A DNA stretch of 64,000 nt, taken from Candidatus Bipolaricaulota bacterium. Lineage in GTDB: Bacteria; Bipolaricaulota; Bipolaricaulia; M55B111. The notes below the pieces were generated by a model. That model worked only from the letters and a program-made list of their open reading frames with translations, had not been told where the DNA came from and ran no database searches. Made by a program: the position numbers and the translations under genes. Shown here one piece after another: positions 1 through 64,000 of this stretch. Within the stretch, counting starts at the first letter, position 1, and each line of letters starts with the position of its first letter. The stretch spans positions 26,017 to 90,016 of the forward strand of contig JAIPHJ010000002.1 in the NCBI GenBank assembly GCA_021735245.1. Direction: 5' to 3'.

Positions 1-153
1 ATCATGGAAGATTCTAAAAAGATTAATCTATATGGATTAAGTAAGTTCGCAGTTAGAACCGACCTGAACGTAGAGGGTGAGCAGTTCCAAAAAGTAGCTG
101 GAGTTCTACAAACCATTAAGGTGAAATATGGTTATCTCTCAATACTGCAATAA
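1..153 (+). CDS. 3' end of an ORF entering from the left edge (50 codons); no recognisable family
   Basis: Frame 1 is open from nt 1 to TAA at 151-153 (..KINLYGLSKFAVRTDLNVEGEQFQKVAGVLQTIKVKYGYLSILQ). Absent from the ORF track because it is short and edge-truncated. Confidence 0.2.
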   Translation: MMEDSKKINLYGLSKFAVRTDLNVEGEQFQKVAGVLQTIKVKYGYLSILQ

Positions 154-289
154 TGGATATTAAAGGTAAGTTGCTTTTAGCTAAATTTGAACTGGAATGC
201 TAGCATTAATCGTTGTTGATCGCACAACGAGGTGCAGTTAATAATTATTTCAAGGGAGTTATCATACTCCCCCTTCTTATTATTTTCAC

Positions 290-377
290 ACCCATCTTAT
301 CCCTAGGCAGCATCACCTCGACCTCATAAAACATATATTAGCAGGTTCAGAGATCGATTTATGGGCTCGATTTGCGG
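290..377 (+). repeat. Island intergenic repeat, copy 1 (blocks B and C)
   Basis: ACCCATCTTATCC (290-302) and AGGTTCAGAGATCGATTTATGGGCTCGATTTGCGG (343-377) align with 4771-4783 and 4818-4852. Confidence 0.6.
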
Positions 378-532
378 CAGGAGAAAGGTTTTTAATGCAA
401 TTTTCCTATCCCTTACAACTCTTATATCTGTAAAATTCGTCTAAAGTACTTATCAGAAATAATTCAAATATATAAAGAGTACTGGGGGCGGTTCCTACTT
501 ACCGAAAATCCTAATACCTTTAGAAATCCCCT

Positions 533-3274
533 CTATAAACTACTAAAACCCCCTACGATCTCCCAATAATTATGATCCGTGGGCAATGGGCTTTCTTTGA
601 GTTTAAAAGAAATCGTGGCAGTCCTACCGTTTGCCTTAACTATGATTTCAGCTAATGCAATTGTTTTGTCTGAATTATACCACTTTATATTCCGAAGATA
701 AGCTTCGCTTATATATTTACCCTGACTGTCTAAAATAAATCTAGACTTTGATACTTTTCTTTCACTCAGAGAAAACCGTTCCCAGATAGAACCCCAATTT
801 TCTCTTTCGATGTCCCTAGCGAGTTCTTTGGCGTCCTTTTTCGCCTCTTTAAGAGATCTAAACTCCACTGAGGCCTGAGTAGTAACCTTGCTACCGAATT
901 CAGGTACAATTTTCAATTTAATATTGTATTTCCCGTGGCTGTTGTACTTATGAGTAACGGTGTCCCCCTCTTTCTCCTTTTTTTGATTCCCATCACCAAA
1001 GTCCCAAACCCAACTTTTTATCCCTACATCTGTGTTGTCTAGCGAAGGTTTGAGTTCTACCTCTCGGGGACCAATCTTGCTAATAAGGAACTCAGGTTTG
1101 AGTTCGGGCTTTTTTAGGTTTACAACTCTAGTGGATATATTCGTGCCACCATATCTATCTGTTACTTTTAACTCAATAGCGTAAGGGCCATTATTCTGGT
1201 ACTCATGAGTGACTATATTGCCTTTTTTCTTCTTCTTTGTATTCCCGTCACCAAAGTCCCAGACCCAACTTTTAATCTTCTTCTCTTTATTTCTAATGGA
1301 AGGGTCTAACTTTATTTTATGTAGTCCGATCCTCTTTAAGTCGAAGTCTGGAATGGGTACTTTATAATCCTTTGGTTTAATAGCTACTGTTTGAGTTGTA
1401 GATTTGTTGTTTCCGTATATATCTGTAGCTCGTAGCTTTACTTCGAAAATTCCTGAACTGTCATATTTATGTTTAATTGGCGAAGCTTTATCAATTTGAA
1501 CCGACTCACCATTTTCAAAATGCCAAGACAGATGTTTAATATCTTCGGAATCGTTATTCATAGTAGGTATACACTTGATTTCCCTTGATGAAACCTTAAT
1601 TATGTCAAAATGTGGTTCTAGCTCGTAACCAGTAGGAGAGACGCCGACCTTTTTACTTATAATGCCCTCATTTCCGTATATGTCTGTAATTGTTAGTTTT
1701 ACTGTAGTAAGTTGGTCAAGAAGCCCGTATTTATGTTCAACTTTTTTGCCTCCCTCTACTACAGCTTTATTTCCATCACCAAAGTGCCATACAGCTTCTT
1801 CAATTTCCCTGTCTGGGTCCTCAGTATAAGGAGTAAATAATACTTTGCCTATTTCAATATTTTCGAATGTAAAACTTGGTTTGGGGTTAGTGTTCTTAAG
1901 TTCTTCAATTTTTTCTGGCGACAAACCTTGAGTTACATATTGGAGTCTGCCGGCTGAGAATAATGAGATTATTATCATTACTGAGATGCCTATTCTCTTT
2001 GGTGAAAATGGATATGTAGACACATGAAAGTCTTCGGGAGCAAGAAGTAAGATCACGAACATCAAACCTATGGAAGCAACAACCCAATACCATCCAACTG
2101 GCCCAAATACCGCTGCAAGGAAGAAAAGTACCCCTAGAATTGTACCAAGTACAAGTGTGCTTTTGCGTCCTATTTCGTTTTTATAAGTTTGGTTGGATTT
2201 CTTTTCTTCAGGGCTCTCACCATATTCATTTTCTCCATCATCTCCTCCAAGCAAACCAAGTTCAATAATGAACCAGAAAAAATTGATTAAAGGTACAAAT
2301 ACTATTAAATTCCACCTAGCTGATTTACCTCTGTCATGCCATCTTTTAGCACAAACTGAAAGCTCCGAAAAGAAGAACCATCCAAATGCAGAAATTAATG
2401 TAAAAATGGACAAACTCATCACTGCCACAGATTCTTTATTCCTAGCGATAGCTAAACCAAACAAAGTATTAATTAACGCATATATTACCACTAATGTAAG
2501 CGAATCACGCCACCATTGGTATTTACTTATTCTTCCTTTTGATGAAAAGAATCGCTCCCAATATTTTACTTTCATAATATTCCCCACAAGATTGCTAAGA
2601 TTCTCGAAAAATCCTAGGGAGAATCTCCCATTATTCTCTGCAGATATATTTCTGTTTTTGCTGGTTTCGGGTTTATCTTGGGGCGTTCCTTTTTCAATGT
2701 CGCTTCCAGATTTACAAGTTCCGCAGTTTTTCATTCTATCCACTGCAAGCGAAGTTAAACAGCTAGTTTTTTTCACGTTAAAGGCTGACCGTTGAGGTGG
2801 AATCCTGTAATCACATTCTAAATCCATCTCACCGAAACTAACCAAATTTTCAAGGAGATTGCCTATATCCTGTTGAATTTCCCTTTCTGTTTTTTCATTT
2901 ATCGAGATATTTCGGATGCCATTGATGTTTCCAAACCAATACATTTCGCTAAAATTGATTAGCAAAGGGAGGTTGATTTTACCTTGAAACTCCGCCAAAA
3001 AATTAGGGTTCTCTTTCTTTGACTTAGAACCGATTACACCTAAACCAATAATTCCCATATGTTGTTTCCTGATTTTGCTGGGGACAGTTGAGAGATGCTT
3101 TGGGTGGCTGCCATGGAATAACACTAATTGTCCAGACTCAAGCTCACTCCAAGTATCGCTATATTTTTCCTCTAGACCCCAAAACCCTTCTTTGAAAGTA
3201 GTAAGCCAGTGCTCTATTGGTCCAGTGAACTTTTTAATATCTTTTTCTTCAAAGCGTTCAACATTTTCCTCCAT
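533..3274 (-). CDS. Multidomain membrane protein: PUA/EVE-like N-terminus (weak), DUF805-type TM block, four PKD repeats
   Basis: 913-aa ORF. N-terminal pattern HWLTTFKEGFWGL..GQLVLFHGS..MGIIGLGVIGS. DUF805-like KRWHDRGKSARWNLIVFVPLINFFW. Four W[HD]FGDGN..H[KE]Y..TD.YG PKD units. Confidence 0.8.
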   Translation of the reverse strand: MEENVERFEEKDIKKFTGPIEHWLTTFKEGFWGLEEKYSDTWSELESGQLVLFHGSHPKHLSTVPSKIRKQHMGIIGLGVIGSKSKKENPNFLAEFQGKINLPLLINFSEMYWFGNINGIRNISINEKTEREIQQDIGNLLENLVSFGEMDLECDYRIPPQRSAFNVKKTSCLTSLAVDRMKNCGTCKSGSDIEKGTPQDKPETSKNRNISAENNGRFSLGFFENLSNLVGNIMKVKYWERFFSSKGRISKYQWWRDSLTLVVIYALINTLFGLAIARNKESVAVMSLSIFTLISAFGWFFFSELSVCAKRWHDRGKSARWNLIVFVPLINFFWFIIELGLLGGDDGENEYGESPEEKKSNQTYKNEIGRKSTLVLGTILGVLFFLAAVFGPVGWYWVVASIGLMFVILLLAPEDFHVSTYPFSPKRIGISVMIIISLFSAGRLQYVTQGLSPEKIEELKNTNPKPSFTFENIEIGKVLFTPYTEDPDREIEEAVWHFGDGNKAVVEGGKKVEHKYGLLDQLTTVKLTITDIYGNEGIISKKVGVSPTGYELEPHFDIIKVSSREIKCIPTMNNDSEDIKHLSWHFENGESVQIDKASPIKHKYDSSGIFEVKLRATDIYGNNKSTTQTVAIKPKDYKVPIPDFDLKRIGLHKIKLDPSIRNKEKKIKSWVWDFGDGNTKKKKKGNIVTHEYQNNGPYAIELKVTDRYGGTNISTRVVNLKKPELKPEFLISKIGPREVELKPSLDNTDVGIKSWVWDFGDGNQKKEKEGDTVTHKYNSHGKYNIKLKIVPEFGSKVTTQASVEFRSLKEAKKDAKELARDIERENWGSIWERFSLSERKVSKSRFILDSQGKYISEAYLRNIKWYNSDKTIALAEIIVKANGRTATISFKLKESPLPTDHNYWEIVGGFSSL

Positions 3275-3621
3275 TAATATAACGCCCCTTGTTGAAAGTT
3301 TACCCTACTATCAAATATATTCACCTTTATGTCAACCTATAAAAGTGTTTATTTGAGATAAAATAATGTGGGTTATCAAAAAATTCTGTTGCCTTATTTA
3401 AAATTGAAGTTAACTACACAAACTTAACGTCCATTTCTTGTGCCTACCATCGGTCATACTTATCGACAAGAGTCAAGAGTTTCACCTCTAGTTCTATTAA
3501 AACCGGATACATCAGCCAGCATCGATTGGAATGTCCGGTAAACTTAAAACACAGTTAGATACTACCTTGTGTACCAAAGATTGTCATCTAAAGCAGAGGA
3601 GCGTTCACAAAAATATCTTTT

Positions 3622-3652
3622 AGTTCGTTCAGGGGGCGATTTGAAGCGTTGA
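3622..3652 (+). repeat. Island intergenic repeat, copy 2 (block C)
   Basis: AGTTCGTTCAGGGGGCGATTTGAAGCGTTGA aligns with 4818-4852 and 343-377. The flanks (3560-3620) also align loosely with 4785-4817. Confidence 0.55.
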
Positions 3653-3749
3653 CCTATGATCAACCACACGTGGGCTTTATTAAATTAGGCAAGCCAATCA
3701 CTACCCCAGTGTAGGCCAGTCCAAAACGTACCACTCTCCCCTCGGATCA

Positions 3750-4598
3750 TCAAAACCCTTCCAGTCCTCCTTTACCATTTGGTGTACTATTTTCAGCATT
3801 AATTTCGACCTCAACAGAATATTTCACCCCTTTAATTTCTTCCGTTTCTTCTTTAGTTAGTTCGTTTTTAGCAACCTTTACAGTTTTTTTGTTTCTGTCC
3901 CCTACAAAAGCAAGCAATAACAGCTCTGAAAACCATAAATGAAATGGAAAAGCGTTTGGTAACAACTCAGATACTCTGGCATTTTTACTGTTGTTTAAAT
4001 AACTTTCAACTGAAAGGGCTGGAACGACAAAGACCCCTCCTACATTTTTATAGACTGGGGGTTCGGAAAAATATCGAGGGAAAGGCCCGGGAAACGCATA
4101 TCTATTAGATTGGTTGAGTGGTTGCATGGCCTTCGAGGGGACAAAAAGAAAATAAAAAGAACTCGGTGTTAAATCTAATAATAATGTGCTCTGCGAAGGG
4201 CCAGAATTTCCAACCTTATGGAAAAATTCTCGAAAGGTTCCCTTTTCTCCAGATTTTTTGCACTGGATTAGTGTTGCATATGTGCTTTTCGTTTCGCCTT
4301 GTATGTCTTTGTAGATTATAAGACCTATATCAGCCCCTGTTTTTGGCTCAAATTTAGATTCATTTACCGTAACATCAATATTAATTCCCTTTTCTTTAAG
4401 TTTCGGCTTAATTTTACCCCATAAGCTGTAATTTGATTGATCATGCAACATTTCAATCAGTTTTGTTGTAAGGGTTTCTTCTCTTATAGGTTGATCGAGA
4501 GCAAGAATATTGTTATATTTCTCACCGATTTCTTTGGAAATATTCCAAGCTAAATTTGCCAGAAGTCTTCTTACTTCTTTATCAAACCAAGAATCCAT
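3750..4598 (-). CDS. Hypothetical protein, possible PD-(D/E)xK-like nuclease core; 3' end probably frameshifted
   Basis: 282-aa ORF with GADIGLII...LIQCKK (weak nuclease-like motif). It ends GLEGF-TGA inside a GGGTTTT run. The +1 frame continues DDPRGEWYVLDWPTLG to TAG 3701-3703. Confidence 0.6.
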   Translation of the reverse strand: MDSWFDKEVRRLLANLAWNISKEIGEKYNNILALDQPIREETLTTKLIEMLHDQSNYSLWGKIKPKLKEKGINIDVTVNESKFEPKTGADIGLIIYKDIQGETKSTYATLIQCKKSGEKGTFREFFHKVGNSGPSQSTLLLDLTPSSFYFLFVPSKAMQPLNQSNRYAFPGPFPRYFSEPPVYKNVGGVFVVPALSVESYLNNSKNARVSELLPNAFPFHLWFSELLLLAFVGDRNKKTVKVAKNELTKEETEEIKGVKYSVEVEINAENSTPNGKGGLEGF

Positions 4599-4740
4599 AA
4601 GTTCCTACCTCCATAAACCGATGATTATTTAAGATAAGATAACCAAGCTTGTATCAACTAAGATACCGTTGTTTGTTCATTAAATAAAGTTTCTTAAGAA
4701 ACTAATGTTTTACACTCCCTCCTCCATCGCACACACCTCT

Positions 4741-4852
4741 TTTATCGCAAATAAAAACCCAGATCATCCAACCCATGTTATCCGACAACTTGTGTCCAAC
4801 CTAAAAGAACAGCACTCAGTTGGTTCAGAGACCGATTAGGAGCGTCGATTTA
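4741..4852 (+). repeat. Island intergenic repeat, copy 3 (blocks A, B and C, best preserved)
   Basis: TTTATCGCAAATAAAAAC (4741-4758), ACCCATGTTATCC (4771-4783), AGTTGGTTCAGAGACCGATTAGGAGCGTCGATTTA (4818-4852). Confidence 0.65.
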
Positions 4853-4921
4853 CGAATAACGCCCGAGACGGAATTAACAAATTTCAAGAGGCTTGATAGG
4901 TTGTTTTGTTTCTGCCTTAGT

Positions 4922-5545
4922 TCATCCCCGATAACGATACCCCGATCCCAACGTAGGCCAGTCTGCAATATACCACTTTCCATCCGGGTTGCCTGATCCT
5001 TCTTCGTCCTCTCGTATCATCTCGATTTCCCTCTGTTCCGTCTCGACCGAGCCGTCTCGAATCATTTCTACCTCGACCTTTATTTCGGTCATTGTAGGAG
5101 ATTCATCGGTAATATCCTGCAGCTCGAAGTGCTTGAGTCGATAGTCCTCGTAGAAGTCCTTCATGACCACGGGTGCGTGTTTGTCTTTGATACCTTCACT
5201 CGGAGGTATTAAGTTACCCATACTACGGTAGTCATCCTGCTTCCGGTAATCGAGAAACTCGACCGCTCGTCTCTCGGGGGCGCCTCTATCTAGATTCCCG
5301 GGTCTGGGAATTTCGGGGATGTCTCGACCGACCACGAGATCCCGGGGCTGCCAGTGGTCGTTCATTGCTCCACCAATATCGAGCTTTCCCGTTTCATTGC
5401 ACTCCGGGCATCGCCAGTCCGCATCTATAGAGGTGATTTGGTCGTCTCTGATGGTGATCCAGCCGTTGGGAATTATGACTTGGTTGTCACAGTTTGGGCA
5501 GTTGTCGGTGTGGAATTTCTCGGTGTTCATGGTATTTTTAGTCAA
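4922..5545 (-). CDS. Zinc-ribbon-like protein with a conserved C-terminal GKWYIADWPTLG module
   Basis: 207-aa ORF. Start is TTG 5545 or ATG 5530, 2 nt after the stop of 5548-6753. Two CxxC pairs (CPNCDN, CPECNE). Confidence 0.6.
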   Translation of the reverse strand: MTKNTMNTEKFHTDNCPNCDNQVIIPNGWITIRDDQITSIDADWRCPECNETGKLDIGGAMNDHWQPRDLVVGRDIPEIPRPGNLDRGAPERRAVEFLDYRKQDDYRSMGNLIPPSEGIKDKHAPVVMKDFYEDYRLKHFELQDITDESPTMTEIKVEVEMIRDGSVETEQREIEMIREDEEGSGNPDGKWYIADWPTLGSGYRYRG

Positions 5546-5547
5546 GT

Positions 5548-6753
5548 CTATCGCATGAACTTTCGCCCAAAAACGAGCACTAATGTCGCCATTAAGATAC
5601 CGCCAATGACTGACTCGCTACCTGCAACTAACTGCCACACCAACCCATCCGGTGCTATATCACCGTAACCCAAAGTGGTGAAGGTTACTGTGCTGAAATA
5701 AAAATTCTTTAGCAATCCTGCCCAATCACACAAGATAAAGGGTGGTTGTAATGTCCATGTTAATGACTTAGAAATATTGACACTTTCCATAGTCGCTGTT
5801 AGCCCGTTAAAATAGGCGTAAGCCAGACCATACCCGAAAATAACCACTATCCACGATCCAATAACTTTCGACCAACTTGTCCCGTATCCTGTGATGAAAT
5901 CCACAAGGTAGGAAAACCATTTTCTCGGGTTGTATGATTTTAGTTGCCTACGCTTCATTATCATCTCGTGCCTGAACCACTTGTCAGCTTCATCTCGGTT
6001 TCCGTCATTTTCAAATTTCTTTCTTACTTTTCTATAGAAACTCTCACCATGTCTTGGGTTTTCAAATTTATTAGCCCCAACTATTAACTCTCCGTCGCCA
6101 AACTCTGTATTTTTCATATACACTATCCTATGAAATTTGACACCAATGAACCAAACATCTCCCTCGAATTGGGTTCTTTTAAACGAAGCTCCTTTTAAAA
6201 ATTTTGCTCCCGTCCAATCAACTTTGCCTTCAAAATGGGTTTTGACAAAAGAAGTATCTCTAAAAAAATCCACATCTCTAAATGAAACAAAGTTCTTAAA
6301 ATGGGCGGCGTCAAAAAAGACACGACCTTTAAATTTAGTCCAGCGAAATTCTTTACTCTCTTCAAATTTGACATCGGTAAAATCTACTGATTCTTTAAAT
6401 TCCGCTAAAACGAAACTAATCATAACTTCTGCTTTATTCCTAAAATCAGTGGGTTGGGTAGAGTCATCTGGGACTGAAGGAAAACAATACCCCTTCCAGT
6501 TGATATCTTTTTCGAACACCCACCTCCTATGTTCTTGACTTCCAAAATCTTCCCAGTGCCTCAATCTATTGTTTTCATCAATTTCAGCATTTTCCCCCTC
6601 AGGCTCCCTCGCCTCCTGCCGAATCAGCTTGTAAAACCCCTTTGCCGCTAGCCCGGACTTGTTAGGCTCATGAAAGATGCAGTGCTCACTGTCTCTTAGT
6701 GCTGGCTCTTCGCAGCCTTCGTATTCGCATTCGGACATAAATACCCACCTCAA
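5548..6753 (-). CDS. Pentapeptide-repeat protein fused to a two-TM K+ channel pore
   Basis: 401-aa ORF. N-terminal Cys/His cluster CEYEGCEEPALRDSEHCIFHE. Long run of xxFxx pentapeptide-type repeats. C-terminal TM-pore-TM with selectivity filter TTLGYGD. Confidence 0.8.
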   Translation of the reverse strand: MRWVFMSECEYEGCEEPALRDSEHCIFHEPNKSGLAAKGFYKLIRQEAREPEGENAEIDENNRLRHWEDFGSQEHRRWVFEKDINWKGYCFPSVPDDSTQPTDFRNKAEVMISFVLAEFKESVDFTDVKFEESKEFRWTKFKGRVFFDAAHFKNFVSFRDVDFFRDTSFVKTHFEGKVDWTGAKFLKGASFKRTQFEGDVWFIGVKFHRIVYMKNTEFGDGELIVGANKFENPRHGESFYRKVRKKFENDGNRDEADKWFRHEMIMKRRQLKSYNPRKWFSYLVDFITGYGTSWSKVIGSWIVVIFGYGLAYAYFNGLTATMESVNISKSLTWTLQPPFILCDWAGLLKNFYFSTVTFTTLGYGDIAPDGLVWQLVAGSESVIGGILMATLVLVFGRKFMR

Positions 6754-6773
6754 ACAGAATTACTGTAACAAAC

Positions 6774-6792
6774 TTTTATCGTGAATAAAAAC
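6774..6792 (+). repeat. Island repeat block A, variant copy
   Basis: TTTTATCGTGAATAAAAAC versus TTTTATCGCAAATAAAAAC at 4740-4758. Lies between two unrelated minus-strand genes. Confidence 0.5.
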
Positions 6793-6959
6793 AGGGAGGT
6801 TGAAGTTTAAACAGCAGATTATAATTGAAGCGAGACTGATAAGTGACTCCTAAACGTCGTGAGAGAGACCTCCTCTGCCGGAGAGAGGACCTTACCCAGC
6901 TGATATACTGCTCCTCCGCTCCCACAAAGGATTGATAATTGATGGGAACGGAATGAAGT

Positions 6960-7811
6960 TTACAATTCTGACTCCCAGTTGTTTAACTCCTTTTCAGCCT
7001 TCTCGATTTTCTCTTCCCTCTTTTTTCGTTCAAATTCTTGCTCAAGTATTATCTCCACTGCAGTCCTTACTGTATCAAATAAGTCCTGACATGTGAATTG
7101 ATCTAGTTCGTGAACCCCTTTACTTAAAATGTCATAAATATGTTTGTTATTAACCATGAAATCAGGCAGGTAGTCTCTCAAGGCATTTATCTTGTCTTTA
7201 GCTTTAGCTTCTTTAAAACTTCCCTCTTCAAAGCTGACTTCATTTTTGTGGTTTTGGTAAGTGTTATTAATCATACTTTCGAAAATTCGTCTTAAGTATA
7301 TAAAGGCTCCAATTCCATAATTATGATCGTATAGAATTATTGCATTCATGTATTCGTCAGCTTTCTCGGAGCTTAATATATCTTCCACGATCTTCCTGTT
7401 CCGCTTAAATTCATCTCTCTTCTGATCTTTTTCTGATGGGTATTGTCCAATCTTCATTATGAAATCTTGTTCCTCTTTTCTTTGTAGAGCGAAGTAATAA
7501 CCCATAATATGATCTCTCGGACACTTTAATACGATTTTGAACTCTTTGTTAAATCTTAATAGGTCATTATAAGCTTTCTCTCTATCATCCGGTAAAGGGT
7601 CTGGTGCATACTTTGGCCTATAGGTTGTGGTGCATGCTGATTTACCTACTGACTCAAAAGTGCTAACTTTAGTACATTGAGGACAGTAGCTGTCTAATTT
7701 AAGGCTTGTGCTAGTAAGCTCAGCTAGCCACTCTATGGCATCAGGTGAGATCTCAACCTTGCGGTACAGAGGAAATTCTTTTAGGAAGTCAACAACCTTA
7801 GGGGGGCTCAT
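6960..7811 (-). CDS. Hypothetical protein, Zn-ribbon-like N-terminus and DUF4145-like C-terminus
   Basis: 283-aa ORF with CPQC...CPRDH. C-terminal helical pattern GIGAFIYLRRIFESMIN...LSKGVHE resembles DUF4145 (recalled pattern, not searched). Confidence 0.55.
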   Translation of the reverse strand: MSPPKVVDFLKEFPLYRKVEISPDAIEWLAELTSTSLKLDSYCPQCTKVSTFESVGKSACTTTYRPKYAPDPLPDDREKAYNDLLRFNKEFKIVLKCPRDHIMGYYFALQRKEEQDFIMKIGQYPSEKDQKRDEFKRNRKIVEDILSSEKADEYMNAIILYDHNYGIGAFIYLRRIFESMINNTYQNHKNEVSFEEGSFKEAKAKDKINALRDYLPDFMVNNKHIYDILSKGVHELDQFTCQDLFDTVRTAVEIILEQEFERKKREEKIEKAEKELNNWESEL

Positions 7812-8000
7812 ATTACCACCTCAGGGTACAAAGAGCCCGTGTATAATAATACGGACAGTATTATAATAAGCCCGATAATTACACCATCCACAGGAAAGAA
7901 CCTTATGACGTCAAACACCTTACCTCTTCAGCATTACCTGAGTAATTACGCCTTGCCACCATTACACTACCTTTGATGAGATAACTTATACCCCCGTCTG

Positions 8001-8024
8001 ATTTCAGATAGCGGTATCTGAACC
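8001..8024 (-). repeat. Island repeat block C, inverted copy
   Basis: The reverse complement GGTTCAGATACCGCTATCTGAAAT matches GGTTCAGAGACCGATTAGG (4822-4840). Confidence 0.4.
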
Positions 8025-8092
8025 TCAGTAAAGTTCATCTCAGCATATAACCCATAAAGAATCTTCTAATACCCAATTCAAAGAGCGAACCA

Positions 8093-8818
8093 TTATACCC
8101 CAAACGAAATTCCGAACCTCACCTCTACTCCGTTGGCATTGAGAGTAGTATCATTGGTAAGTGAATTGTCAATCTGGGTAGCAAGTTCAAGTATCCTGTA
8201 GTTAACGGATGTGTACAGGCTTAACTGATTATTTACCGGATAGTTGAAATGACCTCCTGCCTTAAAACCAAACCCGCTCAGATCTGCGCTTTCGGACTCA
8301 TCGAGATCAAAGTAGCCGGAATAGTCTCCGGTGGCAGTGGCGGAAGCAGACATACTAACTGTTCCGAAGTAGTATCCCGCACCACCGTTTAATCCGATGT
8401 AGTCATTAATGTTCGCACTCACCGTACCTACTAGGCCACTGACGGAGAGATCGATGCCTAGATCCAGATCTATCTCCCCGTATTGGTCATCATAGTCGAT
8501 TTCAGTGCCGGTACCGGCGGAAAAAGTGTCGAAGGTGCCACCTACAGCCAGTCTGTTGCCAACGTTTAGCCTTGCTCCGCCAAAGACCCCTAAGGTCTGG
8601 TTGATCTTGTTCATCTTGGAGACACTTACGCCTTCCTGCTCGAACTGTTCGATACTGTTATTGTAATCCTCTATGGCATCGTTTAAGTCGGTAAGGGTCA
8701 ATGTGGTATAAAAACCACCGCCGACTAGCTCGAAAGGGCTCGCCGAACAAAGGACCGAAGGTATTAATACGAGAGAAAGAGTCAGTGCCAAAATCAGTAA
8801 TTTGGACCTTACATGCAT
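8093..8818 (-). CDS. Exported beta-strand-rich protein (possible outer-membrane beta-barrel)
   Basis: Start moved to ATG 8818 (MHVRSKLLILALTLSLVLIPSVLCSA signal peptide, AAGGGGG SD). Alternating Gly/aromatic pattern; C-terminus VRFGISFGV. The longer ORF start would overlap the hup promoter. Confidence 0.55.
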   Translation of the reverse strand: MHVRSKLLILALTLSLVLIPSVLCSASPFELVGGGFYTTLTLTDLNDAIEDYNNSIEQFEQEGVSVSKMNKINQTLGVFGGARLNVGNRLAVGGTFDTFSAGTGTEIDYDDQYGEIDLDLGIDLSVSGLVGTVSANINDYIGLNGGAGYYFGTVSMSASATATGDYSGYFDLDESESADLSGFGFKAGGHFNYPVNNQLSLYTSVNYRILELATQIDNSLTNDTTLNANGVEVRFGISFGV

Positions 8819-8894
8819 TACGATCGCCCCCTTTAGAAGTATTATAGATAATTTAAAAGGATTGACAAAAGTCGGGGATGTAGATCCACCAATC

Positions 8895-8923
8895 TTGCGA
8901 CATTCCCCTTTCATTCATATAAT
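8895..8923 (+). promoter_or_regulatory. Sigma-70-type promoter for hup
   Basis: TTGCGA (8895-8900), 17-nt spacer, TATAAT (8918-8923), about 25 nt upstream of the hup ATG. Confidence 0.6.
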
Positions 8924-8947
8924 CGCAGCCAATTCGAGGTGTTACAC

Positions 8948-9271
8948 ATGAACAAGGGCGAGTTTGTCGACGAGTTGTCGGAAAAGACCGGTTTCACGAA
9001 GAAGGATTCGAAGAAAGCACTGGATTCTATGTTGGAGATAATCACCGGAGCGCTGGAGGAAGGCGATTACGTGATGTTCACCGGCTTCGGTAAATTCGAA
9101 CCCCGGGCGAGGAAAGCGACCACCCGGTTGAATCCCCGAACCGGAGATGAAATAGAGGTTCCGGCAAAGGTAGTACCCAAGTTTAAAGCGGGGAAGACGT
9201 TAAAAGAGACGGTACAGGAGAATCTGGAAGCAGTAGAGACGGATGACGGGCTCGAAATAGAGAAGAAGTGA
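8948..9271 (+). CDS. hup: DNA-binding protein HU with a short acidic C-terminal extension
   Basis: MNKGEFVDELSEKTGFTKKDSKKALDSMLEIITGAL..FGKFEPRARKATTRLNPRTGDEIEVPAKVVPKFKAGK is canonical HU/IHF. GAGGTG SD lies before ATG 8948. Confidence 0.9.
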   Translation: MNKGEFVDELSEKTGFTKKDSKKALDSMLEIITGALEEGDYVMFTGFGKFEPRARKATTRLNPRTGDEIEVPAKVVPKFKAGKTLKETVQENLEAVETDDGLEIEKK

Positions 9272-9311
9272 CTCGATAATCTTCCGGTTTTACAGTCAAG
9301 GTGGTAGCTCC

Positions 9312-10235
9312 ATGGCGGGGGAGTCCAAGGGCAAATCAAAATTCTACATCATCGTGGTATCACTACTCGCAATCATCCTAGTAGCTGGCCTAGGGTTTGT
9401 CGGCTACCAGATCAAGTCTGCCCTCGATAGAGAAATATACGGTACCCCTAGAGGAGAAGTTGGAGAAAAAGATCCTTCTGATTTGGGCCTAGATTACGAG
9501 ACGATAGAGTTTACCAGCAGCAATACCACCGAGGATGACTTAACCATACATGGTTGGTTCATCGATGGAAGCTCTGATAACTGTATCATACTAGCCCCGG
9601 GTAAGGGCCAGAGCCGCTGGAAGCTTTTCGACTACATACCTTTTCTCCACGAGGCGGGATACGACCTACTGATGTTTGACCCTCAGGGTACGGGCAAAAG
9701 CGAGGGAAAGAAATGGGCGTTCGGCTACTTCGAGAGCCGGGATATAATTAACGGGGTTAAGTACTTAGAAGAGAACCATCAGGTAGAAAGTATTGGAATA
9801 CTGGGGAGATCTGCAGGAGCAACTGCAGGGATAATAGCAGCGTTGGAAAGCGAAAAAGTCGATGCCGTGGTCGCCGATAGCCCCTTCGCAAGCATCAAGC
9901 TCGCCTCCGAGAGTTACGGGGGGTATGAGAATAATCCCCTGTTCGACATTCTGTTTCCACTTTACGGTTTTGGGGCAAACTGGATGCTTGATACGGATAT
10001 AGTAGGGAAGACCGACCTCACCGAGAGGATCTCTAACCTCGAAACTCCCGTGTTCTTCATCCACGGTGATGATGACCAAGCTCTCTATCCGAAAAATTCC
10101 AAGGTGCTATACGAAAACAAACAGGGACAGAAGGAGCTATGGACGCCAGAAGGTATCGGTCATGTAGGTGGTTTCGAGGAGAGGCCTGAGGAGTACAAGA
10201 AAAAGGTTCTCAACTTTTTTGAACAGCAGCTGTAG
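9312..10235 (+). CDS. Membrane-anchored alpha/beta hydrolase (S9/BAAT-like)
   Basis: 307-aa ORF with an N-terminal TM. Nucleophile elbow GRSAGA, then ADSPF and GHVGG (Ser-Asp-His order). Confidence 0.8.
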   Translation: MAGESKGKSKFYIIVVSLLAIILVAGLGFVGYQIKSALDREIYGTPRGEVGEKDPSDLGLDYETIEFTSSNTTEDDLTIHGWFIDGSSDNCIILAPGKGQSRWKLFDYIPFLHEAGYDLLMFDPQGTGKSEGKKWAFGYFESRDIINGVKYLEENHQVESIGILGRSAGATAGIIAALESEKVDAVVADSPFASIKLASESYGGYENNPLFDILFPLYGFGANWMLDTDIVGKTDLTERISNLETPVFFIHGDDDQALYPKNSKVLYENKQGQKELWTPEGIGHVGGFEERPEEYKKKVLNFFEQQL

Positions 10236-10392
10236 TTTCTATCGTCACCTACCTTCGAAGGCAATGGTTGGGGACTCTTTTTTGTAGAGGGCAAGCTATC
10301 AAACTGGTAGTTCATTACATCATCAATTATAGGTCTCGATGAATTTAACTCATCCGGAACCAAACTACACGAAGCGGTTATTTATAGATCGT

Positions 10393-11025
10393 TTAAGGAC
10401 TTTCGTAAACTGAGGAGTCAGTAACCATCTCCACATAGTCCACTTCGTTATTACTTGTAATTGAGTCCGCTTCGAAGTCCCACTCTTCTCCCGGATCAAG
10501 AAAGGTAATTGCATCCATAGCAGTACCGACTCGTTCATCGTCAGCATTGAACAGTTTTCCTTCCACTATCGCAGCAGCAAGGGTTTCATTGCTTATGTTC
10601 TTAGCAGTGCCTGTGATAAGGATGTCACCGTCATCGTCTTCACCCCGTTGCCAGTCGAGGATTTCTACTCTCTTTTCATCATCTCCGGATGAGACCGAAA
10701 TGGTTTTTGTTGAGGAGTCTTAGGCTCCATCGTTGTCGGTAACGGTTAGTTCTACCGTAAAGTCGCCCGAGCTAGAGTATACATGATCAGTTTTCTCCCC
10801 TGAGCTGGTCTCACCGTCTCCGAAGTCCCAGCTGTAGCTAACAATGTTACCGTCCGGGTCCGCAGAATTAGTAGCGTCAAAGGACACCCCTAACGGTGCG
10901 TCTCCACTTGTAGGATCAGCGGTAAAGTTTGCATTAGGTGATTGGTTGAATAGACCACAACCGGATATGAAAAGCGCAAGTGAAATTATGAGCGTTAGTA
11001 GTAGAGCCAACTTACTTTTTCTCAT
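10393..11025 (-). pseudogene. PKD plus FxLYD-like lipoprotein gene interrupted by an in-frame TAA (10720-10722)
   Basis: Lipobox signal MRKSKLALLLTLIISLALFISGC and a PKD unit end at TDNDGA-TAA. The same frame continues DSSTKTISVSSGDDEKRVEILDWQ..GKLFNADDERVG..DPGEEWDFEA to TAA 10393-10395. Confidence 0.7.
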
Positions 11026-11174
11026 AATTCCGCCTCCTTGAGCACTCGGATTATAGAATAAACGAAAAATCTTGCCAACTTTGTCAGTGACGTCAAAAAC
11101 AAACCGCTATGTAAGATGCCAAACGATGGAACAGTTTATCGCTATTATTGCTAAGCTGCTCTGCCGGCACCGGA

Positions 11175-12016
11175 TCATCCCACCACTTCAACCTGATACG
11201 GGTGATAAAGGATTATCTCCGGCCCGTCATACTCCTGCAATTCCCCTGTAACCTCGATCGTCTTCCCGTTGTAGTCCCTTACCGGTTCTATACCTCTTCT
11301 TATGAAGTACTTCTTGTCGTCGCTAAATATAACGGCAGTGAAGTCGGTCTCATAATCATTACTCGAGTTTAAGAAGATGATATCCCCGGAGTCGTAAGTG
11401 CCTATTACTCTATACCGAACCGTAACTACCTCGCCCAAGTATTCATCCATCTTCTCCTCGATCTCCTTGGCCGATAAGACCGGAGGCCCCTCACAGTAAG
11501 CCTGCCACAGACCCCGGCAGTTTTCCCTCGCTTCCCTTTCGAGTTCGAGGAAGTAATCGGCGTACTTTACGTTCGGAGGTAGGGTGTAAACACGGGCATA
11601 GCCTTCTCGTAGTAGCTCTGCGTTGATGTTGATCCATTCGCCGTCCTGTTTTACGTATACATAAGCCAGATGGCGGTTATACTGATCTTTCTTCTGGACA
11701 TCGTACTCCAGCTTAACCTTCTTACCTTCGACCAACTGCTGGTTGAACTTGGAGGCTTTAACGCCGAAGTATTCTACTGGCTTTTCCGGATGGTGGGTTT
11801 CTGGCGTATCAAGGTTAAGATAGCGAACTTCCATTCCATTGGCAATTATACTGTATCGCCGTCGTAGACTTCGATTACGGTTGAGGTGGCGGTTGCTTTG
11901 GTGTGGTTGGGCTTGTCAGCTGCTATGGCAACGGTCGTTAGTGATAAACCAAAGACAGCTGCAAGGAGGAGACAGACTATGGATTTGAGACTTTGTGATA
12001 TGTGAATAACGCACAT
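11175..12016 (-). pseudogene. Secreted thermonuclease (SNase-like) split by a 1-nt frameshift near 11846
   Basis: A 56-codon signal-peptide fragment (ATG 12016) ends VIEVYDGDTV-TAA (11846-11848). The -1 frame continues IIANGMEVRYLNLDTPE...REGYARVY, the canonical SNase DGDT/DTPE order. Confidence 0.75.
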
Positions 12017-12097
12017 ATCTGATCACCACTTAGAGTATGTGAAGGAGTAGTTATATCAGAATTATATGTAGCTATCGTTATAATGAATAATTATTAC

Positions 12098-12826
12098 TCA
12101 ATCTGCCAAGTATCCCTCAGCCTTTTCCATTGCTTTCTCGTGGTTGTCTTGGGCGATACTGTGTAATTCTTCCGTTAGTTCATCCACATCAGTATCTTCT
12201 TTTAAGTTGAGTCCATTAAGCGAGCGTTTGATGTTTTTATAGATGATCTTTAGTTCACCATCATCGAACTCTCTTTTATCCCAAGCGGCAATTAAGGAAA
12301 ACCTGAGTGAGTCTTCATAGGCGTCTTCTTTTCGACGCATTTTTGCCATTTTCAACCTCACTCGATGGCTGCTCAAACCTTCCTTGTTAAGCTCCATGCA
12401 GGCTTTGTTGAAATAACTCCATGCCTTGTCATTTTCGCCTTCCTTTAGGGCATCTTCGCCTAACTTCCGCAACTTTCTACCCTTCTTCTTTTGAACGATT
12501 TTTAGCTGCCTGTAGTACCAAGGCGGTGGATCATGACCTTCTATGGATGCCTGTTTCTCCGCCGCTTTGATAAGTTCCCTTAACAACTTCTCGGCCTCGT
12601 CGTACTTCTCTTCCCTTTTTAGCTGTTTTACCTCTTCAACGTACTGGGTGAAGTGCTTTCCTTTGTAGCTTCCTGCCTTTTCGGCTCGCTCCCTCCGTTT
12701 TTTATACTCTTCAACGTCGATTTTTTCACCTGTGCTGGAACCGGTTTGATCAACTTCTATTTTTTTTCTGCGGCTCCTACTACCACCGAAGATACTTGAC
12801 AGAAGTTCTATAAAAAATTCCCACAT
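12098..12826 (-). CDS. Hypothetical Lys/Glu-rich helical protein
   Basis: 242-aa ORF with no recognisable motif. Co-oriented with, and 37 nt downstream of, 12863-13996. Confidence 0.5.
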   Translation of the reverse strand: MWEFFIELLSSIFGGSRSRRKKIEVDQTGSSTGEKIDVEEYKKRRERAEKAGSYKGKHFTQYVEEVKQLKREEKYDEAEKLLRELIKAAEKQASIEGHDPPPWYYRQLKIVQKKKGRKLRKLGEDALKEGENDKAWSYFNKACMELNKEGLSSHRVRLKMAKMRRKEDAYEDSLRFSLIAAWDKREFDDGELKIIYKNIKRSLNGLNLKEDTDVDELTEELHSIAQDNHEKAMEKAEGYLAD

Positions 12827-12862
12827 GAGCTATCACCCCATTAGCCCGATGCCTGCTTTATG

Positions 12863-13996
12863 CTACTCGCTCCAGAGTTTGTCCATGTATTCACTGGTGT
12901 TTGTGTCACCAACAACAATATTTTCCATGGCTTTCTTCTTTCTCGTTAAGTAGTACTGGGCATCATCATATATCCAATCATATAGGAGCTGTACTTGGTC
13001 TCTGCCTACTATGTATAGATCGTAGGTCTCCTTTCCTCCGAATGCTTTATCGCTCACGAATTTTTTACGTACATCGATACGTTCTACACCGCAACCTTCA
13101 ACAATGATGTCTTTTAGGTCGTTCAGCACACCATACTTTCCTGTAATTATGACGTTGTAATGACCATTTTCCTTGCCCCTTCCCACGTGGCCATCACCAT
13201 CAATAACACCCCGGACGAAGTGGTTTACAGTTGGACTATCTTTTATCATAGAAGATACTTCATTCCAGTCTTTAGATCGTCTTGGTACGTACTGCTCTAT
13301 ACCTTTTATTATGTCTATTTGACAGGTAGAGTATCGATACAATGGTCTCTGTCCTGTTCTGTAATCAATATGTAGGTCTTTATCTGACTTCAGACAACTC
13401 CTAAAGTTTTCCGCCAATTCTCTATCGGTAACTCGAAATTCAAGTTCGTTGTCTTCGACATGTATTGTGCCATCTGTCGCAAATAAGCCTAATGCGTAGG
13501 CAGATCTTTCACTTTCTAAGTCATCGAAAGTATTTATATCAATGCTGTAATAATCTGAAGTCCCGGTGCCTCCATGAATTACTTCATGTTTGCGCAAACT
13601 ATCTGTACCATAATGACCCTCTAAACCTACCTCATTTGCCCACCTTTTAACTAACTTCCAAACCCAGCTACGATTTATATTTTGATCATGAGTGGTACTC
13701 GTAAACAACCAGTCAGATTGCCTTGCATCTACTTTATTGAAATACCATTGAAGTGCTTTATTTGATCTGTCATCAATCGGTATAGTGTCGGCCCACCCTT
13801 CCTTGAATATCCCGGATTTGACTTCTCCATTATCTTTCCGCACATCCTTGACTTTCAACTCTAGGAGGTGGCTTATCCTTCGAGGTAAGTTGTAACCGAG
13901 TACTACCATTAGGTAATTTCGGGGTATCTCGTTTTCTCGTACGTACGACTTGATTTTTTCGTACTCTTCTTCGGTGAATTTATCGACCCGTTCCAT
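12863..13996 (-). CDS. Degenerate tyrosine-recombinase N-terminal part fused to a double-motif LAGLIDADG endonuclease domain
   Basis: Residues 1-140 parallel the 191-aa recombinase at 16451-17026 (LELKVKDVRKDNGE vs LSLKVKDVRKENGE; GLEGHYGTDSLRK vs GLEGQYATHSLRK). Then come ALGLFATDGTI and FVRGVIDGDGHV. No C-terminal catalytic Tyr region. Confidence 0.75.
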   Translation of the reverse strand: MERVDKFTEEEYEKIKSYVRENEIPRNYLMVVLGYNLPRRISHLLELKVKDVRKDNGEVKSGIFKEGWADTIPIDDRSNKALQWYFNKVDARQSDWLFTSTTHDQNINRSWVWKLVKRWANEVGLEGHYGTDSLRKHEVIHGGTGTSDYYSIDINTFDDLESERSAYALGLFATDGTIHVEDNELEFRVTDRELAENFRSCLKSDKDLHIDYRTGQRPLYRYSTCQIDIIKGIEQYVPRRSKDWNEVSSMIKDSPTVNHFVRGVIDGDGHVGRGKENGHYNVIITGKYGVLNDLKDIIVEGCGVERIDVRKKFVSDKAFGGKETYDLYIVGRDQVQLLYDWIYDDAQYYLTRKKKAMENIVVGDTNTSEYMDKLWSE

Positions 13997-14093
13997 AACA
14001 TGCCTCCGTTCTTTCTAAGATGCCGGAATGGCCGTTCATTCTACATATTATTTATCCATAATCTGAATTATTTTACAACCAGTCTTGAGGAGT

Positions 14094-14342
14094 TTATTCC
14101 GGAGAACATGTGACCTCGGTTCCATCCCCCGAATAGCTACAACTAGCTATTGTTTCACCATTTCCCTGCAGATAACCAACATCTCCGCTGTTATTCCAGA
14201 TAGCGCTGCCAGAATCCCAGTATAACTCATAGTCGGCATCTTGGCCGCAACCAGTGTCTTTATTGGGCTTGTCCTCCGAACCAGTATAAACTCTCACCTT
14301 TTCACCGTCTTTCAACTCGAAGTCATCGGGAAAGATCAACAA
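14094..14342 (-). CDS. Lamin-tail-domain-like C-terminal half; probably a 5'-truncated remnant
   Basis: FPDDFELKDGEKVRVYTGS...LYWDSGSAIWNNSGDVGYLQ matches the second half of the LTD pattern. The frame is closed by TAA just upstream, and only a TTG start is available. Confidence 0.35.
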   Translation of the reverse strand: MLIFPDDFELKDGEKVRVYTGSEDKPNKDTGCGQDADYELYWDSGSAIWNNSGDVGYLQGNGETIASCSYSGDGTEVTCSPE

Positions 14343-14445
14343 AAAATCGGGACGACTAAACGGTTATTTGTCACGGTTCTACATCTTCAAAAGACTGCTC
14401 TTAGGGGATGAGTTATTTGAAGAGATCAGTCTGTTCGTTACTACA

Positions 14446-14829
14446 CTACGAACAGCTAGCCTCTACTGAAGCATGGTCGACTTCTTCATGATCGGCGTAA
14501 GCAACTATCTCAAACTTTGCTGTCTCCCCTGAGTCGAGTTCAGAAAAGCTTTCGGAGCCAGTATCTAGGAGAATATCTTCTTTGTCATAAAACTTGGCTT
14601 GTACATCACAAAAATCTAAATCTCCCATATCACCGCCCACATTTGTTACCGTCCCCTTCACTCCCTTCCGGATGATTGTTTTGGTGATTTCATCGTGATA
14701 ACCTTCGACCAGTTCCCAATTCTCGATTTTAAGCTCAGGGGGGTTAAACAAAGAACATCCTGTGAGGACAAGAATGCATGTAAACACGAAGGTAGTAAAT
14801 ACGAGGACCTTAAGTCTTTTGATCTTCAT
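14446..14829 (-). CDS. Lipoprotein with an FxLYD-like domain
   Basis: Signal and lipobox VLTGC. GTVTNVGG...VQAKFYDKEDILLD...LDSGETAKFEI resembles the FxLYD pattern and the distal half of 10393-11025. Confidence 0.6.
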   Translation of the reverse strand: MKIKRLKVLVFTTFVFTCILVLTGCSLFNPPELKIENWELVEGYHDEITKTIIRKGVKGTVTNVGGDMGDLDFCDVQAKFYDKEDILLDTGSESFSELDSGETAKFEIVAYADHEEVDHASVEASCS

Positions 14830-14853
14830 CTTATTGCGATTGGAAAAATTATC

Positions 14854-15348
14854 TCACCTGATCTGCCGAACCTCTTCTCGCAACCCGGAGAAGAATTTTT
14901 CATAACTTTCCCTTCCATAGTAAGTAGCGGATTGGGAACTCCAGTGAAACATCTGCCGACCCTCCGCTATTAATTTGACGGTAACTCTGTTCTGGCCACC
15001 GGAAATTGGGTTCACTGTTATGGTAGCCTTAAATCTCTTTTCTCCCGTTAGAGCTTCCATAAGCATTCCGGTTGCAATCCCATGTAGCTGTTCAGAAGAG
15101 GCATAATCGGTGGAAACAAATCCAGCGTTTTCATTTATCGTAGCAATCGGATAGCCTTGATTTTGTAGATATTGCACACTCGCTTGGATAATCTTTTGTT
15201 TACTTGCTGAAAAGGTTTCTGTCTGCCAAGCTCGCCTCTCAGCTTTACTGGGAGATACTGCTGATATAGCCCCAAAAATTAATCCCACTACCAGTACCGC
15301 TCCGATGATTGCAGTAATCTCATCCATATTTATCTCCCCACCTTTCAA
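14854..15348 (-). CDS. Membrane-anchored hypothetical protein
   Basis: 164-aa ORF with an N-terminal TM (ITAIIGAVLVVGLIFGAISAV). No motif recognised. Confidence 0.5.
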   Translation of the reverse strand: MKGGEINMDEITAIIGAVLVVGLIFGAISAVSPSKAERRAWQTETFSASKQKIIQASVQYLQNQGYPIATINENAGFVSTDYASSEQLHGIATGMLMEALTGEKRFKATITVNPISGGQNRVTVKLIAEGRQMFHWSSQSATYYGRESYEKFFSGLREEVRQIR

Positions 15349-15489
15349 TTTGCATTATACGTATATCAGATAATATGACAAACTCTGGTGACCTATTTGA
15401 TTTTCTCTAAATAAGTGCCGACCCTCTTGGATCAGTTCCCAAAATTGAAGTAGTTGATTTGAAGAGTTAAGAGATAGAGGTAGGTTAGC

Positions 15490-16162
15490 TCAGAAAAGGA
15501 CGTGCCACGACCAGCCCAACAATAGAAGTACGCTGAGTGGCTTTGCCAGATCGGCCAGTTGAAATCTGGGTTCGTGCTGGCCTTGGTAAGTAACGAAGCT
15601 AGAGACTTTCCAGACCGTTTCCGAATCAGTCTTTTGTCCTTCGTCTTTAGTGCCCGTGACCTTGAATTCGTGCTCGCTAAAGGTCGACCTGACGACGTCT
15701 TCGATATTGTCCAAGAACATATCTTCGCAGTTCAGATTGAAGACGGTCGAGTTGAACCCTCGTATTTCTTTCTGCCTATTACTGACAGCCTGCAAACCGA
15801 CAAATACATCTTCTTTGCCAGTGTAGTCAGTACTATAAAGTGTATAGTACTCTCCCTCGACCAGCCTGTCAGTTGAGCTAATATGAACCTCTTCGTCCGG
15901 ACTCTGGTTTGTTTTCTTTTGCGGAACTACTTCGACTCGGTGATATGTCTTCTCGTCTCCTGACCCCGGTTAAGATAACGAAGGACCAGTCTTTTTCTGG
16001 ATTCTCGTCCTTAATTCTTTCAGCCATGATTGATACTTCCAGAGAGCAGTTTCGCTGACTATCATCGGCCAAGGTTATAGGGGAGGTCAATAACAGGATA
16101 AAAACTATCAATGGAACAAGTACTCGTCTAGCGGTGGCTGCCTTTATGTTTATCTGGTTCAT
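15490..16162 (-). pseudogene. Hypothetical exported protein split by a frameshift in a C4/G4 run (15964-15967)
   Basis: The 94-aa ORF (signal peptide) turns low-complexity after ..DWSFVILTG. The other frame is open from 15969 with no start codon and reads SGDEKTYHRVEVVPQKK..., joining ORF 15490-15795. Confidence 0.55.
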
Positions 16163-16222
16163 AATAGGTGTAGTACGATTTTCCGCACTCTGGTGGTTTA
16201 GACCTCCCTCAATTTATTTACG

Positions 16223-16254
16223 AAAAAAAAGGACCCAGCGACACCACTGGGTCC
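16223..16254 (-). terminator. Rho-independent terminator
   Basis: GGACCCAG (16231-16238) pairs with CTGGGTCC (16247-16254), 8-nt loop, followed on the minus strand by T8 (16223-16230). Confidence 0.75.
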
Positions 16255-16301
16255 CTTCTTATCTTCTCCCATTATATAAGCTCCGCCTGTAAAGTTTAAA
16301 A

Positions 16302-16439
16302 TTACCCGAGAATCGATTCGATGATCTTACCCATTACGGCAACTCCGGATCCGAATACCATCACCATTAGGGGTATAATGACCAGTACACCGAGACCGAT
16401 TCCTATAATACCACCGAGCAATTTAGCGAGAATATCCAT
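16302..16439 (-). CDS. Unannotated 45-aa hydrophobic micro-protein
   Basis: AGGAGG sits 4 nt before ATG 16439. Product MDILAKLLGGIIGIGLGVLVIIPLMVMVFGSGVAVMGKIIESILG; TAA 16302-16304; terminator 50 nt downstream. Confidence 0.45.
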   Translation of the reverse strand: MDILAKLLGGIIGIGLGVLVIIPLMVMVFGSGVAVMGKIIESILG

Positions 16440-16450
16440 GATGACCTCCT

Positions 16451-17026
16451 TTATAAATTCAATTCGTCAACGGCATCGTCCACGTCATCGTACGTGAGCC
16501 CACAGTAATCGAGAGTTTGCCGCCGGGAACTATGATTAAATTTGGACTGCAAGATATACGGATCAACACCCTGCCTGATAGCATGGTATCCAAACGTCTT
16601 GCGTAACGAGTGAGTGGCGTATTGACCTTCTAAACCCAACCTGTCGGTTAGATCCTTAATAATTTGGTCGCACCTCTGGCGGCTTATCTGGCCTGCATAC
16701 GTGGTGAAGAGGTAGTCTTCCTGCTCTTTTGATGGGTTGTCTTCGAAGAACAGGTCCATCGCCTCCCTTATAGCATCGTTAATCTTGTGCCGGTTATTCT
16801 TCCCCGTCTTCTGTTCCCTGAGTCGGATATGTGTCCGGTATTCGCCGTTCTCCTTTCTAACGTCCTTGACCTTTAAGCTCAGTATGTCACCTATCCTGAG
16901 AGCCGAGTTGAGACCTATCGTTATCCAGAGTAAGTCTCTGAATCTATTGTTCGCTTTCAAGATACTTTTCATATCGTCGATCTTCTTTCTATCACGAATT
17001 GGATCTACTTCGTTCATAAGATACAC
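16451..17026 (-). CDS. Small tyrosine recombinase (catalytic domain only)
   Basis: 191-aa ORF with ALRIGD (Arg I), HSLRKT (HxxR), NHSS and a C-terminal Tyr region (TLDYCGLTY). Confidence 0.8.
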   Translation of the reverse strand: MYLMNEVDPIRDRKKIDDMKSILKANNRFRDLLWITIGLNSALRIGDILSLKVKDVRKENGEYRTHIRLREQKTGKNNRHKINDAIREAMDLFFEDNPSKEQEDYLFTTYAGQISRQRCDQIIKDLTDRLGLEGQYATHSLRKTFGYHAIRQGVDPYILQSKFNHSSRRQTLDYCGLTYDDVDDAVDELNL

Positions 17027-17086
17027 CTCGTTTATTCAAACCTGATGCACCGGAGGTTACTACCGGCAGCTTACCGGGAACCTCTT

Positions 17087-17114
17087 AATCGCTCGATAAA
17101 TCGATCTCAGTACC
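17087..17114 (-). repeat. Island repeat block C, inverted copy
   Basis: The reverse complement GGTACTGAGATCGATTTATCGAGCGATT shares the 13-mer GAGATCGATTTAT with 348-360. Confidence 0.5.
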
Positions 17115-17158
17115 GGTTAAGGCACCGATATAATTTACACGGCCAAATCAAATTAGTT

Positions 17159-17189
17159 CCACGGGAGACGCAGCAGACGTCCCCCGTGG
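17159..17189 (-). terminator. Hairpin downstream of the 18087-17197 operon (possible terminator)
   Basis: CCACGGGAGACG pairs with CGTCCCCCGTGG (one mismatch), 7-nt loop. Only a weak T-rich tail on the minus strand. Confidence 0.4.
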
Positions 17190-17196
17190 TTTCTCA

Positions 17197-17517
17197 TTAA
17201 CTTCGTGCGAACCTGCTGTCGTATTTCTCCCCCAGTGACACTTCAGCTTTCGGGTACTGCTGGATCTCCTCTTCGAGGGTCTCGCCATTCAGGTTCTCCT
17301 CAACATATATGTCCCCTTCAACGTCCTTTAAAAGTATTTCTTTATCCGGGTTGTACAGCAGGTACCTCACGTTTGGAGTCCACGCAAGCCACTGGAAGCC
17401 TTGCTCTTCCTGTAATCTGATTAGACCCCTCTTGTTTTCGGTCCGGTAAACCGAGTACAGGTTCTCATACTCCTGCAGACACTTCGGAAGGTCCTCTGGA
17501 CGCTTTGTTCGTTTCAT
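17197..17517 (-). CDS. Hypothetical protein
   Basis: 106-aa ORF. Its ATG overlaps the preceding stop (TAAATG at 17515-17520). Confidence 0.55.
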   Translation of the reverse strand: MKRTKRPEDLPKCLQEYENLYSVYRTENKRGLIRLQEEQGFQWLAWTPNVRYLLYNPDKEILLKDVEGDIYVEENLNGETLEEEIQQYPKAEVSLGEKYDSRFARS

Positions 17518-17766
17518 TTAGACCGCCTCCCGTTGCATACTTTCGATCTCTTCCAGAGCAACCAGCAGCTCTGGGTCCAGATCCAGTGGCTGCGTTGTGG
17601 CCACTCTGTTGCCCCGAGTGTCGAGGAAGAATATGAAGTCATCCGTTATCCCCACATGGTGGAACTAGATGGAAACTGAACCCGTTCTGAAACTCTGGTT
17701 TGTTAAGTCCTCCCGCCAGAAAAGGAAGTGGTCTTCGTCTTCGTAGGTTACCTTCTCCGGATTCAT
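17518..17766 (-). pseudogene. 82-codon ORF interrupted by an in-frame TAG (17665-17667)
   Basis: ATG 17766 directly follows the stop of 17767-18087. Reads MNPEKVTYEDEDHFLFWREDLTNQSFRTGSVSI-TAG-FHHVGITDDFIFFLDTRGNRV...MQREAV-TAA, one frame throughout. Confidence 0.5.
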
Positions 17767-18087
17767 CTAGGCCACCTCCGAGAACTCGAAAGATAATTCT
17801 AGGTTATCTAGTCCCAGCGGAGTGTGACTGGATCTGTACCCCGTCAGTTGGAATGTACCCTTTAACTCGGTAAAATCATCATTGATGTATCCACAGACGT
17901 GAGCTCGGCCTTGAGCAACGGTCTGAGGGGACTTCCGCTCTTGGTCGAGTTTCACGTCTGCTCTATGAACCTCAAACCTAGGGAACTTTCGTTCCACCGC
18001 TTCTCTGACCATCAATTCAATTCGATCTGGTTCGACTGTGGCAACTCCGGCAATTTCTGAGGTCGAATTCTGCACCGATTCAGTCAT
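17767..18087 (-). CDS. Hypothetical protein, first gene of a three-gene operon
   Basis: 106-aa ORF with GGAGG SD and a canonical promoter about 35 nt upstream. Confidence 0.55.
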   Translation of the reverse strand: MTESVQNSTSEIAGVATVEPDRIELMVREAVERKFPRFEVHRADVKLDQERKSPQTVAQGRAHVCGYINDDFTELKGTFQLTGYRSSHTPLGLDNLELSFEFSEVA

Positions 18088-18120
18088 TCTAAAACCTCCA
18101 ATTAAGTTTGCTTAATTGCC

Positions 18121-18149
18121 AATATAACACATTGAAGCTAATCTGTCAA
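18121..18149 (-). promoter_or_regulatory. Sigma-70-type promoter
   Basis: On the minus strand: TTGACA (18149-18144), 17-nt spacer, TATATT (18126-18121). Confidence 0.65.
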
Positions 18150-18495
18150 GTGGGGGCGATTCCCGAAAGTCTATTTCCCACTGGTTTTTCGAGAAAAGTT
18201 TAACTCTTCGGTGTTGTGTAAAACACTATATGAAAGCGGTTTTCGGGAGAACTTTGAGCGCCAATTCGTAAACCTCGGAAGGGCAAAATCTGGAGAGGTA
18301 CCCGACCCAATATCCGTGACCTTAACTACCTCAGGGGGGGTAAAGGAGCCCAATCGGACTCACTTGACTCTCGAACCAGCACGGCTACCAGTCCACGTAA
18401 TGTCCACAATGAACTTACCGACGAGCTCTTGGGGGATTAGGGGCAAAATTGGGCGTCTCTGGCGTAGGGTTCCAGCGAAGTTTCCGGAGATAGTT

Positions 18496-18532
18496 CCGAT
18501 AGATTGCATATCGGAGATATGCATTCTATCGG
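18496..18532. repeat. 37-bp near-perfect palindrome (17-bp arms, 3-nt spacer)
   Basis: CCGATAGATTGCATATC gga GATATGCATTCTATCGG, one central mismatch. Flanked by TTTCCGGAGA and TTTCCGGGGA. Confidence 0.85.
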
Positions 18533-18569
18533 GCAGGGTTATCGGGGAATTTCCGGGGATTCAGGGGGT

Positions 18570-18604
18570 CACTTGCACAGTGTCCTAAGGACACAGTGCA
18601 AGTG
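18570..18604. repeat. 35-bp near-perfect palindrome (16-bp arms, 3-nt spacer)
   Basis: CACTTGCACAGTGTCC taa GGACACAGTGCAAGTG, one central mismatch. Confidence 0.85.
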
Positions 18605-18813
18605 CCTAGGCAAGCTTAGGCCCCGTTTTGGTTTGTCAAGTCCGTGAAGCAGGGGAGTCCGAGCATTCTAGTCAGTCGTTTGCCCGTTCAGCAAGGCTGG
18701 TTGAGCCTGTATACCCCCCTACATCTCACCGGGGAGCCGATTCTCTAAAACCCCCTTGCTGATGCGCCTAGACGAATCTATCAAATCTCGGGTTTAACTT
18801 TGTTAAACTTCTC

Positions 18814-18833
18814 TTTTTATCGCAAATAAAAAC
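18814..18833 (+). repeat. Island repeat block A copy
   Basis: TTTTTATCGCAAATAAAAAC, nearly identical to 4740-4758. Confidence 0.7.
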
Positions 18834-19152
18834 TGGGGAGCACCAAGTGGCATCTTTAATCCGGCAATAACGAGAGGTCAATCTTCCAAATCGAATAGTA
18901 CAGTCTGATGAGAATTTCAGCGACTGAGTCGCTCTCAGAGCTTACTGATAGCTCTGTTAATAGAGATTGTTTTTCAGGGCATGGTAATGTAAGGCTGGCA
19001 AAGGCGTGGGTATAACGTATGAGAAAGTGATGTCGAAATACCAAGAGGACTTAGGACGACTTCAATGCCGGACAAATCGGATACTGTTCTAGCAGGTGAT
19101 CAAAAGGTTGTTATGTTGCGTCCGGAATATGGCTTGGGTAAGTCTGCAACTT

Positions 19153-19174
19153 GTTTTTTATTTGCGATAAAAAC
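19153..19174 (-). repeat. Island repeat block A, inverted copy
   Basis: GTTTTTTATTTGCGATAAAAAC is the reverse complement of block A. With 18814-18833 it brackets about 320 bp. Confidence 0.7.
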
Positions 19175-19193
19175 TTTCTGCGTCACATGAATA

Positions 19194-20330
19194 CTATTTC
19201 ACCCATACACTATACCACTTAGTGCTACTTGCTCCATCGTCATCGTAAACAGTCAGGGTAACGTCATAAACTCCGCTATCGTAGAAAGTATGTGTGGTAA
19301 TAGCTCCTGACCCACCGCTCCCATCATCATAATCCCAACTGTATGAAACTATTGATCCGTCAGGATCGCTAGAATCCGTGGCATCAAAAGTTACTTCAAG
19401 CGGGGGGTAGCCACTCGATGGATCGTAAGAAAATTCTGCAGTAGGACTTTGGTTGCTGGCAGTAGAAACATCGATGGTTTCACTGGCCGTATCATTAGAC
19501 CCTTCATCATCTGTTACTGTTAACTGTACTGTATAGCTTCCAGAGCTGTCATAAGTATGGTTAACCGTTACCCCTGAACCAGTAGTTCCATCGCCGAAAT
19601 CCCAATTGTAACTATCTATGCTGCCATCTGGGTCATTAGCACCACTAGCGTCAAACGAGACCTCAAGTGGGGCTTCTCCACTCGTTGGGCTAGCTGTGAA
19701 GCTAGAAGACGGGGGCTGATTAGGTTCAGATGAGACAGAGATGGTTTCGCTGGTAGAATCAGTCCCTCCATCATTATCCGTAACTGTTAGTTGCACGTTG
19801 TACGTCCCGGAGCTGGTGAAGGTGTAGGTTCCACTGACCCCTGAACCAGTAGACCCATCGTCAAAGTCCCACTCGTAGCTAGTTATAGTGCCATCACTGT
19901 CTTCAGCACTGGAGGCATCAAATGTTACTTCGAGGGGTGCCTCGCCGCTCGTAGGATTGGCACTAAAGCTTGCTGTTGGAGCTTGGTTGGAAGATGTGAC
20001 TGAAATATTTTTTGTCGTGTCATTTGTAGCACCACCATCATCGGTCACCGTCAACTCTACCGTATAGTCTCCGGCGCTATCGAAGGTATGATTAACAGTC
20101 TCTCCTGTTCCCGTGGAACCGTCATCGAAACCCCAGTCATAGCTTGCTATTCTTCCATCAGGATCAGAAGAACCAGAAGCATCAAAAGTTGATTCTAGTG
20201 GAGCTTCTCCGCTGGTAGGATTAGCATCATAACCAGCGTTAGGGGGTTGGTTAGTAGGCCCGCAGCCAGACAAGAAAAGAGCAAGTGAAATGAGGAGAAA
20301 AGCAATAAGGGTTAGCTTGCCCTTTCGCAT
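19194..20330 (-). CDS. Lipoprotein with four tandem PKD domains
   Basis: Signal and lipobox MRKGKLTLIAFLLISLALFLSGC. Four units of A.F...PTSGEAPLEV.FDAS.S.DPDG.I.SY.WDF.DGS.G.G....H.....G.Y.V.LTVTDD.G. Confidence 0.85.
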   Translation of the reverse strand: MRKGKLTLIAFLLISLALFLSGCGPTNQPPNAGYDANPTSGEAPLESTFDASGSSDPDGRIASYDWGFDDGSTGTGETVNHTFDSAGDYTVELTVTDDGGATNDTTKNISVTSSNQAPTASFSANPTSGEAPLEVTFDASSAEDSDGTITSYEWDFDDGSTGSGVSGTYTFTSSGTYNVQLTVTDNDGGTDSTSETISVSSEPNQPPSSSFTASPTSGEAPLEVSFDASGANDPDGSIDSYNWDFGDGTTGSGVTVNHTYDSSGSYTVQLTVTDDEGSNDTASETIDVSTASNQSPTAEFSYDPSSGYPPLEVTFDATDSSDPDGSIVSYSWDYDDGSGGSGAITTHTFYDSGVYDVTLTVYDDDGASSTKWYSVWVK

Positions 20331-20541
20331 ACTACCGTCTCCCTAGAACACTTGCATTATAGCAAGCGCAGGTAATACACCCAAATGCGCCCTACCATCA
20401 TACCCTAGGCGGACCAGCGAAATCCGCTTAAAACGGCAATGAGGGTACGCTAAAAGTCGGGTGACAGGATATTGCAGTATATAAGATATTAGCCCCTCGA
20501 CTAGGGTATCCTAGGTTGTAAATAATAAAAAAATAGGAGGA

Positions 20542-20910
20542 TTATGAAAAAAGCAAAAGATAACCTATGTACGTCGTCCAAAGCGCCAATCCTGCATCAA
20601 ATAACCGTGTTGTCCACCACTTACTAACTTCATACATGCGGTTAAGGGCAAAGAAGTTACCTACAGTGGTTATATCCGAAGGTTGTGAGTTACTAACATC
20701 CATGCGATCTTTAACGTCACATATACCAACCCCACTCTCTTCTCTAAAATGGCTTAACACTGGGAGTAAAAGGACAATTAACCATTCCCATTCTTCCCTT
20801 AAAAGTATAATTAGAAATTTGGATAATGCCCAAACAATACCTATAAACAGGGATAAAACAGTGAGGCAAGCGGCAACTGTGACAAATATTTCTTCCTTAC
20901 TGAGGAGCAT
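20542..20910 (-). CDS. Hypothetical membrane protein
   Basis: 122-aa ORF with several hydrophobic segments. Preferred over the overlapping plus-strand ORF 20567-21079, which is Ser/Arg-rich and antisense to two ORFs. Confidence 0.4.
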   Translation of the reverse strand: MLLSKEEIFVTVAACLTVLSLFIGIVWALSKFLIILLREEWEWLIVLLLPVLSHFREESGVGICDVKDRMDVSNSQPSDITTVGNFFALNRMYEVSKWWTTRLFDAGLALWTTYIGYLLLFS

Positions 20911-20973
20911 AGGAAATGAATGGGGGCTCTGTGTGGCCCCGTTTGGTTGCCCCCTTTTTTTATTTTATACTAT

Positions 20974-21306
20974 CTATTCTTCTTTAGCTTCCTCCTCCAG
21001 TACGGACACTTCCTCCTCCAGTACGGACACTTCCTCCTCCAGTGTAATCTGCATTTTCTTCTTTTTGCTGTCAGAATGATTAGGCTCCTCTTTTGATTCT
21101 ATGTTAGCGCTCAACCTCATAAGTAAGGTTGATAGAAGAATCATAAGAGCCCCGAAGAATCTAATATCAAAGTAAAAGACAAGCCCCAGAGAAACTACTA
21201 TGATTGCAGACAAGATTATGAATAACAGGGGTTTAAGTTTAGGAGTATGAGTGTACTCAATTGGCCCACCCAACTTTCCTCTAATATGTTCCTTTAAGTG
21301 GCTCAT
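20974..21306 (-). CDS. Small membrane protein with a repetitive acidic C-terminal tail
   Basis: 110-aa ORF with two TM segments and the tail LEEEVSVLEEEVSVLEEEAKEE. Confidence 0.5.
   Translation of the reverse strand: MSHLKEHIRGKLGGPIEYTHTPKLKPLLFIILSAIIVVSLGLVFYFDIRFFGALMILLSTLLMRLSANIESKEEPNHSDSKKKKMQITLEEEVSVLEEEVSVLEEEAKEE
20989..21044. repeat. 21-bp tandem repeat, about 2.6 copies, in frame inside 20974-21306
   Basis: TTCCTCCTCCAGTACGGACAC occurs twice, followed by a 14-nt partial copy. Confidence 0.9.
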
Positions 21307-21608
21307 AAGAGTGACACCCCACCAGTCGGGATAAGAGACGATCCACTACTATTCAGTGCATAATGATAAGAAACACGATATTTTTCTGCAAACGAGTTAC
21401 TATTCCTGTTCATAGGGGAAAACCATAACTTCCTCTGGACCAACTAAAACCGATTTCTGGAGTACTTGGAGCATGTTATGTTGATAGGTGCTTGGAACCA
21501 TGAATGGATTCAGTATACAAATTCTAAGTGCTGATTTTCAGGACATTTGGAACAAGATGGCATGTATTATATAGTGAAGTAAATGTTAAAGAGGAGGTCG
21601 AATCCATA

Positions 21609-22151
21609 ATGAAGGATTTTTGGGATATGCTATCAAACTGTAGAGTAAGCGACTTTTGGGGGATATTATTTAATGGATTGGCGGCAGGGGGCACTATCTT
21701 TCTTGGTATCATGGCTTATCTGGGATTAAGAAAAGACTCTATTCCAACTCTGAGGACACAGGTCTTGAGTGCTTCTAGTGGGAGATTTCGCTTGGCGCTG
21801 GTCAATGCCGGAAAGGTTCCAATATTTGTTGATGAGATATGTATTGAGAGAGAATCTGTCGGGGAACTCGACCATACCGTGACAAGAATGAAAGAGTTCG
21901 ATGAGTACTATGGCCCTGATGAACGAATGACGTCCATAAACAGCTTACCATATCCTCTTGTAGGGGGAGAAAAGTTCGAACTTGTAGTAGAGATTAAAGA
22001 TTGTGAGGAAGAACTGGAAGACGTGGGCCCGCAACTGTTTTTCGGTGAAGAAGAATTTAGCATTAAGACTAATTACAATAGTGGATCAGGTAATAAGAAG
22101 AAGAGCGCCACTATCGTTTATAACTTAGAGAGCCCTCCTTACGGTAACTAA
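21609..22151 (+). CDS. Hypothetical protein with an N-terminal TM segment
   Basis: ATG 21609 (MKDFWDMLS..) is preceded by AAGAGGAGG. The track start at 21528 is GTG without an SD. Confidence 0.5.
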   Translation: MKDFWDMLSNCRVSDFWGILFNGLAAGGTIFLGIMAYLGLRKDSIPTLRTQVLSASSGRFRLALVNAGKVPIFVDEICIERESVGELDHTVTRMKEFDEYYGPDERMTSINSLPYPLVGGEKFELVVEIKDCEEELEDVGPQLFFGEEEFSIKTNYNSGSGNKKKSATIVYNLESPPYGN

Positions 22152-22912
22152 AGTAGGTTCAGTTCTTCTAAGGCGCTTTCATTCCCCGCAGCGTGGACGA
22201 CTTCCTCTATTCGATTCCTTATTGCTCTTTCCAGCTCGCCCTCATCGTCAAGCTTTACAGCTTCTTCGGGTGAGAAGTCATAGTGGAGATGAATACCCGG
22301 GCAAATGTTGAAGTTGCTCTGCCGGTTCGTTTTTAGTATCTCTTTTTGGAGTTTCTCTTCCGCAGCTTCGTCGATCGTTATTAACCCTTTGTTGTGGAAC
22401 TCTTTGAGGATACTGATCAACTCGTCTTGGTCCCTCTGTTCCAGAAGGTCAAGATGGTCCGGCCAGTACTGTAAATAGTACCCCTCTTTGTCTTTCGGGG
22501 TATCAAATTCGACTATGTGCTGGCTGATGTGCATGACCGTAAAGTCCGCCTCAAAACCCCACCCTTCATCTCGGAGCCGCTCGATTTCACCCATGGTCAG
22601 CCGGTCGTTCTCGTAGAAATTTCGGGACTGGCTCATGGTATCCCCAAAATGACATGATACCGACAGGCCGTATTCTTCCCCGGATTCCTCTAAGATCAGT
22701 CCGATACGTTTTAATTCATCCAGACCGGTCGAAATGTAGTATCCCCATGACTTGTGTTTTGCGAAGTTTTCCGGGTCCGGTAGCATATCTTCTAACATGC
22801 TTTTGATCCTGCGCTCAAGCAACTCTTCCTCGCCGTTACATCTGGACCATCTATCGTAAGGGTTGAGGTAAGGGAACCGTCGGTTGACGAATTCCATAAA
22901 CTCCTGAATCAA
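22148..22912 (-). CDS. Hypothetical acidic cytoplasmic protein
   Basis: 254-aa ORF, convergent with 21609-22151 and overlapping it by 4 nt. No motif recognised. Confidence 0.55.
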   Translation of the reverse strand: MIQEFMEFVNRRFPYLNPYDRWSRCNGEEELLERRIKSMLEDMLPDPENFAKHKSWGYYISTGLDELKRIGLILEESGEEYGLSVSCHFGDTMSQSRNFYENDRLTMGEIERLRDEGWGFEADFTVMHISQHIVEFDTPKDKEGYYLQYWPDHLDLLEQRDQDELISILKEFHNKGLITIDEAAEEKLQKEILKTNRQSNFNICPGIHLHYDFSPEEAVKLDDEGELERAIRNRIEEVVHAAGNESALEELNLL

Positions 22913-22947
22913 GAGCTTCTCGGATCAACCGACTGGGGGATGATCGG

Positions 22948-22974
22948 TGAGTTCGTTCAGGTTATGCGCCGAAT
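22948..22974 (+). repeat. Island repeat block C copy
   Basis: GAGTTCGTTCAGGTTATGCGCCGAATC shares the 12-mer AGTTCGTTCAGG with 3622-3633. Confidence 0.5.
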
Positions 22975-23006
22975 CCGACCAGCTGTCGCTTTCCAGTCTT
23001 ATACTT

Positions 23007-23300
23007 CTACCCAAAGTCGACCGCCTCCGTTATGGGTTTGTAGCCTTTATGTGCCAGTTGCTTGTAGTGCCACTCATTTCCCTTGAAGCCTATCGCAATA
23101 CTTAAAGGAATCCACCCCACCCCTAGTGTTCCAGCCGTAATAACCGTTCCTATTAAGAAATATTTCCAGAGACTTTTATAACATAGCCAAAAGGGGCCGA
23201 AAAATAAGCCCGGCCAAGAGAACCCTTCGTAAGTCGTGACTTCTTCACCCGTTACAGGGTGCTTCATATATTCTCTCACTTTATCGTTGGTTTCGCTCAT
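23007..23300 (-). CDS. DUF2628-like small membrane protein
   Basis: 97-aa ORF. EGFSWPGLFFGPFWLCYKSLWKYF matches the recalled DUF2628 pattern. Confidence 0.6.
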   Translation of the reverse strand: MSETNDKVREYMKHPVTGEEVTTYEGFSWPGLFFGPFWLCYKSLWKYFLIGTVITAGTLGVGWIPLSIAIGFKGNEWHYKQLAHKGYKPITEAVDFG

Positions 23301-23624
23301 AATAAAACCTCCTTTAGTGTATAGGTACAGGTACCTTGTTTGTGATGGTTATTGGATGTTTTTTATATAAATTAATAATATCTTAGTGATTGAACTTTAT
23401 GTCCACCATTCTATTATGTAATCTCTAATTGGTGTTACAGTACAAGTAAATCTTAGAAGTGGATAATTCATAAGAGGATAGACGAGGTTTTTCATAATAT
23501 ATAAGCAAAACGTAGTGGTTTGTAAACCAAATTTAGGGCAATTAGCTTGAAAGAAAGTTATTTGCTTTGATCCTATTTGTGTTTATGGCATAGCTACTAA
23601 CTTTTACCCACGATAAAAACCAGC

Positions 23625-23714
23625 TCAGCCAGCTCGAATTCGATCGACCAATTCGAAGAACAGCATTCCAGCAGCAAAGCCAATTGTTACATCGAGGATT
23701 AAGGTCGCAAACAT
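23625..23714 (-). CDS. Possible 29-aa hydrophobic micro-ORF
   Basis: GGAGGTG sits 8 nt before ATG 23714. Product MFATLILDVTIGFAAGMLFFELVDRIRAG; TGA 23625-23627. Confidence 0.3.
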   Translation of the reverse strand: MFATLILDVTIGFAAGMLFFELVDRIRAG

Positions 23715-24538
23715 TATGTAAACACCTCCAAGAATTTAAGTTTAACTTTCTATTCAGACTCTGGGTGTCGGATAATGGTGCTACAAAGACAGGGTGCTCA
23801 GGGTAAATCTAGCCTGATCCCGCCCTTCCACCCTTAAACATCTCTCACTCAAAAGATATAAGTATGAGTGCTCTCCTTATTAAGCGGATTAAAAGTTACC
23901 AAAATCCACGTTCTTAGTGATTGATAGGGCAAGTCACCGTAATTCTGTTCTTTGTCCCTCCAATAGGCAGATATAGCTGCTCGATCGGTATGTTTGGGTT
24001 AGCGGCCAGAAGGAGTGAAGTCTTGGTCTCGGTTGTCGGGAATAGGTTGTCGAGTCTGCCAATTCTCGTCCGAGGATCTCGCTAGTTTGGGAGCGTTGAG
24101 AGGATTAAAGTTGTTGTTTGAGCAGCGAGGCAGGGTAGTGGTAGTGGAATTAGATCCGGCACGGAAGTTTTGTAGCGAGTGACAAATCACCTTCCCGTGG
24201 CGGAACTTGGGAGCGGAACTGTTTTTTATACCCCACAACCAAGGAACGTTGAGGGTTGTGTTAATAAACTTTAGGTTAACTTTATACAAGTTTTATACTA
24301 ACTTTATACTAATTATAATACACATAATTATTCTATAATTACCAACTCAACGTTGATACAGAATAATTAACGTTAATTTACACCACACCCCCTCCCTTCA
24401 ACGCTATTTTTACTTATAAGAGGGGGTGGGTATTAAAGGTTCGGCTTAATTAGAAATTTTTACAGTCACAGATTACGTTAGCTGGTTTTAAAGGAAGTAT
24501 AAAGGAACTATAAAGGTTCACCCACCCCTAGTGCGTTT

Positions 24539-25519
24539 TTATAAGTGATCCATAGGTGAAGTCTTCTTGGTTGCCTCCTTCAATCGTCGTCCGCTCATGT
24601 GCACGTAACGCATCGAAGTCTTCAATTGTTCGTGACCCATCATCTGCTGTAGCGAGTAAACATCTAACCCGTTTTTAACAGCCATCGTCGCAGCAGTATG
24701 CCGTAATACATGCGGTGAGACTTTTGTATCCTCGAGACCGGCTCTTTTTTGTAGTCGATCGATAATACGAGATAAATTCCTCTTTTTAATTTGGTGGCCG
24801 TTAAGGTCTATGAAAATTGTTTTGGTGTTAATTTCCGCCTCAATATCATTCCTAACCTCAGTCCAGTATCCAAGCCACTCACTTGGTAATTCTCCGAAAA
24901 AAACCCTTCGATCCTTAGCCCCTTTTCCGTTTACCTTTAGAGAGTTGTCATCTAGGTTGAGGTCTTCAAGTTTTGCTGTCCTTACTTCTTCGGACCTAAG
25001 CCCCACATCTAGCATTAGTAGTATAATTGTCCGGTTTCTGATTCCCGACCAACGATCTAAACGGTCCCTTGTCACTTTAACTAACTTTTTCATTTGGTCC
25101 TCATCCAGCACGTAGGGGTACTTGTTCGGGGTCTTGGGCTCTTTAATGTCGTCCGTTGGAGCTTTCTCGATTGCATCCTTGTCTACCAACCAGTTGAAAA
25201 AAGCCCGAAGGACTCTATAGCGAATGGCGATCGTCGTGATCTTTATTCCGTTGTCCAACAAATACTTCATGTAGTCACGAACTACGTCTGCGGTTATGTC
25301 CTCGACGAGCATGTCATTGTCGAGGAAGTCCATAAAGTACCCGAGTATTTCTTTGTATTGGCCTATTGTAGCAGAGGACAACCCATCCAGCTCTTTGTAG
25401 TTAAGGTAGGACTCCACTACAGTGTTAATTCTCGCTTCTCCATTTCTATTCGTCAGATTAGGATTGACGTCGTCTTCTCCATCCTGCAGAAAGTCGTACG
25501 TCGGATTTTCTCTACGCAT
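24539..25519 (-). CDS. int: Tyrosine integrase (XerC/D-phage type)
   Basis: 326-aa ORF. SAM-like N-domain, GLRSEE (Arg I), HVLRHT (HxxR), GHEQLKTSMRYVH (His/Tyr). Its start is 78 nt from the tRNA-like sequence. Confidence 0.9.
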   Translation of the reverse strand: MRRENPTYDFLQDGEDDVNPNLTNRNGEARINTVVESYLNYKELDGLSSATIGQYKEILGYFMDFLDNDMLVEDITADVVRDYMKYLLDNGIKITTIAIRYRVLRAFFNWLVDKDAIEKAPTDDIKEPKTPNKYPYVLDEDQMKKLVKVTRDRLDRWSGIRNRTIILLMLDVGLRSEEVRTAKLEDLNLDDNSLKVNGKGAKDRRVFFGELPSEWLGYWTEVRNDIEAEINTKTIFIDLNGHQIKKRNLSRIIDRLQKRAGLEDTKVSPHVLRHTAATMAVKNGLDVYSLQQMMGHEQLKTSMRYVHMSGRRLKEATKKTSPMDHL

Positions 25520-25596
25520 TTTCTAAATCCATTGAATGCAATCGGATCCTTAAAAATAGGAATCCGGGCTATTCTGTATTATATATACATAATCGT

Positions 25597-25671
25597 CCGG
25601 TTTAACCTCAGTGGTTGAAGAGCACCGGACTTCGGATCCGGGTGTTGGGGGTTCGAATCCTCCCGGGCGTA
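25597..25671 (+). tRNA. tRNA-Arg(UCG)-like sequence with a non-pairing 5' acceptor strand; probable 3' tRNA fragment or att site
   Basis: Canonical anticodon arm CCGGA-CTTCGGA-TCCGG, T arm GGGGG-TTCGAAT-CCTCC and 3' acceptor CGGGCGT-A. The 5' strand CCGGTTT cannot pair, and position 10-25 of the D stem is mismatched. Confidence 0.6.
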
Positions 25672-25817
25672 CTTTCATTCCTTACTATTCTTACCCCCAA
25701 TTTATTTTCTAACTTGCCAAAATTCTCATTAAATGATAGTATCAAACTGGCTGAGCTTGAGTTTGGTCTACCGGGTGCGGTTGAATCCCAAGGGAAAATA
25801 AGCTAGGTGGTTGTTTC

Positions 25818-27923
25818 ATGGGTTTTTCCGATCACGACTGTCACAACTTAATTGAAAACCTCCCCGAAGCTCTCTTTCTCGAGGACCTCCAGGGCAATAT
25901 TCTTGCCGTAAACAGTAAGGCCTGTGAAATACTGGGTTACACCAGGGAAAAGTTGATGGGAATGTCGGTTGAAGACATAGTGCCCGAAGGTGAACCATTA
26001 TTCTTGCCCGGTCGGGTCGACAAAGCGAAGAGGTCGGATAACCCACTTGAATCAGTAACTGTACGGAAAGACGGAACGAAAGTTCCGGTGGAGCTTAAAG
26101 GTAAGATATTAGAAATAGGGGAAGGAGAAAAAATTCTGGTCAGTCTAAGGGATATAAGTAAGCGAAAAGAAAAAGAGGAATCCGTACAGGAAAGTGAGGA
26201 GAAATATAGGACAATATTCGAATCAGCTGGCGACGCCATTTTCATGATGAAGAATAGTACTTTCGTGGATTGTAACAGGAAAACTCTGGAACTATTTGGC
26301 TGCGACCGGGACGAGTTGGTGGGTAATCCACCCTGGAAGTTTTCTCCTGAAGAGCAACCTGACGGCAGGAGTTCAAAAGAAAAAGCTCGAGAAAAGATTC
26401 AGAGGGCTCTCACTGGGGAACGCCAGTTCTTCGAGTGGGTCCACGAGAAGCTCGACGGTACGCCGATACCGACGGAAGTGAACCTGACTAGCTACGAGGT
26501 TGACGGGGAAAAGTTCTTAATGGCTATCGTCAGGGACGTTACTGAGAGGAAAGAAACGGAAAAAGAGTTGAAGCGGGCCAACGAGAAATTGGAAAAAAGT
26601 CGAGAAAGGTACCGCAGTTATTTTGAAAAATTAGGAGACGCGATCTTCATCACCAAAGCGGGAGGAGAGGACCACGGACAAATTATGGAAGTAAACTCCA
26701 CCGCCATAGACCAGACAGGCTACTCCCGGGAGGAATTGCTGGGAATGAATATCGAGGACGACCTGGCTATAACTCCGAATCGGCTGGTGGGATACATGGA
26801 TAATTATAAGACACTGGATGATGAGGAGATGATCAATTTCGTGGAGAGGAAGAGGAAAAAAGACGGAACGGAGTACTGGACGGAAGTCGTAGTGACCCAG
26901 ATTGAGTACGAAGGAAAGAACGCGGCACTATCGATTAACCGAGACATAACCGAACGCAAGCGGACTCAAGAAGCACTGAACGAAGAACGAAACAAGTTAA
27001 GAAGTCTTCACGATGCGGTGGACGATATTCAGCGTCAGGACACGGAAGAAGGGGTTGCCCGGACCGCGGTAAAAGTTGCGGAGCGGATGCTAGACTTCGA
27101 GATATGTGACATTTCCGTGGTGGAAGGCGAATACATTGTAACCATAGCCAGCTCGGCCGGAATTGGTCAAGACCAGGATACAAAATTTAAGATCACGGAA
27201 GGACTCGCTGGAAAGACTTTCAGGACGGGAGAAACCATCTGGGGCGATGATATTTCGGATAACCCTGATGCAAAGCCGATCGACGGCGATTTTAAAGCTT
27301 TTATCAGCGTACCCATAGGAGAAATAGGGGTTTTTCAGGTGATTTCCCGGGAGGAAGGAAGCTTCGACGAGGGAGACGTAGAACTGGCAGAGATACTTGC
27401 CGGTCACCTGAGGGAGGAGTTAAGGCGGGTCCGCCTGGAGAAGCAATTGAGACAGCAGGCCATCCGCGATCCCTTAACTGACCTCTACAACAGAAGATAC
27501 TTCAACGAATCTCTCCAGAAAGAGGCAGAGAAGTGCAAAAGGTATAACACCTCGCTTGCTTTCTTAATGATTGACGTAAACAGGTTCAAAGAAATTAATG
27601 ACCGCTATACTCATCAGATAGGGGACAGGGTGTTAAAAGAGGTGGCCGAATTGCTGCAGGAGAACGTAAGAAGTGCAGATACCGTGGTGAGATACGGCGG
27701 AGACGAGTTTTTAGTAATGATGCCCGAAACGTACGGGGAGATAGAGAACACCGAAGACAGGTTAAAAGAGGAATTGTCTCGCTGGAACGATCGGTCGGAT
27801 ATCCTCGATTTTCCCCTTACGTTGGCCATGGGTGTAGCCCACTGGAAACCAGACAGGGATAAGGACGTGGAAGAGGCCCTGAAAGAAGCGGACAGGAGAA
27901 TGTACAGGGATAAAGAGAAGTAA
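25818..27923 (+). CDS. PAS-PAS-PAS-GAF-GGDEF diguanylate cyclase
   Basis: 701-aa ORF with repeated PAS patterns. GGDEF site RYGGDEF with RxxD I-site (RSAD) 5 residues upstream. C-terminal ~420 aa visibly similar (by eye) to 44643-46388. Confidence 0.9.
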   Translation: MGFSDHDCHNLIENLPEALFLEDLQGNILAVNSKACEILGYTREKLMGMSVEDIVPEGEPLFLPGRVDKAKRSDNPLESVTVRKDGTKVPVELKGKILEIGEGEKILVSLRDISKRKEKEESVQESEEKYRTIFESAGDAIFMMKNSTFVDCNRKTLELFGCDRDELVGNPPWKFSPEEQPDGRSSKEKAREKIQRALTGERQFFEWVHEKLDGTPIPTEVNLTSYEVDGEKFLMAIVRDVTERKETEKELKRANEKLEKSRERYRSYFEKLGDAIFITKAGGEDHGQIMEVNSTAIDQTGYSREELLGMNIEDDLAITPNRLVGYMDNYKTLDDEEMINFVERKRKKDGTEYWTEVVVTQIEYEGKNAALSINRDITERKRTQEALNEERNKLRSLHDAVDDIQRQDTEEGVARTAVKVAERMLDFEICDISVVEGEYIVTIASSAGIGQDQDTKFKITEGLAGKTFRTGETIWGDDISDNPDAKPIDGDFKAFISVPIGEIGVFQVISREEGSFDEGDVELAEILAGHLREELRRVRLEKQLRQQAIRDPLTDLYNRRYFNESLQKEAEKCKRYNTSLAFLMIDVNRFKEINDRYTHQIGDRVLKEVAELLQENVRSADTVVRYGGDEFLVMMPETYGEIENTEDRLKEELSRWNDRSDILDFPLTLAMGVAHWKPDRDKDVEEALKEADRRMYRDKEK

Positions 27924-28207
27924 CTCCTAGCGGTGGACTAGAAAGCCCCTTAGTTTGAATCCAGAATACCCTCCTCAGCCCTATCTTCCCCCTCACTTTT
28001 GCTAATTTCCCCTATAACGGATATTAATTGTGGTAAATTCTGGTTTGGTAATTATTTTTTCTCAGTGTATAATTAAGTTGTAAATAGTTCGAGATGCTCA
28101 GTTTCTTTCGTTTAATCAAAGTGAGTGTGAGAATGTTAGTTCACCGACGGAATTGTCGAAGCCCGGAAGGTAATTTAGGCTGAATTCATCCAGTAGAGGA
28201 GGGCATT

Positions 28208-29902
28208 ATGTACTATAGAAGAGCGAGCAAAAGTTTGAGAAGCAAAAGTTATTGGTTTGTATTGTTAGTTATAGGTCTGGCTTTTGTGGTCACGTCTGGT
28301 GCACTTGTTGAAGCGGAACAGGAACACGGTTACGACGGGACGGGAAAATTCGTTTTGTCAGCCAATTCGAACGGGCAGCCAGCTCCATTCATGCTCGTTC
28401 CTCGACCACCCGAAGATTCCGGATTGGACGTGAGGATCTGGACGAATAAAAAGGTCTACCGAGTAAACGAGAACGCCCGAGTGTTCTTTGAGCTAAGCAA
28501 GAGTGCCTACGTTTATATTCTGGACTATACCCCGGGTGGCAAAGTAAACCTGATTTATCCCAACAAATGGGAAGGCAACAATAAAAGAAGTCCGGGGACT
28601 CACTCTCTACCGTCCGGAAATTATCCCTTGACGGTTACCGGTCCTACGGGGACGGAATATCTCCAGGCTCTTGCGACCACCAAGAAGATCGACATCTATC
28701 AATTTGTAAAGAATCCAAACAACCCGTTCCGGGAGAGCGGTTTTCCTGAAGTTCCCGATCCCGAGAACCTGAAAAAAGAGATACAGTCCGGGTTGAAGGC
28801 GAAGTTTGGTCTCTCTATCGGCGGTGAGGACTCGAAGGTCAGATTTCAATTGACGCCGGTTGAATGGGACACGGACTTTTACAACTTTGACGTCGTTTCT
28901 TCCTATCCGACCAATCAATCGCCAACAGCGAGTTTCTCCTACAGTCCCTCCAACCCTTCCAGCGGCGAGAGGGTACGGTTTGACGGTTCCGGTTCCCAAG
29001 ATCCGGACGGTCGTATCGTCAGGTGGGAATGGGATTTCGACGGAGACGGCACCACGGATGCTGGAGGAAGGCAAGGTTACAACACCTATTACGGTACAGG
29101 TAGAACGAGGGTACGGCTTACTGTTACGGACAACGACGGGGCTACTTCTTCCACGACAAAGTACATTCAAGTCGGCCCAAGTAACAGGACGCCTCAGGCA
29201 AGTTTCGATTACGATCCTCGCAGTCCGAGCGTCGGAGAATCCGTTCGGTTCGACGGGTCATCGTCAACTGATCCGGACGGCCGGATAGTATCCTGGAACT
29301 GGGACTTCAACGGAGACGGCAATACGGATAGTACCGGCAGGGTGGTCTGGAATAGCTTTGGATCCTCGGGAAGCAAGAGGGTTCAGTTGACAGTGAGGGA
29401 TAATCAGGGAGCGACCTCTACTACGAGTCAGATAGTTCAGGTCACCACTTCCCGTCCTCAGTTCAACCAGGTAGAGGCGAACGACTACTACAGTAGCGGC
29501 AGCACCCGGAATGGCTGGTACTGGCACAGGAATTTCGGCACCTATTCCCGCTGGACCTGGTACTCACTCTCCAGTAGACCCGACCAGGCTTATCTAAACT
29601 TCGATCTGCTCGTTACCAACCAGGATGGCGGTAGCGGCTACGATTCCGTGATAGAGATTCTTATCGAGGATAGAAACGGTAATACCATTGAAAGAGGAAG
29701 CGTGGATCTTGCCAACACGTATAGACCACAGTATTCCGGTGATACGGGCGGAGTAGGTTACGAAGCCTCCGGTTCCTATAGAATTAGCAACCCGGGCGCG
29801 TTAAGGGACGGATTCCGGGTCAGGGTCGAATGGCCACCGAGGAACAACAGCTATTACTTTGGAACCCGGAGAAGCGCCGTGAAATTGGCTTACGAGTATT
29901 AA
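28208..29902 (+). CDS. Exported protein: DUF4384-like domain, two PKD domains, C-terminal beta-rich domain
   Basis: 564-aa ORF with a signal/TM. VRIWTNKKVYRVNENARVFFELSKSAYVYILDYTPGGKVNLIYPN (DUF4384 pattern). Two W[ED]WDF[DN]GDG PKD units. Confidence 0.8.
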   Translation: MYYRRASKSLRSKSYWFVLLVIGLAFVVTSGALVEAEQEHGYDGTGKFVLSANSNGQPAPFMLVPRPPEDSGLDVRIWTNKKVYRVNENARVFFELSKSAYVYILDYTPGGKVNLIYPNKWEGNNKRSPGTHSLPSGNYPLTVTGPTGTEYLQALATTKKIDIYQFVKNPNNPFRESGFPEVPDPENLKKEIQSGLKAKFGLSIGGEDSKVRFQLTPVEWDTDFYNFDVVSSYPTNQSPTASFSYSPSNPSSGERVRFDGSGSQDPDGRIVRWEWDFDGDGTTDAGGRQGYNTYYGTGRTRVRLTVTDNDGATSSTTKYIQVGPSNRTPQASFDYDPRSPSVGESVRFDGSSSTDPDGRIVSWNWDFNGDGNTDSTGRVVWNSFGSSGSKRVQLTVRDNQGATSTTSQIVQVTTSRPQFNQVEANDYYSSGSTRNGWYWHRNFGTYSRWTWYSLSSRPDQAYLNFDLLVTNQDGGSGYDSVIEILIEDRNGNTIERGSVDLANTYRPQYSGDTGGVGYEASGSYRISNPGALRDGFRVRVEWPPRNNSYYFGTRRSAVKLAYEY

Positions 29903-29920
29903 GGTGGATAAATTCAGGAG

Positions 29921-30466
29921 GTGACTGGCATGATTAAGGTGAATAATGGGTTTCGACTGATATCGGCAGTACTGGTGCTGTCGTTGTTTCTTTTCCCGGT
30001 TCTGGGGTACGGGAATAACGGCTTTACTTCAGCCCAACAGGACCGGGTGGAAAGTATCCTGACCGATAAATACGCCAAGCTGCCCGAAATAGACTTCGAT
30101 TTCGACGATCAACCTGCAGCGACTTTCGAGGGGGTGAGTTTCAGACCCTACAGCCATCTTGCTATATCTTTGCCCAATCTTACGGACGGTCTCTTGGTCG
30201 GCCTGATTACGTATGGAGATACGACCTACTTAGCGATGGCTGTTGAGCTACCCGAGGAAATGGAAGCGGGTTACGGCGCCGGACTGTTAGATCTCTCCGC
30301 GGAGAAGGCGGTATTTGCCGCTAAAGCAGAAATTTCCCAGCAGGAAGAAAGCGTCGATAAAGTAAGTTTTGATCTAAGTTCGGTCGATGAGGATTCGCCC
30401 GACCTGGACCTGGTAATAAGCGGCCGCAAGTACGTAGTTGAGACGATAATACCAAAGTCCCTGTAG
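29921..30466 (+). CDS. Hypothetical exported acidic protein
   Basis: 181-aa ORF with a signal peptide, 19 nt after the upstream stop. Confidence 0.6.
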   Translation: MTGMIKVNNGFRLISAVLVLSLFLFPVLGYGNNGFTSAQQDRVESILTDKYAKLPEIDFDFDDQPAATFEGVSFRPYSHLAISLPNLTDGLLVGLITYGDTTYLAMAVELPEEMEAGYGAGLLDLSAEKAVFAAKAEISQQEESVDKVSFDLSSVDEDSPDLDLVISGRKYVVETIIPKSL

Positions 30467-30491
30467 GAAAACTTGAACCGATAATTAATGA

Positions 30492-30526
30492 CCCGTCGGG
30501 AAGATCTCATTCCCGGCGGGTTTTTT
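30492..30526 (+). terminator. Rho-independent terminator
   Basis: CCCGTCGGGAA pairs with TTCCCGGCGGG (one G-U), 7-nt loop, then T6 (30521-30526). Confidence 0.8.
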
Positions 30527-30552
30527 GGTTAGCGGAAAAATTTAGCGAGTGT

Positions 30553-31344
30553 TTAACGACCGAGAACAAGAATTAGCAGGGAAGCTATTAAGCCTGCCCC
30601 CAGCAGCTGCAACACGGACCGCTCCACTCCAAATATCTTGGGCACTTCTTCCGGGGCGTTTGGCTTTGTCAGAGCTAGCAGTTCCACGTTTCCCCCGGGT
30701 TGGCTCCTCGTGGCAAAGTAGTTATATCTCGTTCCCGCCTTCAATTCTACTTTTTTTTCAGTTATAAGATCTCCAGATTCGGTCTCGGTTAGCCTAAATA
30801 GGTAATTATCCGGGGGGATCAGCTGACAGCCCCCTCCCGTGCGAAAAGCCAGGTTGGTGTACAGGGTGGGCCCGTACTTTATCGAGAGGTCAGCCCTGGG
30901 ACTATTTCCGACTGCGTTGGTAAACTTCACCTGAGCGAGACTTTCCGTGGGCCGGCAGTTGTCTATTACGTAGATTAGCTGGAGGTCTTCGTCCTCGCGA
31001 TTCCCGGTTACTGCGACCGTGTACTCCATGTCCTTCCGGAAGGGGAAAGGAGAGTTAAGAACGACAGGGTTAGGTCCGTCTTTAGTTTTGCTGATTACGC
31101 GATGTCGGTCGGGATTGATACCTACGTAATCCGTACTTTCCTTAAATTTAAGGCCCTGCTGGACCAATCGTCCGTCTATCCATATATCAAAAGGACCGGC
31201 ATCCGGGGCAAGGTTGAGGAACCGTATTCCTGTGGCGGCCCGGCCCCCCGGAGAAGGAGCTATAATGACGAAAAAGAAAACCAGGGCAGCCGCGAGGGAT
31301 AAAGTTAACTTACCGGGTTGCCCTGGATATTCTGTCGATTTCAT
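30553..31344 (-). CDS. DUF4397-domain protein with signal peptide and C-terminal TM anchor
   Basis: IRFLNLAPDAGPFDIWIDGRLVQQGLKFKESTDYVGINP matches the recalled DUF4397 pattern, repeated once. Confidence 0.7.
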   Translation of the reverse strand: MKSTEYPGQPGKLTLSLAAALVFFFVIIAPSPGGRAATGIRFLNLAPDAGPFDIWIDGRLVQQGLKFKESTDYVGINPDRHRVISKTKDGPNPVVLNSPFPFRKDMEYTVAVTGNREDEDLQLIYVIDNCRPTESLAQVKFTNAVGNSPRADLSIKYGPTLYTNLAFRTGGGCQLIPPDNYLFRLTETESGDLITEKKVELKAGTRYNYFATRSQPGGNVELLALTKPNAPEEVPKIFGVERSVLQLLGAGLIASLLILVLGR

Positions 31345-31404
31345 TCCGTCAAATCTTAAAGCTGTTGGACCTGAAAGGGATATGACGCCTCCTGAACGGC
31401 TAAT

Positions 31405-32013
31405 CTATTCCGACTTGTCGCGAGCCGCTATCACTTCGTCGATGATTCCGTAGTCGGCCGCTTCCTCGGGGTCCATGAAGAAGTCCCTTTCCGTATCCTC
31501 CGCAATCTTATCTAAGGGTTGACCTGTGTGATCTGCCAGGATTTTGTTGACCCGTTTTTTCACCTTTACCAGTTCGTTGGCGTGTATTTCCACGTCCGTC
31601 GCCTGTCCCTGAGCTCCCCCCAGAGGTTGATGGATCAAAATTCTTGAGTTGGGCAGGGCGTAGCGCTTGCCGGACTCTCCCGCGGCCAGAAGAAGGGCTC
31701 CCATGCTCGAAGCCTGGCCGACGCAGATCGTTTTTACTTCCGGCTTAACGTACTGCATCGTGTCGTATATCGCCAGGCCGCCGGTTACAACTCCACCCTG
31801 GGTGTTGATGTAAAGGTTGATTTCCTGGCTCGGGTTTTCCGCTTCGAGGAAAAGCATCTGAGCAATTATTACGTTGGAAAGTTCGTCAGTTACCGGACCT
31901 TTCAGGAATACAATTCTATCCTTTAACAGCCGGGAGTAAATGTCGTAAGTTCTTTCTACTCCGTCCGTTTTATCCACGACAAAGGGAACTTGTGACCTCG
32001 GTTCACTCATCAT
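31405..32013 (-). CDS. clpP: ATP-dependent Clp protease proteolytic subunit
   Basis: [15 protein letters not shown]..., catalytic Ser in [17 protein letters not shown]. Overlaps the tig stop. Confidence 0.95.
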
Positions 32014-33250
32014 TACCCTCCTCTGAGATTAAGTTTGCCGAATCGATTAAAAACTCGAACACTCTTTCGTGAGTCAGAGAATCTCGATAAGACTCCAGTC
32101 GGTCCTGAGCCCGCAGCTGGTTCTTTAGCTTTATCGGGTTGACTCCCTGTTTCTCCGCTTGCTCCTCAAGTTCTTCTTCGAATTCTTCGTCTGAGAGCTC
32201 AATATCCTCCAGCTCCGCGATTCTCTCGAGAACAAGCCTTTGCTTCAGCTGTTCTTCGGTGGATTTCTCCAGGTCTTCGATCCAGTCTTCTTCGGTTTTT
32301 CCTTCCTGTTCAAGAAGGTCGGCAAAAGAGTCATCACCGATTTGCTGCTTCGTTTCTTCGACCTTATTGTTTACGATCTGTTCGAGCATCTTTTTCGGAG
32401 GCGAAAAGTCGTTCTTCTCTATGATCTTTTCCAGAATCTTATCTCCGATTTCGTCAGTCCTTTCTTTCTCTTTTTGCTCGAATAGATCGGATTTGATCTC
32501 CGTTCTCAGACTCTCCAGGTCGTCGTAACCGAGGTCTTTGGCAAATTCGTCGTCGATTTCGGGAAGTTCCAGTTCCTTGATGTCCGATACTTCCAGTTCT
32601 ATCTCTTCGTCCGGAGTTTCCGCGCTTACCTCGACTGCGTCCCCCACGGATTTTCCTATGAGGTCGCTCGTCGGATTATCTTCGTCCTCGCTGACCTCAA
32701 CTTCCTGGGTGTTGCCGTCGGGATCGCTTACCGTTACGTGATCTCCCGCCTCTACGACCCCTTCTTCCTTTGGTACGAGCTGACCGTTTTCTTCTCTCAG
32801 AGACTGTATTTCCTCTTCTATTTCCTCTTCCGTGACCTCTTCCGTGCCGGGGTCCTCTACTTCTATTCCCTTGTAGTCTTCCAGTTCGACTTCCGGCATT
32901 ACTTCGACGGAGGCCTCGAAGGTGAAATCTTCGCCTTGCTCGAAGTCCTCGATCTCCGTTTCGGGTTCCGATACCGGATTTATTTCGTTTTCTTCCAGTG
33001 CCTTTGGCAAGTACTCCTCCACCAGTTCTTTTTGCGCGTCCTCGTAAAAAACGTCGTCGCCGAACCTGGCTTTGACGAAGCTCTTGGGGACCTTGCCTTT
33101 TCTAAAACCAGGGAGGTCCAGTTCTTCTACTGTTTTGTTGTATATTTCGTCGAGCTTGTTGTTTACGGTATTGCTGTCTATAGTTATCTCCAGCGTTACC
33201 TCTGTCGCTTTCCTGTCTTTTATTGTAGATTTCAAGCCTTTTACCTCCAT
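32003..33250 (-). CDS. tig: Trigger factor (very acidic)
   Basis: Start set to ATG 33250 (MEVKGLKS...). [17 protein letters not shown] ribosome-binding signature. The track's TTG 33310 adds 20 atypical residues. Confidence 0.9.
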
Positions 33251-33405
33251 GTGACTGCTCAAATATTGATAAGCCTGAACAATTATAGTTGTATCCCGGA
33301 ATTGCTGCAATGGAGGAAGAAATACGTCGAACCCTCGTTTTTGTGATTTTTCCCGAAACCCATTAGACTATTGGGTGTTACGAGTCACCAAGGAGGTAAA
33401 GTTAT

Positions 33406-35196
33406 ATGGCCGAAACCTACAAAAGAGACGAGCTGGAAGATAGATTCAAGTGGAACCTGGAAAGTATCTACGAATCCGACGATGAGTGGGAAGAAGAGTT
33501 CGGAGACGTCGAGAAACTGCTGACGGAGTTCGACCGATATCAGGGGAAAGTGGTGGAAAGTGGGGAGACCCTGCTGGATGTCCTGGATTTGCGGGAGAAG
33601 GTCTTCAGAAAAGTTGACAGTCTCTTTGCCTATGCCAGAATGAGAAGCGACGAAGACACCAGAAACCAGACCTATCAGGCCATGAATTCTCGAGCCCGAG
33701 GTCTACACTCCAGCGCGGAGTCGGCCGCCAGTTTTATCGAACCCGAAATCCAATCCTCTTCGAAGGAAGAAATCGAGGAACTAATTGTCGGTAATTCGGA
33801 GCTGGAAACGTACCGTCATTACCTGGAAGACGTGCTCAGGCTGAAACCTCACACGAGGAGTGCCGAGGTGGAGGGACTCGTGGCCGATCTCGAGGAGGTA
33901 CTGGCCGCCCCCGGAGAAATTTACAATTACCTGACCAATGCCGACCTGGAGTTTCCGGAAGTGGACGATCCGGACGGGGGGAAGGTCAAAATAACGCTGA
34001 GCAATTTTGTGAACCTGTTGAAGAGGGACGAAAGGGAGTTCAGACAGGAAGTCTACGAAGAATTCTTCGACCGATTCGAGGAGCTGAGCAACACGGTCTC
34101 CGTCTCCTACGAGAACAGCGTCAAGACGGACAATAAACTGGCAGGGATCAGGAACTACGATTCGGCGCGAGAGAAGTCCATGGATCAAAACAACATTCCG
34201 GTAGAGGTTTACGATAATCTTGTAAGAGTGGTTGAAGACAACCTCGACCTGCTTCACAAACATCTCCGGCTAAAGAGGGAAGCTTTGGGGAGCGAGGAGC
34301 TCAGAATGTGGGACGTCTATGCTTCCATGGCGGAACCCGAGATCCCGGACATCCCTTACGAGGAAGCGAAAGACTACGTGCTGGAGGCTGTCGAAGTTCT
34401 GGGAGACGATTACCGGGACCAGATAGAGCAGGGATTCCGGTCTCGCTGGATCGACGTGTACGAGACCCCGGCCAAGCGTGCCGGAGCTTACAGCGGCGGT
34501 GCTTACGATACCCAGCCGTTTATCCTCATGAACTACGAGGGGGATATCTCTTCTCTCTACACGCTGGCTCACGAGCTCGGCCATTCCATGCATTCCAAGC
34601 TAACCTCCGAACACCAGCCCTACGTCTACGGGGACTACTCGATATTCGTCGCGGAAGTCGCCAGTACTCTGCACGAAGCCCTGCTCACGGAGCACCTGCT
34701 GGAAAGCGAGTCTGACCCGGACTTTAGACTTCACCTGCTGGATCACTTTCTGGAATCGTTCCGGACTACACTCTTCCGTCAGACCCTGTTCGCTCACTTC
34801 GAGCACGAAGTTCACGAAAAGGTCAGCGCGGGAGAAGGACTTACTTTCGATAGGTTGAACGAGCTGTTCGGGACCCTGAAAAACGAGTATTACGCACCCG
34901 CGGTGGTCGACGATAGAATTGAATTCGAATGGATGAGAATCCCTCATTTCTACAGGGCTTATTACGTCTATCAGTACAGTACGGGCGTTAGCGCTTCTCT
35001 TGCCCTGTCAGAAAAGGTCATGGAGGAAGGAGAATCGGCCGTGGATCGGTACCTGGATCTCCTGAAGACCGGCTCGAGCAAGTATCCTCTCGAATCTCTG
35101 CGGGATGCGGGAGTCGACATGAGAGAACCGGGACCCGTCGAGCGGGCCCTGTCGACCTACGAGAAGTATCTCGACCGGATGGAGGAACTTATTTAG
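33406..35196 (+). CDS. pepF: Oligoendopeptidase F (M3B)
   Basis: 596-aa ORF with the HELGHSMH zinc motif and typical M3B length and architecture. Confidence 0.9.
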   Translation: MAETYKRDELEDRFKWNLESIYESDDEWEEEFGDVEKLLTEFDRYQGKVVESGETLLDVLDLREKVFRKVDSLFAYARMRSDEDTRNQTYQAMNSRARGLHSSAESAASFIEPEIQSSSKEEIEELIVGNSELETYRHYLEDVLRLKPHTRSAEVEGLVADLEEVLAAPGEIYNYLTNADLEFPEVDDPDGGKVKITLSNFVNLLKRDEREFRQEVYEEFFDRFEELSNTVSVSYENSVKTDNKLAGIRNYDSAREKSMDQNNIPVEVYDNLVRVVEDNLDLLHKHLRLKREALGSEELRMWDVYASMAEPEIPDIPYEEAKDYVLEAVEVLGDDYRDQIEQGFRSRWIDVYETPAKRAGAYSGGAYDTQPFILMNYEGDISSLYTLAHELGHSMHSKLTSEHQPYVYGDYSIFVAEVASTLHEALLTEHLLESESDPDFRLHLLDHFLESFRTTLFRQTLFAHFEHEVHEKVSAGEGLTFDRLNELFGTLKNEYYAPAVVDDRIEFEWMRIPHFYRAYYVYQYSTGVSASLALSEKVMEEGESAVDRYLDLLKTGSSKYPLESLRDAGVDMREPGPVERALSTYEKYLDRMEELI

Positions 35197-35285
35197 CTGT
35201 CAGCAACCCGCCCGGCGGGCGGAGTTTGATATAAAATCGCGGAAAACCAGCCTATTAACTTCCTGGTGTTCCCGGGAATCTTGCT

Positions 35286-35325
35286 AAAAATAGATAAGCG
35301 GGAGCGTGAAAACTCCCGCTTATCT
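35286..35325 (-). terminator. Rho-independent terminator of the ferritin gene
   Basis: AGATAAGCGGGAG pairs with CTCCCGCTTATCT (13-bp stem, 8-nt loop), followed on the minus strand by ATTTTTAG. Confidence 0.75.
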
Positions 35326-35353
35326 TGTCTAGTTTTAACTATAACGGTTCTAG

Positions 35354-35854
35354 TTATTCGTCGGTTGCCTGGCGCCTTCCCAGTGCGTTGTCCAGTGTCA
35401 GAAGACCCGGACCACTTTCTCCCACCATTTTTATCTTGTCGACTATGGCTTCCGTCGATGCCTCTTCCTCGACCTGCTCTTCGACGAACCATTCCAGCAT
35501 GTTTCTGGTTGCCTTGTCTTCCTTCTCTTCAGCCAGATCCACCAGTTCGTCTATCTTCCTTGTGATGTACTGTTCGTGCTCGTAAGCGTCTTCGAAGGCC
35601 TCCTGAGGAGAATTCCAGTCGGCTTTTGGCTCCTCGATAGGCTGGAGCTTCACCCGACCTCTCCGCTCGTTGAGATAGCGAAAGATACGCATCGCGTGTT
35701 CCATCTCTTCCTGCGCCTGCATCTCCATCCAGGTGGCAAATCCGTCTAAAGACTCTGATTCAAAGTAAGCTTCCATCGACAGGTAAATGTAGTAAGAATT
35801 CAACTCTTCATTGATCTGGTCGTTTAACCTTTTTTCGACTGCTTTGTCTATCAT
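35354..35854 (-). CDS. ftn: Non-haem ferritin
   Basis: 166-aa ORF. LNDQINEELNSYYIYLSMEAYF...QEEMEHAMRIF...EHEQYIT are ferroxidase-centre Glu/His motifs. Confidence 0.9.
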   Translation of the reverse strand: MIDKAVEKRLNDQINEELNSYYIYLSMEAYFESESLDGFATWMEMQAQEEMEHAMRIFRYLNERRGRVKLQPIEEPKADWNSPQEAFEDAYEHEQYITRKIDELVDLAEEKEDKATRNMLEWFVEEQVEEEASTEAIVDKIKMVGESGPGLLTLDNALGRRQATDE

Positions 35855-36298
35855 TGGTTCCTCCTGGTTAATTTTTGGTTTTAGTATTTTAGACCTCTAA
35901 TTTGCAACGATACTATTCTAATAGAAATAGTTATTTATTACAACTCATTATTAGTTCAAATTTCGATATTGTCCGGGAAGTCGAGCTATTTTTCCAACAC
36001 TAATCGAATTTAGCCAGGAATTTCGGTCGAATTGTATAGTAGCGAGTTTGAATGGTTCTTTGTAAGAAAAGTTGGCATTTTTGATCATATTTAATCTAGG
36101 TTAAGTAAAAAATTAAATCATATTATGGATGAAAATTTCTATCAGTTATAAAATACAATCAAACATTTTCCCGGGGTTTGAAGTTGGGTTCGTTAAAACT
36201 TCAGCCGGCTGAACGTTCTAGGTCCGATTCGGCGCCAAATTATAGACTAGCTTATCGAAAATGCCGAATATTTCGTCTTTGCAAAATAGGAGGTAAAA

Positions 36299-36709
36299 AT
36301 GCAAAAGACGAAACTTGCCCTCGTTTCATTGTTGAGTTTGCTTGTCGTACTGGCGCCAGTCTCTAACGCGCTGGCACAAACTAAAAAGGTAAAAAAACCC
36401 GTAAGGGTAGGGGAGGAATTAGCACAGAAGCAGAGAAATTACACTGAGGGGTCCGAATTTAAGAAGATAGAGGAGTTAGGTGGAAAAAAAGTTGGCGATG
36501 ATACCCTTGATCGAAAAGAGGGTGAAGGGCCATTTGGGGCTATGATTGGGGCAGTAGCAGGTGCGATAGTTGGTTTGGGTGCTAGTTTGGCAAATGGTAT
36601 TACAAACCATCATGGTGCCGCTAGGATGGCCAGGGACGTAGTTGTAACAACAGCAACGTGTGGCGCTGCGGGGGCAACGATTGGTGGTCTCGCTACTGGA
36701 CCAACTTAA
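36299..36709 (+). CDS. Sec-exported glycine-zipper protein with an internal double-glycine motif (candidate precursor)
   Basis: AGGAGG SD. Signal peptide ..LAPVSNALA-QT. EFKKIEELGG-KK. C-terminal GAMIGAVAGAIVGLGASLANG...CGAAGATIGGLATGPT. Confidence 0.75.
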   Translation: MQKTKLALVSLLSLLVVLAPVSNALAQTKKVKKPVRVGEELAQKQRNYTEGSEFKKIEELGGKKVGDDTLDRKEGEGPFGAMIGAVAGAIVGLGASLANGITNHHGAARMARDVVVTTATCGAAGATIGGLATGPT

Positions 36710-36720
36710 AAAGTCCATTA

Positions 36721-36770
36721 AAGAAAAGGCAGATAAAGGAGGTAAACACCAATTTTATCTGCCTTTTCTT
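36721..36770 (+). terminator. Strong hairpin (17-bp perfect stem) between the precursor gene and downstream genes; terminator or attenuator
   Basis: AAGAAAAGGCAGATAAA (36721-36737) pairs with TTTATCTGCCTTTTCTT (36754-36770), 16-nt loop. The 3' arm is T-rich. Confidence 0.7.
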
Positions 36771-36784
36771 CTTAAGGAAAGGAG

Positions 36785-37345
36785 GTGATAAAAATTAAAT
36801 ATCTATTTGCGGGACTGGCAGAGATTGTTGAGATGGGTATTTGGGGGGCTGTTATTGCTCCTTTCGCAATCTGGGGATTAGGAGAAATTCTCTGGGTTGG
36901 GCTTTTCTTTCCTTTAGTGAAGGCGTTGAAGGATATAAGCGAGAAAAGAGAAAGGGCGAGAATAGAATGCAAACACGCTTTAATTTTAGGATGCCGTAGG
37001 GTCAAAAGCTATAAATGGGAGATTTTTTTCGCCTCAGTTGGTGGAGTATTAATTTTGGACATTTACTGGATGTTTATAAATTTAGCAGATGATTTCTTAC
37101 CTTCGTTCTTATACGTGTTAATATTATTCATTAGTACTTTTTTGCTTTGCATTCTACTTTTCTCTAAGGGCAACGGTATTATGTCAAGTTCCCCTGCTCC
37201 TACCTTAAGGAGTATGAAATTTATTTGGGGTGGGTTTATGAATCCTTTTGACGAAACCAAAGTCTCTAAAATGAGGGATGTGGTGATTGAGGTGAACGAA
37301 AATATAATGGAGTCTTCGAGTTCTTGTCGATTTGGCAGGTGCTAA
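36785..37345 (+). CDS. Small polytopic membrane protein, paralogue of 37896-38387
   Basis: 186-aa ORF (exact start uncertain) with about four hydrophobic segments. C-terminal SMKFIWGGFMNPFDE corresponds to SVKYIFWGVSNPFRD in the paralogue. Confidence 0.65.
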   Translation: MIKIKYLFAGLAEIVEMGIWGAVIAPFAIWGLGEILWVGLFFPLVKALKDISEKRERARIECKHALILGCRRVKSYKWEIFFASVGGVLILDIYWMFINLADDFLPSFLYVLILFISTFLLCILLFSKGNGIMSSSPAPTLRSMKFIWGGFMNPFDETKVSKMRDVVIEVNENIMESSSSCRFGRC

Positions 37346-37440
37346 AGTTGAACAGTTACTGGTGCAGCATCCATTGATAGGGAAGTATGAATAGGAACTA
37401 TGTTGGCGAATTTTGGTAGGAAATATGTGCTGGATCAGGG

Positions 37441-37788
37441 TTGTGCACCTTGGGCCATCTAAATATACCGATAAGATTCATTTGTGTTTTGGGTAAATTA
37501 ATAAATAGTTTGCAAAATCATGCAGAGTTTTTCATTGGAGCGGTAATTTCCATTGTCGTTCCCTCTATTCTAATACTTCTGATTATATCGGATTTCTCTT
37601 TTACGGAGATACTTCAATATATTTATGCAAGAAAGTTTGTGGTTTTAAGTTTAGCAGTTTTAAACTCGGTCTTTAACAACTTAGATGGTGACCAAATATT
37701 TTTACTGAGGGAAAATATTTTACCCGGTGCTTTAATAGGTGCAGGAGTGGGTTATCTAATTGTTCAAGTTCTTTCAGAAAGTTATTAA
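37441..37788 (+). CDS. Small polytopic membrane protein
   Basis: 115-aa ORF with a non-ATG start and three hydrophobic segments. Confidence 0.45.
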   Translation: MCTLGHLNIPIRFICVLGKLINSLQNHAEFFIGAVISIVVPSILILLIISDFSFTEILQYIYARKFVVLSLAVLNSVFNNLDGDQIFLLRENILPGALIGAGVGYLIVQVLSESY

Positions 37789-37895
37789 GATGTAGAAGTC
37801 CGCGTTTAATTAGAAAAAGTTGATGGTTCAAGCGTATTTCGTAGAGGTGAAAATACCCTTCCTAAGTTACTTTTTTAATTCCAAACAGGATAATT

Positions 37896-38387
37896 ATGAT
37901 TCCAATATTAATTGAGTGGGGCAAAGAAACGAATTGGTTTCTGTTCTTCTTCCCCCCTTTCCTCATTTGGTTTCTAGCAGGGGCTACATTATTGGGTTTT
38001 CCACCCGTTCTGAGAAGACTGTCTTCGGACAGGGGTTTCGTCCAGAGAGCTAAGTTTAGCCTAAAAAGAGCCTTTTTCTATAGATGGGAACTTCTATTTA
38101 CGGCAATTAGCTTGACACTATTGACTTATATTTATCATATTCTACTTGTTCTAGGAAGAAATCTGCTTTCAATATTTCCGGATACTTTGGCATCGACTTT
38201 AGGTTTTTTATTGCTGCTATTGGTTTTTTTGGCCAAGTTAGGAAAGATCGCCCAGCGACCTCCCACTAAGTCACCTTTAAAAAGCGTGAAATACATTTTT
38301 TGGGGGGTTTCCAATCCATTTCGGGATTACCCAACATATAGAGTATTAGATGAGGTAAATAATGAGAAAAGTAGAAATAAGGCATGA
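37896..38387 (+). CDS. Small polytopic membrane protein, paralogue of 36785-37345
   Basis: 163-aa ORF. Stop overlaps the next start (ATGA, 38384-38387). Confidence 0.65.
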   Translation: MIPILIEWGKETNWFLFFFPPFLIWFLAGATLLGFPPVLRRLSSDRGFVQRAKFSLKRAFFYRWELLFTAISLTLLTYIYHILLVLGRNLLSIFPDTLASTLGFLLLLLVFLAKLGKIAQRPPTKSPLKSVKYIFWGVSNPFRDYPTYRVLDEVNNEKSRNKA

Positions 38388-39094
38388 GGGCTACAGAAGG
38401 AATGATAATGGAACACTTAAATGATTGGGGATGGTTGAGCGGGGTATTAATCTTTTCTGCGCTAACTTTCATTACGTCATTTCTCTTCTCTATTTCGACC
38501 TACGCCTGGCCCGTCGATTCCTACCAGGAATTACGCTACGAACACGTACGGGGCCAGAATACCCTCTCCAGCTGTGGACCAGCCTCTCTGGCAACTTTGT
38601 TTGCAGAATTCTACGGAATGGAAACCGGAGAAAAAGAGATAACCGAGCTAGTCAAACCGTATTTAGAGAAAGAAATTGAGAAGTTAAAAGAGGGAAAATT
38701 ACCTGAAGGTGGGGTCTCAATGCTGGACTTGAAAAAAGTAAGCCAGGAGTTAGAAATTCCCGCGAGGGGCTATAAGATTCCGAAACGAAAAGTGTTTTCC
38801 ATAATGAGAAAGCTTAAAACCCCTCTATTGGTTCATCTTGATAAACCAGAAGATCACTTCGTCCTGGGTGTCGCGGGTTTCCACGGCCAGATTGTTCTAG
38901 CGGACCCCTCCTGGGGCATCCGTTCGTTGGGTAAAAAAGAATTTTTCAACAAATGGGATGGACTGATACTGGCTTTTTCTCCCCCCACGAAATATAAGAA
39001 TTGGGCCCATAGAGTCATTAAGAAGGTGAGGCAACGGGCCAAACAGAGGGATAGAACACAGACTCTTTCCCGGAGGTTTCTATGGGACCGCTGA
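38384..39094 (+). CDS. Stand-alone, membrane-anchored or exported C39-like cysteine peptidase
   Basis: N-terminal hydrophobic segment WLSGVLIFSALTFITSFLFSI. Gln-Cys in GQNTLSSCGPASLATLFAEFYG, His in PEDHFVLGV, Asp in IVLADPSWG. No ABC domain. Confidence 0.8.
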   Translation: MRATEGMIMEHLNDWGWLSGVLIFSALTFITSFLFSISTYAWPVDSYQELRYEHVRGQNTLSSCGPASLATLFAEFYGMETGEKEITELVKPYLEKEIEKLKEGKLPEGGVSMLDLKKVSQELEIPARGYKIPKRKVFSIMRKLKTPLLVHLDKPEDHFVLGVAGFHGQIVLADPSWGIRSLGKKEFFNKWDGLILAFSPPTKYKNWAHRVIKKVRQRAKQRDRTQTLSRRFLWDR

Positions 39095-39855
39095 AGCCGG
39101 TCAAAACCCAGGTAGTTTTAGCTTTCCTTCTTGTTCTTCTTATTTTAGCTGTCGGAACCGTTCAAGGTAAGGCAAATGATAGAATAAATCCACTGCGGTT
39201 CGGAAAAGACCGGAAAGCCTGGCAACTTACCCTCAATTTTTCCAGGTATATGGATAGTCTTACTGTCCGGACCAGGGATTCGACGGGATTATGGGAGAAA
39301 GAAAAGAAAATTGACGGTACTTCTTACAGCCTGGAGAGTTCGTTTGAACTGAATGAGATAATTGGCTTTAGAGGTAGTTTTTCTTATCGTACTGATTCCA
39401 TAAAATCGGAGGCGACAAATCTCTGGACGGGCGTGAAGGAAACCAGCGAGGAGACGTCGGGCCAGTTCGGAGGAGCGTCGTTTAAAATTAAGGTAAGTAT
39501 CTGGGAAAATTCTGAGATCAAGTCTCACTTTCTGATTCCCGTACTGGGTGGCTCGGCAGGTGCCGGCTTCGTATGGTCAAGAGATCCCGTAATGGTGTTT
39601 CCGAAATTCGCTATCACCGGTGATGGATTCGACATGAATACGGGTGTAAGCTTCGTGGCGAATTCGAAAATAGCGATTACCGGTCAAATGTCCTTTAGCC
39701 AGGAGGAAAATGGTTCTGTTGTCGGTTTCGGGGGAGGATTAGTTTACCGGGACGGAGAATACGATGGCGTCCAGGTATCGGCGTCATTGATGAGAGGGGA
39801 TTCCACTCAAGTCTCAGTTGAGATCGGCCTGAGTTACGGCCAGGAAAAAGAATAA
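39082..39855 (+). CDS. Exported beta-strand-rich protein (possible outer-membrane barrel)
   Basis: 257-aa ORF with a signal peptide and alternating beta pattern. Overlaps the upstream gene by 13 nt. Confidence 0.6.
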   Translation: MGPLKPVKTQVVLAFLLVLLILAVGTVQGKANDRINPLRFGKDRKAWQLTLNFSRYMDSLTVRTRDSTGLWEKEKKIDGTSYSLESSFELNEIIGFRGSFSYRTDSIKSEATNLWTGVKETSEETSGQFGGASFKIKVSIWENSEIKSHFLIPVLGGSAGAGFVWSRDPVMVFPKFAITGDGFDMNTGVSFVANSKIAITGQMSFSQEENGSVVGFGGGLVYRDGEYDGVQVSASLMRGDSTQVSVEIGLSYGQEKE

Positions 39856-39914
39856 TTTTATTTAAGACGATAATTTTTTATACTTCAGTAAGGTTCTTAT
39901 CCGGGAGGTAAGAT

Positions 39915-41879
39915 ATGAGAGAAACGTGGACTATCTCTTCAAAAAATTTATTGGTAATTTTGTCACTTAGTATTATTTTAGTCCTTTCCGGCTCAGCAAC
40001 CTTTGCAGGGCCTCAACCCGCTGAAACCATCCTGGAAAAGGCGCCGTCTCGAGACGAGTATCCCGATTCCGACGCCGTGATAATGCTGGATAAAGGAGTG
40101 GTAGAAGTCGGGTCGAAGGCCGGGAAAACCATGATGATTACCAGGCAAATAAAGGTTTTCAACAAGGAGGGTAGACAAAAATTCGGAGAAGTGGAGATCC
40201 CTTATCTCGCCCCATCGGGCAAACCGAAGTTAAACTGGGTGCGGACAATAACACCCGAAGGCAAAGTGGTAAAGCCGGACAAAGATGACATGAGGGACGT
40301 TACTCCAGCGAGACTTCAGCAGTATCCGATGTATTCCGACTTAAAGAAGAAGGTAATTAGCATGCCCGGATTGACCAACGGGGCGATAATTGAATATTCG
40401 TATACTTTAAAACCCAAGAGGTTCTTTCTAAAAGGAGATTTCAGTTCAAGCTGGAGGTTTAGATACAAACAGCCGGTTTTGAAATCTCATTTCGAGGTTT
40501 CCTTTCCCTATGAGATGAACGTTAGCTGGACCGATTTTGATGCGAATCTACCTCCGGTAGTAGAACAAGAGAACGACCGAAAGTCTCTCGTATGGAAACG
40601 AGAGGACTTGTCAAAAATAATTGAAGAACCAGGCATGCCACCGATTTACCGGATTTCGGAGAGGGTGTTAGTTACATCAATAGAAAGCTGGGAGTACTAC
40701 TCGAAGCAGTTCTGGAACCTGGCAAAAAATAGAGCAAACCCCGATAAAGCAATAAGAAGTAAAGTCAAAGAGTTAACCAAAGGACTAAAAGGCAAAGAAG
40801 AAAAGGTTCGGGCCCTCTACAATTACGTAGCGACAAAAATCAGGTACGTAGCTATCGAGCTTGGACGAGGTAAGATACAGCCTCACAAGGCTGGCGACGT
40901 ATTCCATAACAAGTACGGTGATTGTAAGGACAAAGCTACACTGCTGATAAGCATGTTAAAGGTAGCCGGGATAAAGGCCCATCCGGTTTTGATCCTTTCC
41001 GGCCTCAACGAGAAAACCAGGTTCGAGGAGCCGCCGCCTGGAAGAGGGCTAAATCACGCCATAGTAGCTGTTGAAATGAAAGGAGGACTCAAGTTTCTCG
41101 ACCCAACCTGCGACGTATGCCCCTATGAGTATCTTCCAGACACCGACAGGTCAAAGAAAGCTCTGGCGATCATACCCAGGAAAGATGACGTGGGCAGAAT
41201 AGTCGAGATGGACAAATTCAATCCGGAAAAAACCAGAGTAAGAGTCGATCAAGAAGTGGAGGTTAGCGAAGAAGGAGATCTGAATACGAGTATAGAAATC
41301 TCCCACTCCGGGTATTACAGCTACTACCTCAAATCTTTCCTCGAGTCCTATTCCAAAGTAAGACAGGAACGGATCTATAGAGGCATATTAAGCCAGCACG
41401 AGTCGGGAGCCCAGCTCAAAGACTTTAGCCATACGGATCTGGAGAAAATTGACGAGAGGTTAACTATTGAACTGTCTTATGAAAAGAAGGGGTTTGCAGA
41501 CACTTTGGGTGATTCGTTGATATTCCAGACTCCCCCGACTCTCAGAATTCCTCTTGATAGAAGTTACGATAAATTTGCCAGCCTGCCAGTGGAAGAAAGG
41601 AAATATCCATTACAGATGATTCCGGCTATCTTTATTGATGAGGTAACTATTTCTTTCCCTGAGGACAGGGAGATAGTAACTCCGGACGGTGTTGATATTG
41701 AAACGGAATGGGTGTCGTATAATTCATCTTACAAAGTTACGGGGAAAGGAGAACTGACTGTTACCAGGACATTAGTGAAGAAGAAATCCTTGTTGCCGCT
41801 GGAGGGTTACCCTGAATTCAAAAACCTGGTGAACAAGATGAGGAAAGACCAACAAAGTAATTTCCAGATAAAAGGGTAA
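39915..41879 (+). CDS. DUF3857 / transglutaminase-like / DUF3858 exported protein
   Basis: 654-aa ORF with a signal peptide. Transglutaminase core YGDCKDKATLLISMLKVAGI, NHAIVAVE, FLDPT (Cys-His-Asp). Confidence 0.8.
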   Translation: MRETWTISSKNLLVILSLSIILVLSGSATFAGPQPAETILEKAPSRDEYPDSDAVIMLDKGVVEVGSKAGKTMMITRQIKVFNKEGRQKFGEVEIPYLAPSGKPKLNWVRTITPEGKVVKPDKDDMRDVTPARLQQYPMYSDLKKKVISMPGLTNGAIIEYSYTLKPKRFFLKGDFSSSWRFRYKQPVLKSHFEVSFPYEMNVSWTDFDANLPPVVEQENDRKSLVWKREDLSKIIEEPGMPPIYRISERVLVTSIESWEYYSKQFWNLAKNRANPDKAIRSKVKELTKGLKGKEEKVRALYNYVATKIRYVAIELGRGKIQPHKAGDVFHNKYGDCKDKATLLISMLKVAGIKAHPVLILSGLNEKTRFEEPPPGRGLNHAIVAVEMKGGLKFLDPTCDVCPYEYLPDTDRSKKALAIIPRKDDVGRIVEMDKFNPEKTRVRVDQEVEVSEEGDLNTSIEISHSGYYSYYLKSFLESYSKVRQERIYRGILSQHESGAQLKDFSHTDLEKIDERLTIELSYEKKGFADTLGDSLIFQTPPTLRIPLDRSYDKFASLPVEERKYPLQMIPAIFIDEVTISFPEDREIVTPDGVDIETEWVSYNSSYKVTGKGELTVTRTLVKKKSLLPLEGYPEFKNLVNKMRKDQQSNFQIKG

Positions 41880-41914
41880 GCTGGAATTTAATCTATCTGC
41901 TCAAAAAGAGTCCG

Positions 41915-41950
41915 AATTACCCCGTCGGTTGAAACCAAGGCGGGGTAATT
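41915..41950 (+). terminator. Hairpin after the operon (possible terminator)
   Basis: AATTACCCCG pairs with CGGGGTAATT, 16-nt loop, followed by TATCTTATT. Confidence 0.5.
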
Positions 41951-42080
41951 TATCTTATTCAAGTAAGTTCACAATAGTGGAGACTCTCACGAATAATTTT
42001 CGATTTACCATATACTATACTCTTCTTACCGACAAAGAGCTGATTTGATTTACTGATCCGGTCATTTATAATTCTAATAC

Positions 42081-42155
42081 GGGCGAATAGCTCAGTGGGA
42101 GAGCACCTGACTCACATTCAGGAGGTCGCAGGTTCGAGTCCTGCTTCGCCCACCA
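42081..42155 (+). tRNA. tRNA-Val(CAC), CCA encoded
   Basis: GGGCGAA-TA-GCTC-AGTGGGA-GAGC-A-CCTGA-CTCACAT-TCAGG-AGGTC-GCAGG-TTCGAGT-CCTGC-TTCGCCC-A-CCA. All four stems pair. Confidence 0.93.
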
Positions 42156-42424
42156 CCCTCGGCTAGAATCCTATTGTCGGTTAACTACAAATAAGTTTTA
42201 TCTTTCGCCTGACTCCGTTTTAGAACACGAGTGAGGGTAACCAGGCGTCCATATTTTCGTCGGAAAATTCCTACTTTCAACCACTTCCCATAGTTCAAAC
42301 GGAGCGTTTTATTATAACTCTGAAAAAGAACTACTTTTCGTAAAATCCAGTCTAGATAAAGAACAAATTGATATTTCAATTTATAAATAAAGCTTCAACC
42401 GGGGTTAAAATCTTTTTTGAACTG

Positions 42425-42557
42425 GTCCTTGCTTACGATTTTCGTACCACCTTACGCACTAATCTCCACTAAGAACAATATTTCCCATTAACATTCCAAT
42501 TTCACCTGCCAAATTTGGATAGATTCCCCGTTTGTTCTATAATCCGAGTGTTCAAGA
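42425..42557 (+). promoter_or_regulatory. Repeated promoter module, copy 1
   Basis: Block GTCCTTGCTTACGATTTTCGTACCACCTTACGCACTAATCTCC. TTGGAT (42515-42520), 17 nt, TATAAT (42538-42543). About 500 nt upstream of 43042. Confidence 0.6.
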
Positions 42558-43041
42558 ATTCCAGAAGAATTACCAAAGGGGGCAATGCAATCCTCCGAGG
42601 AGGAATTACCTGGATCATTCTGCTATTTAACTTTGGAGATTGAGTGTTAAAACTAAAAATCCAAAGCTTTTTGGCTTGTTTATCTGAATATTTGAGTCGG
42701 AAGATTACTCGAAGTTGGCCCTCTTTTTACTTCGAACAAAAGAAACCTGCACAAGTCAAGAAGCTTGCCCCCAGGTACAACTGAAGAACATTGAGGTAGC
42801 TCTGGGGATTTGAAGCACGAAAATCTTGCCAGTCCTCAATTGAGAGTAGACACCTGGTTACGAACAAAGTACGAATTTCACGGCAAGAATCTATAAGAAA
42901 TCCCCACCGTTTATGAGGTACTTGCTACGAAAACCTATTGGGACAAGCACTTAGGTTTACATTCTTTCCTTGTTCTTGTAATATATTTTACATTTCAACA
43001 GGATAGTCTCGTATTAGTATTAGGAGTATAATTTACTAAAG

Positions 43042-44646
43042 ATGTTAAGTCTTTATCAATCCGTTCTAGCTTTTACCATCTTCGTGCTGGTCCTGACCGC
43101 GATTTACGTGGGAAGGCACTACCCTAAGCCGGGAACCCTACCTATGATGTTGGCCCTCATAGCCGTGGTATTCTGGGACCTCGGTTATCTCTTAAGCCTG
43201 GGGGCGGAGGGTCTGTCCACTAAGATCTTCTGGACAAAATTTCAATATCTCGGTTACGAATTCGTTCCCCCTCTCTGGTTTCTCGTCATCTGGCGCTATA
43301 CCCAGCACCGTATAAGAAATCACCGCTCGCTTCTGCTGATATTCGCCCTCCCCCTTCTCACTATAGCCTTTGCTTGGACGAACCAGTTTCACGGGTTATT
43401 GTGGCAGGAAGCGGCCGTGCATGGTCATTTAGGTATTTCAGTTTTAGAAACCGGCCGCGGTCCCTGGTGGCTGGTCGATACATTATATAGCTACAGTTTG
43501 ATCTCGGGAGGGGTATACCTGCTTTTGCGGGACACGATTGGACTCCCGAGCATCTACAAAAAACAGGCGCTGGTTCTTTTAGCTGGAGTCTTAGTGCCGA
43601 TGGCCGGTAACCTCTCCTACTTAATGGGATTGACCCACCACTTAGACCTCGCTCCTCTGACTTTTAGTATTACTGGACTGGTCTTTGCCTGGGGGGTTTC
43701 TCGTTACAGACTTTTCGGGGTGGTTCCCGTTGCTAGGTCGAAGCTTTTGGACGAGATGAATTTGGGAACCCTCGTCATGGATAAAGAAGGGTTGCTTCTT
43801 TCCGTGAATCCCGCCGCCTGCTCCGTTTTGGGCTGCGGCCAAGCTGATATCGGAGAACCTATTGACGAACTCCTTGTGGACCACCCGAAGTTGCTGGATT
43901 ACCTTCGTCGTCGAGAGAAGACCCAGGAGGAGGTAGCTATTTCTACAGGAGGCGAGACGAGTTATTTTGACTTCAAATTAACCCCCCTTGAGTCCGAGAG
44001 AGGTTATACTTCCGGTTGGCTGGCTCAGTTTTACGAGATTACCTCCCGGGTTCAAGCAGAGCAGCGTCTGCGGAAAGTCACAATAGAGACCATGGAAGCA
44101 TTGGCCAAAACTGTGGAGGCCAAGGATGCCTATACTAGAGAACATCTGGACAGGGTGGAAAAGCATGCTCTAGCGGTTGCCGAGCGGTTAGATATTTCCG
44201 AAAAACGGAGAGAGCAACTAAGATTTGCGGCGGTATTACATGACATTGGTAAGGTCCGCGTTCCGGACGGGATCTTGAATAAGCAGGACGGACTAACAGA
44301 TGAGGAATACGACCAAATAAAAGACCATGCGGAGGCAGGGGAAAGCATAGTTGGTCAGGTAAGTTACCTCCAGCAAGCGGCCACCATCATCGGTCAGCAC
44401 CACGAGAAATTCGACGGCTCGGGATACCCCAAAGGGTTGAAGGGCGATGAAATTACGCTGGAAGCCAGGATTCTTTCGGTGGTCGATGCCTACGACGCCA
44501 TGAGATCCGACCGGCCCTATCGGGACGCTTTACCCAGAGAGGTTGCAATAAAAGAGCTAAAGGAGAATAAGGGGACCCAGTTCGACCCGGAAGTGGTCGA
44601 TATCCTGCTCGAGATGATTGAAGCAAGGGAGGCAGAGTTAGAATGA
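43042..44646 (+). CDS. Membrane sensor (7TM HisKA_7TM-like N-domain) - PAS-like - HD-GYP phosphodiesterase
   Basis: 534-aa ORF with 6-7 N-terminal TM helices. HDIGK and HHEKFDGSGYP motifs. Confidence 0.85.
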   Translation: MLSLYQSVLAFTIFVLVLTAIYVGRHYPKPGTLPMMLALIAVVFWDLGYLLSLGAEGLSTKIFWTKFQYLGYEFVPPLWFLVIWRYTQHRIRNHRSLLLIFALPLLTIAFAWTNQFHGLLWQEAAVHGHLGISVLETGRGPWWLVDTLYSYSLISGGVYLLLRDTIGLPSIYKKQALVLLAGVLVPMAGNLSYLMGLTHHLDLAPLTFSITGLVFAWGVSRYRLFGVVPVARSKLLDEMNLGTLVMDKEGLLLSVNPAACSVLGCGQADIGEPIDELLVDHPKLLDYLRRREKTQEEVAISTGGETSYFDFKLTPLESERGYTSGWLAQFYEITSRVQAEQRLRKVTIETMEALAKTVEAKDAYTREHLDRVEKHALAVAERLDISEKRREQLRFAAVLHDIGKVRVPDGILNKQDGLTDEEYDQIKDHAEAGESIVGQVSYLQQAATIIGQHHEKFDGSGYPKGLKGDEITLEARILSVVDAYDAMRSDRPYRDALPREVAIKELKENKGTQFDPEVVDILLEMIEAREAELE

Positions 44647-46388
44647 AGGGAGAAGAAAGAGGTTTACCCCTTTCCGGGGAAACGTTCAGACAGTTATTTG
44701 AGGACGGGCCTGAACCGACCGTTCTCCTTGACGAAAACGGCCGTATCCGGGACCTCAACCGCCGGTTTGAGGAGGTCTTTGGCTACGAGCTGGAAGAAGC
44801 AAAGGGGAAAGGGATTAACAGCCTAATAGTTCCCGAAAGGTTAATCGAAGAAGCAGAGGATCTCGACCAAAAGAGCAAACGGGGCTACCTGAACTACGAA
44901 ACGGTAAGGGAAGGCAAGGAGGGGGAAATTCCCGTTTCGGTCTCCGCCACCCCGGTTACCGTGGAAGAAGGGACTTACGTGATGGCTACCTACAGAGACG
45001 TCACGGAACGGAAGGAGGCCAAAGAAAGGCTAAAATTGACTCGGCGGGAATTAAAAGAAAGCAAAGAAAGGTACCAAAGGTACTTCGAAGAGCTGGGAGA
45101 CGCCATCTTTGTCCTGAAGCTCGGCGGGGCAAACCACGGGGAGATCCTGGACGCAAATACGACCGCCGTAAAACAGACCGGCTACTCTAAGGAGGAGCTA
45201 ATCGGGATGAATATCAGAGAAGATCTGGTTGTCAAATCACCGGCTATGGGCTACGAAGAAGCCGACGATAGGCTAGCAAAAGGAGAGACAATAAGCTTTA
45301 CCGAACAGAAGATAAGCAAGCACGGGACCCCCTACTGGACCGAAGTGGTGGTAACCCCGATAGAGTACGAAGGGAAGGAGGCAGCGCTTTCTATCAATAG
45401 GGATATTACCGAAAGAAAACGAGCCCAGGAGTCTTTAAAAAAGGAAAGAGAGAAGTTAAGACAACTCCACGATGCCGTAGATATCCTACAGCAGCAGGAT
45501 ACTGAAGAGGAGGTCCTCCAGACCGCCGTCGAGGTAGCGGAAAAGATTCTGGATTTTCATATCTGTGCAATCGGACTTGTGGAGGGGGACTACGTCATTC
45601 CCAATGCGACCTCTTCCGGTATAACTCCTGACGATACGACAAAATTCAAGCTCGGAGAAGGAATAACCGGGAAGTCGGTACAGCAGGGGCGATCTATCTG
45701 GGGAGACGACCTCAGAGACTATCCGGAAGCGAAGCCGACGAATCCGGAATTCAAAGCCTTTATCAGTAGCCCGATCGGAGACCTGGGGAACTTCCAAATA
45801 GTCTCCAAAAAGGTGGGAAGTTTTACGGAAAGAGACGTGGAGCTGACCGAAATCCTCGCTGACCACCTCCAGGAAGAGCTTCAGCGAGTCCGGCTGGAGA
45901 AGGAGTTAAGAGAACAAGCAATTAGAGATCCGTTAACCGGCCTGTACAATCGCAGGTATTTCAACGAAATCCTCCAGCAAGAAGCGGAGAAATGTAAACG
46001 ATATGACAGATCCTTGGCTTTCGTAATGATGGACGTAAACAGGTTTAAGGAGATTAACGACCACTACTCTCACCAGAAAGGAGATCGGGTATTAAAAGAA
46101 GTGGCTAACCTGCTTGAAGAAAACGTCAGAAAAGCGGACACTCTGGTACGCTACGGTGGAGATGAATTTCTGGTCATGATACCTTACCCAGATGGGAAAT
46201 CAGAAAACGTTATAACGAGATTGAGGGATAAGCTCCAGAAGTGGAACGAGCAATCGAATCTGCTGGATTCCCCCCTCACTCTGGCAATGGGCATGGCTCA
46301 CTGGAGTCCCGACCAAAATAGAGACGTAGAAGGGGCTTTAAAGGAAGCGGACAAAAAGATGTACGAAGATAAGAAAGACAATAGCTGA
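44643..46388 (+). CDS. PAS-PAS-GAF-GGDEF diguanylate cyclase
   Basis: 581-aa ORF. ATGA overlap with the HD-GYP gene. RYGGDEF with the RKAD I-site. Confidence 0.9.
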   Translation: MKGEERGLPLSGETFRQLFEDGPEPTVLLDENGRIRDLNRRFEEVFGYELEEAKGKGINSLIVPERLIEEAEDLDQKSKRGYLNYETVREGKEGEIPVSVSATPVTVEEGTYVMATYRDVTERKEAKERLKLTRRELKESKERYQRYFEELGDAIFVLKLGGANHGEILDANTTAVKQTGYSKEELIGMNIREDLVVKSPAMGYEEADDRLAKGETISFTEQKISKHGTPYWTEVVVTPIEYEGKEAALSINRDITERKRAQESLKKEREKLRQLHDAVDILQQQDTEEEVLQTAVEVAEKILDFHICAIGLVEGDYVIPNATSSGITPDDTTKFKLGEGITGKSVQQGRSIWGDDLRDYPEAKPTNPEFKAFISSPIGDLGNFQIVSKKVGSFTERDVELTEILADHLQEELQRVRLEKELREQAIRDPLTGLYNRRYFNEILQQEAEKCKRYDRSLAFVMMDVNRFKEINDHYSHQKGDRVLKEVANLLEENVRKADTLVRYGGDEFLVMIPYPDGKSENVITRLRDKLQKWNEQSNLLDSPLTLAMGMAHWSPDQNRDVEGALKEADKKMYEDKKDNS

Positions 46389-46433
46389 TTGACCAGCAAT
46401 TCACACAGCACTCTTAACTAAAATATTGCGTGA

Positions 46434-46565
46434 GTCCTTGCTTACGATTTTCGTACCATCTTACGCACTAATCTCCCCCACGAACTTTGCGTTCCGTAAA
46501 TCTTCAACTATACTCATCAAATCTCGATAGATTCCCCGTTTATTCTATAATCCGGGTGGTCAAGA
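46434..46565 (+). promoter_or_regulatory. Repeated promoter module, copy 2
   Basis: Near-identical block GTCCTTGCTTACGATTTTCGTACCATCTTACGCACTAATCTCC. CTCGAT, 17 nt, TATAAT (46546-46551). Followed by IS debris, not by a gene. Confidence 0.5.
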
Positions 46566-46707
46566 GAGTTAAAATTATCGACTCAGTAAACCATCTCTTT
46601 ACTGGTTTACATAACTAGAAGATATCTATAACCTAGAAAATGATTGGATTGATTATTTTCATTCTATCTTTACGATGAATAGGAGGTTGAAAATATGCCT
46701 AAAAACC

Positions 46708-46961
46708 GAATGTGAAAAAAGGGATCTCCTCCTCAGTGAAAATAGAATGATCAAATTCTAAAAAGGAAGAGGAAACTCCAGGGATAGTCTGCCCAATCAA
46801 AAATCAGCAAAGAAGCTTATTTGTTGAGCAAAAAACAGTCAGAGGACTGGGCCAAACAAAGGATGCGTGGCTTTTAAAAGGCACGAGACCAACTTGAGGA
46901 GATGTTTGAAGAGCGTTACGGGACGGACCGAAACCAATCGGATCAATCAGCTCGGGAGTAG
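46708..46961 (+). mobile_element. Internally deleted IS256-family remnant
   Basis: 46708-46779 aligns with the IS end/leader at 58471-58538. 46880-46961 reads ..ARDQLEEMFEERYG.., like an IS256 transposase C-terminus. No intact ORF. Confidence 0.45.
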
Positions 46962-47033
46962 ACCCCTGAAGTTGGGAATACACAACTTTAGTTGTGCTAC
47001 TCCGCTGAAATTATTAACTATTGTGATAAGACT

Positions 47034-48473
47034 TTAATAAGGTAGTTTCAGCAGAGTATAGCCGAATTCGGGAAGTTTCAGGGAGAGTTTATCTTCGGTG
47101 GTCTCGATCGAACTCTCGCCGAACAAAGATTCCGGTTCCGCGATTCGAGGAAGTTTTTCCGGTGATAATTCGATTTCCCCGGGCTCTCTACTCGAGTTAA
47201 TCGCGGCCAGAAGGGTATCGTTTCCACTTCCCCTACTGTAAACGAATACCTGTTCGTTTGACGATATCTCCCTGAAATTACCATTCCTCAGCGGGGCCAA
47301 TTTGGATCTCAGCTTGATTAAATCCTTGAAGTATTCTCTGAGGTCTTTTCTGTATAGATCCTCTTTCCAGGGATAGGTCCTTCTGCAATCGGGGTCGTCT
47401 CTTCCTTCCATACCTATCTCGTCCCCGTAATAAATTGCCGGTGCGCCGGGAAAAGTGAAGAGGAAAAAGTAACCAAGTTTAAATCGAGCCACGTCGCCCT
47501 CGCACACTGTCATGAACCTTGGCCTGTCGTGGCTGCTGAGTAAGTTGTAATTGGAGAAATTTGCCCAATTCGGATAGGATCGGCGGAGAAAGTATATCCT
47601 CTGGCTGAATTCACGAGCCCCGTACTGATCGCGAGCAATAAAGTCCATCAGAAACCTGTATAGTTCGTAATTCATGACTCCGTCAAGAGCAGCGGACTTA
47701 AACCAGGAGGAGGCGGGGCCAACTACTTCTCCCATCACGTAAGCCCCTGGTTTTATTTCTTTTGCCGCGGATCTTACGGCACGAACAAAACCCGGTTCCA
47801 GGTAATTTACAGTATCCAGACGCCAGCCGTCGATGTCAGCTTCCTTTATCCAGTGCTGAACGACCTCGAGGAGGAATTCACGTACCTCCGGGTTCGTTCT
47901 GTCGAATTCCGGCATACTGGATACCCCTGCCCAGCAGCGGTAGTTTGGTTCGGGCTCATCCTCAATTGGAAAATTATCGACCTCATACCAGTTCCAGTAT
48001 TTTGAGTCACTACCGTTCTTTTTAATGTCCTCGAATGCAAAAAAATGCTCCCCGGAGTGATTAAAAACGCCGTCCAGGACGACCTTCATATCACGGTCGT
48101 GAGCTGATTCCACGAGAGATTTCAAAAGTTCCGTATCACCGAATCGAGGGTCGACTTCGTAATAGTCAGTCGTGTCGTACTTGTGGTTTGAGGGAGAGTT
48201 GAAGATCGGATTTAAATAAATTGCGGTAATTCCGAGTTCTTCCAGGTAGTCCAGCTTACTTTTTACGCCTGCTAAATCACCACCAAAAAAATTGTTTCTC
48301 GTTGGCTTCTCCCCCCAATCTTCAACGTTTTCGGGGTCATTATCCCGATTTCCGTTGTAAAACCTTTCAGGAAATATCTGGTAAAACACGGCATCCCTTA
48401 CCCATTCAGGCGGCCGGATGTTTTGGACACTCGAATCGTCGAAGGAAGTCAATCTCCGTCGACCTTCGGGCAT
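47034..48473 (-). CDS. GH13 alpha-amylase-family enzyme
   Basis: Start set to ATG 48473 (AGGAGG SD, 13 nt after the glgP-like stop). DGWRLDTVNY, GEVVG, LLSSHDRPR catalytic regions. Confidence 0.85.
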   Translation of the reverse strand: MPEGRRRLTSFDDSSVQNIRPPEWVRDAVFYQIFPERFYNGNRDNDPENVEDWGEKPTRNNFFGGDLAGVKSKLDYLEELGITAIYLNPIFNSPSNHKYDTTDYYEVDPRFGDTELLKSLVESAHDRDMKVVLDGVFNHSGEHFFAFEDIKKNGSDSKYWNWYEVDNFPIEDEPEPNYRCWAGVSSMPEFDRTNPEVREFLLEVVQHWIKEADIDGWRLDTVNYLEPGFVRAVRSAAKEIKPGAYVMGEVVGPASSWFKSAALDGVMNYELYRFLMDFIARDQYGAREFSQRIYFLRRSYPNWANFSNYNLLSSHDRPRFMTVCEGDVARFKLGYFFLFTFPGAPAIYYGDEIGMEGRDDPDCRRTYPWKEDLYRKDLREYFKDLIKLRSKLAPLRNGNFREISSNEQVFVYSRGSGNDTLLAAINSSREPGEIELSPEKLPRIAEPESLFGESSIETTEDKLSLKLPEFGYTLLKLPY

Positions 48474-48486
48474 TCTGCTCCTCCTG

Positions 48487-50109
48487 TTAAGTTTCAGTTC
48501 TGCTGTAAAGTTTTTCGTAGTATTTATCAAGCATGCTCTTCGCGGAAAATTCTTCATAAGTCGATTCAATGCTTGTAGCCATCATCTCTTTCCACTTTTC
48601 CCTGTTTTCGTAATAGGTTGGCACGACCTCGTTCAAAAGTACACGATAAAGTGCCTCCCTGTCATGTTGATCCTGTCCTTCACCCTCGTAACCGTCTCCT
48701 AGTTGCCAGCCGTTTTTCCCGTGCTCACATGCTTCTGGCCACCACCCGTCAAGTACGCTCAGGTTTAGCACGCCGTTCATTGCCGCCTTCATTCCCGACG
48801 TTCCGCTCGCCTCCATGGGGCGTCTCGGGTTGTTTAGCCAGACGTCGACTCCCCGGGTCAGGAAACTTCCTATTTCCATCCCGTAATCCTCGAGGAACAC
48901 GACGCTTTCCGGGTACTCCTCGGATTTATCGACCAGTTCGGTTATTATGTCCTTACCTGTATCGTCGAGGGGGTGGGCTTTACCGGAAAACACTAACTGA
49001 ATGTCGCCGCTTTCCAGGTAGGGTGATATTTTCTCCTTACTGGAAAAGATCAGGTTTGCCCGCTTGTAAGGTGCGGCCCGACGAGCAAATCCTATTATCA
49101 GTTTATTCTGATCGAGCTCTACTCCAGTTCTATCCTTTACGTAGTCAACGAGAGCACGCTGTAGCTCAGTGTGTCTCTTCCATACCTCTTCCTTTTTTTC
49201 CGCCCCGGATATCTCCGGATCGACCCAGGTATCGCGATGGATTCCGTTGGTTACCCCCTGGATGCTCGGTCTATCGTCCACGTGCTTCCACATATCTCTG
49301 GCAGTCTCTTTGTGTAGCTGAGAGACGCCATTTGCGGCTTTTGCAAGCCGTAACCCAGCAGCGGTCATATTGAACGGTTTACCGCCAATACTCTCCATCT
49401 CTTCTTCGGATAATCCGTTAAACGCTTCCATATATTTCATTACTCTCATACTGTGCTCTTCGTTTCCCTTTTCAACTGGAGTATGCGTGGTAAAGACAAT
49501 TTCCTCTCTGGTTCGGGAGTACGCTTCCTCGAAACTGAGTCCGGCTTTAGTTTTTTCCTTGATTAACTCGGTTCCCGCGAGAACGGCATGCCCTTCGTTG
49601 AAGTGATATATATCTGGTTCAAAACCCAGCCTTCTTAACGCTTTCACACCGCCGATTCCGAGGACAATCTCCTGGGCGATTCGTTCTTCCTCGAACCATC
49701 CGTAAAGCTGGCCGGTTATCCACTTGTTTGAATTTTCCTTTAGATTGGTGTCGAGCAGATAGAGCGGTGCGTTGTCGTATTTTTCGAGCTTCCAAACCCG
49801 GCAAGCTATCTCTTCGTTCTTTATCTTTACGTAAACCTTTATGCCTGTATCCTCAAGATAATCGTACGTGTAATCGTTTCGCGGGTAGGTATCCACCGGG
49901 CGACCTTTTTCGTTTATCACCTGTTTGGTGTAACCCTGGCGCCAGAGGATTCCGATCCCTATCATGGGCAAATCCTGATCTTTTGCCGTTTTAAGGATGT
50001 CGCCAGCCAGGATACCGAGTCCACCGGCATATATTTTCATCTCCTCGGCCAGGCCGTACTCCATACAGAAATAAGCCACTGAAGGCTTGTCAGCTTCCAC
50101 TGTTTTCAC
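48487..50109 (-). CDS. glgP: Alpha-glucan (maltodextrin/glycogen) phosphorylase, short GT35 type
   Basis: 540-aa ORF. PLP-lysine motif EASGTSGMKAAMNG; YAGGLGILAGD near the N-terminus. Confidence 0.85.
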   Translation of the reverse strand: MKTVEADKPSVAYFCMEYGLAEEMKIYAGGLGILAGDILKTAKDQDLPMIGIGILWRQGYTKQVINEKGRPVDTYPRNDYTYDYLEDTGIKVYVKIKNEEIACRVWKLEKYDNAPLYLLDTNLKENSNKWITGQLYGWFEEERIAQEIVLGIGGVKALRRLGFEPDIYHFNEGHAVLAGTELIKEKTKAGLSFEEAYSRTREEIVFTTHTPVEKGNEEHSMRVMKYMEAFNGLSEEEMESIGGKPFNMTAAGLRLAKAANGVSQLHKETARDMWKHVDDRPSIQGVTNGIHRDTWVDPEISGAEKKEEVWKRHTELQRALVDYVKDRTGVELDQNKLIIGFARRAAPYKRANLIFSSKEKISPYLESGDIQLVFSGKAHPLDDTGKDIITELVDKSEEYPESVVFLEDYGMEIGSFLTRGVDVWLNNPRRPMEASGTSGMKAAMNGVLNLSVLDGWWPEACEHGKNGWQLGDGYEGEGQDQHDREALYRVLLNEVVPTYYENREKWKEMMATSIESTYEEFSAKSMLDKYYEKLYSRTET

Positions 50110-50278
50110 CTCTAATTTTAATCATGTGTAAGAAATAAACTCATCCAGACCTGGAACGAATGAACTCCCTGACAAATTAACTAAACGCGTTTACTTTGCC
50201 CTCTCAGTGAATCTTTCCTCGTCCGAGTTCTGGGGGGTAGAAATCTTTCAGAGTTTTATTATTTAGAATATTTATTGG

Positions 50279-51172
50279 TTATCCTTTGACCGAACCCTGG
50301 GTCAGACCGGCAACGATCTGATCCTGGAGGCTTAAAAATATAGTTACTATAGGTACTGCCCCAATTAAGGCTGCTGCCGCAAATATACCCCAGCGCTGGT
50401 TGTAGCTTCCGAATATAAACAGCTTTAACCCGACGGCTAACGTGTACTGGCTAGTATCCTGAAGCAGTATGCTGGCCAGGATGAAGTCCGAGTAGACGAA
50501 GATCATAGTTAAAATGAAGATAACGGCGAGCATCGGTCGGGCCAGAGGCAATATTATTCTGATGAATGCCTGGAAGTGAGAAGCGCCATCGACCTGGGCG
50601 GACTCCTCGAGTGAATGGGGTATTGAATCAAAGAAGCCTTTTAAAAGCCAGGTGTGGAAACCGAGTGTTCCACCGAGGTAAACCATCAGTAGGCCAGTAT
50701 GGGTATTTAATCCAAGCCACGGAGCTAGGTCGCCGATTTGGAGTAAAAGGAAGTATAACGCAACCATGGCAAGCATCTGGGGGAACAATTGCACGAGTAG
50801 AAGTCCCAGTAGTCCGGTTCGCCTTCCAGTAAAGCGGAATCGGGAGAAGGCGTATGCAGCCAGAGCGGACATGGCGGTGCCGATTAATCCGGTCAGGACC
50901 GATAGTTTAAGGCTGTTCCAGAGCCAGAGAAGAAATGGAGCGTTGTACTTGTCGGCGCCGCCCAGAAAGAAAAGCCGGTAGTTCTCAAGCGTGGGGTTAT
51001 CCGGTACAAGGCTCTGGGCGGAAAGCGAGCCAACGGGATTAACTGAGGCAGAAATTATCCAGATTATGGGGTAGAGGACGAAGGCCAGCACGGCTAGCAT
51101 AATTAAGTGTTTGAAGCCCCTGCCTGAAAACCATGACCAGAACCGTTTAAAAACTGACTTTGTATTAAACAT
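50279..51172 (-). CDS. malG: Maltodextrin ABC transporter permease
   Basis: 297-aa ORF, six TM segments, EAA loop LEESAQVDGASHFQAFIRIILPLARP. Confidence 0.85.
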   Translation of the reverse strand: MFNTKSVFKRFWSWFSGRGFKHLIMLAVLAFVLYPIIWIISASVNPVGSLSAQSLVPDNPTLENYRLFFLGGADKYNAPFLLWLWNSLKLSVLTGLIGTAMSALAAYAFSRFRFTGRRTGLLGLLLVQLFPQMLAMVALYFLLLQIGDLAPWLGLNTHTGLLMVYLGGTLGFHTWLLKGFFDSIPHSLEESAQVDGASHFQAFIRIILPLARPMLAVIFILTMIFVYSDFILASILLQDTSQYTLAVGLKLFIFGSYNQRWGIFAAAALIGAVPIVTIFLSLQDQIVAGLTQGSVKG

Positions 51173-52739
51173 TTTCGCTCATCTCCTCCAGAGCACCCGT
51201 ATAGTGGAAGTTTATTGCACTGATAGTTCCGATAATAAGGAATATTATTATCGAAATAGCAGCCGCCAGACCGTATTGGGTCGCTCCCTGGCCGCCAAAG
51301 GCAAGTTTATAGGTGTAAGAGATCAATATGTCGGTCGAGCCGGCGGTAGTTGCTCCGACAATTGGTGGTTCACCCCTGGTCACGAGAAATATTATGTTGA
51401 AGTTATTAAAGTTGAAGGCAAAGGATCCTATTAGCAGCGGGCCGACGGAAACCATTAATAGTGGCAAGGTAATCTTCCGGAACTGCTGGAAGGGTGAAGC
51501 TCCGTCTACTTTTGCCACTTCGTAAAGCTCGGGCTGAATGCTCTGTAATGCTCCGAGACAAACGACCATCATGTACGGAAACCCGAGCCAGAGATTGACT
51601 ATGAGAACGGCTACTTTAGCCAGAAGCGGATCCTGAAACCAGGCGGGACTTAAACCGAGGAGAGGCTGAAGCAATTTCGTATTTATTATTCCCACATTTG
51701 TATTGAAAAACCCCCGCCAGATCAGCGCCGATATGAAGGCAGGTATGGCGTACGGTAAAATGAGAAGGCCTTTGTACAATGGCTTTAACCGCAACCGGGA
51801 ATCACTAAGTATTATTGCAATGCCCAGACCGAGCACGAAAGTAGTCAGCACGCTCATAAATGCCCAGATGAATGTCCAGGTAAATACCCGCAGGAAAGGG
51901 CCGGTGATCATAGGATCCCTGAATATCTTTGAGAAGTTTTCTAAACCAACGGTTGCCTTGAAGCCCGGTTCGAGACTACGTTCGGTCGTAGTAGAAACAA
52001 AGGTTCCTTCTTCCGGCCGGAATAGCTCCCCCGTTTGCCGGTCCCGAATGCGATCTTGTTCATCCAGGTACTCGTAACGCGATATTCGCTGGTCAAATGT
52101 GGTTAGGTTACTCATCTGAAGTGCTACGCCATTAGCTTTCGGTTTCCACTTTTGCAGTTTTTGTAAGACCCCAATAACCTCGGTTCGGCTCATCAGCTCG
52201 TAGTCTCCAAAACTCTCTATCGTTCCGTCCTCATCAGAGTCCACGAAACGTTCGTTTCCGAGATTTACTTCTGTTAACTCTTCTCCTCCGGTCAGGTACG
52301 TCTTATCACCTGTATTAGACTGGAGAATTAGCTTAATGTCCCCTTGATTGTTCTTATAGGCTTCGAAGCTATAGGAGACGGGATCCTCGGGTTGATAATA
52401 CTGGCCTTCAAGTGATTCTATCGCCTGTTGCTTGCTTAAAATATGACCTGTACCGTAATTGGTCGTGGAGAGGTAGAATGTATAGCCAATTGGATAAACT
52501 ACGAAGGCAAATAGAAAGATCAACCCGGGAACCATGTACCGAATCGGGTAGGTCCGGTCAGAAAGAAATACGTAATGTATAGTCGCGGCCCCGAGTAAAA
52601 GGGCGACAATGAAACCGTATGCACCCTGAAAGTAAAGAAGGACGGACGCCCAGATCCCGATGGCGTCCAGCAGGCCGAGAAAGATTAATTTAAAGAACAA
52701 GCCATAATTGCTTTCGTTTAATATATTTGTCATGATCAA
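51165..52739 (-). CDS. malF: Maltodextrin ABC transporter permease with a large periplasmic loop
   Basis: 524-aa ORF. EAA loop YEVAKVDGASPFQQFRKITLPLL; MalF-like insertion after TM3. Confidence 0.85.
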   Translation of the reverse strand: MIMTNILNESNYGLFFKLIFLGLLDAIGIWASVLLYFQGAYGFIVALLLGAATIHYVFLSDRTYPIRYMVPGLIFLFAFVVYPIGYTFYLSTTNYGTGHILSKQQAIESLEGQYYQPEDPVSYSFEAYKNNQGDIKLILQSNTGDKTYLTGGEELTEVNLGNERFVDSDEDGTIESFGDYELMSRTEVIGVLQKLQKWKPKANGVALQMSNLTTFDQRISRYEYLDEQDRIRDRQTGELFRPEEGTFVSTTTERSLEPGFKATVGLENFSKIFRDPMITGPFLRVFTWTFIWAFMSVLTTFVLGLGIAIILSDSRLRLKPLYKGLLILPYAIPAFISALIWRGFFNTNVGIINTKLLQPLLGLSPAWFQDPLLAKVAVLIVNLWLGFPYMMVVCLGALQSIQPELYEVAKVDGASPFQQFRKITLPLLMVSVGPLLIGSFAFNFNNFNIIFLVTRGEPPIVGATTAGSTDILISYTYKLAFGGQGATQYGLAAAISIIIFLIIGTISAINFHYTGALEEMSENV

Positions 52740-52797
52740 ATCCCCTGGAAAATATCAGGGCCGGCCTAAGCTCCAGCCGGCCCGGTAAACTTCGTGG

Positions 52798-54003
52798 TTA
52801 ATATTCTCCCTGCCCTATTGCCTCTTTAATTATTTTTTCTGCGGCTTCCATGGCTGCTTCTGGTTCCTGTTTTTGCTGAGAGATCAACTGTAACTTATCA
52901 GTCAAAGCTCCCCAGGTTGCGTTCATTTCAGGGATATTGGGCATCGGTGTGCCAACGCTTGCGCTCTCGAGAAAAGCAGCGGTAGTTGGGTCGTTCTTTG
53001 CCTTCTCCCTTACGGGCTTGTAAACTGGCGGTCGATTTCCTTTCTCGTAAAGTTCCATCATAACATCTTCTGTAGCTACGTAATTGGTCAGGAACTCGTT
53101 TGCAAGGACCGTATCCTCGGCGTAACTGCTGAGGTAGAATCCGTTAACTCCGACGAAAGGCTTGGGCTGGTTTCCGTCCATGGGAGGAAGTTTCATGACA
53201 CCAAAGTCAATTCCCGCATCCTTGACTCCACTAATGGCCCAGGGTCCAGTCATCCACATGCCGGCGTCCCCCTCTGTGAATAGTCCCTGTGATGTACTGT
53301 AATCTATACCCTGAGGAATTAGGCCATCCTCGTACATTTTGTCGAGTATTCTCAGTCCTTTCAAGGCGCCTTCAGTGGTCAGGCCTAATTGATCCGGGTT
53401 GAATCCCCCTTCGTACTTGAATATGTAACCTCCGTGTGCACTGATGAATGGATAAGTGTGATAGGGGTCACCCGTCCCGGGATAAACGAACCCGTACTTC
53501 TTTTCCTCAGGGTTCGTCAGCTCCCGTGCAACCTCCATTAATTCGTCCCACGTTTCCGGGGGTTCTTCGACGAGTTCCTTGTTGTAGATCAGGGCGATTG
53601 CCTCCATGGAGTACGGCAGGCCATAAATGCTGTCGTTGTAGGTGAAGGCGTCCAGGCTGACTTCCGTGAATTCCTCCTTTAGGTCTTCCGACATAATTAT
53701 CGGTTCAAGTAAGCCATTCTGGGCCAGCTCTCCCGTCCAATCGTGGGCTCCGATTAGGATATCGGGACCTTCCTCCGATGGTGCAGCCTTGTTGAACTGA
53801 GACCTAATATCGTCGTAATTAATCTGTGAAAGTTCGACGTCTACGCTGTAATCGTCCTCGAAATCCTCCGTAATCGGTTTGAGTATTTCGTAACGGACTT
53901 TGTCAGTCCAGATTTCCAGAACCCCCGCCTTTTTGGCACTGGCGGCAAAGACTGTACCCAGTACCAGGGTCAGACTCAAAGTAATAATCAAAGCTTTTTT
54001 CAT
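52798..54003 (-). CDS. malE: Maltose/maltodextrin-binding protein
   Basis: 401-aa ORF with a signal peptide. Family-1 SBP pattern (IWTDK..., PDILIGAHDW, GVNGFYLS). Confidence 0.85.
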   Translation of the reverse strand: MKKALIITLSLTLVLGTVFAASAKKAGVLEIWTDKVRYEILKPITEDFEDDYSVDVELSQINYDDIRSQFNKAAPSEEGPDILIGAHDWTGELAQNGLLEPIIMSEDLKEEFTEVSLDAFTYNDSIYGLPYSMEAIALIYNKELVEEPPETWDELMEVARELTNPEEKKYGFVYPGTGDPYHTYPFISAHGGYIFKYEGGFNPDQLGLTTEGALKGLRILDKMYEDGLIPQGIDYSTSQGLFTEGDAGMWMTGPWAISGVKDAGIDFGVMKLPPMDGNQPKPFVGVNGFYLSSYAEDTVLANEFLTNYVATEDVMMELYEKGNRPPVYKPVREKAKNDPTTAAFLESASVGTPMPNIPEMNATWGALTDKLQLISQQKQEPEAAMEAAEKIIKEAIGQGEY

Positions 54004-54070
54004 TTTAGTCCCTCCTGTATTAGAAGTAGTTAAAGATAGTTACCAGTTAATCTGACCTTTAACGTTTGTT

Positions 54071-57041
54071 CTACTCACCACCTCCCGTATTCGGGTTCGG
54101 TGAAACTTTAAAAGGTTTTAAAGTAGCGTACTTCTTTTCCGTTCGATCGTAGCTGGATAGAATATTTTTCTGTTCTCCTGCCGGCGCCAGGTAATCGTAA
54201 ACGTTTGAAGAAACAGATGGGTGCTTAGCACCACCACCCTGCCAGGTTGAAGCTTCTTTCTGGACTGTTCTGATGTGATCCCGTCCGTAACCGTCCTGGG
54301 AGAAAACCATCAGGTAGTGGTTTCCATCTATCTCCGGCAGCAACTCCTTCGGTATTCCCGCTATCACTCGCTTCTGTTTTACGTTCGAAGATACGTCGAT
54401 CTTGTACCCCTCTCCGTCTGCAGTAACCAGCTCCCTGCCGTATCCAGGCCACCCGGCAATTTTAACAAAGTAATCCCAGGTTGCTTCGGACGAGAACCTA
54501 ACACCCGCGCCTTCTTTACGAGGTTCGACTTTTCCACCCTTTTCTGAGTCTATATAGAGGTTAATCAATTGATGGCTGAAGCCGAGAGGGGCGTCCCAGG
54601 GGTTGGTCATTGCTCCGAACTCGAAGCTCAATAGCCACTTGTCACCGGCGTCATAAATTTCGTATTTTCTCAGGTCGAAGAGTCCTTCGTGGTCGAATAC
54701 GGAATTTTTCGGGTATGAATAATTGCCAGGGCCGTAGTCATCTCCCTCAGGATCGTTAACTGTGAAGACTCTTGTTCCGCTGAGAGGCTTTGGAATTCTC
54801 GTCCTTACCGGACGTTCAGGTATGGAAGTTAATTGGGTACCGGCTTTTCTTCTTTCCGCCGAAAGCCTTAAAGTAAAGTTTTCTTCGGGCTCGATATTAA
54901 TAGTTTCATAAGGAAACTTGAATTCTATTATTTCTCCCACCTCTGCCACTCGCCGAGAGAGGTTTGAAATACTGCTGGCGAACTTCCAGTTTCTTTTGCC
55001 GTCAGCTCTGTAACGAAAGACATTCCAGGTTCCGTCAGCTTCCACATCTTCCATGTGGAGGGACACCATTTGAGATAACGGAAAGCCCAACTTTGTTTCC
55101 CCATATCGGGTTCTGGCGTTTGCCCTGGTTTCACCGCTCAGATACAGGTTAAAACTAAGGTCTTGCCCGATATATTTTCGGGCTTCTTCTACGGTATCTA
55201 TTCTGACGAAAAGGTCGTTTGGCCCGTAACCAAGGTAAAGATCGGTATAAATTTCGCTGGCATCGGTCTGGAAATGAACCGCATTTCTCCACTCTTCTTC
55301 TGAGGTGATCGTGCCGTCAAGGGTTACTTTTACTCCGCCGAGGTTTTCGGCAATTGGTGGTGACTTATCCACAAATAATTCTGCAGGTATATCCTCCCTG
55401 GAATAACCCGATTGGCGGTAGGAATTAATAAGGTGTGTTTTGAATAACCCGTCAAAAATCTCGTCATTTCCGGAGTCCTTGTCCGTACCGTACCACCAGA
55501 ACCAATCGCTACCTTCAGCTGCCAGGATTGCATTTCTTGCAGGAGAACCAGGTGGCTCTTCCTGGATAGCTTGTCTGGCTTCAATCAACCTCCGCCAGGC
55601 TCGGTCCTCTTCCGGTTCCCCTCTCCAGGTTGAAAGGTCCCCGGCCCATGAACCGGTGGCCAGTTTATCGATTTCTGTGGTTTCTCCTTTCTGGCTCTCT
55701 ATAAATTTCCCTGGAGTGGTTGTTTTTACCCATTCCGTTTTCTCCAGCTCTCGGTAGAGCTCTTCAAGGAAAGACCGTCCATTGTTTGGGTACCCGGCCA
55801 TGAACATCCAGTTTTCTCCATCAACTGCTATCGTTACCAGCTTCTCCCTGGGGTTTGCCAGGTTTTCCTTTATTTCTTTAAGCTCTTCTATAAAATCGTC
55901 TACCGCATAACTTGTTGATTTATTGCCATAGCTAAAACTTATATTGTCCGAAAGTTCGCTGTAGCGAAAGAAAACGTAAGCTTCTCCTTTCTGACTTGAA
56001 ACTCTATAGGGTTTCGTTAGCTGTCTCATAAGGAGTTTCCCCTAAACTATCTGCCAGTACCTTTTGATCGGAAACGAACCAGTCGAAACCTGATTCCACC
56101 ACCGGGCCAACTATGGACTGACTGACCGCCTGTTCCGGGGGCCAGAGTCCAGCTGGAGATTGACCGAAGATATCTTCGTAACGGTCTATACCCCGCCTGA
56201 GCTGGTTCCGGGTATCTTCCGGCCATGGTTCCTTGCTTACTCCTTCCCAGCCTTCGTCCATAAGCAGTGGTAGGAGGGGATGATAGTAAGGGCTGGTAAT
56301 TATCTCGGAACCTTTTTCGGCGACTTCCTTGTACTCGTCGATCAAGTCCCGACAAATATCCCGCTGAGCTTCGATAGTTCTGATTACATCAGATCTCTCG
56401 TAATTTTCTTTTCCCCGAAGATCTGTTAACCCGTACTCCTCGTGGAGCCTTGGAGATATCTGCCAGAGAAAGAAGAGCGCGCTCAGGTCTGTAATTTCAT
56501 CGGCTGTTAGGCTTCTCTCATCGGAAACTTCCCTTAGCTCCGCGTACCTGGGAGAATAGTAAGGATCGTCTCCGTTGTCGTCGAACATATAGGGATTAAG
56601 GGAGAAGAACTCGTCCTCTACTTTTTCTCGTTCCTTCCGGCTTAGTTCTTTCGGATCCTTCAACGCCAGTTTCAGGTGAGGATCAGTTGCCCCGATGTAT
56701 TTATAGGCTCCCCCTCTATCCTTTTCTTCTTCGCTAATTTCGACGTAATCCTCTATCTGGTCGAGCAAGCTGGGCACGAGGTTATAAGTAACCTCAATTT
56801 CTTCGAACTGTTTTAGAATTAGTGGGCTGTCGAAGTACTCCTGTACGGCGTGAACCCGGGCCCAGGGTAGCTCATACTTCTGTTTCCTGACATCCTTGTA
56901 GAGAGGTTGATGCTGGTGCCAGATAAGGGCGAGGTTAAGTCTATCCGACTTCTCCGCGGCTCCCCCCCCGGCCAATCCTCCGGCTGTCAAAAGGAAAACC
57001 AATATCATCAGGACGATTAGATGGGACGAAGAATTTTTCAT
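54071..57041 (-). pseudogene. GH57 amylopullulanase-like gene split by a frameshift in a C4/G4 run (56039-56042)
   Basis: ORFs 56004-57041 (WHQHQPLY, GLWPPEQAVS nucleophile region) and 54071-56029 (VDGENWMF acid/base region, GSDWFWWYG) overlap by 26 nt. Removing one G gives ..ADSLGKLLMRQLTKPYRV... Confidence 0.75.
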
Positions 57042-57084
57042 TTTAACCCCCCCGATTAATTAAATCAAAAGGACCGAAAAATCG

Positions 57085-58311
57085 TTACTGTTTATTTTTT
57101 AATTGCTTTCCCCCTGGCTCTTCTATCCTTCTAACTTTGTGGTGAAGGGGCAGGTTGAGGAAGTTCCGAATTGCCAGCAAAGCAGCCCCGATCAACCAAC
57201 CTTCTTGTCCCAGCGTTGCACGTACGATTTCTAATTCCCTGTCTTCTTCCGGAAAAGAGTGGTTCAAGACCTCTTTTTTCAACCTGGGCATAAAAAAATC
57301 CGCCTCGCTCAGTCTCTCGCCTCCCAGCAATACCGCTTCCGGGTTTAGTGTATTTACGAGATTCTTGATACCAAGACCGAGGTTATAGCCCAATCTCTGG
57401 AATATCTCCAGGGCCTGTCCGTCGCCCTCGGACGCAAGGCTGGAAAGGTTTTCTATAGTCGGTGGTTTAAAGTCCAGGTTTTCAATTTCGTTTCTCAGGA
57501 AGTAGTCTGATGCCAGGGCCTCCAGGCAACCATTTTCGCCGCAGCGGCAGCGTGGCCCATTTGGATCCAGAGTGATGTGACCTATTTCGCCTGCGCCGCC
57601 GATAGCACCTCTATGGAGCGTTCCGTCGATCATCAGTCCGGCGCCGACTCCTTCTCCAACGGTTAAGCAGAGAAAATCTTCGTAATCCTTGCCCGCTCCC
57701 AGCCATCCTTCGGCTAGAGTGAAAGCATTTACGTCGTTATCAACTACTACTGGAATTGAACTATCAGGTAGGAGAACGTCAGCCAGCGGCACGTCGCTCC
57801 AGTCCAGGATGGGTGTATAAATAATAGTTCCGCCGTCCGATATAAAACCGGATACGCCTATCCCCAAACCGAGGACCTCTCCGGTTTCAGAGTAAGAGTT
57901 AAGATCTTGCCTGATTATTTCTAGAACCGTATCCAGGTCTGGCTCGGATTCAATTTCCGTAGTGTTGCCATCTATCTTATTGGTGCTCAGGTCGTAAAAA
58001 CCGGAAATTACCCTTCTATTTTCTATCTTAACGGCTGCTACGGACCCAAAATCGTCGTTGATGTCAAGTAAAGTTGGCTTTCTACCGCCGGTTGATTGAC
58101 TCACACCAACCTCTACTATGAGGTCGGAAGAAATTAACTTCGAGGTTATATTGGAGATTGTGGCTGGGGCCAGACCTGTTATTTGGGCGATTGTTTTCCG
58201 GGGAATCGGGTCCCCTTTGTAAAGGAGAGATATAACCGCCCTCGTATTGTAGTCACGCATCAGCTCTTTACTGATGCTTCTCGAGTTTTCGGAGCGCGAT
58301 AGATCTTTCAT
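57085..58311 (-). CDS. ROK-family transcriptional regulator
   Basis: 408-aa ORF. N-terminal wHTH, ROK sugar-kinase fold, zinc motif CRCGENGCLE. Confidence 0.85.
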   Translation of the reverse strand: MKDLSRSENSRSISKELMRDYNTRAVISLLYKGDPIPRKTIAQITGLAPATISNITSKLISSDLIVEVGVSQSTGGRKPTLLDINDDFGSVAAVKIENRRVISGFYDLSTNKIDGNTTEIESEPDLDTVLEIIRQDLNSYSETGEVLGLGIGVSGFISDGGTIIYTPILDWSDVPLADVLLPDSSIPVVVDNDVNAFTLAEGWLGAGKDYEDFLCLTVGEGVGAGLMIDGTLHRGAIGGAGEIGHITLDPNGPRCRCGENGCLEALASDYFLRNEIENLDFKPPTIENLSSLASEGDGQALEIFQRLGYNLGLGIKNLVNTLNPEAVLLGGERLSEADFFMPRLKKEVLNHSFPEEDRELEIVRATLGQEGWLIGAALLAIRNFLNLPLHHKVRRIEEPGGKQLKNKQ

Positions 58312-58470
58312 TTACCCTCCGGAGAAGCGAGAGACTTACTTAATTTAATAAATAAAGTCTAACCAGAGTTGAAATAATTGCAACCAAAACTCCGGTTCTG
58401 GAAAAATTAGGCAGGCAACATAAGTTTTGTCCGTTTCCCTGCTCCATACCGGACCGTTTGTCGTGTATGA

Positions 58471-58783
58471 ATGTGAAAAAGGGGTCTCCTCCTCATTAAG
58501 AATAGAATGATCAAATTATAAAAGGAGGAGAAAACCCCATGACCGATGAAAGTATAGAATTAGAAGAGTTTGACAAACCGTTGAATGAAATGCTTAAGAA
58601 CAGGGTTAAGGAACGACTTGAAAAGATAATGGAGGCCGAAAGAGAGGCCTTCCTTTCTGAAGAAAACCCGAAGACGTTGCCAACGGCTACTACAACCGGG
58701 GCCAGGAAACCAGGTTCGGCGAAATAGAGGATCTGGAGGACCCAAAACAGGTTGATCTCCTAACAGTGAGCCAAATTTATTAA
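58471..58783 (+). mobile_element. IS256-family transposase 5' fragment (frameshifted and truncated)
   Basis: ORF 58539-58727 reads ..LEKIMEAEREAFLSEE... The shifted frame gives ANGYYNRGQETRFGEIEDLEDPK (IS256 NGYY..R...T..G.I signature), then ends at 58783. About 85 of roughly 400 codons are present. Confidence 0.6.
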
Positions 58784-58817
58784 CGTTCACATAAGAATCC
58801 CCTTAAAGAGGGCACCG

Positions 58818-59339
58818 TTATTCGGGCTCGAAAGTTGACTCCTCAATGGGTTCGTTGACGGATATCTCATATAGCTTGACTTCCTCTTCCTCTCCTTCTT
58901 CTACTTCCATTATGGTATACGTTTCTTCTCCTTCGACCCCAAGCCAAAAAGCCACACCCTTTTCATTTAGAAATGGGTTCCTCATCTTTTTCCACATGGC
59001 CTCTCCATTGGGAATTTCCTGCCACTTACCACCGGTACTTTCTATATCCCTGTAAAAGACTCTCTTTTCCTTATCCATTATCCACTCCTGCAGTACTTTA
59101 TCTTCGTCTTTACTGGTTGTGGTCATTCGGAATAGCTCGTTTTCGGTGTTAATATTGTCGAACCAGTACTCGGTTACCGCTGGTTCCCCCCTGACAGTTC
59201 CGTCAATTTTGAAATTTAAGCTATCCAAACTTTTACCCGTATCCTCCTCAGAAGCCACAATGTTAGGGCCGACAACTAGGACCGCGACGGCCAACAGGAA
59301 AACTATTGTAGCCGTCGAAAGTTGATTTAATTTAGTCAA
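58818..59339 (-). CDS. Exported protein, possibly LolA-like/DUF4367 fold
   Basis: 173-aa ORF with a signal peptide. C-terminal ..YEISVNEPIEESTFEPE resembles LolA-like family endings (weak). Confidence 0.45.
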   Translation of the reverse strand: MTKLNQLSTATIVFLLAVAVLVVGPNIVASEEDTGKSLDSLNFKIDGTVRGEPAVTEYWFDNINTENELFRMTTTSKDEDKVLQEWIMDKEKRVFYRDIESTGGKWQEIPNGEAMWKKMRNPFLNEKGVAFWLGVEGEETYTIMEVEEGEEEEVKLYEISVNEPIEESTFEPE

Positions 59340-59775
59340 CGGTAAAACCCCCTATTTTATCGATGCCATTTGAAAGAGATGAATAGCGAATAATCAAAGA
59401 ACTAAAGTTACAATATAACTTCCGTAAAATAAATGCAAGATTTGGGGTTCCTGGCCTGGGCCGTTTTGACAATTCATTATTTAAGGGAGAAGATGCGTTT
59501 GTTTTGGCACTCTGTTAAGTCACCCCGGTCTGAGTCGATCTTTAGTATATCAAATCTTCCCTGCCTCGACTGTCGTACGTGAAGTTTATTACTAACCCAA
59601 TGTAGTCCCTTATTTTCGGCTGAAGTGTTAATCTTCTTAGACGCTATGTCGTCCACATATTCGGAAAATAGCATGCTCTCAGAACAATTCTATGTGGTTT
59701 AAACGATCCGGCGGGTTAAATTTCGATTATTTTCCCGTGTGGTATATAATACCGGTAGACAAAGGAGGCAAATTT

Positions 59776-61113
59776 ATGTTTACGGGAAATCCAGAAAAAA
59801 GTAGTAATAAGGCTTTATCAATTCTCCTGGCGGCCTTGGTGGTTTTTACCTGTGTCTATTCGACCCAATCCGTTTTGGCCGAGAGCGAGGGAGTAACCGA
59901 TTCGAGTTACTTTGAATTTGATTCCGAAGCAGGGGCAATAACGGGGTATGAGGTTGCTGGAGGGTCGGACGTAGTTATCCCTTCTAAAATAGACGGGGTA
60001 GATGTGAAAGAAATTGGATTGAAGGCATTCACCGACACTGACTTAACCTCGGTCGAGATCCCGGATGGCGTGGAGGAAATTAAGGCGTGGGCGTTCAGTG
60101 TTAACGACCTGACTTCAGTTGAGATACCGAACAGCATTAAAGAAATTGGAATGCAGGCGTTTGCTGAGAATAACCTGGAAACAGCTGAGTTGGTCGAGGG
60201 ACTGGAAGTGATCGGAAGGGGCGCGTTCAGCGTTAACGAGATTGTCTCGATTGATATCCCGGACAGCGTAAGAGAAATTGGGTTGGGGGCATTCTATGGT
60301 AACGACCTTAATTCAGTTGATATACCGCGAAGGGTTAAAAAAATTGGAAAGCAGGCCTTTCATAAAAATAAGTTGAGTTCAGTTGAGATAGGGGATGGCG
60401 TGGAAGTAATCGGAGCAGCCGCATTTCAGGACAATAATCTCACCTCCGTAAAAATACCGGACAGTGTTAAAGAAATTAGAGGGGGAGCATTTGCGAAAAA
60501 TGATCTGCCTTCTGTCGATATACCCAGTAGCCTGGAAATGCTCGGGACGGCGGCATTTTACGGTAACAACCTGTCCTCCGTGAAGATTCCAGCTGGTTTA
60601 AGAAAGATCGCAGAGAGGGCTTTTGCAGTCAATAATTTAGCCTCGATAAAGATACCCGACAGGGTTGAAGCCATAGGAAAGGGAGGGTTTGCGAAAAACG
60701 CCCTAACCTCGGTAAATATGGGAGAAAGTTTGGAAGTGATCGGAGAATTGGCATTCTATGACAATGATCTAACATCTATAAAGCTGCCGGGTAGGGTAAA
60801 AGAAATCCGTAGAGGGGCCTTTCAAAAAAATAATTTGTCTTCTGTTGTAATACCTAATAGCGTGGAGGTAATTGGAGAAGCGGCATTCTACAAAAATGGC
60901 CTGACCTCAATAAAGCTACCGAGTAGCGTGAAAACGATCGGAGAAGGGGCATTCTATAACGGCGACTTAACCTCGGTCGAGATAGGAGAAAGTGTGGACG
61001 TAGCTGGAAATTCATTCCAGGGTAATTTTATAGAAGTTTACACAGAGAATAATAAATCAGCGGGAGTATACGAACGAGATAATGCAGATAGCGACTGGTA
61101 TAAACAGGGGTGA
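59776..61113 (+). CDS. Exported leucine-rich-repeat protein (BspA-type LRR)
   Basis: Start at ATG 59776 (AAAGGAGG SD, signal peptide). About 15 repeats of ..L.SV.IP..V..IG..AF..N. Confidence 0.85.
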   Translation: MFTGNPEKSSNKALSILLAALVVFTCVYSTQSVLAESEGVTDSSYFEFDSEAGAITGYEVAGGSDVVIPSKIDGVDVKEIGLKAFTDTDLTSVEIPDGVEEIKAWAFSVNDLTSVEIPNSIKEIGMQAFAENNLETAELVEGLEVIGRGAFSVNEIVSIDIPDSVREIGLGAFYGNDLNSVDIPRRVKKIGKQAFHKNKLSSVEIGDGVEVIGAAAFQDNNLTSVKIPDSVKEIRGGAFAKNDLPSVDIPSSLEMLGTAAFYGNNLSSVKIPAGLRKIAERAFAVNNLASIKIPDRVEAIGKGGFAKNALTSVNMGESLEVIGELAFYDNDLTSIKLPGRVKEIRRGAFQKNNLSSVVIPNSVEVIGEAAFYKNGLTSIKLPSSVKTIGEGAFYNGDLTSVEIGESVDVAGNSFQGNFIEVYTENNKSAGVYERDNADSDWYKQG

Positions 61114-61382
61114 GGATTACACTTTAAAAACAATATTAACTAAACCTAGCTCCTCACCTACATTACTCAGTATTCTGCCCTACTGGTATGATAAATCTTA
61201 TCCCAGGGAAAGTGGAGAGTTTGCTTGGGAGCTTAAGTGTGGAGATCGTGGTAACGATATTGCCTAACGAGATAAATTTAAATCTGCTGAAGAACTTCAG
61301 GCTTACGTTTTGGAAGAAAATGAAAGAACTCCCTGTGAGGAGACACGTGATTGGCGGGCTGGATATAAAGGTCTTTGGTTAA

Positions 61383-61495
61383 GATTTCCGTACCACTTTA
61401 CGTTCTAATCTCTGCCAATAATATCATTTTTCGTTAACACTTGATCCTCCGATTTCACTGACAAATTTGGATATATCCCTCTTGTAACCTATAAT
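61383..61495 (+). promoter_or_regulatory. Repeated promoter module, copy 3
   Basis: GATTTCCGTACCACTTTACGTTCTAATCTCT. TTGGAT (61467-61472), 17 nt, TATAAT (61490-61495), 48 nt before ATG 61544. Confidence 0.6.
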
Positions 61496-61543
61496 CCTAT
61501 TCTATTTGCGCCTCAATCGGATCAGAGGTATTTTTATACTACA

Positions 61544-63235
61544 ATGAACCTACAAATACGAAGGGACGTCATAAAGGTAGCCGCCCTGTTGGGGGCTTTT
61601 ATCTGGGTAATGGACGGAGTCCTGGATTATTTATTCTTCATGGAAGGTTCCCTTTTAGGCCTCACCTTTACAAACATCCCCCCACACGAGCTGTACATAA
61701 GGATCTTCTGGTTCAGTGGCCTGTTAGTCATTGGCATTTTTGCCTCCCGGTTAATTGATGACAGGGAAAAGGCTTTGGCCGATAAAGAGGAGCTGGAGTC
61801 CCTCCTCCGGGCGGTCCGGAACGTAAACCAGTTGCTCGTCAGAGAGGAGGACGAGGAGAAGTTAATCCAGAGAGCCTGCGAGGAGTTAATCGAGGCTCGA
61901 GGTTATGAACACGTCTGGGTGGCCCTGCTTGATGAATCCAGGAATTTGACCGCTGCTGCCCAGGAAGGGGTGGGAGAGGAGTTCGAGGAGTTACTGGAAC
62001 GTATCGAAGCCGGCCGGTCCCCTGCTTGCATAAAGGAACCGCTGGCCGACTCAAAAGTTTTTACCGTAAAGGACCCTTCTTCTACCTGCAAAGATTGCCC
62101 TCTGTCCGAAAGCTACAAGGATCATTGAGCGATCAACGTGAGGCTGGAATACAATGGAGTGGTCTACGGGCTCCTTTCTGCCTCCGCCCCTGCTCACCTC
62201 CTTGAGGATGATGAAGAAAGGGAGCTGATCGAGGAGGTAGCGGGCGACATCGGGTTCGCCCTTCACGAGCTGGAGATTGAAAAGGGTCTAAAAAGGAGCG
62301 AAAAGAAGTTCCGGAGTTACGTAGAGAACGCCCCAGTGGGAGTATTTATCGTCGATGAAAAGGGCAACTACCTCGAAGTCAATGAGACCGCCTGCAATAT
62401 TACCGGTTATTCAGAAGAGGAACTGCTCGAAATGAACGTAGCGGACCTTCAACTACCGGAAGTTATAGATGATATCCGGGAATCTTTCCAGGAACTTCTG
62501 GAAACAGGGGAAATGAAAGGGGAGCTCCCCTATTTGCGGAAGGATGGAAGCAAGGGGTACTTCGTAGTAAACGCCGTTAGGATATCGGGGGACCGTTACC
62601 TCGGATACACCCTTGATATAACGAAGAGAAAAGAGGCTGAGAAGAAGTTAGAACGGGCTACCTTAGGTACCCTACAGGCACTCAACCGAACTATTGAAGC
62701 CAAAGACGAATATACCGGAGAACACATAGACCGGGTACAGGAAATATCAGTAGAGGTGGGCAAAAAGATGGGGTTGTCGGAAGAAAGGATGGAACAGATC
62801 CGCTATGCTTCTATCCTCCACGATATAGGTAAGCTAGGGGTACCTGATTCGATCCTCGGCAAGCCGGGGGAATTAACTAAAGAAGAGTGGAAAGAGATGG
62901 AAAAACATCCACAGATAGGGGAAAGGATCGTCGGTCAAGTCGATCAGCTAAGCCGAGCAGCCAAAATAATCGGCCAGCATCAAGAACATTACGACGGGTC
63001 CGGCTATCCTGAGGGACTTGAAGGAGAAGAGATAACGCTGGAAGCAAGGATCGTCGCCGTAGCCGATGCCTGGGACGCCATGCGAACGGACCGGCCCTAC
63101 AGGGAGGCGCTGCCAAAGGAGAAAGCCGTCAGCGAGCTGAAGGAAAACGCCGGGACCCAGTTCGATCCCCGGATAGTAGAAATCGTCCTTGATATGGTGA
63201 AGGGTGAAGAAGTAGATTTGATTAAACCCTCGTAA
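61544..63235 (+). pseudogene. TM - GAF-like - PAS - HD-GYP sensor; single frame interrupted by an in-frame TGA (62126-62128)
   Basis: ORFs 61544-62128 and 62138-63235 are in the same frame: ..CKDCPLSESYKDH-TGA-AINVRLEYNGVVYGLLSASAP... The GAF-like domain spans the stop. HDIGK and HQEHYDGSGYP lie downstream. Confidence 0.7.
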
Positions 63236-63254
63236 CAAATTAGAGGTTATATAG

Positions 63255-64000
63255 ATGAACAAGGCTACTACAACAGAAGAAGCTTTTCGTTCGCTTATAG
63301 AGGCTTCTCCGCTTGCTGTATTCGACCTGGACCCGCAAGGCCGGGTGAAATCGATATGGAACGAAGCCGCCGAGAATATATTTGGGTGGAAGAAAGAGGA
63401 AGTGCTCGGGAACCGTCTCCCGATCATTACCGAAGAGAAACAAGCGGAATTCGATAGATTAAGGGAGAAAGTACTATCAGGGGACTCCTTTTCCGGAGTG
63501 GAGGTAAAGCACGAAAGTAAGGACGGCTCAACTATAGACGTAAGCGTATCCACCGCCCCGATCCACGACAGGTCGGGCCAGGTGGTAGGAATAATGGCGT
63601 TAGTCGAGGAGGTCACGGCCAGAAAGGAACTGGAGAGGTCTATCGAGAAAAGAGAGAAGAAGTTCAGGGAAATATTCAACAATGCAAACGACGCCCTGTA
63701 CTTTCAGGAGTTGACCGAGAACCTGGAAGCCGGCAAGTTCCTGGAGGTAAACGACAGGGCCTGTGAAATGCTCGGCTACAGCAGGGAAGAGCTGCTCGAA
63801 ATGACTCCCCGGGAAATAGACGCCGGCGAAGAGGTAGACGTAGAGGGAATAACGGAAGAACTTGCCTCGAAAGGGCATTTGACTTTTGAAACCGCCCACG
63901 AAGCCAAAGACGGGACCCGGATCCCGGTGGAGATAAGCTCCCATTTCTTTAAGCTGGATGAGAAAAATCGTGTCCTCTCGATAGCAAGAGATATTTCCGA
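63255..64000 (+). CDS. Multi-PAS sensor protein, 5' part (runs off the right edge)
   Basis: ATG 63255, open to nt 64000 (MNKATTTEEAFRSLIEASPLAVFDLDPQGRV..., two PAS units). Absent from the track because no stop is reached. Minus-strand ORFs 62948-63682 and 63600-63944 are antisense artefacts. Confidence 0.8.
   Translation, partial: MNKATTTEEAFRSLIEASPLAVFDLDPQGRVKSIWNEAAENIFGWKKEEVLGNRLPIITEEKQAEFDRLREKVLSGDSFSGVEVKHESKDGSTIDVSVSTAPIHDRSGQVVGIMALVEEVTARKELERSIEKREKKFREIFNNANDALYFQELTENLEAGKFLEVNDRACEMLGYSREELLEMTPREIDAGEEVDVEGITEELASKGHLTFETAHEAKDGTRIPVEISSHFFKLDEKNRVLSIARDIS

Follow-up and report, generated by a model that had tools for sequence, protein, structure and literature searches.

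Temperate phages exchange modules at conserved linker or boundary sequences, and 'mobile promoters' are also known. At hotspots of integrative satellites, genes are swapped rapidly and small intergenic gene remnants are left behind (PMC13586616). The array described here lies within a mobile element at a tRNA gene of an uncultivated Candidatus Bipolaricaulota bacterium, and it resembles P4-like satellites and the hotspots of integrative satellites and prophages (PMC9122126; PMC13586616) in its tRNA integration, its integrase and its primase-helicase.

The window, by which we mean the whole 64,000-nt stretch of DNA analysed, contains the right end of an island of ~31.7 kb with a direct repeat at its borders. 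The repeat is formed by the terminal 30 nt of the tRNA-Arg gene (25605-25672, plus strand), its 3' end, and a 30/30-nt second copy ~31.7 kb leftward, at the end of L127; the gene is adjoined by a Xer-like integrase (24539-25519, minus strand), the two together occupying 24539-25672. The island encodes three tyrosine recombinases, the other two being small; one of these (16451-17026, minus strand, 191 aa) has the catalytic domain only (PF00589, 1.8e-24; phrog_216, 3.4e-49) and reaches 24 bits against the integron-integrase model, with a cut-off of 265. A primase-helicase is also present (phrog_6088, 4.8e-35), and related elements of ~11.4 kb carry a primase, a small integrase, a terminase and an SNase. 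Neither IntI nor attC sites or R''/R' cores were found, in agreement with a preliminary description of this DNA that saw no canonical integron. That description also called the stretch more A+T-rich than the right half, as borne out by a G+C of 0.37-0.43 over 1-8 kb vs 0.45-0.51 on the right of the window. The array is best read as the variable accessory-gene region, or hotspot, of this tRNA-Arg-integrated element.

Unrelated, co-oriented genes separated by homologous spacers had been reported along the array, and this arrangement holds; the gene labels survive in part. The variable genes, all on the minus strand, encode 913 aa with DUF805 and four PKD domains in Pfam (533-3274, previously labelled EVE-like, with no EVE match), 282 aa with merely a sub-threshold DUF6615 match (3750-4598) and 283 aa with no Pfam match (6960-7811). 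The first two are absent from a related island, L245, which has a RecD-like helicase at the position of the third. Between them lies a two-gene anchor (4922-6753, minus strand) of a pentapeptide K+-channel protein (5548-6753; pentapeptide and Ion_trans_2 in Pfam), labelled correctly before, and a zinc-ribbon protein with a conserved C-domain (4922-5545); its orthologues in five other assemblies show 74-79% amino-acid identity. None of these cassette genes in the window has a defence-family match, so a 'defence hotspot' is shown for the L245 variant only.

Block A is a quasi-palindrome, GTTTTTAT-TTGCG-ATAAAAAC, of 19-21 bp with inverted arms of 7-8 bp around an asymmetric centre of 5-7 bp. Scanning the window for TTTTTATTTGCGATAAAA with up to 3 mismatches gave 5 occurrences (3346+, 4740-, 6774-, 18815- and 19155+) vs 0.15 expected, a count reached in 0/100 shuffles, and all lie within the left 25 kb, the A+T-rich part. 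Copy A1 (GTTTTTAT-TTGCG-ATAAAAG; 4740-4758, minus strand) is an exact match 13 nt after Block B, and its L245 orthologue (10585-10602) is separated by 12 nt from the ATG that follows, the start of a 420-aa gene. Copy A2 (TTTTTATTCACGATAAAAG; 6774-6792, minus strand) has 2 mismatches and sits 36 nt upstream of the channel gene ATG (6738); L247 keeps the GATAAAG half alone at this place. The recurrences noticed earlier deeper in the island also stand: A3 (18814-18833, minus strand), an exact match, precedes the palindrome GTTTAACaaaGTTAAAC and conserved noncoding sequence, a flank common to L066 and L042, and the equally exact A4 (19153-19174, plus strand) is inverted relative to it, the pair bracketing ~320 bp. 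A further A-like inverted 18-mer occurs at 3346-3363, inside a leader region described below.

Block A lies 12-36 nt upstream of starts for the two L245 copies and A2, and up to ~280 nt away elsewhere; ~9/11 copies are co-oriented with local transcription. Three orthologues retain its spacing to the channel-gene ribosome-binding site, GATAAA being its best preserved segment, and copies are found in related MAGs in unrelated contexts. Block A is probably a cis-regulatory DNA site rather than a recombination site: it may be a promoter core resembling an extended -10, TGcGATAAA, or an operator to which a dimeric protein binds. Against the promoter, GATAAA lacks a conserved -7 T, no conserved -35 is present at Block A, and an mRNA started at the copy 12 nt from an ATG would have almost no leader; the island yielded no candidate regulator. 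Of the blocks, A alone makes a plausible case for the common regulatory site that had been offered as an alternative.

Blocks C and B belong to a single element of ~87 nt, present three times in the array and, as the core alone, once at 17.1 kb. Alignment of 376-290 with 4854-4771 scores 53 vs 26.8 +/- 4.1 (0/200 shuffles). Copy 1 (290-384, minus strand) occupies the convergent intergenic region after gene 533-3274 and is 84% identical to L245 11946-12015, there 3' of the 420-aa paralogue. Copy 2 (3601-3666, minus strand) is a C core only, recognised by alignment and by an HMM with the copy itself in its training set (E=7.9e-12); a very degenerate B may sit near 3551-3563. Copy 3 (4771-4862, minus strand) consists of two WAATCG repeats 14 nt apart, TCTCTGAACC, ~35 nt and GGATAACATGGGT, and has orthologues in L245, L248, L247 and L249. 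The inverted core reported at 17087-17114 is upheld (17080-17125, plus strand; score 35 vs 20.3 +/- 2.8). Two other reported copies, at 22948-22974 and inverted at 8001-8024, are unsupported, since the C+B HMM finds no match there at E<=10.

Upstream of two unrelated genes we found ~140 nt of leader homology (3469-3335 vs 4750-4607; score 53 vs 27.2 +/- 4.0), which substantiates the degenerate Block A suspected at about 3461-3480. The leader of gene 533-3274 (3335-3469, minus strand) comprises, from Block A, a degenerate right half (~3461-3469), then an ATGG relic and ~115 nt of leader, with a sigma-70-like promoter, TTGACA-17-GATAGT, at 3335-3307. The leader of gene 3750-4598 (4607-4739, minus strand) contains a mini-ORF, ATG GAG GAG GGA GTG TAA (4710-4727), a relic of a replaced gene's start: in L245 the same AGAGGTGTGTGCG-ATGGA is the true start of the 420-aa gene, and homology to the window stops at window position 4720. 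The ~115-nt leader follows an ATGG relic twice, in the first and second spacers, and this requires duplication or a repeatable insertion mechanism. An out-of-frame tail relic encoding EDWKGFDDPRGEWYVLDWPTLG* (3703-3770, minus strand) is the C-terminal tail of the paralogous family, the tail that also ends 4922-5545 and the 420-aa protein. As the start and tail relics show, some junctions fall in former coding sequence and not at a fixed site. The spacers measure 200-475 nt, with promoter-like leaders of their own and no strong terminators. The earlier claim does not extend to the spacers at 6754-6959 (Block A aside) and 7812-8092, which share nothing.

Comparison with about five related loci, of the kind the preliminary description had called for, confirmed that gene content differs among related islands and that homology breaks at or beside the blocks. 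L245 keeps HU, the channel and zinc-ribbon pair and the primase as anchors, but the genes between them are not those of the window: a RecD-like helicase, the 420-aa paralogue and SIR2-TPR take their place. The 420-aa protein and the zinc-ribbon protein have the C-domain in common (47% identity over 143 aa, E=1e-43). Window homology with L245 begins exactly at the outer, left edge of A2 (window position 6791), ends ~20 nt past A1 and resumes at C1-B1; a 59-aa relic of a zinc-ribbon N-terminus in L245 stops inside Block A (E=4e-14). In L248 homology is lost at the end of Block B, and a Block A stands isolated. Three metagenome contigs stop inside Block C; L247 and L249, 70-88% identical before that point, agree at 100% in their final 56 nt.

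From the observed repeats, relics, island borders, junction positions and differing gene content of relatives, we lean towards a history of duplicated scaffolds and gene replacement in the hotspot of the ~31.7-kb element. The homologous spacers would be diverged tandem duplicates of one ancestral unit, duplication being their presumed origin, made up of Block A, a ribosome-binding site with ATG, a gene and the C-B element. The gene's family would have had a variable N-terminus and a conserved C-domain of ~145 aa ending WY..DWPTLG. Unrelated genes, each with the common promoter-bearing leader of ~115 nt, may later have taken the place of some paralogue bodies, leaving the intergenic scaffold together with relics of a start codon and a tail. 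The swapping mechanism was probably homologous or homology-assisted recombination: the scaffold is repeated within the element and common to related elements and so offers homology, from which variable gene content and junctions at or beside blocks would follow. The preliminary description is partly confirmed in its observation and partly supported in its interpretation. The idea of a shared spacer element that mobilises genes as a defined device is not supported: the spacers are better read as diverged duplicates of a whole unit, running from the 3' end of a paralogous gene through C-B and A to a start codon or leader, some junctions contain relics, and none of the recombinases has a demonstrable link to the blocks.

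We regard it as unlikely that the array is a dedicated cassette platform, integron-like without attC, in which Block C or A is the crossover site of an island tyrosine recombinase. Direct site repeats would let a gene unit leave as a circle and reinsert, and C1-C3 and A1-A2 are direct repeats around gene units in an island with three tyrosine recombinases. For C, the tandem WAATCG repeats and TCTCTGAACC are the candidate site; the inverted core lies 60-90 nt upstream of the 191-aa recombinase, a frequent att position, and the contig ends and the jump in identity fall in Block C. However, in the orthologue L251 that recombinase-adjacent copy stands at the background level of its flanks (~75%), and it is absent upstream of a 66%-identical integrase in L253; the Block C copies are only 65-85% alike, and a metagenome scan with the C pattern yielded no related loci. 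For A, the arms and asymmetric centre recall a tyrosine-recombinase core site, and the sharp homology breaks at its edges, the inverted A3/A4 pair kept in L042 and an isolated copy amid unrelated sequence in L248 all fit. Yet Block A occurs in L042 and L066 without a recombinase nearby, the ~11.4-kb relatives with a small integrase have neither A nor C, and other junctions, those after codon 3 and before the tail, lie in DNA that once was coding.

It is also improbable that selection keeps the blocks because they serve a single long operon as regulatory or intercistronic RNA signals, with cassette turnover incidental; such signals could include a processing site, an element of translational control or, starting at Block B (GGAGGATAAC-ATG), a mini-ORF in a leader. 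Co-oriented genes, terminator-poor spacers and a Block B that reads as ribosome-binding site and ATG, invariant in three orthologues, speak for it, as do the Block A abutting a ribosome-binding site in L245 and a weak hairpin, in which the C core pairs with sequence downstream that resembles GAGGTCGA and G-U pairs are tolerated on the sense strand only. But folding is no better than in shuffles (z -1.2 to +1.8), no hairpin is conserved and compensatory change affects 1/12 predicted pairs only; the mini-ORF from B varies from 2 to 24 codons, orthologous spacers (~80%) are no better conserved than the neighbouring gene, and the relics are left unexplained. Insertion of a small selfish repeat, such as the dispersed MITE-like element suggested earlier, would suit short intergenic repeats and the isolated A of L248; it is highly improbable, as C-B-A lacks terminal inverted repeats and target duplications, 38 kb of window outside the island hold zero copies, and L245 and L248 have copies at orthologous positions with ordinary divergence. 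Least probable of all is that A+T-rich DNA produced the similarity by chance. Taken alone, the short degenerate C pattern is no more frequent than chance allows (7 matches vs 3.0 expected; 4/100 shuffles), a 12/13 match like that of Block B by itself is expected by chance, and the copies at 22948 and 8001 fail; for A, C-B (three copies) and the leader, shuffle controls and blocks kept in orthologous loci from other samples refute it.

The array can be set beside several known systems. Like satellite and prophage hotspots, it varies in content between conserved genes among close relatives, retains small intergenic remnants of replaced genes and includes defence-type genes in one variant (RecD-like, SIR2, NucC-like); the pentapeptide K+-channel protein recalls the Hailong system of P4 hotspots. 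Unlike them, it belongs to another phylum, its island has no identified P4 core genes, the window's cassette genes match no known defence family, and an intergenic scaffold (A, C-B, leader) is tandemly repeated, where they have only a pair of flanking core genes. Integron cassette arrays and CALINs likewise line up unrelated genes in one orientation, with a related element of ~90-110 nt after each, and a tyrosine recombinase is nearby, whereas IntI, core sites and attC hairpin are lacking here, and long spacers carry promoter-like leaders with some junctions inside former coding sequence. In the pdif modules of Acinetobacter plasmids, which depend on Xer, accessory modules are again bounded by short palindromic recombinase-type sites, and a Xer-like recombinase is present here too; but Block A is TTAT-N5-ATAA, its arms opposite to the dif-like ATAA-N6-TTAT with its XerD arm, its copies are mostly direct rather than alternating, and nothing points to Xer action on it. 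Phage linkers and mobile promoters, finally, share with this locus short conserved intergenic sequences common to non-homologous genes, where mosaic junctions coincide, whereas here the linkers are tandem duplicates including the 3' end of a paralogous gene, and several genomes of the lineage have kept one palindrome of 19-21 bp.

The left 8 kb of the window holds five minus-strand genes, all co-oriented, in DNA that is, as the preliminary description noted, more A+T-rich than the right half (G+C 0.37-0.43 versus 0.45-0.51). From left to right these are a variable gene of 913 aa with DUF805 and four PKD domains (533-3274), a 282-aa gene with a sub-threshold DUF6615 match and nothing else (3750-4598), a zinc-ribbon protein gene with no family assigned (4922-5545), a channel gene encoding pentapeptide repeats and Ion_trans_2 (5548-6753) and a 283-aa gene with no match (6960-7811). 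PADLOC gave no match for any of the five. The genes for the pentapeptide K+-channel protein and the zinc-ribbon protein stay together in five assemblies, as a conserved pair. The Hailong defence system, reported from P4 hotspots (PMC13586616), includes a protein that combines pentapeptide repeats with a K+ channel; this component resembles the product of 5548-6753, whereas the partner protein is different here. The pair and its unannotated neighbours are candidates for new defence or accessory functions.

The spacers between these genes had been described as homologous, and this holds in part: 6754-6959 has Block A only and 7812-8092 shares nothing. Block A, a quasi-palindrome GTTTTTAT-TTGCG-ATAAAAAC, is a real repeat, with TTTTTATTTGCGATAAAA at three or fewer mismatches found five times in the window against 0.15 expected (3346+, 4740-, 6774-, 18815-, 19155+), all in the left 25 kb. 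A sixth copy lies left of the window at 12460-12477 of L127, a Logan contig with the window's gene order that reaches 6 kb further left (window position = 10500 minus L127 position). Blocks B and C proved to be parts of one element, C-B, since 376-290 aligns with 4854-4771 at a score of 53 against 26.8 ± 4.1 for shuffled sequence. Its C core, two WAATCG motifs 14 nt apart followed by TCTCWGWACC, repeats at 3601-3666 and, inverted, at 17080-17125; further copies claimed at 22948 and 8001 were not detected by an HMM of the element, and the short degenerate C pattern alone is not above chance in the window. Homology exceeds the blocks: a stretch of ~140 nt that begins in the right half of A and stops shortly ahead of the start codon is shared (3469-3335 versus 4750-4607, score 53 against 27.2 ± 4.0), so that the unrelated genes 533-3274 and 3750-4598 have a common leader, which contains sigma-70-like hexamers.

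Folding of C-B on both strands was not better than that of shuffles (z -1.2 to +1.8), and a possible hairpin from alifold is weak, with covariation near nil. A tRNA origin for Block C was rejected, as the tRNA-Arg region is not repeated within the window, and a GGTTC resemblance was discarded. Readings of the blocks as sigma-54, sigma-28, DnaA-box, dif or Bacteroidetes-promoter sites failed direct comparison with the consensus sequences. Rfam found two tRNAs only, and in 16.0-24.6 kb nothing at E<=1 except two chance-level matches. A gapped Block C pattern gave six chance matches in unrelated soil contigs in a metagenome collection that lacks the window's source, and none in viral contigs.

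Vestiges of earlier genes lie in the spacers. The C-terminus of the 4922-5545 product (...EDEEGSGNPDGKWYIADWPTLG...) recurs as EDWKGFDDPRGEWYVLDWPTLG plus stop at 3703-3770, out of frame relative to the 3750-4598 ORF; this tail relic is what remains of a gene that has been lost. At 4710-4727 there is a start relic, of which the window retains only ATG GAG GAG GGA GTG TAA; at the point matching window position 4720, the 18-kb related locus L245 has AGAGGTGTGTGCG-ATG-GAA-GAC, where its 420-aa gene truly begins. This 420-aa protein has no similarity to the window's 282-aa protein; with the zinc-ribbon protein it has the C-terminal 143 aa in common, tail included (47% identity, E=1e-43). In L245, 59 aa of the zinc-ribbon N-terminus also survive as a relic, which terminates inside Block A (E=4e-14). 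Reading Block A as an ORF 3' end (FYLR plus stop) holds for this relic only and not generally, and the C-terminus of the 913-aa protein, considered as a possible fourth tail of this kind, showed no similarity.

Five related loci were found via zinc-ribbon protein homologues (74-79% identity). The strain comparison that had been proposed was run, and related elements do differ in the genes between the same anchors, as seen for the window and L127 against L245. L245 reads HU, RecD-like helicase, 59-aa relic, A, channel, zinc-ribbon, C, B, A, 420-aa gene, C-B, 114-aa gene, primase and SIR2-TPR. The window reads HU, OMP-like gene, 283-aa gene, A2 (6774-6792), channel, zinc-ribbon, C3 with B2 (4771-4862), A1 (4740-4758), start relic, leader, 282-aa gene, tail relic, C2 (3601-3666), degenerate A, leader, 913-aa gene and C1-B1 (290-384), and then, with L127, three reverse genes, A, iterons, 119-aa gene and primase. 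DNA homology between the two sets in precisely where A2 has its outer edge (6791), runs through the zinc-ribbon gene, C3, B2 and A1, ends at 4720 and is back at C1-B1 (374-305, 84%). The defence-type proteins of L245 by PADLOC are RecD-like (3.3e-86), SIR2 (1.2e-49) and NucC-like (6.8e-27). In a further locus, L248, homology is lost at the end of B and is followed by 95 unrelated nt, an isolated Block A and unrelated DNA; downstream of this Block A a short ORF (MRVKLTLSQQESKTSIPINYNYYI..., ~1560-1670) may resemble the N-terminus of Cas6 proteins. L247, L249 and L250 all break off at one and the same 56-mer within Block C, and L247 and L249 go from 70-88% identity in the gene to 100% over the last 56 nt, a jump of the kind seen where an assembly graph branches at a segment that is shared or repeated.

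The simplest account of these data runs in three stages. A unit made up of A, start, gene (with variable N-terminus and conserved C-domain) and C-B would have been duplicated in tandem; unrelated genes with a common promoter-bearing leader would then have replaced the bodies of some copies; and the repeated scaffold would now supply the homology by which sequence is exchanged, both inside one element and from one related element to another. Junctions accordingly lie in or next to the blocks, and some are found within what was once coding sequence, which argues against a single fixed crossover site. We consider it improbable that the array is instead a cassette platform, in which a small (~190-aa) or Xer-like tyrosine recombinase excises and inserts units at double-stranded sites, either the C core or Block A. 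Such a model is left some room by the sharp edges of homology at A, the core-site-like geometry of A and the presence of three tyrosine recombinases; however, the C copy beside the small recombinase is conserved in L251 at no more than background level, and related small-integrase elements are without both blocks. The array is not a dispersed MITE-like element, another alternative that had been raised, as terminal inverted repeats and target-site duplication were not found around C-B-A, and the block copies all lie in the island with none in the window's other 38 kb, those of L245 and L248 being orthologous. Taken together, the original observation is partly confirmed, and its reading as mobilised cassettes partly supported.

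Block A itself may be a cis-regulatory site, either an operator or a promoter core of the extended -10-like type (TGcGATAAA), because it lies upstream of gene starts (12-36 nt for both L245 copies and A2, up to ~280 nt elsewhere), is mostly oriented with local transcription, and in three orthologues upstream of the channel gene keeps its GATAAA half and the spacing of this to the ribosome-binding site. Against a promoter, the hexamer is without the -7 T; no regulator for Block A was found. Related MAGs carry Block A in other contexts (L017, L066 and L042), in L017 upstream of an accessory gene near a tRNA-Val and an integrase fragment. These were the only related matches in a genome-contig scan with the 18-mer, the rest being mostly chance matches in unrelated taxa. 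A 16-mer scan of viral contigs gave chance matches; it also turned up an unrelated repeated promoter-like element in phage contigs of 22-25% G+C, and two 34-nt matches (L138 and L153) were set aside as lying inside coding sequence. Gain or loss of Block A upstream of the primase operon between L127 and L245 was dropped as a claim, the alignment being ambiguous because TCTAGAAT is present twice. As a 19-21-bp palindrome sharply conserved in several genomes of the lineage, Block A offers a site whose role, in regulation or in recombination, can be tested.

Two Block A copies that face opposite ways (18814-18833, minus; 19153-19174, plus) bracket ~320 bp, and this inverted pair is kept in L042; an inverted-orientation variant of this segment was not seen. 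The pair precedes a ~700-nt noncoding region (18214-18925, minus) that is also present in L042 (755-1417, between two convergent genes) and L066 (1887-2100), with 72-82% identity to a related MAG. It has no coding signal and no Rfam match, its MFE z-score is -2.9 (against 20 shuffles only), and a 16-bp hairpin, CACTTGCACTGTGTCC/GGACACTGTGCAAGTG, retains pairing in L042 with changes on both arms. A scan of viral contigs for its pattern gave no match. The region is a candidate large ncRNA or origin-like DNA element, and together with Block A is worth follow-up.

The array sits in a mobile element. A Xer-like integrase gene (24539-25519) adjoins tRNA-Arg (25605-25672) at the right end, and the L127 terminus (16482-16511), ~6 kb left of the window, is a 30/30-nt repeat of the tRNA 3' end (25645-25674), this left copy being interrupted by the contig end; the repeats and the adjoining integrase place the left 25.7 kb of the window within an island of ~31.7 kb. 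The tRNA-Arg(TCG) is 68 nt only, with a low Rfam score (34.9 bits) and the island on its 5' side, and for these reasons may be a hybrid or partial copy that integration produced, in which case the left border would hold the intact gene. GGAATCCGGGCTATTCT occurs ~20-30 nt inside both borders, beside the tRNA-Arg repeats (window 25558-25575; L127 16443-16460), and may be an integrase arm-type site. The left extension in L127 comprises three reverse-strand genes, a Block A copy, four TTTACAnnnTATCT iterons, a 119-aa gene and the gene of a primase-helicase, the island's own replication protein, which has 698 aa with Zn-ribbon, Toprim and DUF3987 (phrog_6088, 4.8e-35). The iterons (L127 12513-12650, ~2.0-2.15 kb left of the window), between Block A and the 119-aa/primase operon, have the look of a region that serves the element as origin or operator.

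The island also has an SNase gene and two small tyrosine recombinases. One, of 191 aa (16451-17026), matches at 100% identity an NCBI protein that is listed under Candidatus Bipolaricaulota bacterium and encoded on a 95-kb contig. The other (12863-13996, minus) has a tyrosine-recombinase catalytic domain at residues 7-136 followed by a LAGLIDADG_3 homing-endonuclease-like region, after which the recombinase C-terminal part does not resume; either the two parts are fused, or a homing endonuclease has disrupted the gene. Related contigs of near-constant length across several samples (L253-L255, 11.3-11.4 kb) encode CSD, a primase with DUF3987, a 66%-identical small integrase, GpA terminase, SNase and an HTH protein, and probably represent a virus or satellite of the lineage, small and circular, related to parts of the island. 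Separately, a second intergenic repeat family lies in the right half (42425-42557, 46434-46565, 61371-61509, 59717-59764; inverted at 11037-11090), each copy a conserved ~50-nt block followed by a near-consensus sigma-70 promoter, TTGGAT-17-TATAAT, with a copy in L017 (4051-4112).

Comparison with known systems bore out the view that this is not a canonical integron. Against the IntI model TIGR02249 (cut-off 265) the 191-aa recombinase scored 24 bits, the Xer-like integrase 73 bits and the LAGLIDADG-carrying one gave no match; PRK15417 scored 42 bits against a cut-off of 435. For an invertible switch or shufflon, which would pair a small invertase-type tyrosine recombinase with inverted repeats around the invertible segment, the DNA-invertase model PRK09871 reached 42 bits against a cut-off of 222. 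The attC cores RYYYAAC (R'') and GTTRRRY (R'), which in integrons bracket an imperfect palindrome able to fold as a single strand, are absent on direct reading, TCTGAAC not fitting RYYYAAC, and there is no attC hairpin. Integron and CALIN cassettes are mostly promoterless and tightly packed with junctions at the site, whereas the array has spacers of 206-475 nt, sigma-70-like promoters in the leader and junctions inside former ORFs. Nor is Block A dif-like: a Xer/dif (pdif) site spans 28 bp, with a XerC arm, a 6-bp centre and a conserved XerD arm (ATAA-N6-TTAT), whereas Block A on direct reading is TTAT-N5-ATAA with A/T arms of 7-8 bp. If site-specific recombination were true, this would be a new cassette system, parallel in function to integrons and pdif modules with unrelated sites.

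As in tRNA-integrated elements, there is an integrase by a tRNA with a repeat at the far border, an own replication protein and variable genes between anchors. None of the P4 core genes psu, delta, sid, alpA and epsilon was named in general Pfam and PHROG scans of the island proteins, and a P4-like satellite serves as an analogy only. The array works like an integrative-element hotspot. The data give an early view of the turnover of accessory and defence-type genes in a mobile element of the uncultivated phylum Bipolaricaulota, and a concrete example in which old genes are marked by relics and junctions by repeated intergenic scaffolds. For satellite and prophage hotspots, fast gene exchange and short leftovers of earlier genes between the present ones have been described (PMC13586616; PMC9122126), and the array pattern matches that description; it is a further case of a known kind of system, the integrative-element hotspot.

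Follow-up and report, generated by a model that had tools for sequence, protein, structure and literature searches.

What is the front part of a tyrosine recombinase doing on a LAGLIDADG homing endonuclease, and does it still serve a function there? The gene that raises this question lies in a 64,000-nucleotide stretch of DNA from a Candidatus Bipolaricaulota bacterium (GCA_021735245.1 JAIPHJ010000002.1:26017-90016), referred to here as the window, and all positions are counted from its first nucleotide. An earlier note, made from the sequence alone, had described the gene as a tyrosine-recombinase remnant fused in frame to a LAGLIDADG domain, and had offered two readings: invasion of a recombinase gene by a homing endonuclease gene, or a chimeric enzyme in which a recombinase scaffold directs a nuclease to its target. 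Pfam, PHROGs, AF2 and Foldseek all agree with it that a truncated tyrosine recombinase and a complete double-motif LAGLIDADG domain are present in one open reading frame. The relevant features, with the evidence for each, are as follows.

12863..13996, minus strand: fusion open reading frame (P0001), 377 amino acids plus stop (ORF call, Pfam, identical in two further assemblies)
14003..14007, minus strand: GGAGG ribosome-binding site, 6 nt 5' of the ATG (read from the sequence)
13589..13996, minus strand: residues 1-136, partial, catalytically dismantled tyrosine-recombinase catalytic domain (pCAT), ending ...GTDSLRK (Pfam, PHROGs, XerA match, alignments)
13631..13672, minus strand: residues 109-122, helix RSWVWKLVKRWANE (AF2 helix, Cre alignment)
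13547..13588, minus strand: residues 137-150, short, poorly conserved linker HEVIHGGTGTSDYY (AF2 pLDDT, alignment with the homologue P0002)
12914..13546, minus strand: residues 151-361, monomeric double-motif LAGLIDADG endonuclease domain (Pfam, PHROGs, Foldseek)
13463..13501, minus strand: LAGLIDADG motif 1, AYALGLFATDGTI, with metal-binding Asp175 (translation, family alignment)
13184..13222, minus strand: LAGLIDADG motif 2, HFVRGVIDGDGHV, with metal-binding Asp268 (translation, family alignment)
16451..17026, minus strand: a comparator outside the gene, a 191-residue catalytic-domain-only tyrosine recombinase with R/K/HxxR/H/Y all present (PF00589, E 2e-24)

The ATG that follows the ribosome-binding site is the start codon of the 377-residue reading frame. 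Whether resequencing might separate the two parts had been raised in the earlier note; they stay together in a single frame. The locus recurs at 100% identity in two further assemblies, over 7.4 kb in L003 and over 2.9 kb in L004 (runs SRR12088347 and SRR12088346), and a diverged homologue, P0002, was recovered from a separate and unrelated sample (SRR11308167). P0002 is 61% identical to the window protein and has the same domain order and the same junction. An assembly chimera was rejected on the strength of these three identical loci and the equal junction in P0002.

The window is bacterial, and its genes include those for GGDEF/PAS proteins, a maltose ABC transporter and a ROK regulator; the PepF encoded at 33406..35196 is 84-90% identical to proteins from Candidatus Bipolaricaulota MAGs. 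The GC content is 43% in the segment that holds the fusion gene (1-25600) against 47% in the rest of the window, and the fusion gene itself is at 40.7%. Its neighbours are hypothetical genes, genes for PKD lipoproteins, a truncated lamin-tail-domain (LTD) fragment at 14094..14342 and an apparently split SNase gene. The 191-residue recombinase is 2.4 kb away on the same strand, and a full-length integrase adjoining tRNA-Arg is at 24539-25672. Pfam searches of the neighbouring proteins scanned between 536 and 29899 returned SNase, LTD, PKD and integrase matches as well as proteins with no domain match, and no Tn7 components were found among them. A gene of 242 codons situated 36 bp downstream, at 12098..12826, was considered as an operon partner and rejected, because it has no informative family match and is absent beside P0002. 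Assignment to an anti-phage defence system was likewise rejected, since the fusion protein has no match among PADLOC families at E<=0.01, and a scan for promoters and terminators gave match counts not above those in shuffled sequence.

The N half belongs to the tyrosine recombinases. Phage_integrase (PF00589) matches residues 7-136 with an E value of 3e-14 and 53.6 bits (cutoff 27.1), covering profile positions 3-134 of 172 and ending right past the HxxR box; the phrog_216 integrase family matches residues 8-136 (E 1e-17), and the XerA structure 4a8e is matched as well. Pairwise alignment with the recombinase at 16451..17026, a check that the earlier note had suggested, gives 35% identity over 142 residues (BLASTP, E 1e-19) and stops exactly at ...SLRK. 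That note had called the small recombinase a paralogue; it does belong to the same family, but closer relatives exist, as identities between the N half and small tyrosine recombinases range from 31 to 40% over ~130 residues, the best being 39.5%. It had also read THSLRK of the recombinase as changed to TDSLRK in the fusion, with the catalytic tyrosine region gone, and both the BLASTP comparison and an alignment of the two fusion proteins with 12 small recombinases bear this out.

In that alignment Arg-I, Lys-beta, Arg-II, His-III and Tyr are present in all 12 small recombinases and the box II His in 11, with P0093 carrying Tyr at this position. The two fusion proteins differ from them, and from each other, as follows.

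Arg-I: Arg40 in the window protein, Gln in P0002
Asp after Arg-I: His in the window protein, Lys in P0002
Lys-beta hairpin: shortened with Lys65 kept in the window protein, Lys lost in P0002
His-II (box II): Asp132 in the window protein, Gly in P0002
His/Trp-III and Tyr: absent in the window protein and in P0002

The fusion N half thus lacks the complete catalytic set R-K-H-R-H/W-Y with its nucleophilic tyrosine. Judged from these residues it cannot act as a recombinase, since it has lost the final ~50 residues, with His/Trp-III and Tyr, and has another residue in place of the box II His.

What is retained in the N half is of a different kind. Both fusion proteins share with the recombinase family 15 of its 32 conserved columns, among them most of the conserved hydrophobic core positions together with PRN, LF, R109, G124, G130, R135 and K136. 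The AF2 model has pLDDT values mostly between 89 and 98 across the N half, although this confidence derives in part from the full-length recombinases in the alignment and is therefore no proof that the truncated N half folds alone. According to the model and to an alignment with Cre, the truncation falls inside helix K. The catalytic positions of the Cre sequence used for this alignment were checked; Arg40 is placed opposite R173, Asp132 opposite H289 and Arg135 opposite R292, and fusion residues 109-117 are opposite Cre 258-266 in helix J. In Cre, helix J including R259 makes base-specific major-groove contacts and is a recognition element (PMC7438526). The corresponding segment, INRSWVWKLV(K/N)RW, is the most conserved part of the N half, with only one of 13 positions differing between the window protein and P0002, and the equivalent helix of the recombinase at 16451..17026, SRQRCDQIIKDL, is very unlike the fusion helix at 109-122. 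The pI of the N half is 8.75 in the window protein and 9.55 in P0002.

The C half is matched by LAGLIDADG_3 (PF14528) in two stretches, with 37.6 bits against a cutoff of 22.5, so that in the HMM search proposed in the earlier note both families score above their cutoffs; the phrog_4645 'endonuclease' family matches residues 147-361 (E 8e-27). Asp175 and Asp268 are 93 residues apart, and both fusion proteins have the two metal-binding aspartates, which are kept in all 40 aligned members of the LAGLIDADG family. Structure prediction, another of the suggested checks, gives the expected two-unit fold: an AF2 model of the whole fusion protein built on a 52-sequence alignment has a pLDDT of 92.5 and a pTM of 0.71 (a 2-sequence alignment gave a pLDDT of 38 and was useless), with two alpha-beta-beta-alpha-beta-beta-alpha units at 163-362 that form a pseudo-dimeric LAGLIDADG fold. 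The linker at 137-150 is the only uncertain region, with the lowest pLDDT (58-75), and identity with P0002 falls to 48% at alignment positions 138-160. Foldseek matches the C half to the TliVMA-intein endonuclease, I-Tsp061I, PI-SceI, I-DmoI, I-SceI and I-OnuI with a probability of 1.00, to phage 'endonuclease' models in BFVD and also to WhiA (3hyi, 3hyj). The DNA-cutting domain of the fusion protein is apparently intact.

The nuclease domain is unusually acidic, with a pI of 5.0-5.3 in the fusion proteins compared to a median of 9.2 in 38 relatives. The host proteome is itself acidic (median pI 5.1), and the correspondence suggests that the domain has long been in this lineage and did not come recently from a phage. 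The N half keeps its basic charge against this acidic background.

The combination of the two domains is very rare. A profile built from the two fusion sequences was searched exhaustively with HMMER against 1.84 billion representatives of ~15 billion proteins, and P0002 (376 residues) is the only other full-length homologue, and the only bearer of the same fusion, that was found. All others in the top 150 cover one part alone, either the LAGLIDADG part, with matches from query position ~101-157 up to ~361, or the N part, with matches extending up to about residue 148 and involving mostly small tyrosine recombinases of ~182-212 residues. Searches of 185,579 species genomes, JGI metagenome contigs, IMG/VR, and 50,697 phage and 72,556 plasmid records yielded no further fusions, only relatives of the LAGLIDADG part or of the recombinase part singly.

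Rare as it is, the combination is conserved by selection. The synonymous sites of the window gene and P0002 are saturated, and we therefore report pN and pS rather than a formal dN/dS: for the N half pS is 0.90 and pN 0.29, for the C half 0.73 and 0.20. Amino acid identity is 56% in the N half and 64.5% in the C half, and there are no stops or frameshifts between the two genes in either half. Both halves of the fusion are under purifying selection, as measured on one pairwise comparison with saturated dS because the family has just two known members. The label 'remnant' is therefore misleading, since with a pN of 0.29 against a pS of ~0.9 the N half is selectively maintained; a neutral remnant would be unrecognisable at such divergence, and the recombinase-derived half must thus have some function. 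The flanks of P0002, including the downstream region, are unlike those of the window gene, and neither a homing site, a presence/absence polymorphism nor conserved synteny was found between the two known loci.

A role for the N half is suggested by the relatives of the nuclease. Apart from the two fusions these are free-standing endonucleases, often phage-borne, and the nearest (P0003-P0006, 30-35% identical), like the wider family, carry one to three HTH-type modules at the N-terminus; a phage example on L007 has an AP2 domain at its C-terminus instead. Domains among the 38 nearest relatives include HTH_7, HTH_23, HTH_28, HTH_38, Sigma70_r4, I-TevI_DNA-bd and AP2, and Phage_integrase is in none of the 38. 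Free-standing homing endonucleases in general follow such a layout, one terminus binding DNA and the opposite one carrying the nuclease (bioRxiv 10.1101/2023.03.23.533998). The phrog_4645 endonucleases, among them P0003-P0006, crAss-like members and a Bacillus phage 'endonuclease / mobile intron protein', have a homologous LAGLIDADG domain (24-35% identity) and share with the fusion the succession of accessory module, short linker and nuclease with both catalytic aspartates; in the fusion, however, a 136-residue partial recombinase domain replaces their HTH, AP2 or I-TevI-type domains. The HTH leader of P0003-P0006 was also compared with the recombinase domain, and homology was rejected, because hhalign aligns only 13 columns with a probability of 10%. 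The resemblance is confined to one helix, and the two modules are thus analogous rather than homologous.

Comparisons outside this family are also informative. The small catalytic-domain-only recombinases (~185-200 residues, phrog_216, P0007 and P0008 among them) share the N-terminal start and the core residues of the fusion, which differs in missing their last ~50 residues and in the replaced box II His. The best structural matches of the C half, TliVMA 7qsu, PI-SceI 1ef0/1lws, I-Tsp061I 2dch and I-DmoI (Foldseek E 1e-7 to 1e-4), are intein-associated or archaeal-intron LAGLIDADG enzymes that are likewise monomeric with two motifs, but their sequence identity is 14-19% and the fusion has neither a Hint splicing domain nor an intron context. 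A conceptual likeness exists to TnsF of Tn6022-like Tn7 transposons, in which an inactivated tyrosine-recombinase domain serves target selection (Faure et al. 2023, PMC10293859), an inactivated recombinase domain being co-opted to direct another DNA-processing machine. Unlike the fusion, TnsF has zinc fingers and two core-binding domains and works with TniQ and TnsABC; the fusion has no core-binding domain, begins directly with catalytic-domain homology, and has as its effector a covalently fused nuclease.

The best-supported interpretation is a domain swap, in which the accessory module of a free-standing LAGLIDADG endonuclease was replaced by an inactivated partial recombinase domain. The recombinase piece most likely stands in place of the DNA-binding "address" module of the related nucleases. 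We give an even chance to the fuller reading that the protein is a chimeric homing-type endonuclease with this domain as its targeting or anchoring module. Of the two readings in the earlier note the chimeric enzyme fits best, given the HTH DNA-binding modules that relatives of the nuclease domain have where the fusion has its N half; the nuclease activity, the DNA binding by the N half and any target site are what we infer rather than observe.

The free-standing endonucleases of this family are built from a nuclease domain, a short linker and one or more small DNA-binding modules that anchor the enzyme and extend its target site. In the fusion, the first ~136 residues of a small catalytic-domain-only recombinase would have taken the place of the usual HTH module. 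This piece lacks the tyrosine-bearing C-terminal helices and its other active-site residues are eroding, but the fold-forming core, the net positive charge and the Cre-type major-groove helix are retained. In the present protein the dead recombinase domain would dock on a recombinase-type half-site, and the tethered LAGLIDADG domain would then bind and cut nearby DNA using Asp175 and Asp268. A recombinase catalytic domain deprived of everything from helix K onward may, however, bind DNA poorly.

A more specific version is that of a 'recombinase-addressed meganuclease', whose dead domain reads a recombinase core-type site, such as an att, dif-like or inverton half-site, and whose LAGLIDADG domain makes a double-strand break beside it. 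This is a tentative and rather unlikely proposal, but if true the gene could be a selfish element homing into recombination sites, or could serve to attack competing integrative elements that rely on such sites.

The main rival is a role in protein-protein interaction, with the partial recombinase domain serving as a module through which the nuclease recruits, or is recruited by, the small recombinase or some other partner. It follows from the argument made for TnsF, whose partial CAT has no helix K and is proposed by the authors to have lost DNA binding and to contact TniQ instead (PMC10293859). The fusion N half is also truncated within helix K, and an intact recombinase of the same family is encoded 2.4 kb away on the same strand. 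Against this, protomer-protomer contacts in tyrosine recombinases such as Cre and XerD are mediated by the C-terminal helices, and these are missing from the fusion. The neighbouring recombinase, at 35% identity, is not the closest relative and its SRQRCDQIIKDL helix is very different; the N half is basic and stands where the relatives carry their DNA-binding HTH modules; and there is no conserved partner gene, since the gene downstream of P0002 differs. We consider an interaction role improbable.

[quoted passage not shown] The junction directly follows the motif that is best conserved among these recombinases, and it is in conserved coding sequence of this kind that the targets of homing endonucleases typically lie; in addition, the catalytic residues of the recombinase are decaying and there are gene fragments in the surroundings, namely the LTD fragment and the split SNase gene. 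However, at saturated synonymous sites the N half is still 56% identical, without stops in 136 codons, and its core residues are selectively retained, and the nearest LAGLIDADG relatives are equipped with starts and N-terminal modules of their own. Invasion by a homing endonuclease gene, as the earlier note had proposed, finds no support as the current or a recent state. A tblastn search with six recombinase C-termini found no 3' recombinase fragment near the gene, matching only the two intact recombinases of the window (16454-16633 and 24557-24730). The uninterrupted recombinase allele that the note had suggested looking for did not turn up either: among ~15 billion proteins none is close to the N half, the 39.5% identical recombinase being the best, and the junction is the same in both members. 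We regard the accident, and equally the purely expression-supplying role of the 5' part, as distinctly improbable.

A third alternative is a sequence-specific DNA-binding protein that does not cleave, acting as a regulator or site marker with both domains as mere DNA-binding scaffolds, in the manner of WhiA, a transcription factor made of a LAGLIDADG fold and an HTH. WhiA is among the structural matches and, like the fusion, combines a LAGLIDADG fold with a separate DNA-binding module (DNA binding by the fusion N half being presumed), and the acidity of the nuclease domain, at pI ~5 against a median of 9.2, is unusual among its relatives. But this acidity matches the host proteome and need not signal loss of a DNA-directed function. 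WhiA has lost the metal-binding aspartates, which are retained in both fusion proteins and in 40/40 relatives; degeneracy affects the nuclease fold in WhiA, whereas in the fusion it affects the partner domain and leaves the acidic residues of the nuclease intact. A non-cleaving role is thus very doubtful.

Finally, an intein or degenerate intein in a recombinase gene, or an assembly or frameshift artefact, is barely credible: although TliVMA and PI-SceI, among the closest solved structures, are intein-associated endonucleases, a Pfam search of the fusion protein gave no Hint or intein family at E<=1, the junction residue is His137 rather than Cys/Ser/Thr, the protein ends in ...KLWSE* with no terminal His-Asn, no C-extein and no recombinase C-terminus downstream, so that the earlier note was right to set aside an ordinary intein, and the same reading frame in three assemblies plus a diverged homologue from another sample speaks against an artefact.

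Free-standing homing endonucleases swap small DNA-binding modules, and modular free-standing LAGLIDADG endonucleases are known already; judged by sequence comparison, it is the type of accessory domain that is new to this LAGLIDADG family. As far as our searches show, a gutted tyrosine-recombinase catalytic domain has not been described as a homing-endonuclease module. The significance is tempered by rarity, with two sequences among ~15 billion proteins, both from uncultured organisms. If the N half does direct the nuclease, it would be a second and independent instance of a recycled inactivated recombinase after TnsF of Tn6022, and would indicate that the catalytic domain alone, without the core-binding domain and the C-terminal helices, can act as a DNA address. 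Recombinase-meganuclease hybrids could then also be designed after a natural template.

Directly 5' of the fusion gene, which joins a partial tyrosine-recombinase domain to a LAGLIDADG endonuclease domain, lies a gene fragment with a profile match to the lamin-tail domain:

14094-14342, minus strand, 82-aa ORF, lamin-tail-domain fragment

The match covers the C-terminal half of the domain only (profile positions 51-108 of 109), and the space upstream is too small to hold the remainder. A gene fragment adjoining the fusion gene hints that a rearrangement happened at this spot in the past. A staphylococcal-nuclease (SNase) gene at 11175-12016 on the minus strand also appears to be split into two ORFs, and is either a frameshifted pseudogene or the product of a sequencing error; this SNase matches the PADLOC candidate model 'SNc+LTD'.

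11846..12016, minus strand, 56-aa ORF, signal peptide followed by the N-terminal SNase strand '...VIEVYDGDTV'
11175..11834, minus strand, 219-aa SNase ORF, in a different frame after the 56-aa ORF

All five copies of a 19-mer, TTTTTATTTGCGATAAAAA, counted at three or fewer mismatches against a chance expectation of 0.05, lie in the GC-poorer left-hand stretch of the window (positions 1-25600), in which the fusion gene also resides:

3346-3364, 19-mer copy
4739-4757, 19-mer copy
6773-6791, 19-mer copy
18814-18832, 19-mer copy, perfect
19155-19173, 19-mer copy, perfect

At least four of the five fall outside the listed ORFs. The two perfect copies make up an inverted repeat enclosing 322 nt directly 3' of a PKD-repeat lipoprotein gene, and the other three are situated 20-160 nt 5' of the starts of minus-strand genes. 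Possible roles for the 19-mer are that of an operator or promoter element and that of a recombinase or inverton site. The PKD gene beside the inverted repeat has a paralogue in the window with an almost identical signal peptide:

10720-11025, minus strand, PKD-repeat lipoprotein gene, cut off after a single PKD unit (101 aa)
19194-20330, minus strand, PKD-repeat lipoprotein gene

A 26-nt repeat is common to positions 10724, 19231 and 19765.

A full-length integrase adjoins a tRNA-Arg(TCG) gene, the pair spanning 24539-25672, and at this point the GC content rises from approximately 43% to approximately 47%.

24539..25519, minus strand, tyrosine integrase with SAM-like N-domains

The left 25 kb, including the fusion gene, may be an integrated island. 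The tRNA is atypical (it is 68 nt long and reaches just 34.9 bits in Rfam), and a search within the window for its att repeat found none.

The host PepF (33406-35196) shares 84-90% identity with proteins of Candidatus Bipolaricaulota and, along its entire length, approximately 60% with PepF from many haloarchaea. This likeness, together with the acidic median pI of the window proteins (5.1), suggests a halophilic lifestyle of the host and possible inter-domain gene exchange.

The nuclease domain of the fusion protein also has a phage-borne relative, encoded on IMG/VR contig IMGVR_UViG_3300042569_003232 (L007):

L007 9995-10867, strand opposite to its neighbours, phage relative of the nuclease domain

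This is a free-standing gene, adjoined by an HNH-like gene, and its product carries a C-terminal AP2-like DNA-binding domain, illustrating the free swapping of accessory domains in this LAGLIDADG family.

Follow-up and report, generated by a model that had tools for sequence, protein, structure and literature searches.

Seven ORFs on one strand of a Candidatus Bipolaricaulota genome are best read as a Fap-type module that exports and matures bacteriocin-like peptides and includes immunity proteins, a reading to which we give an even chance. The assignment of G5 and G6 as a FapD/FapF-type pair with G1 as its cargo is quite probable; a toxin/immunity role of the peptide and the membrane proteins is a more tentative proposal. 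All seven ORFs (36299–41879) were confirmed on the + strand at the coordinates given below, which refer to the window, i.e. the whole 64,000-nucleotide stretch that was analyzed. The host is an uncultured salt-lake bacterium.

36091–36154, +: element upstream of the precursor gene, two 9-bp direct repeats and a -10-like TATAAAAT
36299–36709, +: G1, putative cargo precursor, 136 aa (signal peptide, pro-region, glycine-zipper core)
36299–36376, +: G1 signal peptide, aa 1–26, ending ALA/Q
36377–36529, +: G1 charged pro-region, aa 27–77, containing F54..I57-E58..G61-G62
36479–36484, +: G1 GG (G61-G62)
36491–36529, +: G1 second motif, V65-x4-L70-x4-G75-E76-G77, within the pro-region
36530–36706, +: G1 two-helix glycine-zipper core, aa 78–136 (predicted helices 78–102 and 107–133)
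36718–36775, +: strong stem-loop between G1 and G2, -33 kcal/mol
36785–37345, +: G2, small polytopic inner-membrane protein, 186 aa, long form of the Y[KR]W family
37441–37788, +: G3, small protein with 2 TM, belonging to a second family (conserved S[DE]FS..E[IY]L motif)
37896–38387, +: G4, paralog of G2, 163 aa, 3 TM, the other membrane protein that lacks a precursor of its own
38384–39094, +: G5, FapD-type C39 cysteine peptidase, stand-alone and predicted to be exported (start possibly at 38408)
38555, 38573, 38855 and 38903, +: G5 catalytic residues Q58, C64, H158 and D174
39082–39855, +: G6, predicted outer-membrane 12-stranded β-barrel, FapF type (signal peptide, NPLR motif, barrel)
39915–41879, +: G7, exported DUF3857 and transglutaminase-like protein (C337, H381, D396)
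41914–41951, +: operon terminator candidate, hairpin then U-rich tail

Gene order and transcription signals

The co-localization of these genes in other genomes was borne out: the cluster was found again at ~30 further loci. In each of the 24 Bipolaricaulota-type loci whose sequence continues, the G6-type barrel gene lies directly 3' of the C39 gene; where 0.9 kb or more is available upstream (20 loci), a G1-like gene is present there in 19. This arrangement is far beyond chance, and the order precursor, small TM protein, C39 peptidase, barrel is seen also in the distant cassettes L032, L034 and L039. Three loci possess the C39 gene with no adjacent precursor gene, namely L035 and L037, which keep the barrel beside it, and L017, whose contig stops at the C39 gene. 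Purifying selection acts on all seven genes: dN/dS is 0.08–0.21 in the six with estimable dS (0.13 for G2, 0.17 for G3 and 0.19 for G4), and in G1 the synonymous sites are saturated (pS 0.78 vs pN 0.28). It is extremely unlikely that these genes are neighbors without a shared function and that their operon appearance is accidental; the spacers of 75–107 nt between G1 and G4 would leave room for internal promoters, but the order is kept over ~30 loci despite near-saturated synonymous sites and is found again in unrelated genomic contexts (L007–L010, L032, L039). Of the two gene overlaps described originally, the 13-nt one at the G5/G6 junction is confirmed (a ribosome-binding site, GGAGG, lies ahead of G6), while the ATGA at the G4/G5 junction holds only with the G5 start at 38384; another gene caller places this start at 38408 (P0001, 228 aa).

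The direct repeats TTAATCTAG and TTAAATCAT upstream of the precursor gene, each of 9 bp and lying 22 bp apart (36091–36121), are followed by a -10-like TATAAAAT at 36147–36154. The block is conserved in the aligned regions upstream of precursor genes from 8 loci; the repeat/-10 pattern occurs once in the window, against 0.08 expected, and recurs in the corresponding position in L001, L004, L011 and L013. The element is probably a regulated promoter. The stem-loop behind G1 is exceptionally stable (z -6.5; 0/200 shuffles fold as well), and 8/8 other loci tested likewise have a perfect hairpin, different in sequence, behind the precursor gene. It may act as an attenuator or an mRNA stabilizer and could hold the precursor mRNA in excess of the machinery mRNA. 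The hairpin downstream of G7 (-22.5 kcal/mol, z -4.6) is a probable operon terminator; it was missed by the pattern scan because its apical region, a short inner helix and an internal loop, lies beyond the 3–8 nt loop limit.

The peptidase and the barrel

The profile analysis upheld the C39 assignment of G5 (69.1 bits against Pfam Peptidase_C39, cut-off 22), and its residues Q58, C64, H158 and D174 are invariant in 18 homologs and align with those of the ComA peptidase domain. The best NCBIfam match is FapD (65.5 bits vs an equivalog cut-off of 330), and hhalign connects the two families at 99.5% (E 1e-22). Almost all of the 150 nearest relatives of G5 are likewise stand-alone, with lengths of about 180–290 aa; the FapD model matched every one of the 50 next-nearest relatives scanned, and FapD is the family that most of them match. 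Judged by these profile matches, G5 is a homolog of FapD. Its N-terminal hydrophobic segment is present as described, but the idea of a permanent anchor did not hold, as the residue ahead of the invariant WPV is small (mostly Ala) in 18/18 homologs and the segment looks like a cleavable signal peptide. As a stand-alone protein with an export signal, G5 should act outside the cytoplasm, in agreement with the original prediction.

G6, described earlier as exported and β-rich, indeed has a predicted signal peptide, which is followed by the invariant NPLR motif and the barrel, with no coiled-coil domain; its AF2 model comprises 12 β-strands (pLDDT 78.6). Foldseek searches of the PDB identified FapF structures (5o67, 5o65 and 5o68; E 4e-8) as the top matches, and hhalign aligned G6 with FapF over 135 columns (89.5%, E 2e-6). 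FapF also supplied the top four matches in an HMM search of PDB sequences, at a non-significant E-value (0.37). By its best structural and profile matches G6 is homologous to FapF.

The locus had been thought to have no described counterpart and to show a topology opposite to that of known double-glycine processing. Both claims fall with the apparent homology of G5/G6 to the Pseudomonas pair, in which the Sec-exported stand-alone C39 peptidase FapD shares an operon with the 12-stranded barrel FapF; FapD is periplasmic, its catalytic Cys is required for secretion through FapF, and the N-terminus is lost by FapE only (PMC5557850). Co-localized fapD/fapF homologs were noted in five further phyla in 2018 (PMC6173800).

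Precursor, membrane proteins and G7

G1 carries EFKKIEELGGKK and a Gly/Ala-rich tail, and the view of it as a Sec-type exported precursor agrees with its signal-peptide-like N-terminus, conserved pro-region and glycine-zipper core, whose two helices are modeled with pLDDT ~75. Its Gly-zipper matches in Pfam are all sub-threshold, as is the match to Bacteriocin_IIc, which is confined to the core; no bacteriocin family above threshold was found for the core and no immunity family for the small TM proteins. The signal peptide and the conserved leader (19 distinct leader segments tabulated) are common to the loci, and the cores form at least 5 classes. Core and C39 identity are uncoupled: in L001 and L011 the peptidases are 78–80% identical and the cores only 19–38%, and conversely L004, L013 and L014 share 59–68% in the peptidase and 54–85% in the core; L001 has two precursor copies with different cores. 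By these sequence comparisons, the cargo of the Fap-type module is new and its core classes are swapped independently of the peptidase.

A role in envelope maintenance, with the zipper hairpin inserted SlyB/Pcp-like in the cell's own outer membrane (toga) or around G6 and the operon building or stabilizing the envelope, is improbable. It would agree with the weak Pfam similarity of G1 to Gly-zipper_Omp, YMGG and OmpA-type zippers, with G6 as an outer-membrane barrel, and with the vertical conservation of the locus in the phylum at fixed genomic positions. However, every Pfam zipper match is below threshold, no lipobox Cys follows the G1 signal peptide, and neither the switching of close relatives between unrelated core classes (at least 5) nor two copies with different cores in L001 would be expected of a housekeeping protein.

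The cleavage proposed earlier at EELGG/KK is doubtful. Positions 61–62 hold GG or GA in 16 of the 19 distinct leaders and VS, GR or DG in L005, L032 and L034; it is V65..L70..G75-E-G that is invariant, sits exactly where the conserved leader meets the variable core, and has the -12/-7/-2 spacing (V65-x4-L70-x4-G75) of canonical double-glycine leaders. Lookalikes of this second motif are found in real fap operons (VSDAELGKVAGK and ITDYELATMRGG from Polymorphobacter, LADGELAHLRGR from Aeromonas FapE and VATEKLDDVRGG from Cupriavidus). The residue before its presumed scissile bond is E, K or Q, and small residues (Gly/Ala) at P1/P2 are the usual requirement of C39 enzymes; by this rule GG at 61–62, or GA as a classical form of the double-glycine site, would fit better than the second motif. 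The count at 61–62 and the small-residue rule are what favors the original prediction, a new double-glycine system without known kin, with an anchored C39 peptidase cutting after G61-G62 and seven obligatory genes. It is nevertheless hard to credit: G5/G6 appear homologous to FapD/FapF, the hydrophobic residues ahead of G61-G62 lie at -6 and -9 rather than -4 and -7, the dipeptide is replaced in the three loci named above, a cut there would leave fifteen conserved residues on each mature peptide, and many cassettes lack G7.

A small TM gene directly follows each precursor gene, and its family goes with the class of the core; there are also orphan TM genes with no partner precursor. The small membrane proteins behave in the immunity-like manner foreseen for them. 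G2-like genes lie directly 3' of class-A precursors in the window and in L004, L013, L014 and L015, and G2 (tail KFIWGGFMNPF; no family matched in Pfam or NCBIfam) is a candidate cognate immunity partner of the class-A core. The paralogy of G2 and G4 was confirmed (BLASTP E 3e-8, 27% identity, common KYI..G..NPF tail); G4 has a predicted N-out/C-in topology, which places its basic loop and tail on the cytoplasmic side, and orthologs in L005, L011 and L014. G3 cannot be counted among these paralogs: it belongs to a different family, which the G2/G4 HMM leaves unmatched. It is 78% identical to the L011 gene directly 3' of a class-B precursor, has related genes in L001 and L014, lacks a cognate precursor at this locus ("orphan"), and has an uncertain start (TTG candidates at 37441–37510).

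The Cys-His-Asp transglutaminase core of G7 (C337, H381, D396) stood up to analysis, with matches to Transglut_core (E 3e-11) and DUF3857 (E 2e-35) above the Pfam cut-offs. G7 is not part of the core set: it follows G6 in L001–L006, L012, L014, L016 and L023 and is absent after G6 in L007–L010, L018–L022, L024, L026, L032 and L035, the cassettes of a whole sub-clade lacking it. G7 is an accessory limited to the hypersaline sub-clade. In the literature searched we found no functional study of DUF3857 and no described link between it and C39 systems.

Proposed function and known systems

We propose that G1, G5, G6 and G7 pass the inner membrane via Sec and that G5 binds the conserved G1 pro-region in the periplasm of the LPS-less diderm and removes it, cutting most probably at G75-E76-G77, immediately ahead of the core, with G61-G62 as the less probable site. 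G6 would let the freed 59–74-residue two-helix glycine-zipper peptide through the outer membrane. The peptide is most likely a membrane-active, bacteriocin-like effector, against which the producer would be protected by the small inner-membrane proteins, i.e. G2 (cognate to the class-A core) and the orphans G3 and G4; G7, the clade-specific accessory, may be either a protease or a cross-linker. Some observations run counter to this reading: the G6–FapF profile match reaches only 89.5%, the direct HMM match has an E-value of 0.37 and the coiled coil is missing, and the hydrophobic core might stay in the producer's own inner membrane. As for the toxin role, the homologous Fap machinery exports fiber subunits, not toxins.

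Or could the locus be a functional Fap analog, with the cores as subunits of an amyloid-like extracellular fiber or matrix, exported unfolded via G6 after processing by G5, and with the small membrane proteins as handling or chaperone factors, not immunity proteins? We regard this as unlikely. In its favor are the homology of the machinery to the FapD/FapF amyloid exporter, the amyloid-prone nature of hydrophobic segments rich in GxxxG, a hairpin after G1 that would also suit a highly expressed structural subunit, and c-di-GMP enzymes encoded close by in the window; some microcins are reported to form biofilm fibers as well (PMC13188072). On the other hand, the c-di-GMP genes are not kept beside the cluster at other loci, the core lacks N/Q-rich imperfect repeats of the FapB/FapC kind and is modeled by AF2 as a helical hairpin, and core class switching, a co-varying adjacent membrane protein and orphan TM genes are unexpected for a fiber subunit.

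The proposed export module for bacteriocin-like peptides has its closest counterpart in Fap, which likewise unites a Sec-exported stand-alone C39 peptidase and a 12-stranded barrel, homologous to G5 and G6, in one operon, whose substrates are Sec-exported proteins and whose proteins carry a leader-like motif after the signal peptide (hydrophobic-x4-L-x4-G, then G/K/R). Unlike Fap, the locus lacks FapA, FapB and FapC, its cargo is a helical glycine-zipper hairpin instead of N/Q-rich amyloid repeats, and G6 has neither the N-terminal coiled coil nor the linker of FapF. The locus also adds small inner-membrane proteins and, in one clade, the DUF3857/transglutaminase protein, and the host is a Thermotoga-like, LPS-less diderm, in keeping with the inference of Bipolaricaulota as Thermotoga-like diderms. 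For G7, the Parabacteroides DUF3857/transglutaminase-like "putative protease" (3KD4 in the PDB) aligns to residues 89–361 (E 3e-5), but G7 retains the Cys in YGDCKD where 3KD4 has YGTPLE. The exported Gly-zipper_Omp, YMGG and OmpA-type or SlyB/Pcp-like proteins resemble G1 in forming a hairpin of two GxxxG-rich hydrophobic segments, whereas G1 lacks a lipoprotein signal and has a long removable pro-region and a polymorphic core. Compared with class II microcin and bacteriocin systems with peptidase-containing ABC transporters (colicin V CvaAB-TolC, ComA), the locus has no ABC transporter or membrane-fusion protein, its peptidase is exported instead of cytoplasmic, G1 has a Sec signal peptide ahead of the leader, and the residue preceding the proposed cut is E/K; what it has in common with them is the C39 catalytic machinery, a conserved leader ahead of a variable core that is Gly-rich, hydrophobic and 60–90 residues long, a gene for a small membrane protein next to the structural gene, and immunity-like genes that stand as orphans.

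The gene cluster and its peptidase–barrel pair

The cluster consists of seven co-oriented genes, and both the ORFs and the motifs noticed in the original prediction were found to be present:

36299-41879, + strand: G1 (glycine-zipper precursor, 136 aa), G2, G3 and G4 (small membrane proteins), G5 (C39 peptidase), G6 (barrel) and G7 (DUF3857/transglutaminase protein)

The comparison comprised 12 related genome loci labelled Bipolaricaulota or Acetothermia or, in the case of five TPA MAGs among them, 'uncultured Thermotogae bacterium'. Six of the seven genes exhibit dN/dS values of 0.08–0.21 against their orthologues, while in G1 (pS 0.78, pN 0.28) the synonymous sites are saturated and no ratio is computable. 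The GC content of the G1–G4 part (window 36001-38000) is 38.7% vs 44–51% in the flanking 2-kb windows, with a strongly positive GC skew (0.245), which fits either an exchanged cassette or a codon bias of membrane proteins. A tRNA-Val (CAC) gene is located at 42081-42155, ~200 nt 3' of G7, and is followed (42160-43040) by almost 900 nt devoid of ORFs of at least 120 aa until the next gene. The region is flanked by three c-di-GMP genes (25818-27923, 43042-44646 and 44643-46388), coding for two PAS-GAF-GGDEF proteins and one 7TM HD-GYP protein; this adjacency is not conserved in the other loci.

G5 is a stand-alone protein of 236 aa with an N-terminal signal sequence, in which the n-, h- and c-regions of a signal peptide are followed by a small residue and then by a WPV motif invariant in 18 homologues. 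It matches the Pfam Peptidase_C39 profile (PF03412) with 69.1 bits (cut-off 22, E 4e-19), and its residues Q58, C64, H158 and D174, invariant across the 18 homologues, align with the Q/C/H/D of the ComA peptidase domain (3k8u). In the HMM search and in the alignment of catalytic residues, two of the checks named with the original prediction, G5 comes out as a C39 protein. The best NCBIfam match of G5 is FapD, with a score of 65.5 bits against a cut-off of 330 for the FapD equivalog model; G5 is a distinct subfamily. An exhaustive profile search identified 3156 relatives of G5; with few exceptions the nearest 150 are stand-alone and about 180–290 aa long. All 50 next-nearest relatives scanned matched the FapD model, and 43 of them matched also FilB. 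The relationship was further supported by the hhalign comparison of the G5 family with three FapD sequences (99.5%, E 1e-22; the 150 aligned columns are 33% identical and take in the pre-catalytic motif PV.S..E.RY), the FapD and FapF references being taken from real fap operons of Aeromonas, Polymorphobacter and Cupriavidus.

Members of the hypersaline clade possess an acidic helical insertion in G5, KPYLEEEIEKLKEGE (residues about 83–106, window 38630-38700), which is absent from the other sub-clade (homologues P0038 and P0039), and a basic C-terminal tail ending in FLW is conserved in all G5 members. A related stand-alone C39 protein in another genome (P0080, L029 1726-2406) adjoins a Wzz/GNVR chain-length determinant and no barrel; exported C39 proteins of the G5 class therefore occur also in polysaccharide loci. 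In one distant locus a further protein, far larger and weakly matching Peptidase_C39_2, is encoded 4.5 kb downstream of the cassette (L039 11888-12684).

No Pfam family was identified for G6. Its AlphaFold model comprises a signal peptide and 12 strands (pLDDT 78.6), and the Foldseek search of the PDB returned FapF as the first hit (E 4e-8), with a TM score of only 0.45–0.48. Among PDB sequences, the narrower G6 profile had no match and the broadened one placed FapF on top without significance (E 0.37). The hhalign comparison with three FapF sequences gave 89.5% and E 2e-6 over 135 columns, which cover the invariant DP and N motifs of the family. G6 is a probable but not a certain homologue of FapF, and the G5/G6 machinery is a FapD/FapF-type pair in which the G6 half carries this reservation. 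Bipolaricaulota are inferred to be LPS-less, Thermotoga-like diderms with Omp-alpha/Omp-beta, which makes an outer-membrane barrel plausible in this phylum. Further C39 and barrel pairs, in a 'Firmicutes bacterium' MAG of 64% GC (L037/L038 6001-7464) and in L035 (6986-8400), lack an adjacent glycine-zipper precursor; their cargo may be encoded elsewhere.

G7 was correctly recognized in the original prediction as a DUF3857/transglutaminase protein: both profiles score above their cut-offs (DUF3857 122.6 bits, cut-off 24.6; Transglut_core 44.1 bits, cut-off 23), and the protein exhibits a signal peptide and an intact C337/H381/D396 triad. It follows G6 throughout the hypersaline sub-clade, but neither the cassettes of the other sub-clade nor the distant ones contain it, and we treat it as a clade-specific accessory.

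Precursors, cores and small membrane proteins

Of the 20 loci whose sequence extends far enough, 19 have a G1-like gene 5' of the C39 gene, and the succession of precursor, small membrane protein, C39 and barrel genes is found again even in distant cassettes (L032, which has 36% GC and lies beside minCDE, L034, and L039, which is identical with locus L026). Every precursor combines a signal peptide with a charged spacer and the motif F..IE..G[GA]..V....L....G[EKQ]G. Beyond G77 their Gly/Ala-rich cores fall into at least five classes; the core of G1 is modelled by AF2 as two helices (78–102 and 107–133, pLDDT about 75). The loci with the C39 proteins closest to that of the window (L001 and L011, 78–80%) have unrelated cores (19–38%), yet L004, L013 and L014, with C39 proteins only 59–68% identical, carry the core class of the window (54–85%). 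The core class is thus decoupled from the peptidase phylogeny. L001 encodes two precursors with different cores.

G2 and G4 are paralogous, as originally proposed and as borne out by sequence comparison; they are members of a divergent family that comprises long and short forms and has in common an R..xY[KR]W[ENT][IL] juxtamembrane motif, while G3 represents a second family of small membrane proteins. The gene directly following the precursor tracks the core class: class A precursors are followed by a G2-like gene (the window, L004, L013, L014 and L015), class B by a G3-like gene (L011 and L001) and class C by a gene for a 104-aa protein (L007–L010 and others). G3 and G4 have no cognate precursor in the window. 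A fragment similar to the C-terminal tail of G2 (L011 8732-8902, 39% identity over 61 aa) with no full gene looks like a decayed membrane-protein cassette. Taken together, the conserved leader, the swapped cores, the co-varying membrane proteins and the orphans read as the genomic signature of a toxin/immunity cassette.

Profile searches linked these proteins to no bacteriocin or immunity family. In scans against Pfam and NCBIfam, the G1-like proteins and 18 small membrane proteins gave nothing but low-complexity matches below threshold, and no family was assigned; Bacteriocin_IIc was matched by two of 12 precursors, in the core only (best E 0.0015, 18.9 bits, cut-off 27.1), and the best zipper match of the G1-like proteins, Gly-zipper_Omp, reached 20 bits (cut-off 25).

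The following elements accompany the precursor genes and the end of the cluster:

36091-36154: conserved block 5' of G1 containing the 9-bp direct repeat TTAATC[TC]A[GT] twice, at a distance of 22 bp
L001 1283-1321, L004 5647-5685, L011 7319-7357, L013 5561-5599: the same repeat block in other loci
36718-36775: perfect hairpin directly 3' of G1 (-33 kcal/mol, z -6.5)
L001, L004, L007, L011, L013, L014, L025: spacers with a precursor-following hairpin in other loci
41914-41951: strong hairpin (-22.5 kcal/mol, z -4.6)

The two repeats are separated by a 13-nt spacer (a pattern search with a 12-nt spacer matched nothing) and are directly followed, upstream of the precursor genes, by the -10-like sequence TATAAAAT. 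The block looks like a site to which a dimeric or tandem regulator would bind; no gene for a LytTR-type or other regulator was found adjoining the cluster. As an Rfam scan of 35000-43200 gave one tRNA and nothing else, no known riboswitch or leader RNA is present 5' of G1. An equivalent of the hairpin behind G1 follows the precursor gene in 8/8 other loci tested, with the structure kept and the sequence locus-specific, and it probably acts as an attenuator or stabilises the mRNA. Hairpins behind a structural gene are common where that gene must out-express its machinery. A simple terminator scan performed at chance level and missed both real hairpins of the cluster.

The leader and a candidate recognition motif

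G1 and all 19 related leaders begin with a signal peptide, and the leader-like motifs are situated 25–50 residues behind it. The cleavage site originally proposed, G61-G62, corresponds to GG in 13 and to GA in 3 of 19 distinct leaders, and to VS, GR or DG in L005, L032 and L034; the hydrophobic residues preceding it are at -6 and -9, vs -4 and -7 in canonical leaders. Canonical double-glycine leaders have the form L-S-x-x-E-L-x-x-I-x-G-G. A second motif (motif 2), V65-x4-L70-x4-G75-E76-G77, is invariant in all leaders at V/I/L65, L70 and G75. The 5+5 spacing of these residues is that of positions -12/-7/-2 in canonical leaders, and the motif stops precisely where the leader conservation stops. 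Fap operon proteins have similar sequences shortly after their signal peptides, as judged by direct reading, since the alignment of FapE sequences contained too much noise to be compared with G1 as a profile:

Polymorphobacter, Fap operon proteins: VSDAELGKVAGK, ITDYELATMRGG
Aeromonas, FapE: LADGELAHLRGR
Cupriavidus, Fap operon proteins: VATEKLDDVRGG, VAQARLEESRGG

Because motif 2 is invariant, canonically spaced, coterminal with the conservation and Fap-like, we infer that G5 would more likely cut G1 at residues 75–78 than at G61-G62. Against this speaks the unorthodox E/K where a second Gly would be expected, and the likeness to Fap may in part stem from the start of an amyloid repeat. The comparison suggests a testable candidate for the FapD-type recognition motif: hydrophobic-x4-L-x4-G, followed by G/E/K/R.

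Comparison with known systems

The C39 part of the original prediction was borne out, while the claim that the topology is unprecedented fails: in Pseudomonas, FapD is a periplasmic stand-alone C39 protein that works with the 12-stranded FapF, and its catalytic Cys is needed for secretion through FapF (PMC5557850). Papers of 2017–2018 (PMC5557850, PMC6173800) still gave the substrate of FapD and its recognition sequence as undetermined, and a search of open-access literature from 2019 onwards turned up no paper that identifies them; fapD/fapF homologues are co-localised in five further phyla (PMC6173800). Literature searches for C39 with DUF3857, C39 with FilB and exported stand-alone C39 did not find the present combination.

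PCAT/AMS systems have a cytoplasmic C39 domain fused to an ABC transporter, whereas G5 is free-standing and exported, the operon has no ABC transporter gene and PCAT models score only about 20–30 bits on G5. Their substrates start with a GG leader and lack a Sec signal, in contrast to G1, whose leader sits behind a signal peptide. With the Fap system the cluster shares the exported C39 protein homologous to FapD (G5) and, beside it, the co-oriented 12-stranded outer-membrane barrel (G6). Unlike FapF, G6 has neither the periplasmic N-terminal coiled coil nor the linker, with about 15 residues between the signal peptide and the first strand.

As for the cargo, the first of two main rival readings, service in a fibre or matrix (the task of amyloid subunits), would be suggested by the Fap-like machinery; FapB/FapC have imperfect N/Q-rich amyloid repeats, none of which occur in the seven proteins (G1 was compared with the Aeromonas, Polymorphobacter and Cupriavidus fap operons), and this reading is unlikely. 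The second, a role in the envelope, recalls the glycine-zipper lipoproteins of the SlyB/Pcp type; these are defined by a profile and a lipobox, G1 has neither (there is no Cys at its signal-peptide cleavage site), and such a role is more improbable still. The arrangement of class II bacteriocins and microcins, a conserved leader, a variable core and a co-varying adjacent membrane protein, is matched as an arrangement only; a bacteriocin-like cargo with immunity proteins is the most likely role, tentatively held and short of even odds.

If the cargo is a toxin, the cluster would represent a bacteriocin export route needing no ABC transporter and, among the systems described for Bipolaricaulota, the first candidate for antagonism; the first cultured representative of this phylum had only just been obtained, according to the abstract of a late-2025 preprint. 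For the FapD question it is a simpler natural case, with one small cargo and a sharply conserved leader beside peptidase and pore, and the hydrophobic-x4-L-x4-G[GEKR] motif can be mutated both here and in Fap. It also shows the cargo of at least one 'orphan' fapD-fapF pair outside Proteobacteria. Perhaps, somewhat more speculatively than the bacteriocin-like role itself, FapD/FapF-type pairs could be a general ABC-independent route (Sec, periplasmic C39, dedicated 12-stranded barrel) used in Bipolaricaulota and some other lineages to export polymorphic glycine-zipper bacteriocins that have cognate immunity proteins, where the C39 protein would read a double-glycine-type leader behind a Sec signal peptide and the same motif would mark Proteobacterial FapD substrates such as FapE. 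The cluster is a Fap-type secretion system in a new variant form, and its cargo is new as well.

Follow-up and report, generated by a model that had tools for sequence, protein, structure and literature searches.

Introduction

Short repeats that are dispersed between genes and are able to supply promoters include the Correia repeat-enclosed elements of Neisseria and other promoter-bearing MITEs, and the module described here resembles them in this respect. Correia elements have terminal inverted repeats, duplicate a TA target and show no fixed orientation. The module, in contrast, has neither terminal inverted repeats nor a target duplication and is strongly oriented towards genes.

Promoter reuse in prokaryotes was also described by Matus-Garcia, Nijveen and van Passel, who defined putative mobile promoters (PMPs) as upstream regions at least 80% identical over at least 50 nt that precede non-paralogous genes of one genome (Matus-Garcia et al., 2012; PMC3575422). 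PMPs and the module are alike in being shared across related taxa, in belonging to no IS element or Rfam family, and in having an unexplained mode of spread (PMC3575422). PMPs occur mostly in pairs (PMC3575422), whereas the module family numbers 8–9 in the genome studied here, and in one relative it reaches about 30. The module also departs from PMPs in its two-part anatomy, with a core and an optional candidate operator block, its bias towards secreted proteins and its co-oriented arrays.

Another comparable system is the erp operator, or upstream homology box, of Borrelia burgdorferi, a conserved region of about 130–145 bp located 5' of the start site (PMC9112904). Like the module, it is repeated before surface-lipoprotein genes with differing coding parts. 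Its sigma-70-type promoter is joined to sites further upstream, the DNA-binding proteins of which co-regulate all copies (PMC9112904), an arrangement proposed for the module as well. However, the erp loci are carried by cp32 prophage plasmids, and the proteins that bind them are BpaB, BpuR and EbfC (PMC9112904), whereas the module is chromosomal, its regulator site is a predicted one, and its gene set is wider, extending to cytoplasmic enzymes and HD-GYP sensors. The two are dissimilar in sequence and resemble each other in function alone.

The window analysed is a stretch of 64 kb from a 1.95-Mb metagenome-assembled genome (MAG) of an uncultured salt-lake Candidatus Bipolaricaulia bacterium, and all genomes compared are incomplete MAGs. 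To our knowledge, the Bipolaricaulota have no cultured member, and their transcription signals are experimentally uncharacterised. The module is probably a promoter cassette of the sigma-70 type that is reused ("putative mobile") and in which an operator is optional, and it belongs to one genus-level halophilic group of Candidatus Bipolaricaulia.

The module in the window

The initial annotation of the window had reported a promoter module of about 130 bp at three sites. All three copies are present and homologous (Table 1), with nhmmer E-values from 4e-37 to 7e-27 and identities, in the six-copy alignment A2, of 79% for copies 1 and 2, 75% for copies 1 and 3 and 65% for copies 2 and 3. The limits proposed for copies 1 and 2 were accurate, but copy 3 begins 12 nt earlier than annotated. 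The promoter hexamers and their 17-nt spacing were found as described, with CTCGAT in copy 2 and TTGGAT in the other two, and the homology fades 10–15 nt past the -10 box, also as described. A consensus promoter scan returned 10 of 12 matches for each of the three copies, in the register TGGATA/TCGATA-16-TATAAT. The reported dyad CGTA-N6-TACG exists, though the better-conserved symmetry is TACGA-TTT-TCGTA, found in copies 1 and 2 and degenerate in copy 3. The module contains no open reading frame (ORF).

The count of three and the statement that the module always adjoins c-di-GMP genes are both incomplete already within the window, which also holds a half copy preceding the gene of a PKD-domain lipoprotein and a diverged core preceding the gene of a BspA-type LRR protein. 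From TATAAT to the start codon the distance is 24 nt at the half copy (ATG at 11025, with AAGGAGG in between) and 25 nt at the diverged core (ATG at 59776, with a Shine-Dalgarno sequence, SD). The G009 orthologue of the PKD lipoprotein gene carries a full module.

Table 1. Copies of the module and neighbouring features, in positions of the 64-kb window
Feature	Position	Strand	Details
Half copy (core promoter only)	11037–11094	-	nhmmer E 8.5e-8; TTGGCA 11078–11073, 17 nt, TATAAT 11055–11050
PKD-domain lipoprotein gene behind half copy	10390–11025	-	In-frame TAA 10720–10722
tRNA-Val(CAC)	42081–42155	+	Lies 270 nt before copy 1; shown for context
Module copy 1, full length	42425–42557	+	nhmmer E 4e-37 against the whole genome
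Copy 1, upstream block	42425–42468	+	Palindrome TACGATTTTCGTA 42434–42446; second TTACG 42452–42456; then linker
Copy 1, core promoter		+	TTGGAT 42515–42520, 17-nt spacer, TATAAT 42538–42543
ORF-poor stretch, copy 1 to the operon's own promoter	42558–42955	+	
Proximal promoter-like site	42956–42984	+	TTTACA-17-TAATAT, some 60 nt ahead of the HD-GYP start
HD-GYP/GGDEF operon	43042–46388	+	7TM-PAS-HD-GYP gene 43042–44646 overlapping PAS-GAF-GGDEF gene 44643–46388
Module copy 2, full length	46434–46565	+	nhmmer E 6e-32; palindrome 46443–46455; CTCGAT 46523–46528, 17 nt, TATAAT 46546–46551
Gene-free stretch after copy 2	46566–47033	+	
Diverged family member	59698–59762	+	E 0.003 (5e-4 in another search); TTCGAT 59722–59727, 17 nt, TATAAT 59745–59750
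Module copy 3, full length, most diverged	61371–61509	+	nhmmer E 7e-27; degenerate palindrome TAAGATTTCCGTA 61380–61392; TTGGAT 61467–61472, 17 nt, TATAAT 61490–61495
TM-GAF-PAS-HD-GYP gene behind copy 3	61544–63235	+	In-frame TGA 62126–62128

Anatomy of the core and the upstream block

Constraint is strongest in the core, which extends from about -40 to +12, includes the 17-nt spacer and in this genome reads, over about 50 nt, AATTTGGATAG-ATTyyCCGTTTATTC-TATAAT-CCnAGTGnTCAAG. Conservation is highest at the two hexamers, remains high across the spacer and ends near the predicted start site, and the profile has a further peak at the palindrome. All copies carry -35-like and -10-like hexamers 17 nt apart, within the 17 ± 1 nt expected of a sigma-70-type promoter, and those of this genome all read TTGNNN-17-TATAAT except copy 2 and the diverged core (TTCGAT). 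Ordinary promoters of the genome follow the same pattern with unrelated spacers. In plain sigma-70 promoters the spacer is not usually invariant.

The upstream part is optional. It comprises a weakly conserved linker, with length differences of -31 to +23 nt, and a block of 45 nt that has its centre at about -110 and in which the palindrome TACGA-N3-TCGTA lies within a near-invariant GCTTACGATTTTCGTACCAC across species. About half of the sites lack this block, and many are alike in the core only, their sequences before -40 being unrelated. One identical 30-mer was counted at 31 sites, a figure that is inflated because the metagenome scan required near-exact matches. The initial annotation had seen the module as promoter-like, with an upstream block that resembles an operator, and this view is supported.

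In such an arrangement, RNA polymerase with the housekeeping sigma factor would most likely initiate about 7 nt past TATAAT, and the canonical transcript would have a leader of about 17 nt containing AAGGAGG, with the start codon 24–26 nt past the -10 box. From the palindrome we infer a site for a dimeric DNA-binding regulator, which may act jointly with the equally constrained T-rich spacer. The core is constrained letter for letter through the spacer, before dozens of unrelated genes and in several species. Alternatively, the housekeeping holoenzyme might not be its sole reader, and core and operator could form the site of a dedicated factor, either a sigma factor or an activator or repressor that contacts the spacer, and thereby a portable genus-specific expression system copied by recombination; this reading is considered rather unlikely.

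Distribution and downstream genes

This genome carries six full copies, two half copies comprising the promoter block only and one diverged copy, with three of the full copies and one of the half copies located outside the window. Among the relatives, 11 of the 14 genomes from the genus and one of three from a sister genus contain the module, with up to 31 matches per genome, and it was found in none of 23 genomes from other families of the class. Within this single genome, module sequences at least 80% identical over at least 50 nt precede non-paralogous genes, the products of which have unrelated domains, as in the definition of PMPs; copy 1 is 83% identical to the copy at C72:88648 over 114 nt, 80% to copy 2 over 133 nt and 82% to the half copy in the window over 51 nt. 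The genome also carries other repeat families.

A co-oriented ORF with an SD within 300 nt follows 35 of the 58 sites that had enough flanking sequence, compared with seven for the opposite direction, in a set of sites that are not all independent (orthologues, overlapping metagenome contigs). The start codon lies 24–26 nt past the -10 box at ten sites, which is the mode, and the overall range extends from 24 to more than 250 nt. By a crude rule, 25 of the 35 downstream genes (about 70%) encode signal-peptide or TM-like N-termini, against a background of 31%. These genes are mutually unrelated and include those of lipoproteins, C39-like peptidases, an aspartokinase and a GT20 glycosyltransferase; in this genome, three of the six full copies head the genes of a BspA-LRR lipoprotein, a 319-aa secreted protein and a coiled-coil membrane protein. 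Copy 2, the copy at C72:90884 and three sites on G003:C6 face no co-oriented gene, which would make them relics, unless the element does not act as a gene promoter in every case.

The retention of the core before orthologous genes in different species, the conservation peaks at hexamers and palindrome and a coherent set of envelope and secreted proteins are also consistent with a static regulon, in which the sites of one transcription factor or alternative sigma factor are independently maintained and vertically inherited, and in which their likeness comes from selection and not from copying. This is unlikely, given that 130 nt, the linker included, can be aligned before non-homologous genes, and that a linker subtype, "CAGAGTTCGGCAA...", is common to at least six non-homologous G009 loci and to G002. 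Moreover, at the locus of the 319-aa secreted protein the core is kept in three species but the upstream part differs, and subtypes A and B do not track the rpoB tree. The use of these subtypes as clade markers (factor co-evolution) was rejected, as they are interspersed on this single-gene tree. A reused cassette, the preferred explanation, would be inherited at orthologous loci and also copied before non-homologous genes, and its upstream part would be exchanged between lineages, most likely via recombination between copies.

Relation to c-di-GMP genes

Copies 1 and 2 lie on the two sides of the HD-GYP/GGDEF operon, and copy 3 precedes the second HD-GYP gene, 48 nt from its start codon, in line with its proposed role there. 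The initial annotation had concluded that a promoter under a single regulator of the c-di-GMP network was duplicated along with paralogous HD-GYP/GGDEF genes. In this genome, five of the six full copies are indeed directly before or after three c-di-GMP operons, which adjoin three of the four independent module loci (rough binomial P of about 6e-5), and in a relative a GGDEF gene lies directly upstream of a copy (G004:C3). However, that gene is the only c-di-GMP gene beside about 60 sites in the relatives, where such genes number one in 287 kb of module-bearing loci (overlaps included), at or below the expectation from genome-wide density. In this genome the module stands before only two of about 11 c-di-GMP operons, and three of its copies follow such operons and point at other genes. 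Duplication along with the genes does not hold either: the homology ends at the module edges, leaving the flanking genes outside, and the closest HD-GYP paralogue (C77, 71% identical) lacks the module. The closest orthologue of the operon itself (G008) likewise has no module and keeps the proximal promoter, which lies within 124 nt that are 86% identical. A regulon of this kind is therefore decidedly unlikely.

The initial annotation had itself named many further copies unrelated to signalling genes as evidence against its proposal, and dozens of such copies stand before unrelated genes in the relatives. The cassette heads many unrelated genes, mostly of secreted or surface proteins, and is therefore not a dedicated c-di-GMP switch.

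Copy 1 lies upstream of the HD-GYP/GGDEF operon, but the operon also has the proximal promoter, which in G008 is conserved instead of the module. The leader between copy 1 and the operon (42558–43041), for which a structured RNA had been suggested, gave no Rfam match to a c-di-GMP-I/II or other riboswitch, its fold was not significant (MFE z-score -1.24), and it is not conserved in the G008 orthologue. The first 110 nt or so of the ORF-poor stretch, and only those, resemble the sequences that follow the module in two relatives. Several candidates were rejected at this locus: a conserved peptide from the 21-codon sORF at 42585–42650, as G001 and G010 do not preserve the frame; a remnant of a lost gene, compared with the gene after the module in G010, as tblastn found no match; a decayed seventh copy in the 140 nt at 42797–42936 missing from the G008 orthologue, as 27–45 of 300 shuffles aligned equally well; and a link to G009:C93, which has only about 25 nt in common with the leader. 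The tRNA-Val gene was rejected as an integration site, as it has no common word of 8 nt or more with the module.

Copy 2 starts 46 nt past the GGDEF stop codon and does point into a gene-free stretch, but the identification of this stretch as IS debris was not confirmed, as Pfam returned nothing for its 62-aa ORF, proposed as IS256, and the other genomic match has no transposase. A repeat of about 75 nt at 46708–46780 recurs at 58468–58540.

Mobile-element and RNA-based explanations

A non-autonomous mobile element, or a REP/MITE-like repeat with an incidental likeness to promoters, is suggested by the many copies, by those without a downstream gene, by the presence of other repeat families, and by an enrichment at contig ends, where at least 22 of 75 matches in the relatives lie within 300 nt. 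It is nevertheless very improbable: the best end-to-end inverted matches were no better than those of shuffles, module flanks had no common direct repeat that would indicate a target-site duplication, no transposase association was seen, and the sites have a strong bias in orientation and distance to start codons. The core pattern had no match in viral contigs, and a phage or plasmid origin was rejected on this basis.

Co-oriented arrays of module-gene units, found in G003:C6, G009:C91, G002:C56 and, in this genome, C65, might instead reflect a transcribed regulatory leader RNA or an attC-like recombination site between gene cassettes. Such an origin is extremely improbable, as an Rfam search of the module gave no match at E up to 1, and neither strand of three copies had a stable or symmetric fold (single-strand z-scores of -1.5 to +0.6, no better than shuffles, which also counts against a mobile repeat). 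In addition, conservation stops close to where transcription is predicted to start, the gap before the start codon is highly variable, and the copy-1 leader is neither conserved nor significantly structured.

Conclusion

For the original finding the practical outcome is negative, in that the module should not be taken as a c-di-GMP-specific control element. As a reused promoter, the cassette would head accessory genes, predominantly of secreted, lipoprotein and membrane products, among them two membrane-anchored HD-GYP sensors of this genome. If the dedicated-factor reading were true, that factor would place a variable secreted and surface proteome, together with some c-di-GMP sensors, under one switch. 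The family represents a well-defined, strongly constrained promoter with a candidate operator in the Bipolaricaulota, marks an accessory, mostly secreted gene set of salt-lake bacteria, and adds a large and anatomically clear case of promoter reuse, a phenomenon that is poorly understood.

Copies of the module in the source genome

The three similar stretches described in the initial annotation are real: they can be aligned over about 130 nt, with identities of 79% (copies 1 and 2), 75% (1 and 3) and 65% (2 and 3), and their 5' and 3' blocks were recovered by a repeat finder run on the window as repeat families D3 and D1, respectively. In every one of them a -35-like hexamer is separated from TATAAT by exactly 17 nt, all score 10 of 12 matches in a promoter consensus scan, and the homology fades, as had been described, 10-15 nt 3' of the -10 box. 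The proposed dyad CGTA-N6-TACG is present, but TACGA-TTT-TCGTA is the symmetry with better conservation. With a profile built from the six full copies of the genome and run against the whole 1.95-Mb assembly, E-values of 4e-37 to 7e-27 were obtained for the window copies. The count of three was too low, as this genome-wide search found six full copies, two half copies (core promoter block only) and one diverged copy in the MAG, which comprises 83 contigs and is 85% complete. The source genome also carries a decayed core, TTGGTT-17-GATAAT, which scores below the profile threshold; the gene that it precedes is orthologous to one in the relative G009 that encodes a 647-aa secreted protein and is driven by a module.

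Coordinates of the module and associated features. Positions without a contig prefix are those of the window (C65:26017-90016); G000 is the source genome, other G-numbers are relatives, C-numbers contigs and L-numbers loci
Feature	Location	Strand	Remark
Module copy 1	42425-42557	+	limits refined by alignment
Module copy 2	46434-46565	+	limits refined by alignment
Module copy 3	61371-61509	+	limits refined by alignment
Full copy	C65:93489-93611		precedes 357-aa membrane-anchored coiled-coil protein
Full copy	C72:88770-88640		precedes 319-aa secreted protein without Pfam domain
Full copy	C62:2349-2219		precedes 207-aa BspA-LRR lipoprotein
Half copy (inverted 3' block)	11037-11094	-	repeat finder, 82% over 51 nt; immediately 5' of PKD-domain lipoprotein gene
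Diverged core	59698-59762		5' of BspA-type LRR protein gene
Decayed core	G000:C72:43687-43750	-	
5' block with other sequence	G009:C167:93-330 (L097)		
5' block with other sequence	G003:C134:1-240 (L028)		
5' block with other sequence	G011:C14 (L075)		
319-aa locus	G000		full A-type module including 5' block
319-aa locus	G002		core only
319-aa locus	G009		B-type core, linker 'CAGAGTTCGGCAA...'
PKD lipoprotein gene	10390-11025	-	in-frame TAA at 10720-10722
In-frame TGA	62126-62128		in the gene driven by copy 3
Nuclease-like gene	11175-11834	-	upstream of half copy
Nuclease-like gene	G000:C72:86989-87480	-	downstream of 319-aa gene
AGTCAAGAAC and hairpin	42754-42796; G008:C147 (L114); G009:C93 (L099)		
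Co-oriented array	G003:C6		1417, 3397, 4811, 6413, 7695
Co-oriented array	G009:C91		725, 2066, 4717, 6089
Co-oriented array	G002:C56		75, 1284, 3289, 4392, 5425
~75-nt repeat	46708-46780; 58468-58540		86-90% identical

Anatomy and constraint

Among 53-75 distinct copies, conservation is strongest between about -40 and +12, where the two hexamers hardly vary and the 17-nt spacer is under nearly the same constraint. Two core variants were distinguished: A, TTTGGATAGATTyyCCGTTTATTCTATAAT, takes in every copy of the source genome, and B is TTTGGTTAGTTTTTCCATTTATTCTATAAT, whose exact 30-mer occurs at 31 sites, a count inflated by the near-exact pattern used in the metagenome search. Because the sequence 5' of -40 is unrelated among many sites, the core is regarded as the basic unit, with linker and 5' block optional. 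The spacers of ordinary TTGNNN-17-TATAAT sites of the genome are unrelated to that of the module, which therefore represents a class of its own, distinct from the generic promoter consensus. The linker ranges in length from -31 to +23 nt, and AyTTTCCGTTwA appears twice in the A consensus, in linker and spacer, 43 nt apart.

The 5' block, GCTTACGATTTTCGTACCAC, is near-invariant wherever present, and it is a separate unit, since in three relatives this 45-nt stretch is joined to a different conserved sequence of ~190 nt. The alternative partner carries the hairpin GGCGCT-N9-AGCGCC, followed in G009 by a truncated B-type core. Terminal inverted repeats, target duplications and likeness to the adjoining tRNA-Val were looked for in the module and none was found; its single-strand fold was not significant, and it had no Rfam match.

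Genes downstream of the module

The genes downstream of the module are mutually unrelated, both in the source genome and in the relatives, and include C39-like peptidases, an aspartokinase, a GT20 glycosyltransferase, SRPBCC and HNH/GreA-C proteins, beta-helix and laminin-G proteins, PKD and LRR lipoproteins, and many proteins without a Pfam domain. At 35 of the 58 distinct core sites with sufficient flanking sequence, a co-oriented ORF preceded by a Shine-Dalgarno sequence was found within 300 nt, compared with 7 of 58 in the opposite direction; at ten sites the start codon lies 24-26 nt 3' of TATAAT, in the arrangement TATAAT-CCnAGTGGTCAAGGAGG-N7-ATG. By a crude hydrophobic-stretch rule, the N-terminus was signal-peptide or TM-like in 25 of these 35 ORFs, against a background of 31% for long ORFs of the source genome (binomial P about 8e-7, P values being merely indicative because the core sites are not all independent). 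No gene is faced by copy 2, by the site at C72:90884 or by three G003:C6 sites, the latter converging on real minus-strand genes.

Two module-driven genes of the window contain premature stops, with different stop codons. Downstream of the half copy, the PKD lipoprotein gene has a TAA following codon 101, after which the frame runs on for 108 codons and aligns at 77% with the intact G009 orthologue; the gene is either a pseudogene or affected by an assembly error. The TGA interrupts the TM-GAF-PAS-HD-GYP gene driven by copy 3, in its GAF region. Staphylococcal-nuclease-like paralogues with near-identical C-termini adjoin two different module-driven genes.

Association with c-di-GMP genes

The source genome has 15 GGDEF and 13-14 HD-GYP domain matches, about ten of which form HD-GYP-then-GGDEF pairs, a very dense complement for 1.95 Mb. 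The module lies 5' of only two c-di-GMP operons, those starting at 43042 and 61544. Copy 2 and the copies at C65:93489 and on C62 stand just 3' of such operons, facing other genes (for copy 2, which begins 46 nt past the GGDEF stop codon, a convergent alpha-amylase gene beyond 470 gene-free nt). Within this genome, three of four independent module loci thus adjoin c-di-GMP operons, more than expected by chance (P roughly 6e-5). The module had been said to lie always beside c-di-GMP genes, but 287 kb of module loci in relatives (overlaps included) contained a single GGDEF gene and lacked HD-GYP genes, no more c-di-GMP genes than genome-wide density predicts, a test limited by the many flanks of only 1.5 kb. 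Therefore, the simplest explanation of the local association is that genes of both kinds occupy the same variable accessory regions. It is also conceivable that the two membrane HD-GYP sensors were recruited into the module regulon in this species specifically. Duplication along with paralogous signalling genes did not hold: the nearest paralogue of the 43042 HD-GYP gene (on C77, 71% identical) has neither a module nor upstream homology.

The best public match to the HD-GYP protein belongs to a Candidatus Bipolaricaulia MAG (89% identity). Over the 124 nt 5' of the HD-GYP start, identity to the G008 orthologue is 86%, and this stretch contains a promoter-like TTTACA-17-TAATAT (42956-42984); the further upstream sequence available from G008, 290 nt, has no module. 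A check of the leader for a structured RNA had been proposed; 42558-42955 matched no Rfam family, and its fold had a z-score of -1.24. Resemblance to post-module sequence is confined to its first ~110 nt and was seen with G001 and G010, where the module drives a gene other than HD-GYP, and a 21-codon sORF of the leader is not conserved in these two genomes. Copy 1 may be a relic, or it may give the operon a long 5' UTR or produce a non-coding transcript. Three genomes share, 3' of module-type promoters, the short motif AGTCAAGAAC with a GC-rich hairpin (GCCCC...GGGGC) after it.

Copy 2 points into a gene-free stretch that had been described as IS debris, but no IS family could be confirmed for it. 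A ~75-nt segment of this stretch recurs at 58468-58540; the two copies of this repeat bracket the maltodextrin/glycogen gene cluster, and the second extends into a 62-aa ORF with no Pfam match.

Distribution and evolution

By BLAST, the module was found in 9 of 14 same-genus genomes, and 23 genomes representing other families of the class gave no match. A sequence-only covariance model (R1) detected it in 11 of 14 genus genomes and one of three of a sister genus. R1 gave 31 matches in one genome and 10 in each of two others, many forming co-oriented arrays spaced at 1-2 kb. Of 75 matches in relatives, at least 22 are no more than 300 nt away from a contig end. Either the element itself or the regions marked by it tend to break assemblies, and true copy numbers are therefore probably higher than counted. 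The core pattern was also found in 15 metagenome contigs, again with arrays, and was absent from the viral contigs searched.

The core is kept at orthologous genes across species, as before the 319-aa secreted protein in the source genome, G002 (82% amino acid identity) and G009 (64%), and before the PKD lipoprotein in the source genome and G009. In front of the 319-aa gene, the 5' UTRs can be aligned across species, but the region 5' of -40 is not the same. The G009 linker there is common to at least six non-homologous G009 loci and one G002 locus. On an rpoB-fragment tree, built from this one gene and moderately supported, genomes of types A and B are intermixed, the source genome (all A) and G002 (all B) being a sister pair. 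Taken together, these comparisons point to a selected core that would have been retained vertically, with module sequence also copied or exchanged between loci.

Relation to known systems

MITE/Correia elements and attC sites were rejected, as the module fails their defining tests. In its working, the module would most resemble the Borrelia erp operator/upstream homology box, a conserved control region of ~145 bp repeated 5' of divergent surface-lipoprotein genes (PMC9112904), although it lacks the sequence, prophage location and known binding proteins of the latter. Judged from sequence, the initial reading of a promoter with an operator-like block stands, and the predicted promoter is neither c-di-GMP-specific nor co-duplicated with signalling genes. 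Putative mobile promoters are defined as regions upstream of non-paralogous genes that share at least 80% identity over 50 nt or more, without an IS or Rfam explanation (PMC3575422). The module family satisfies this operational definition and thus belongs to an already known kind.
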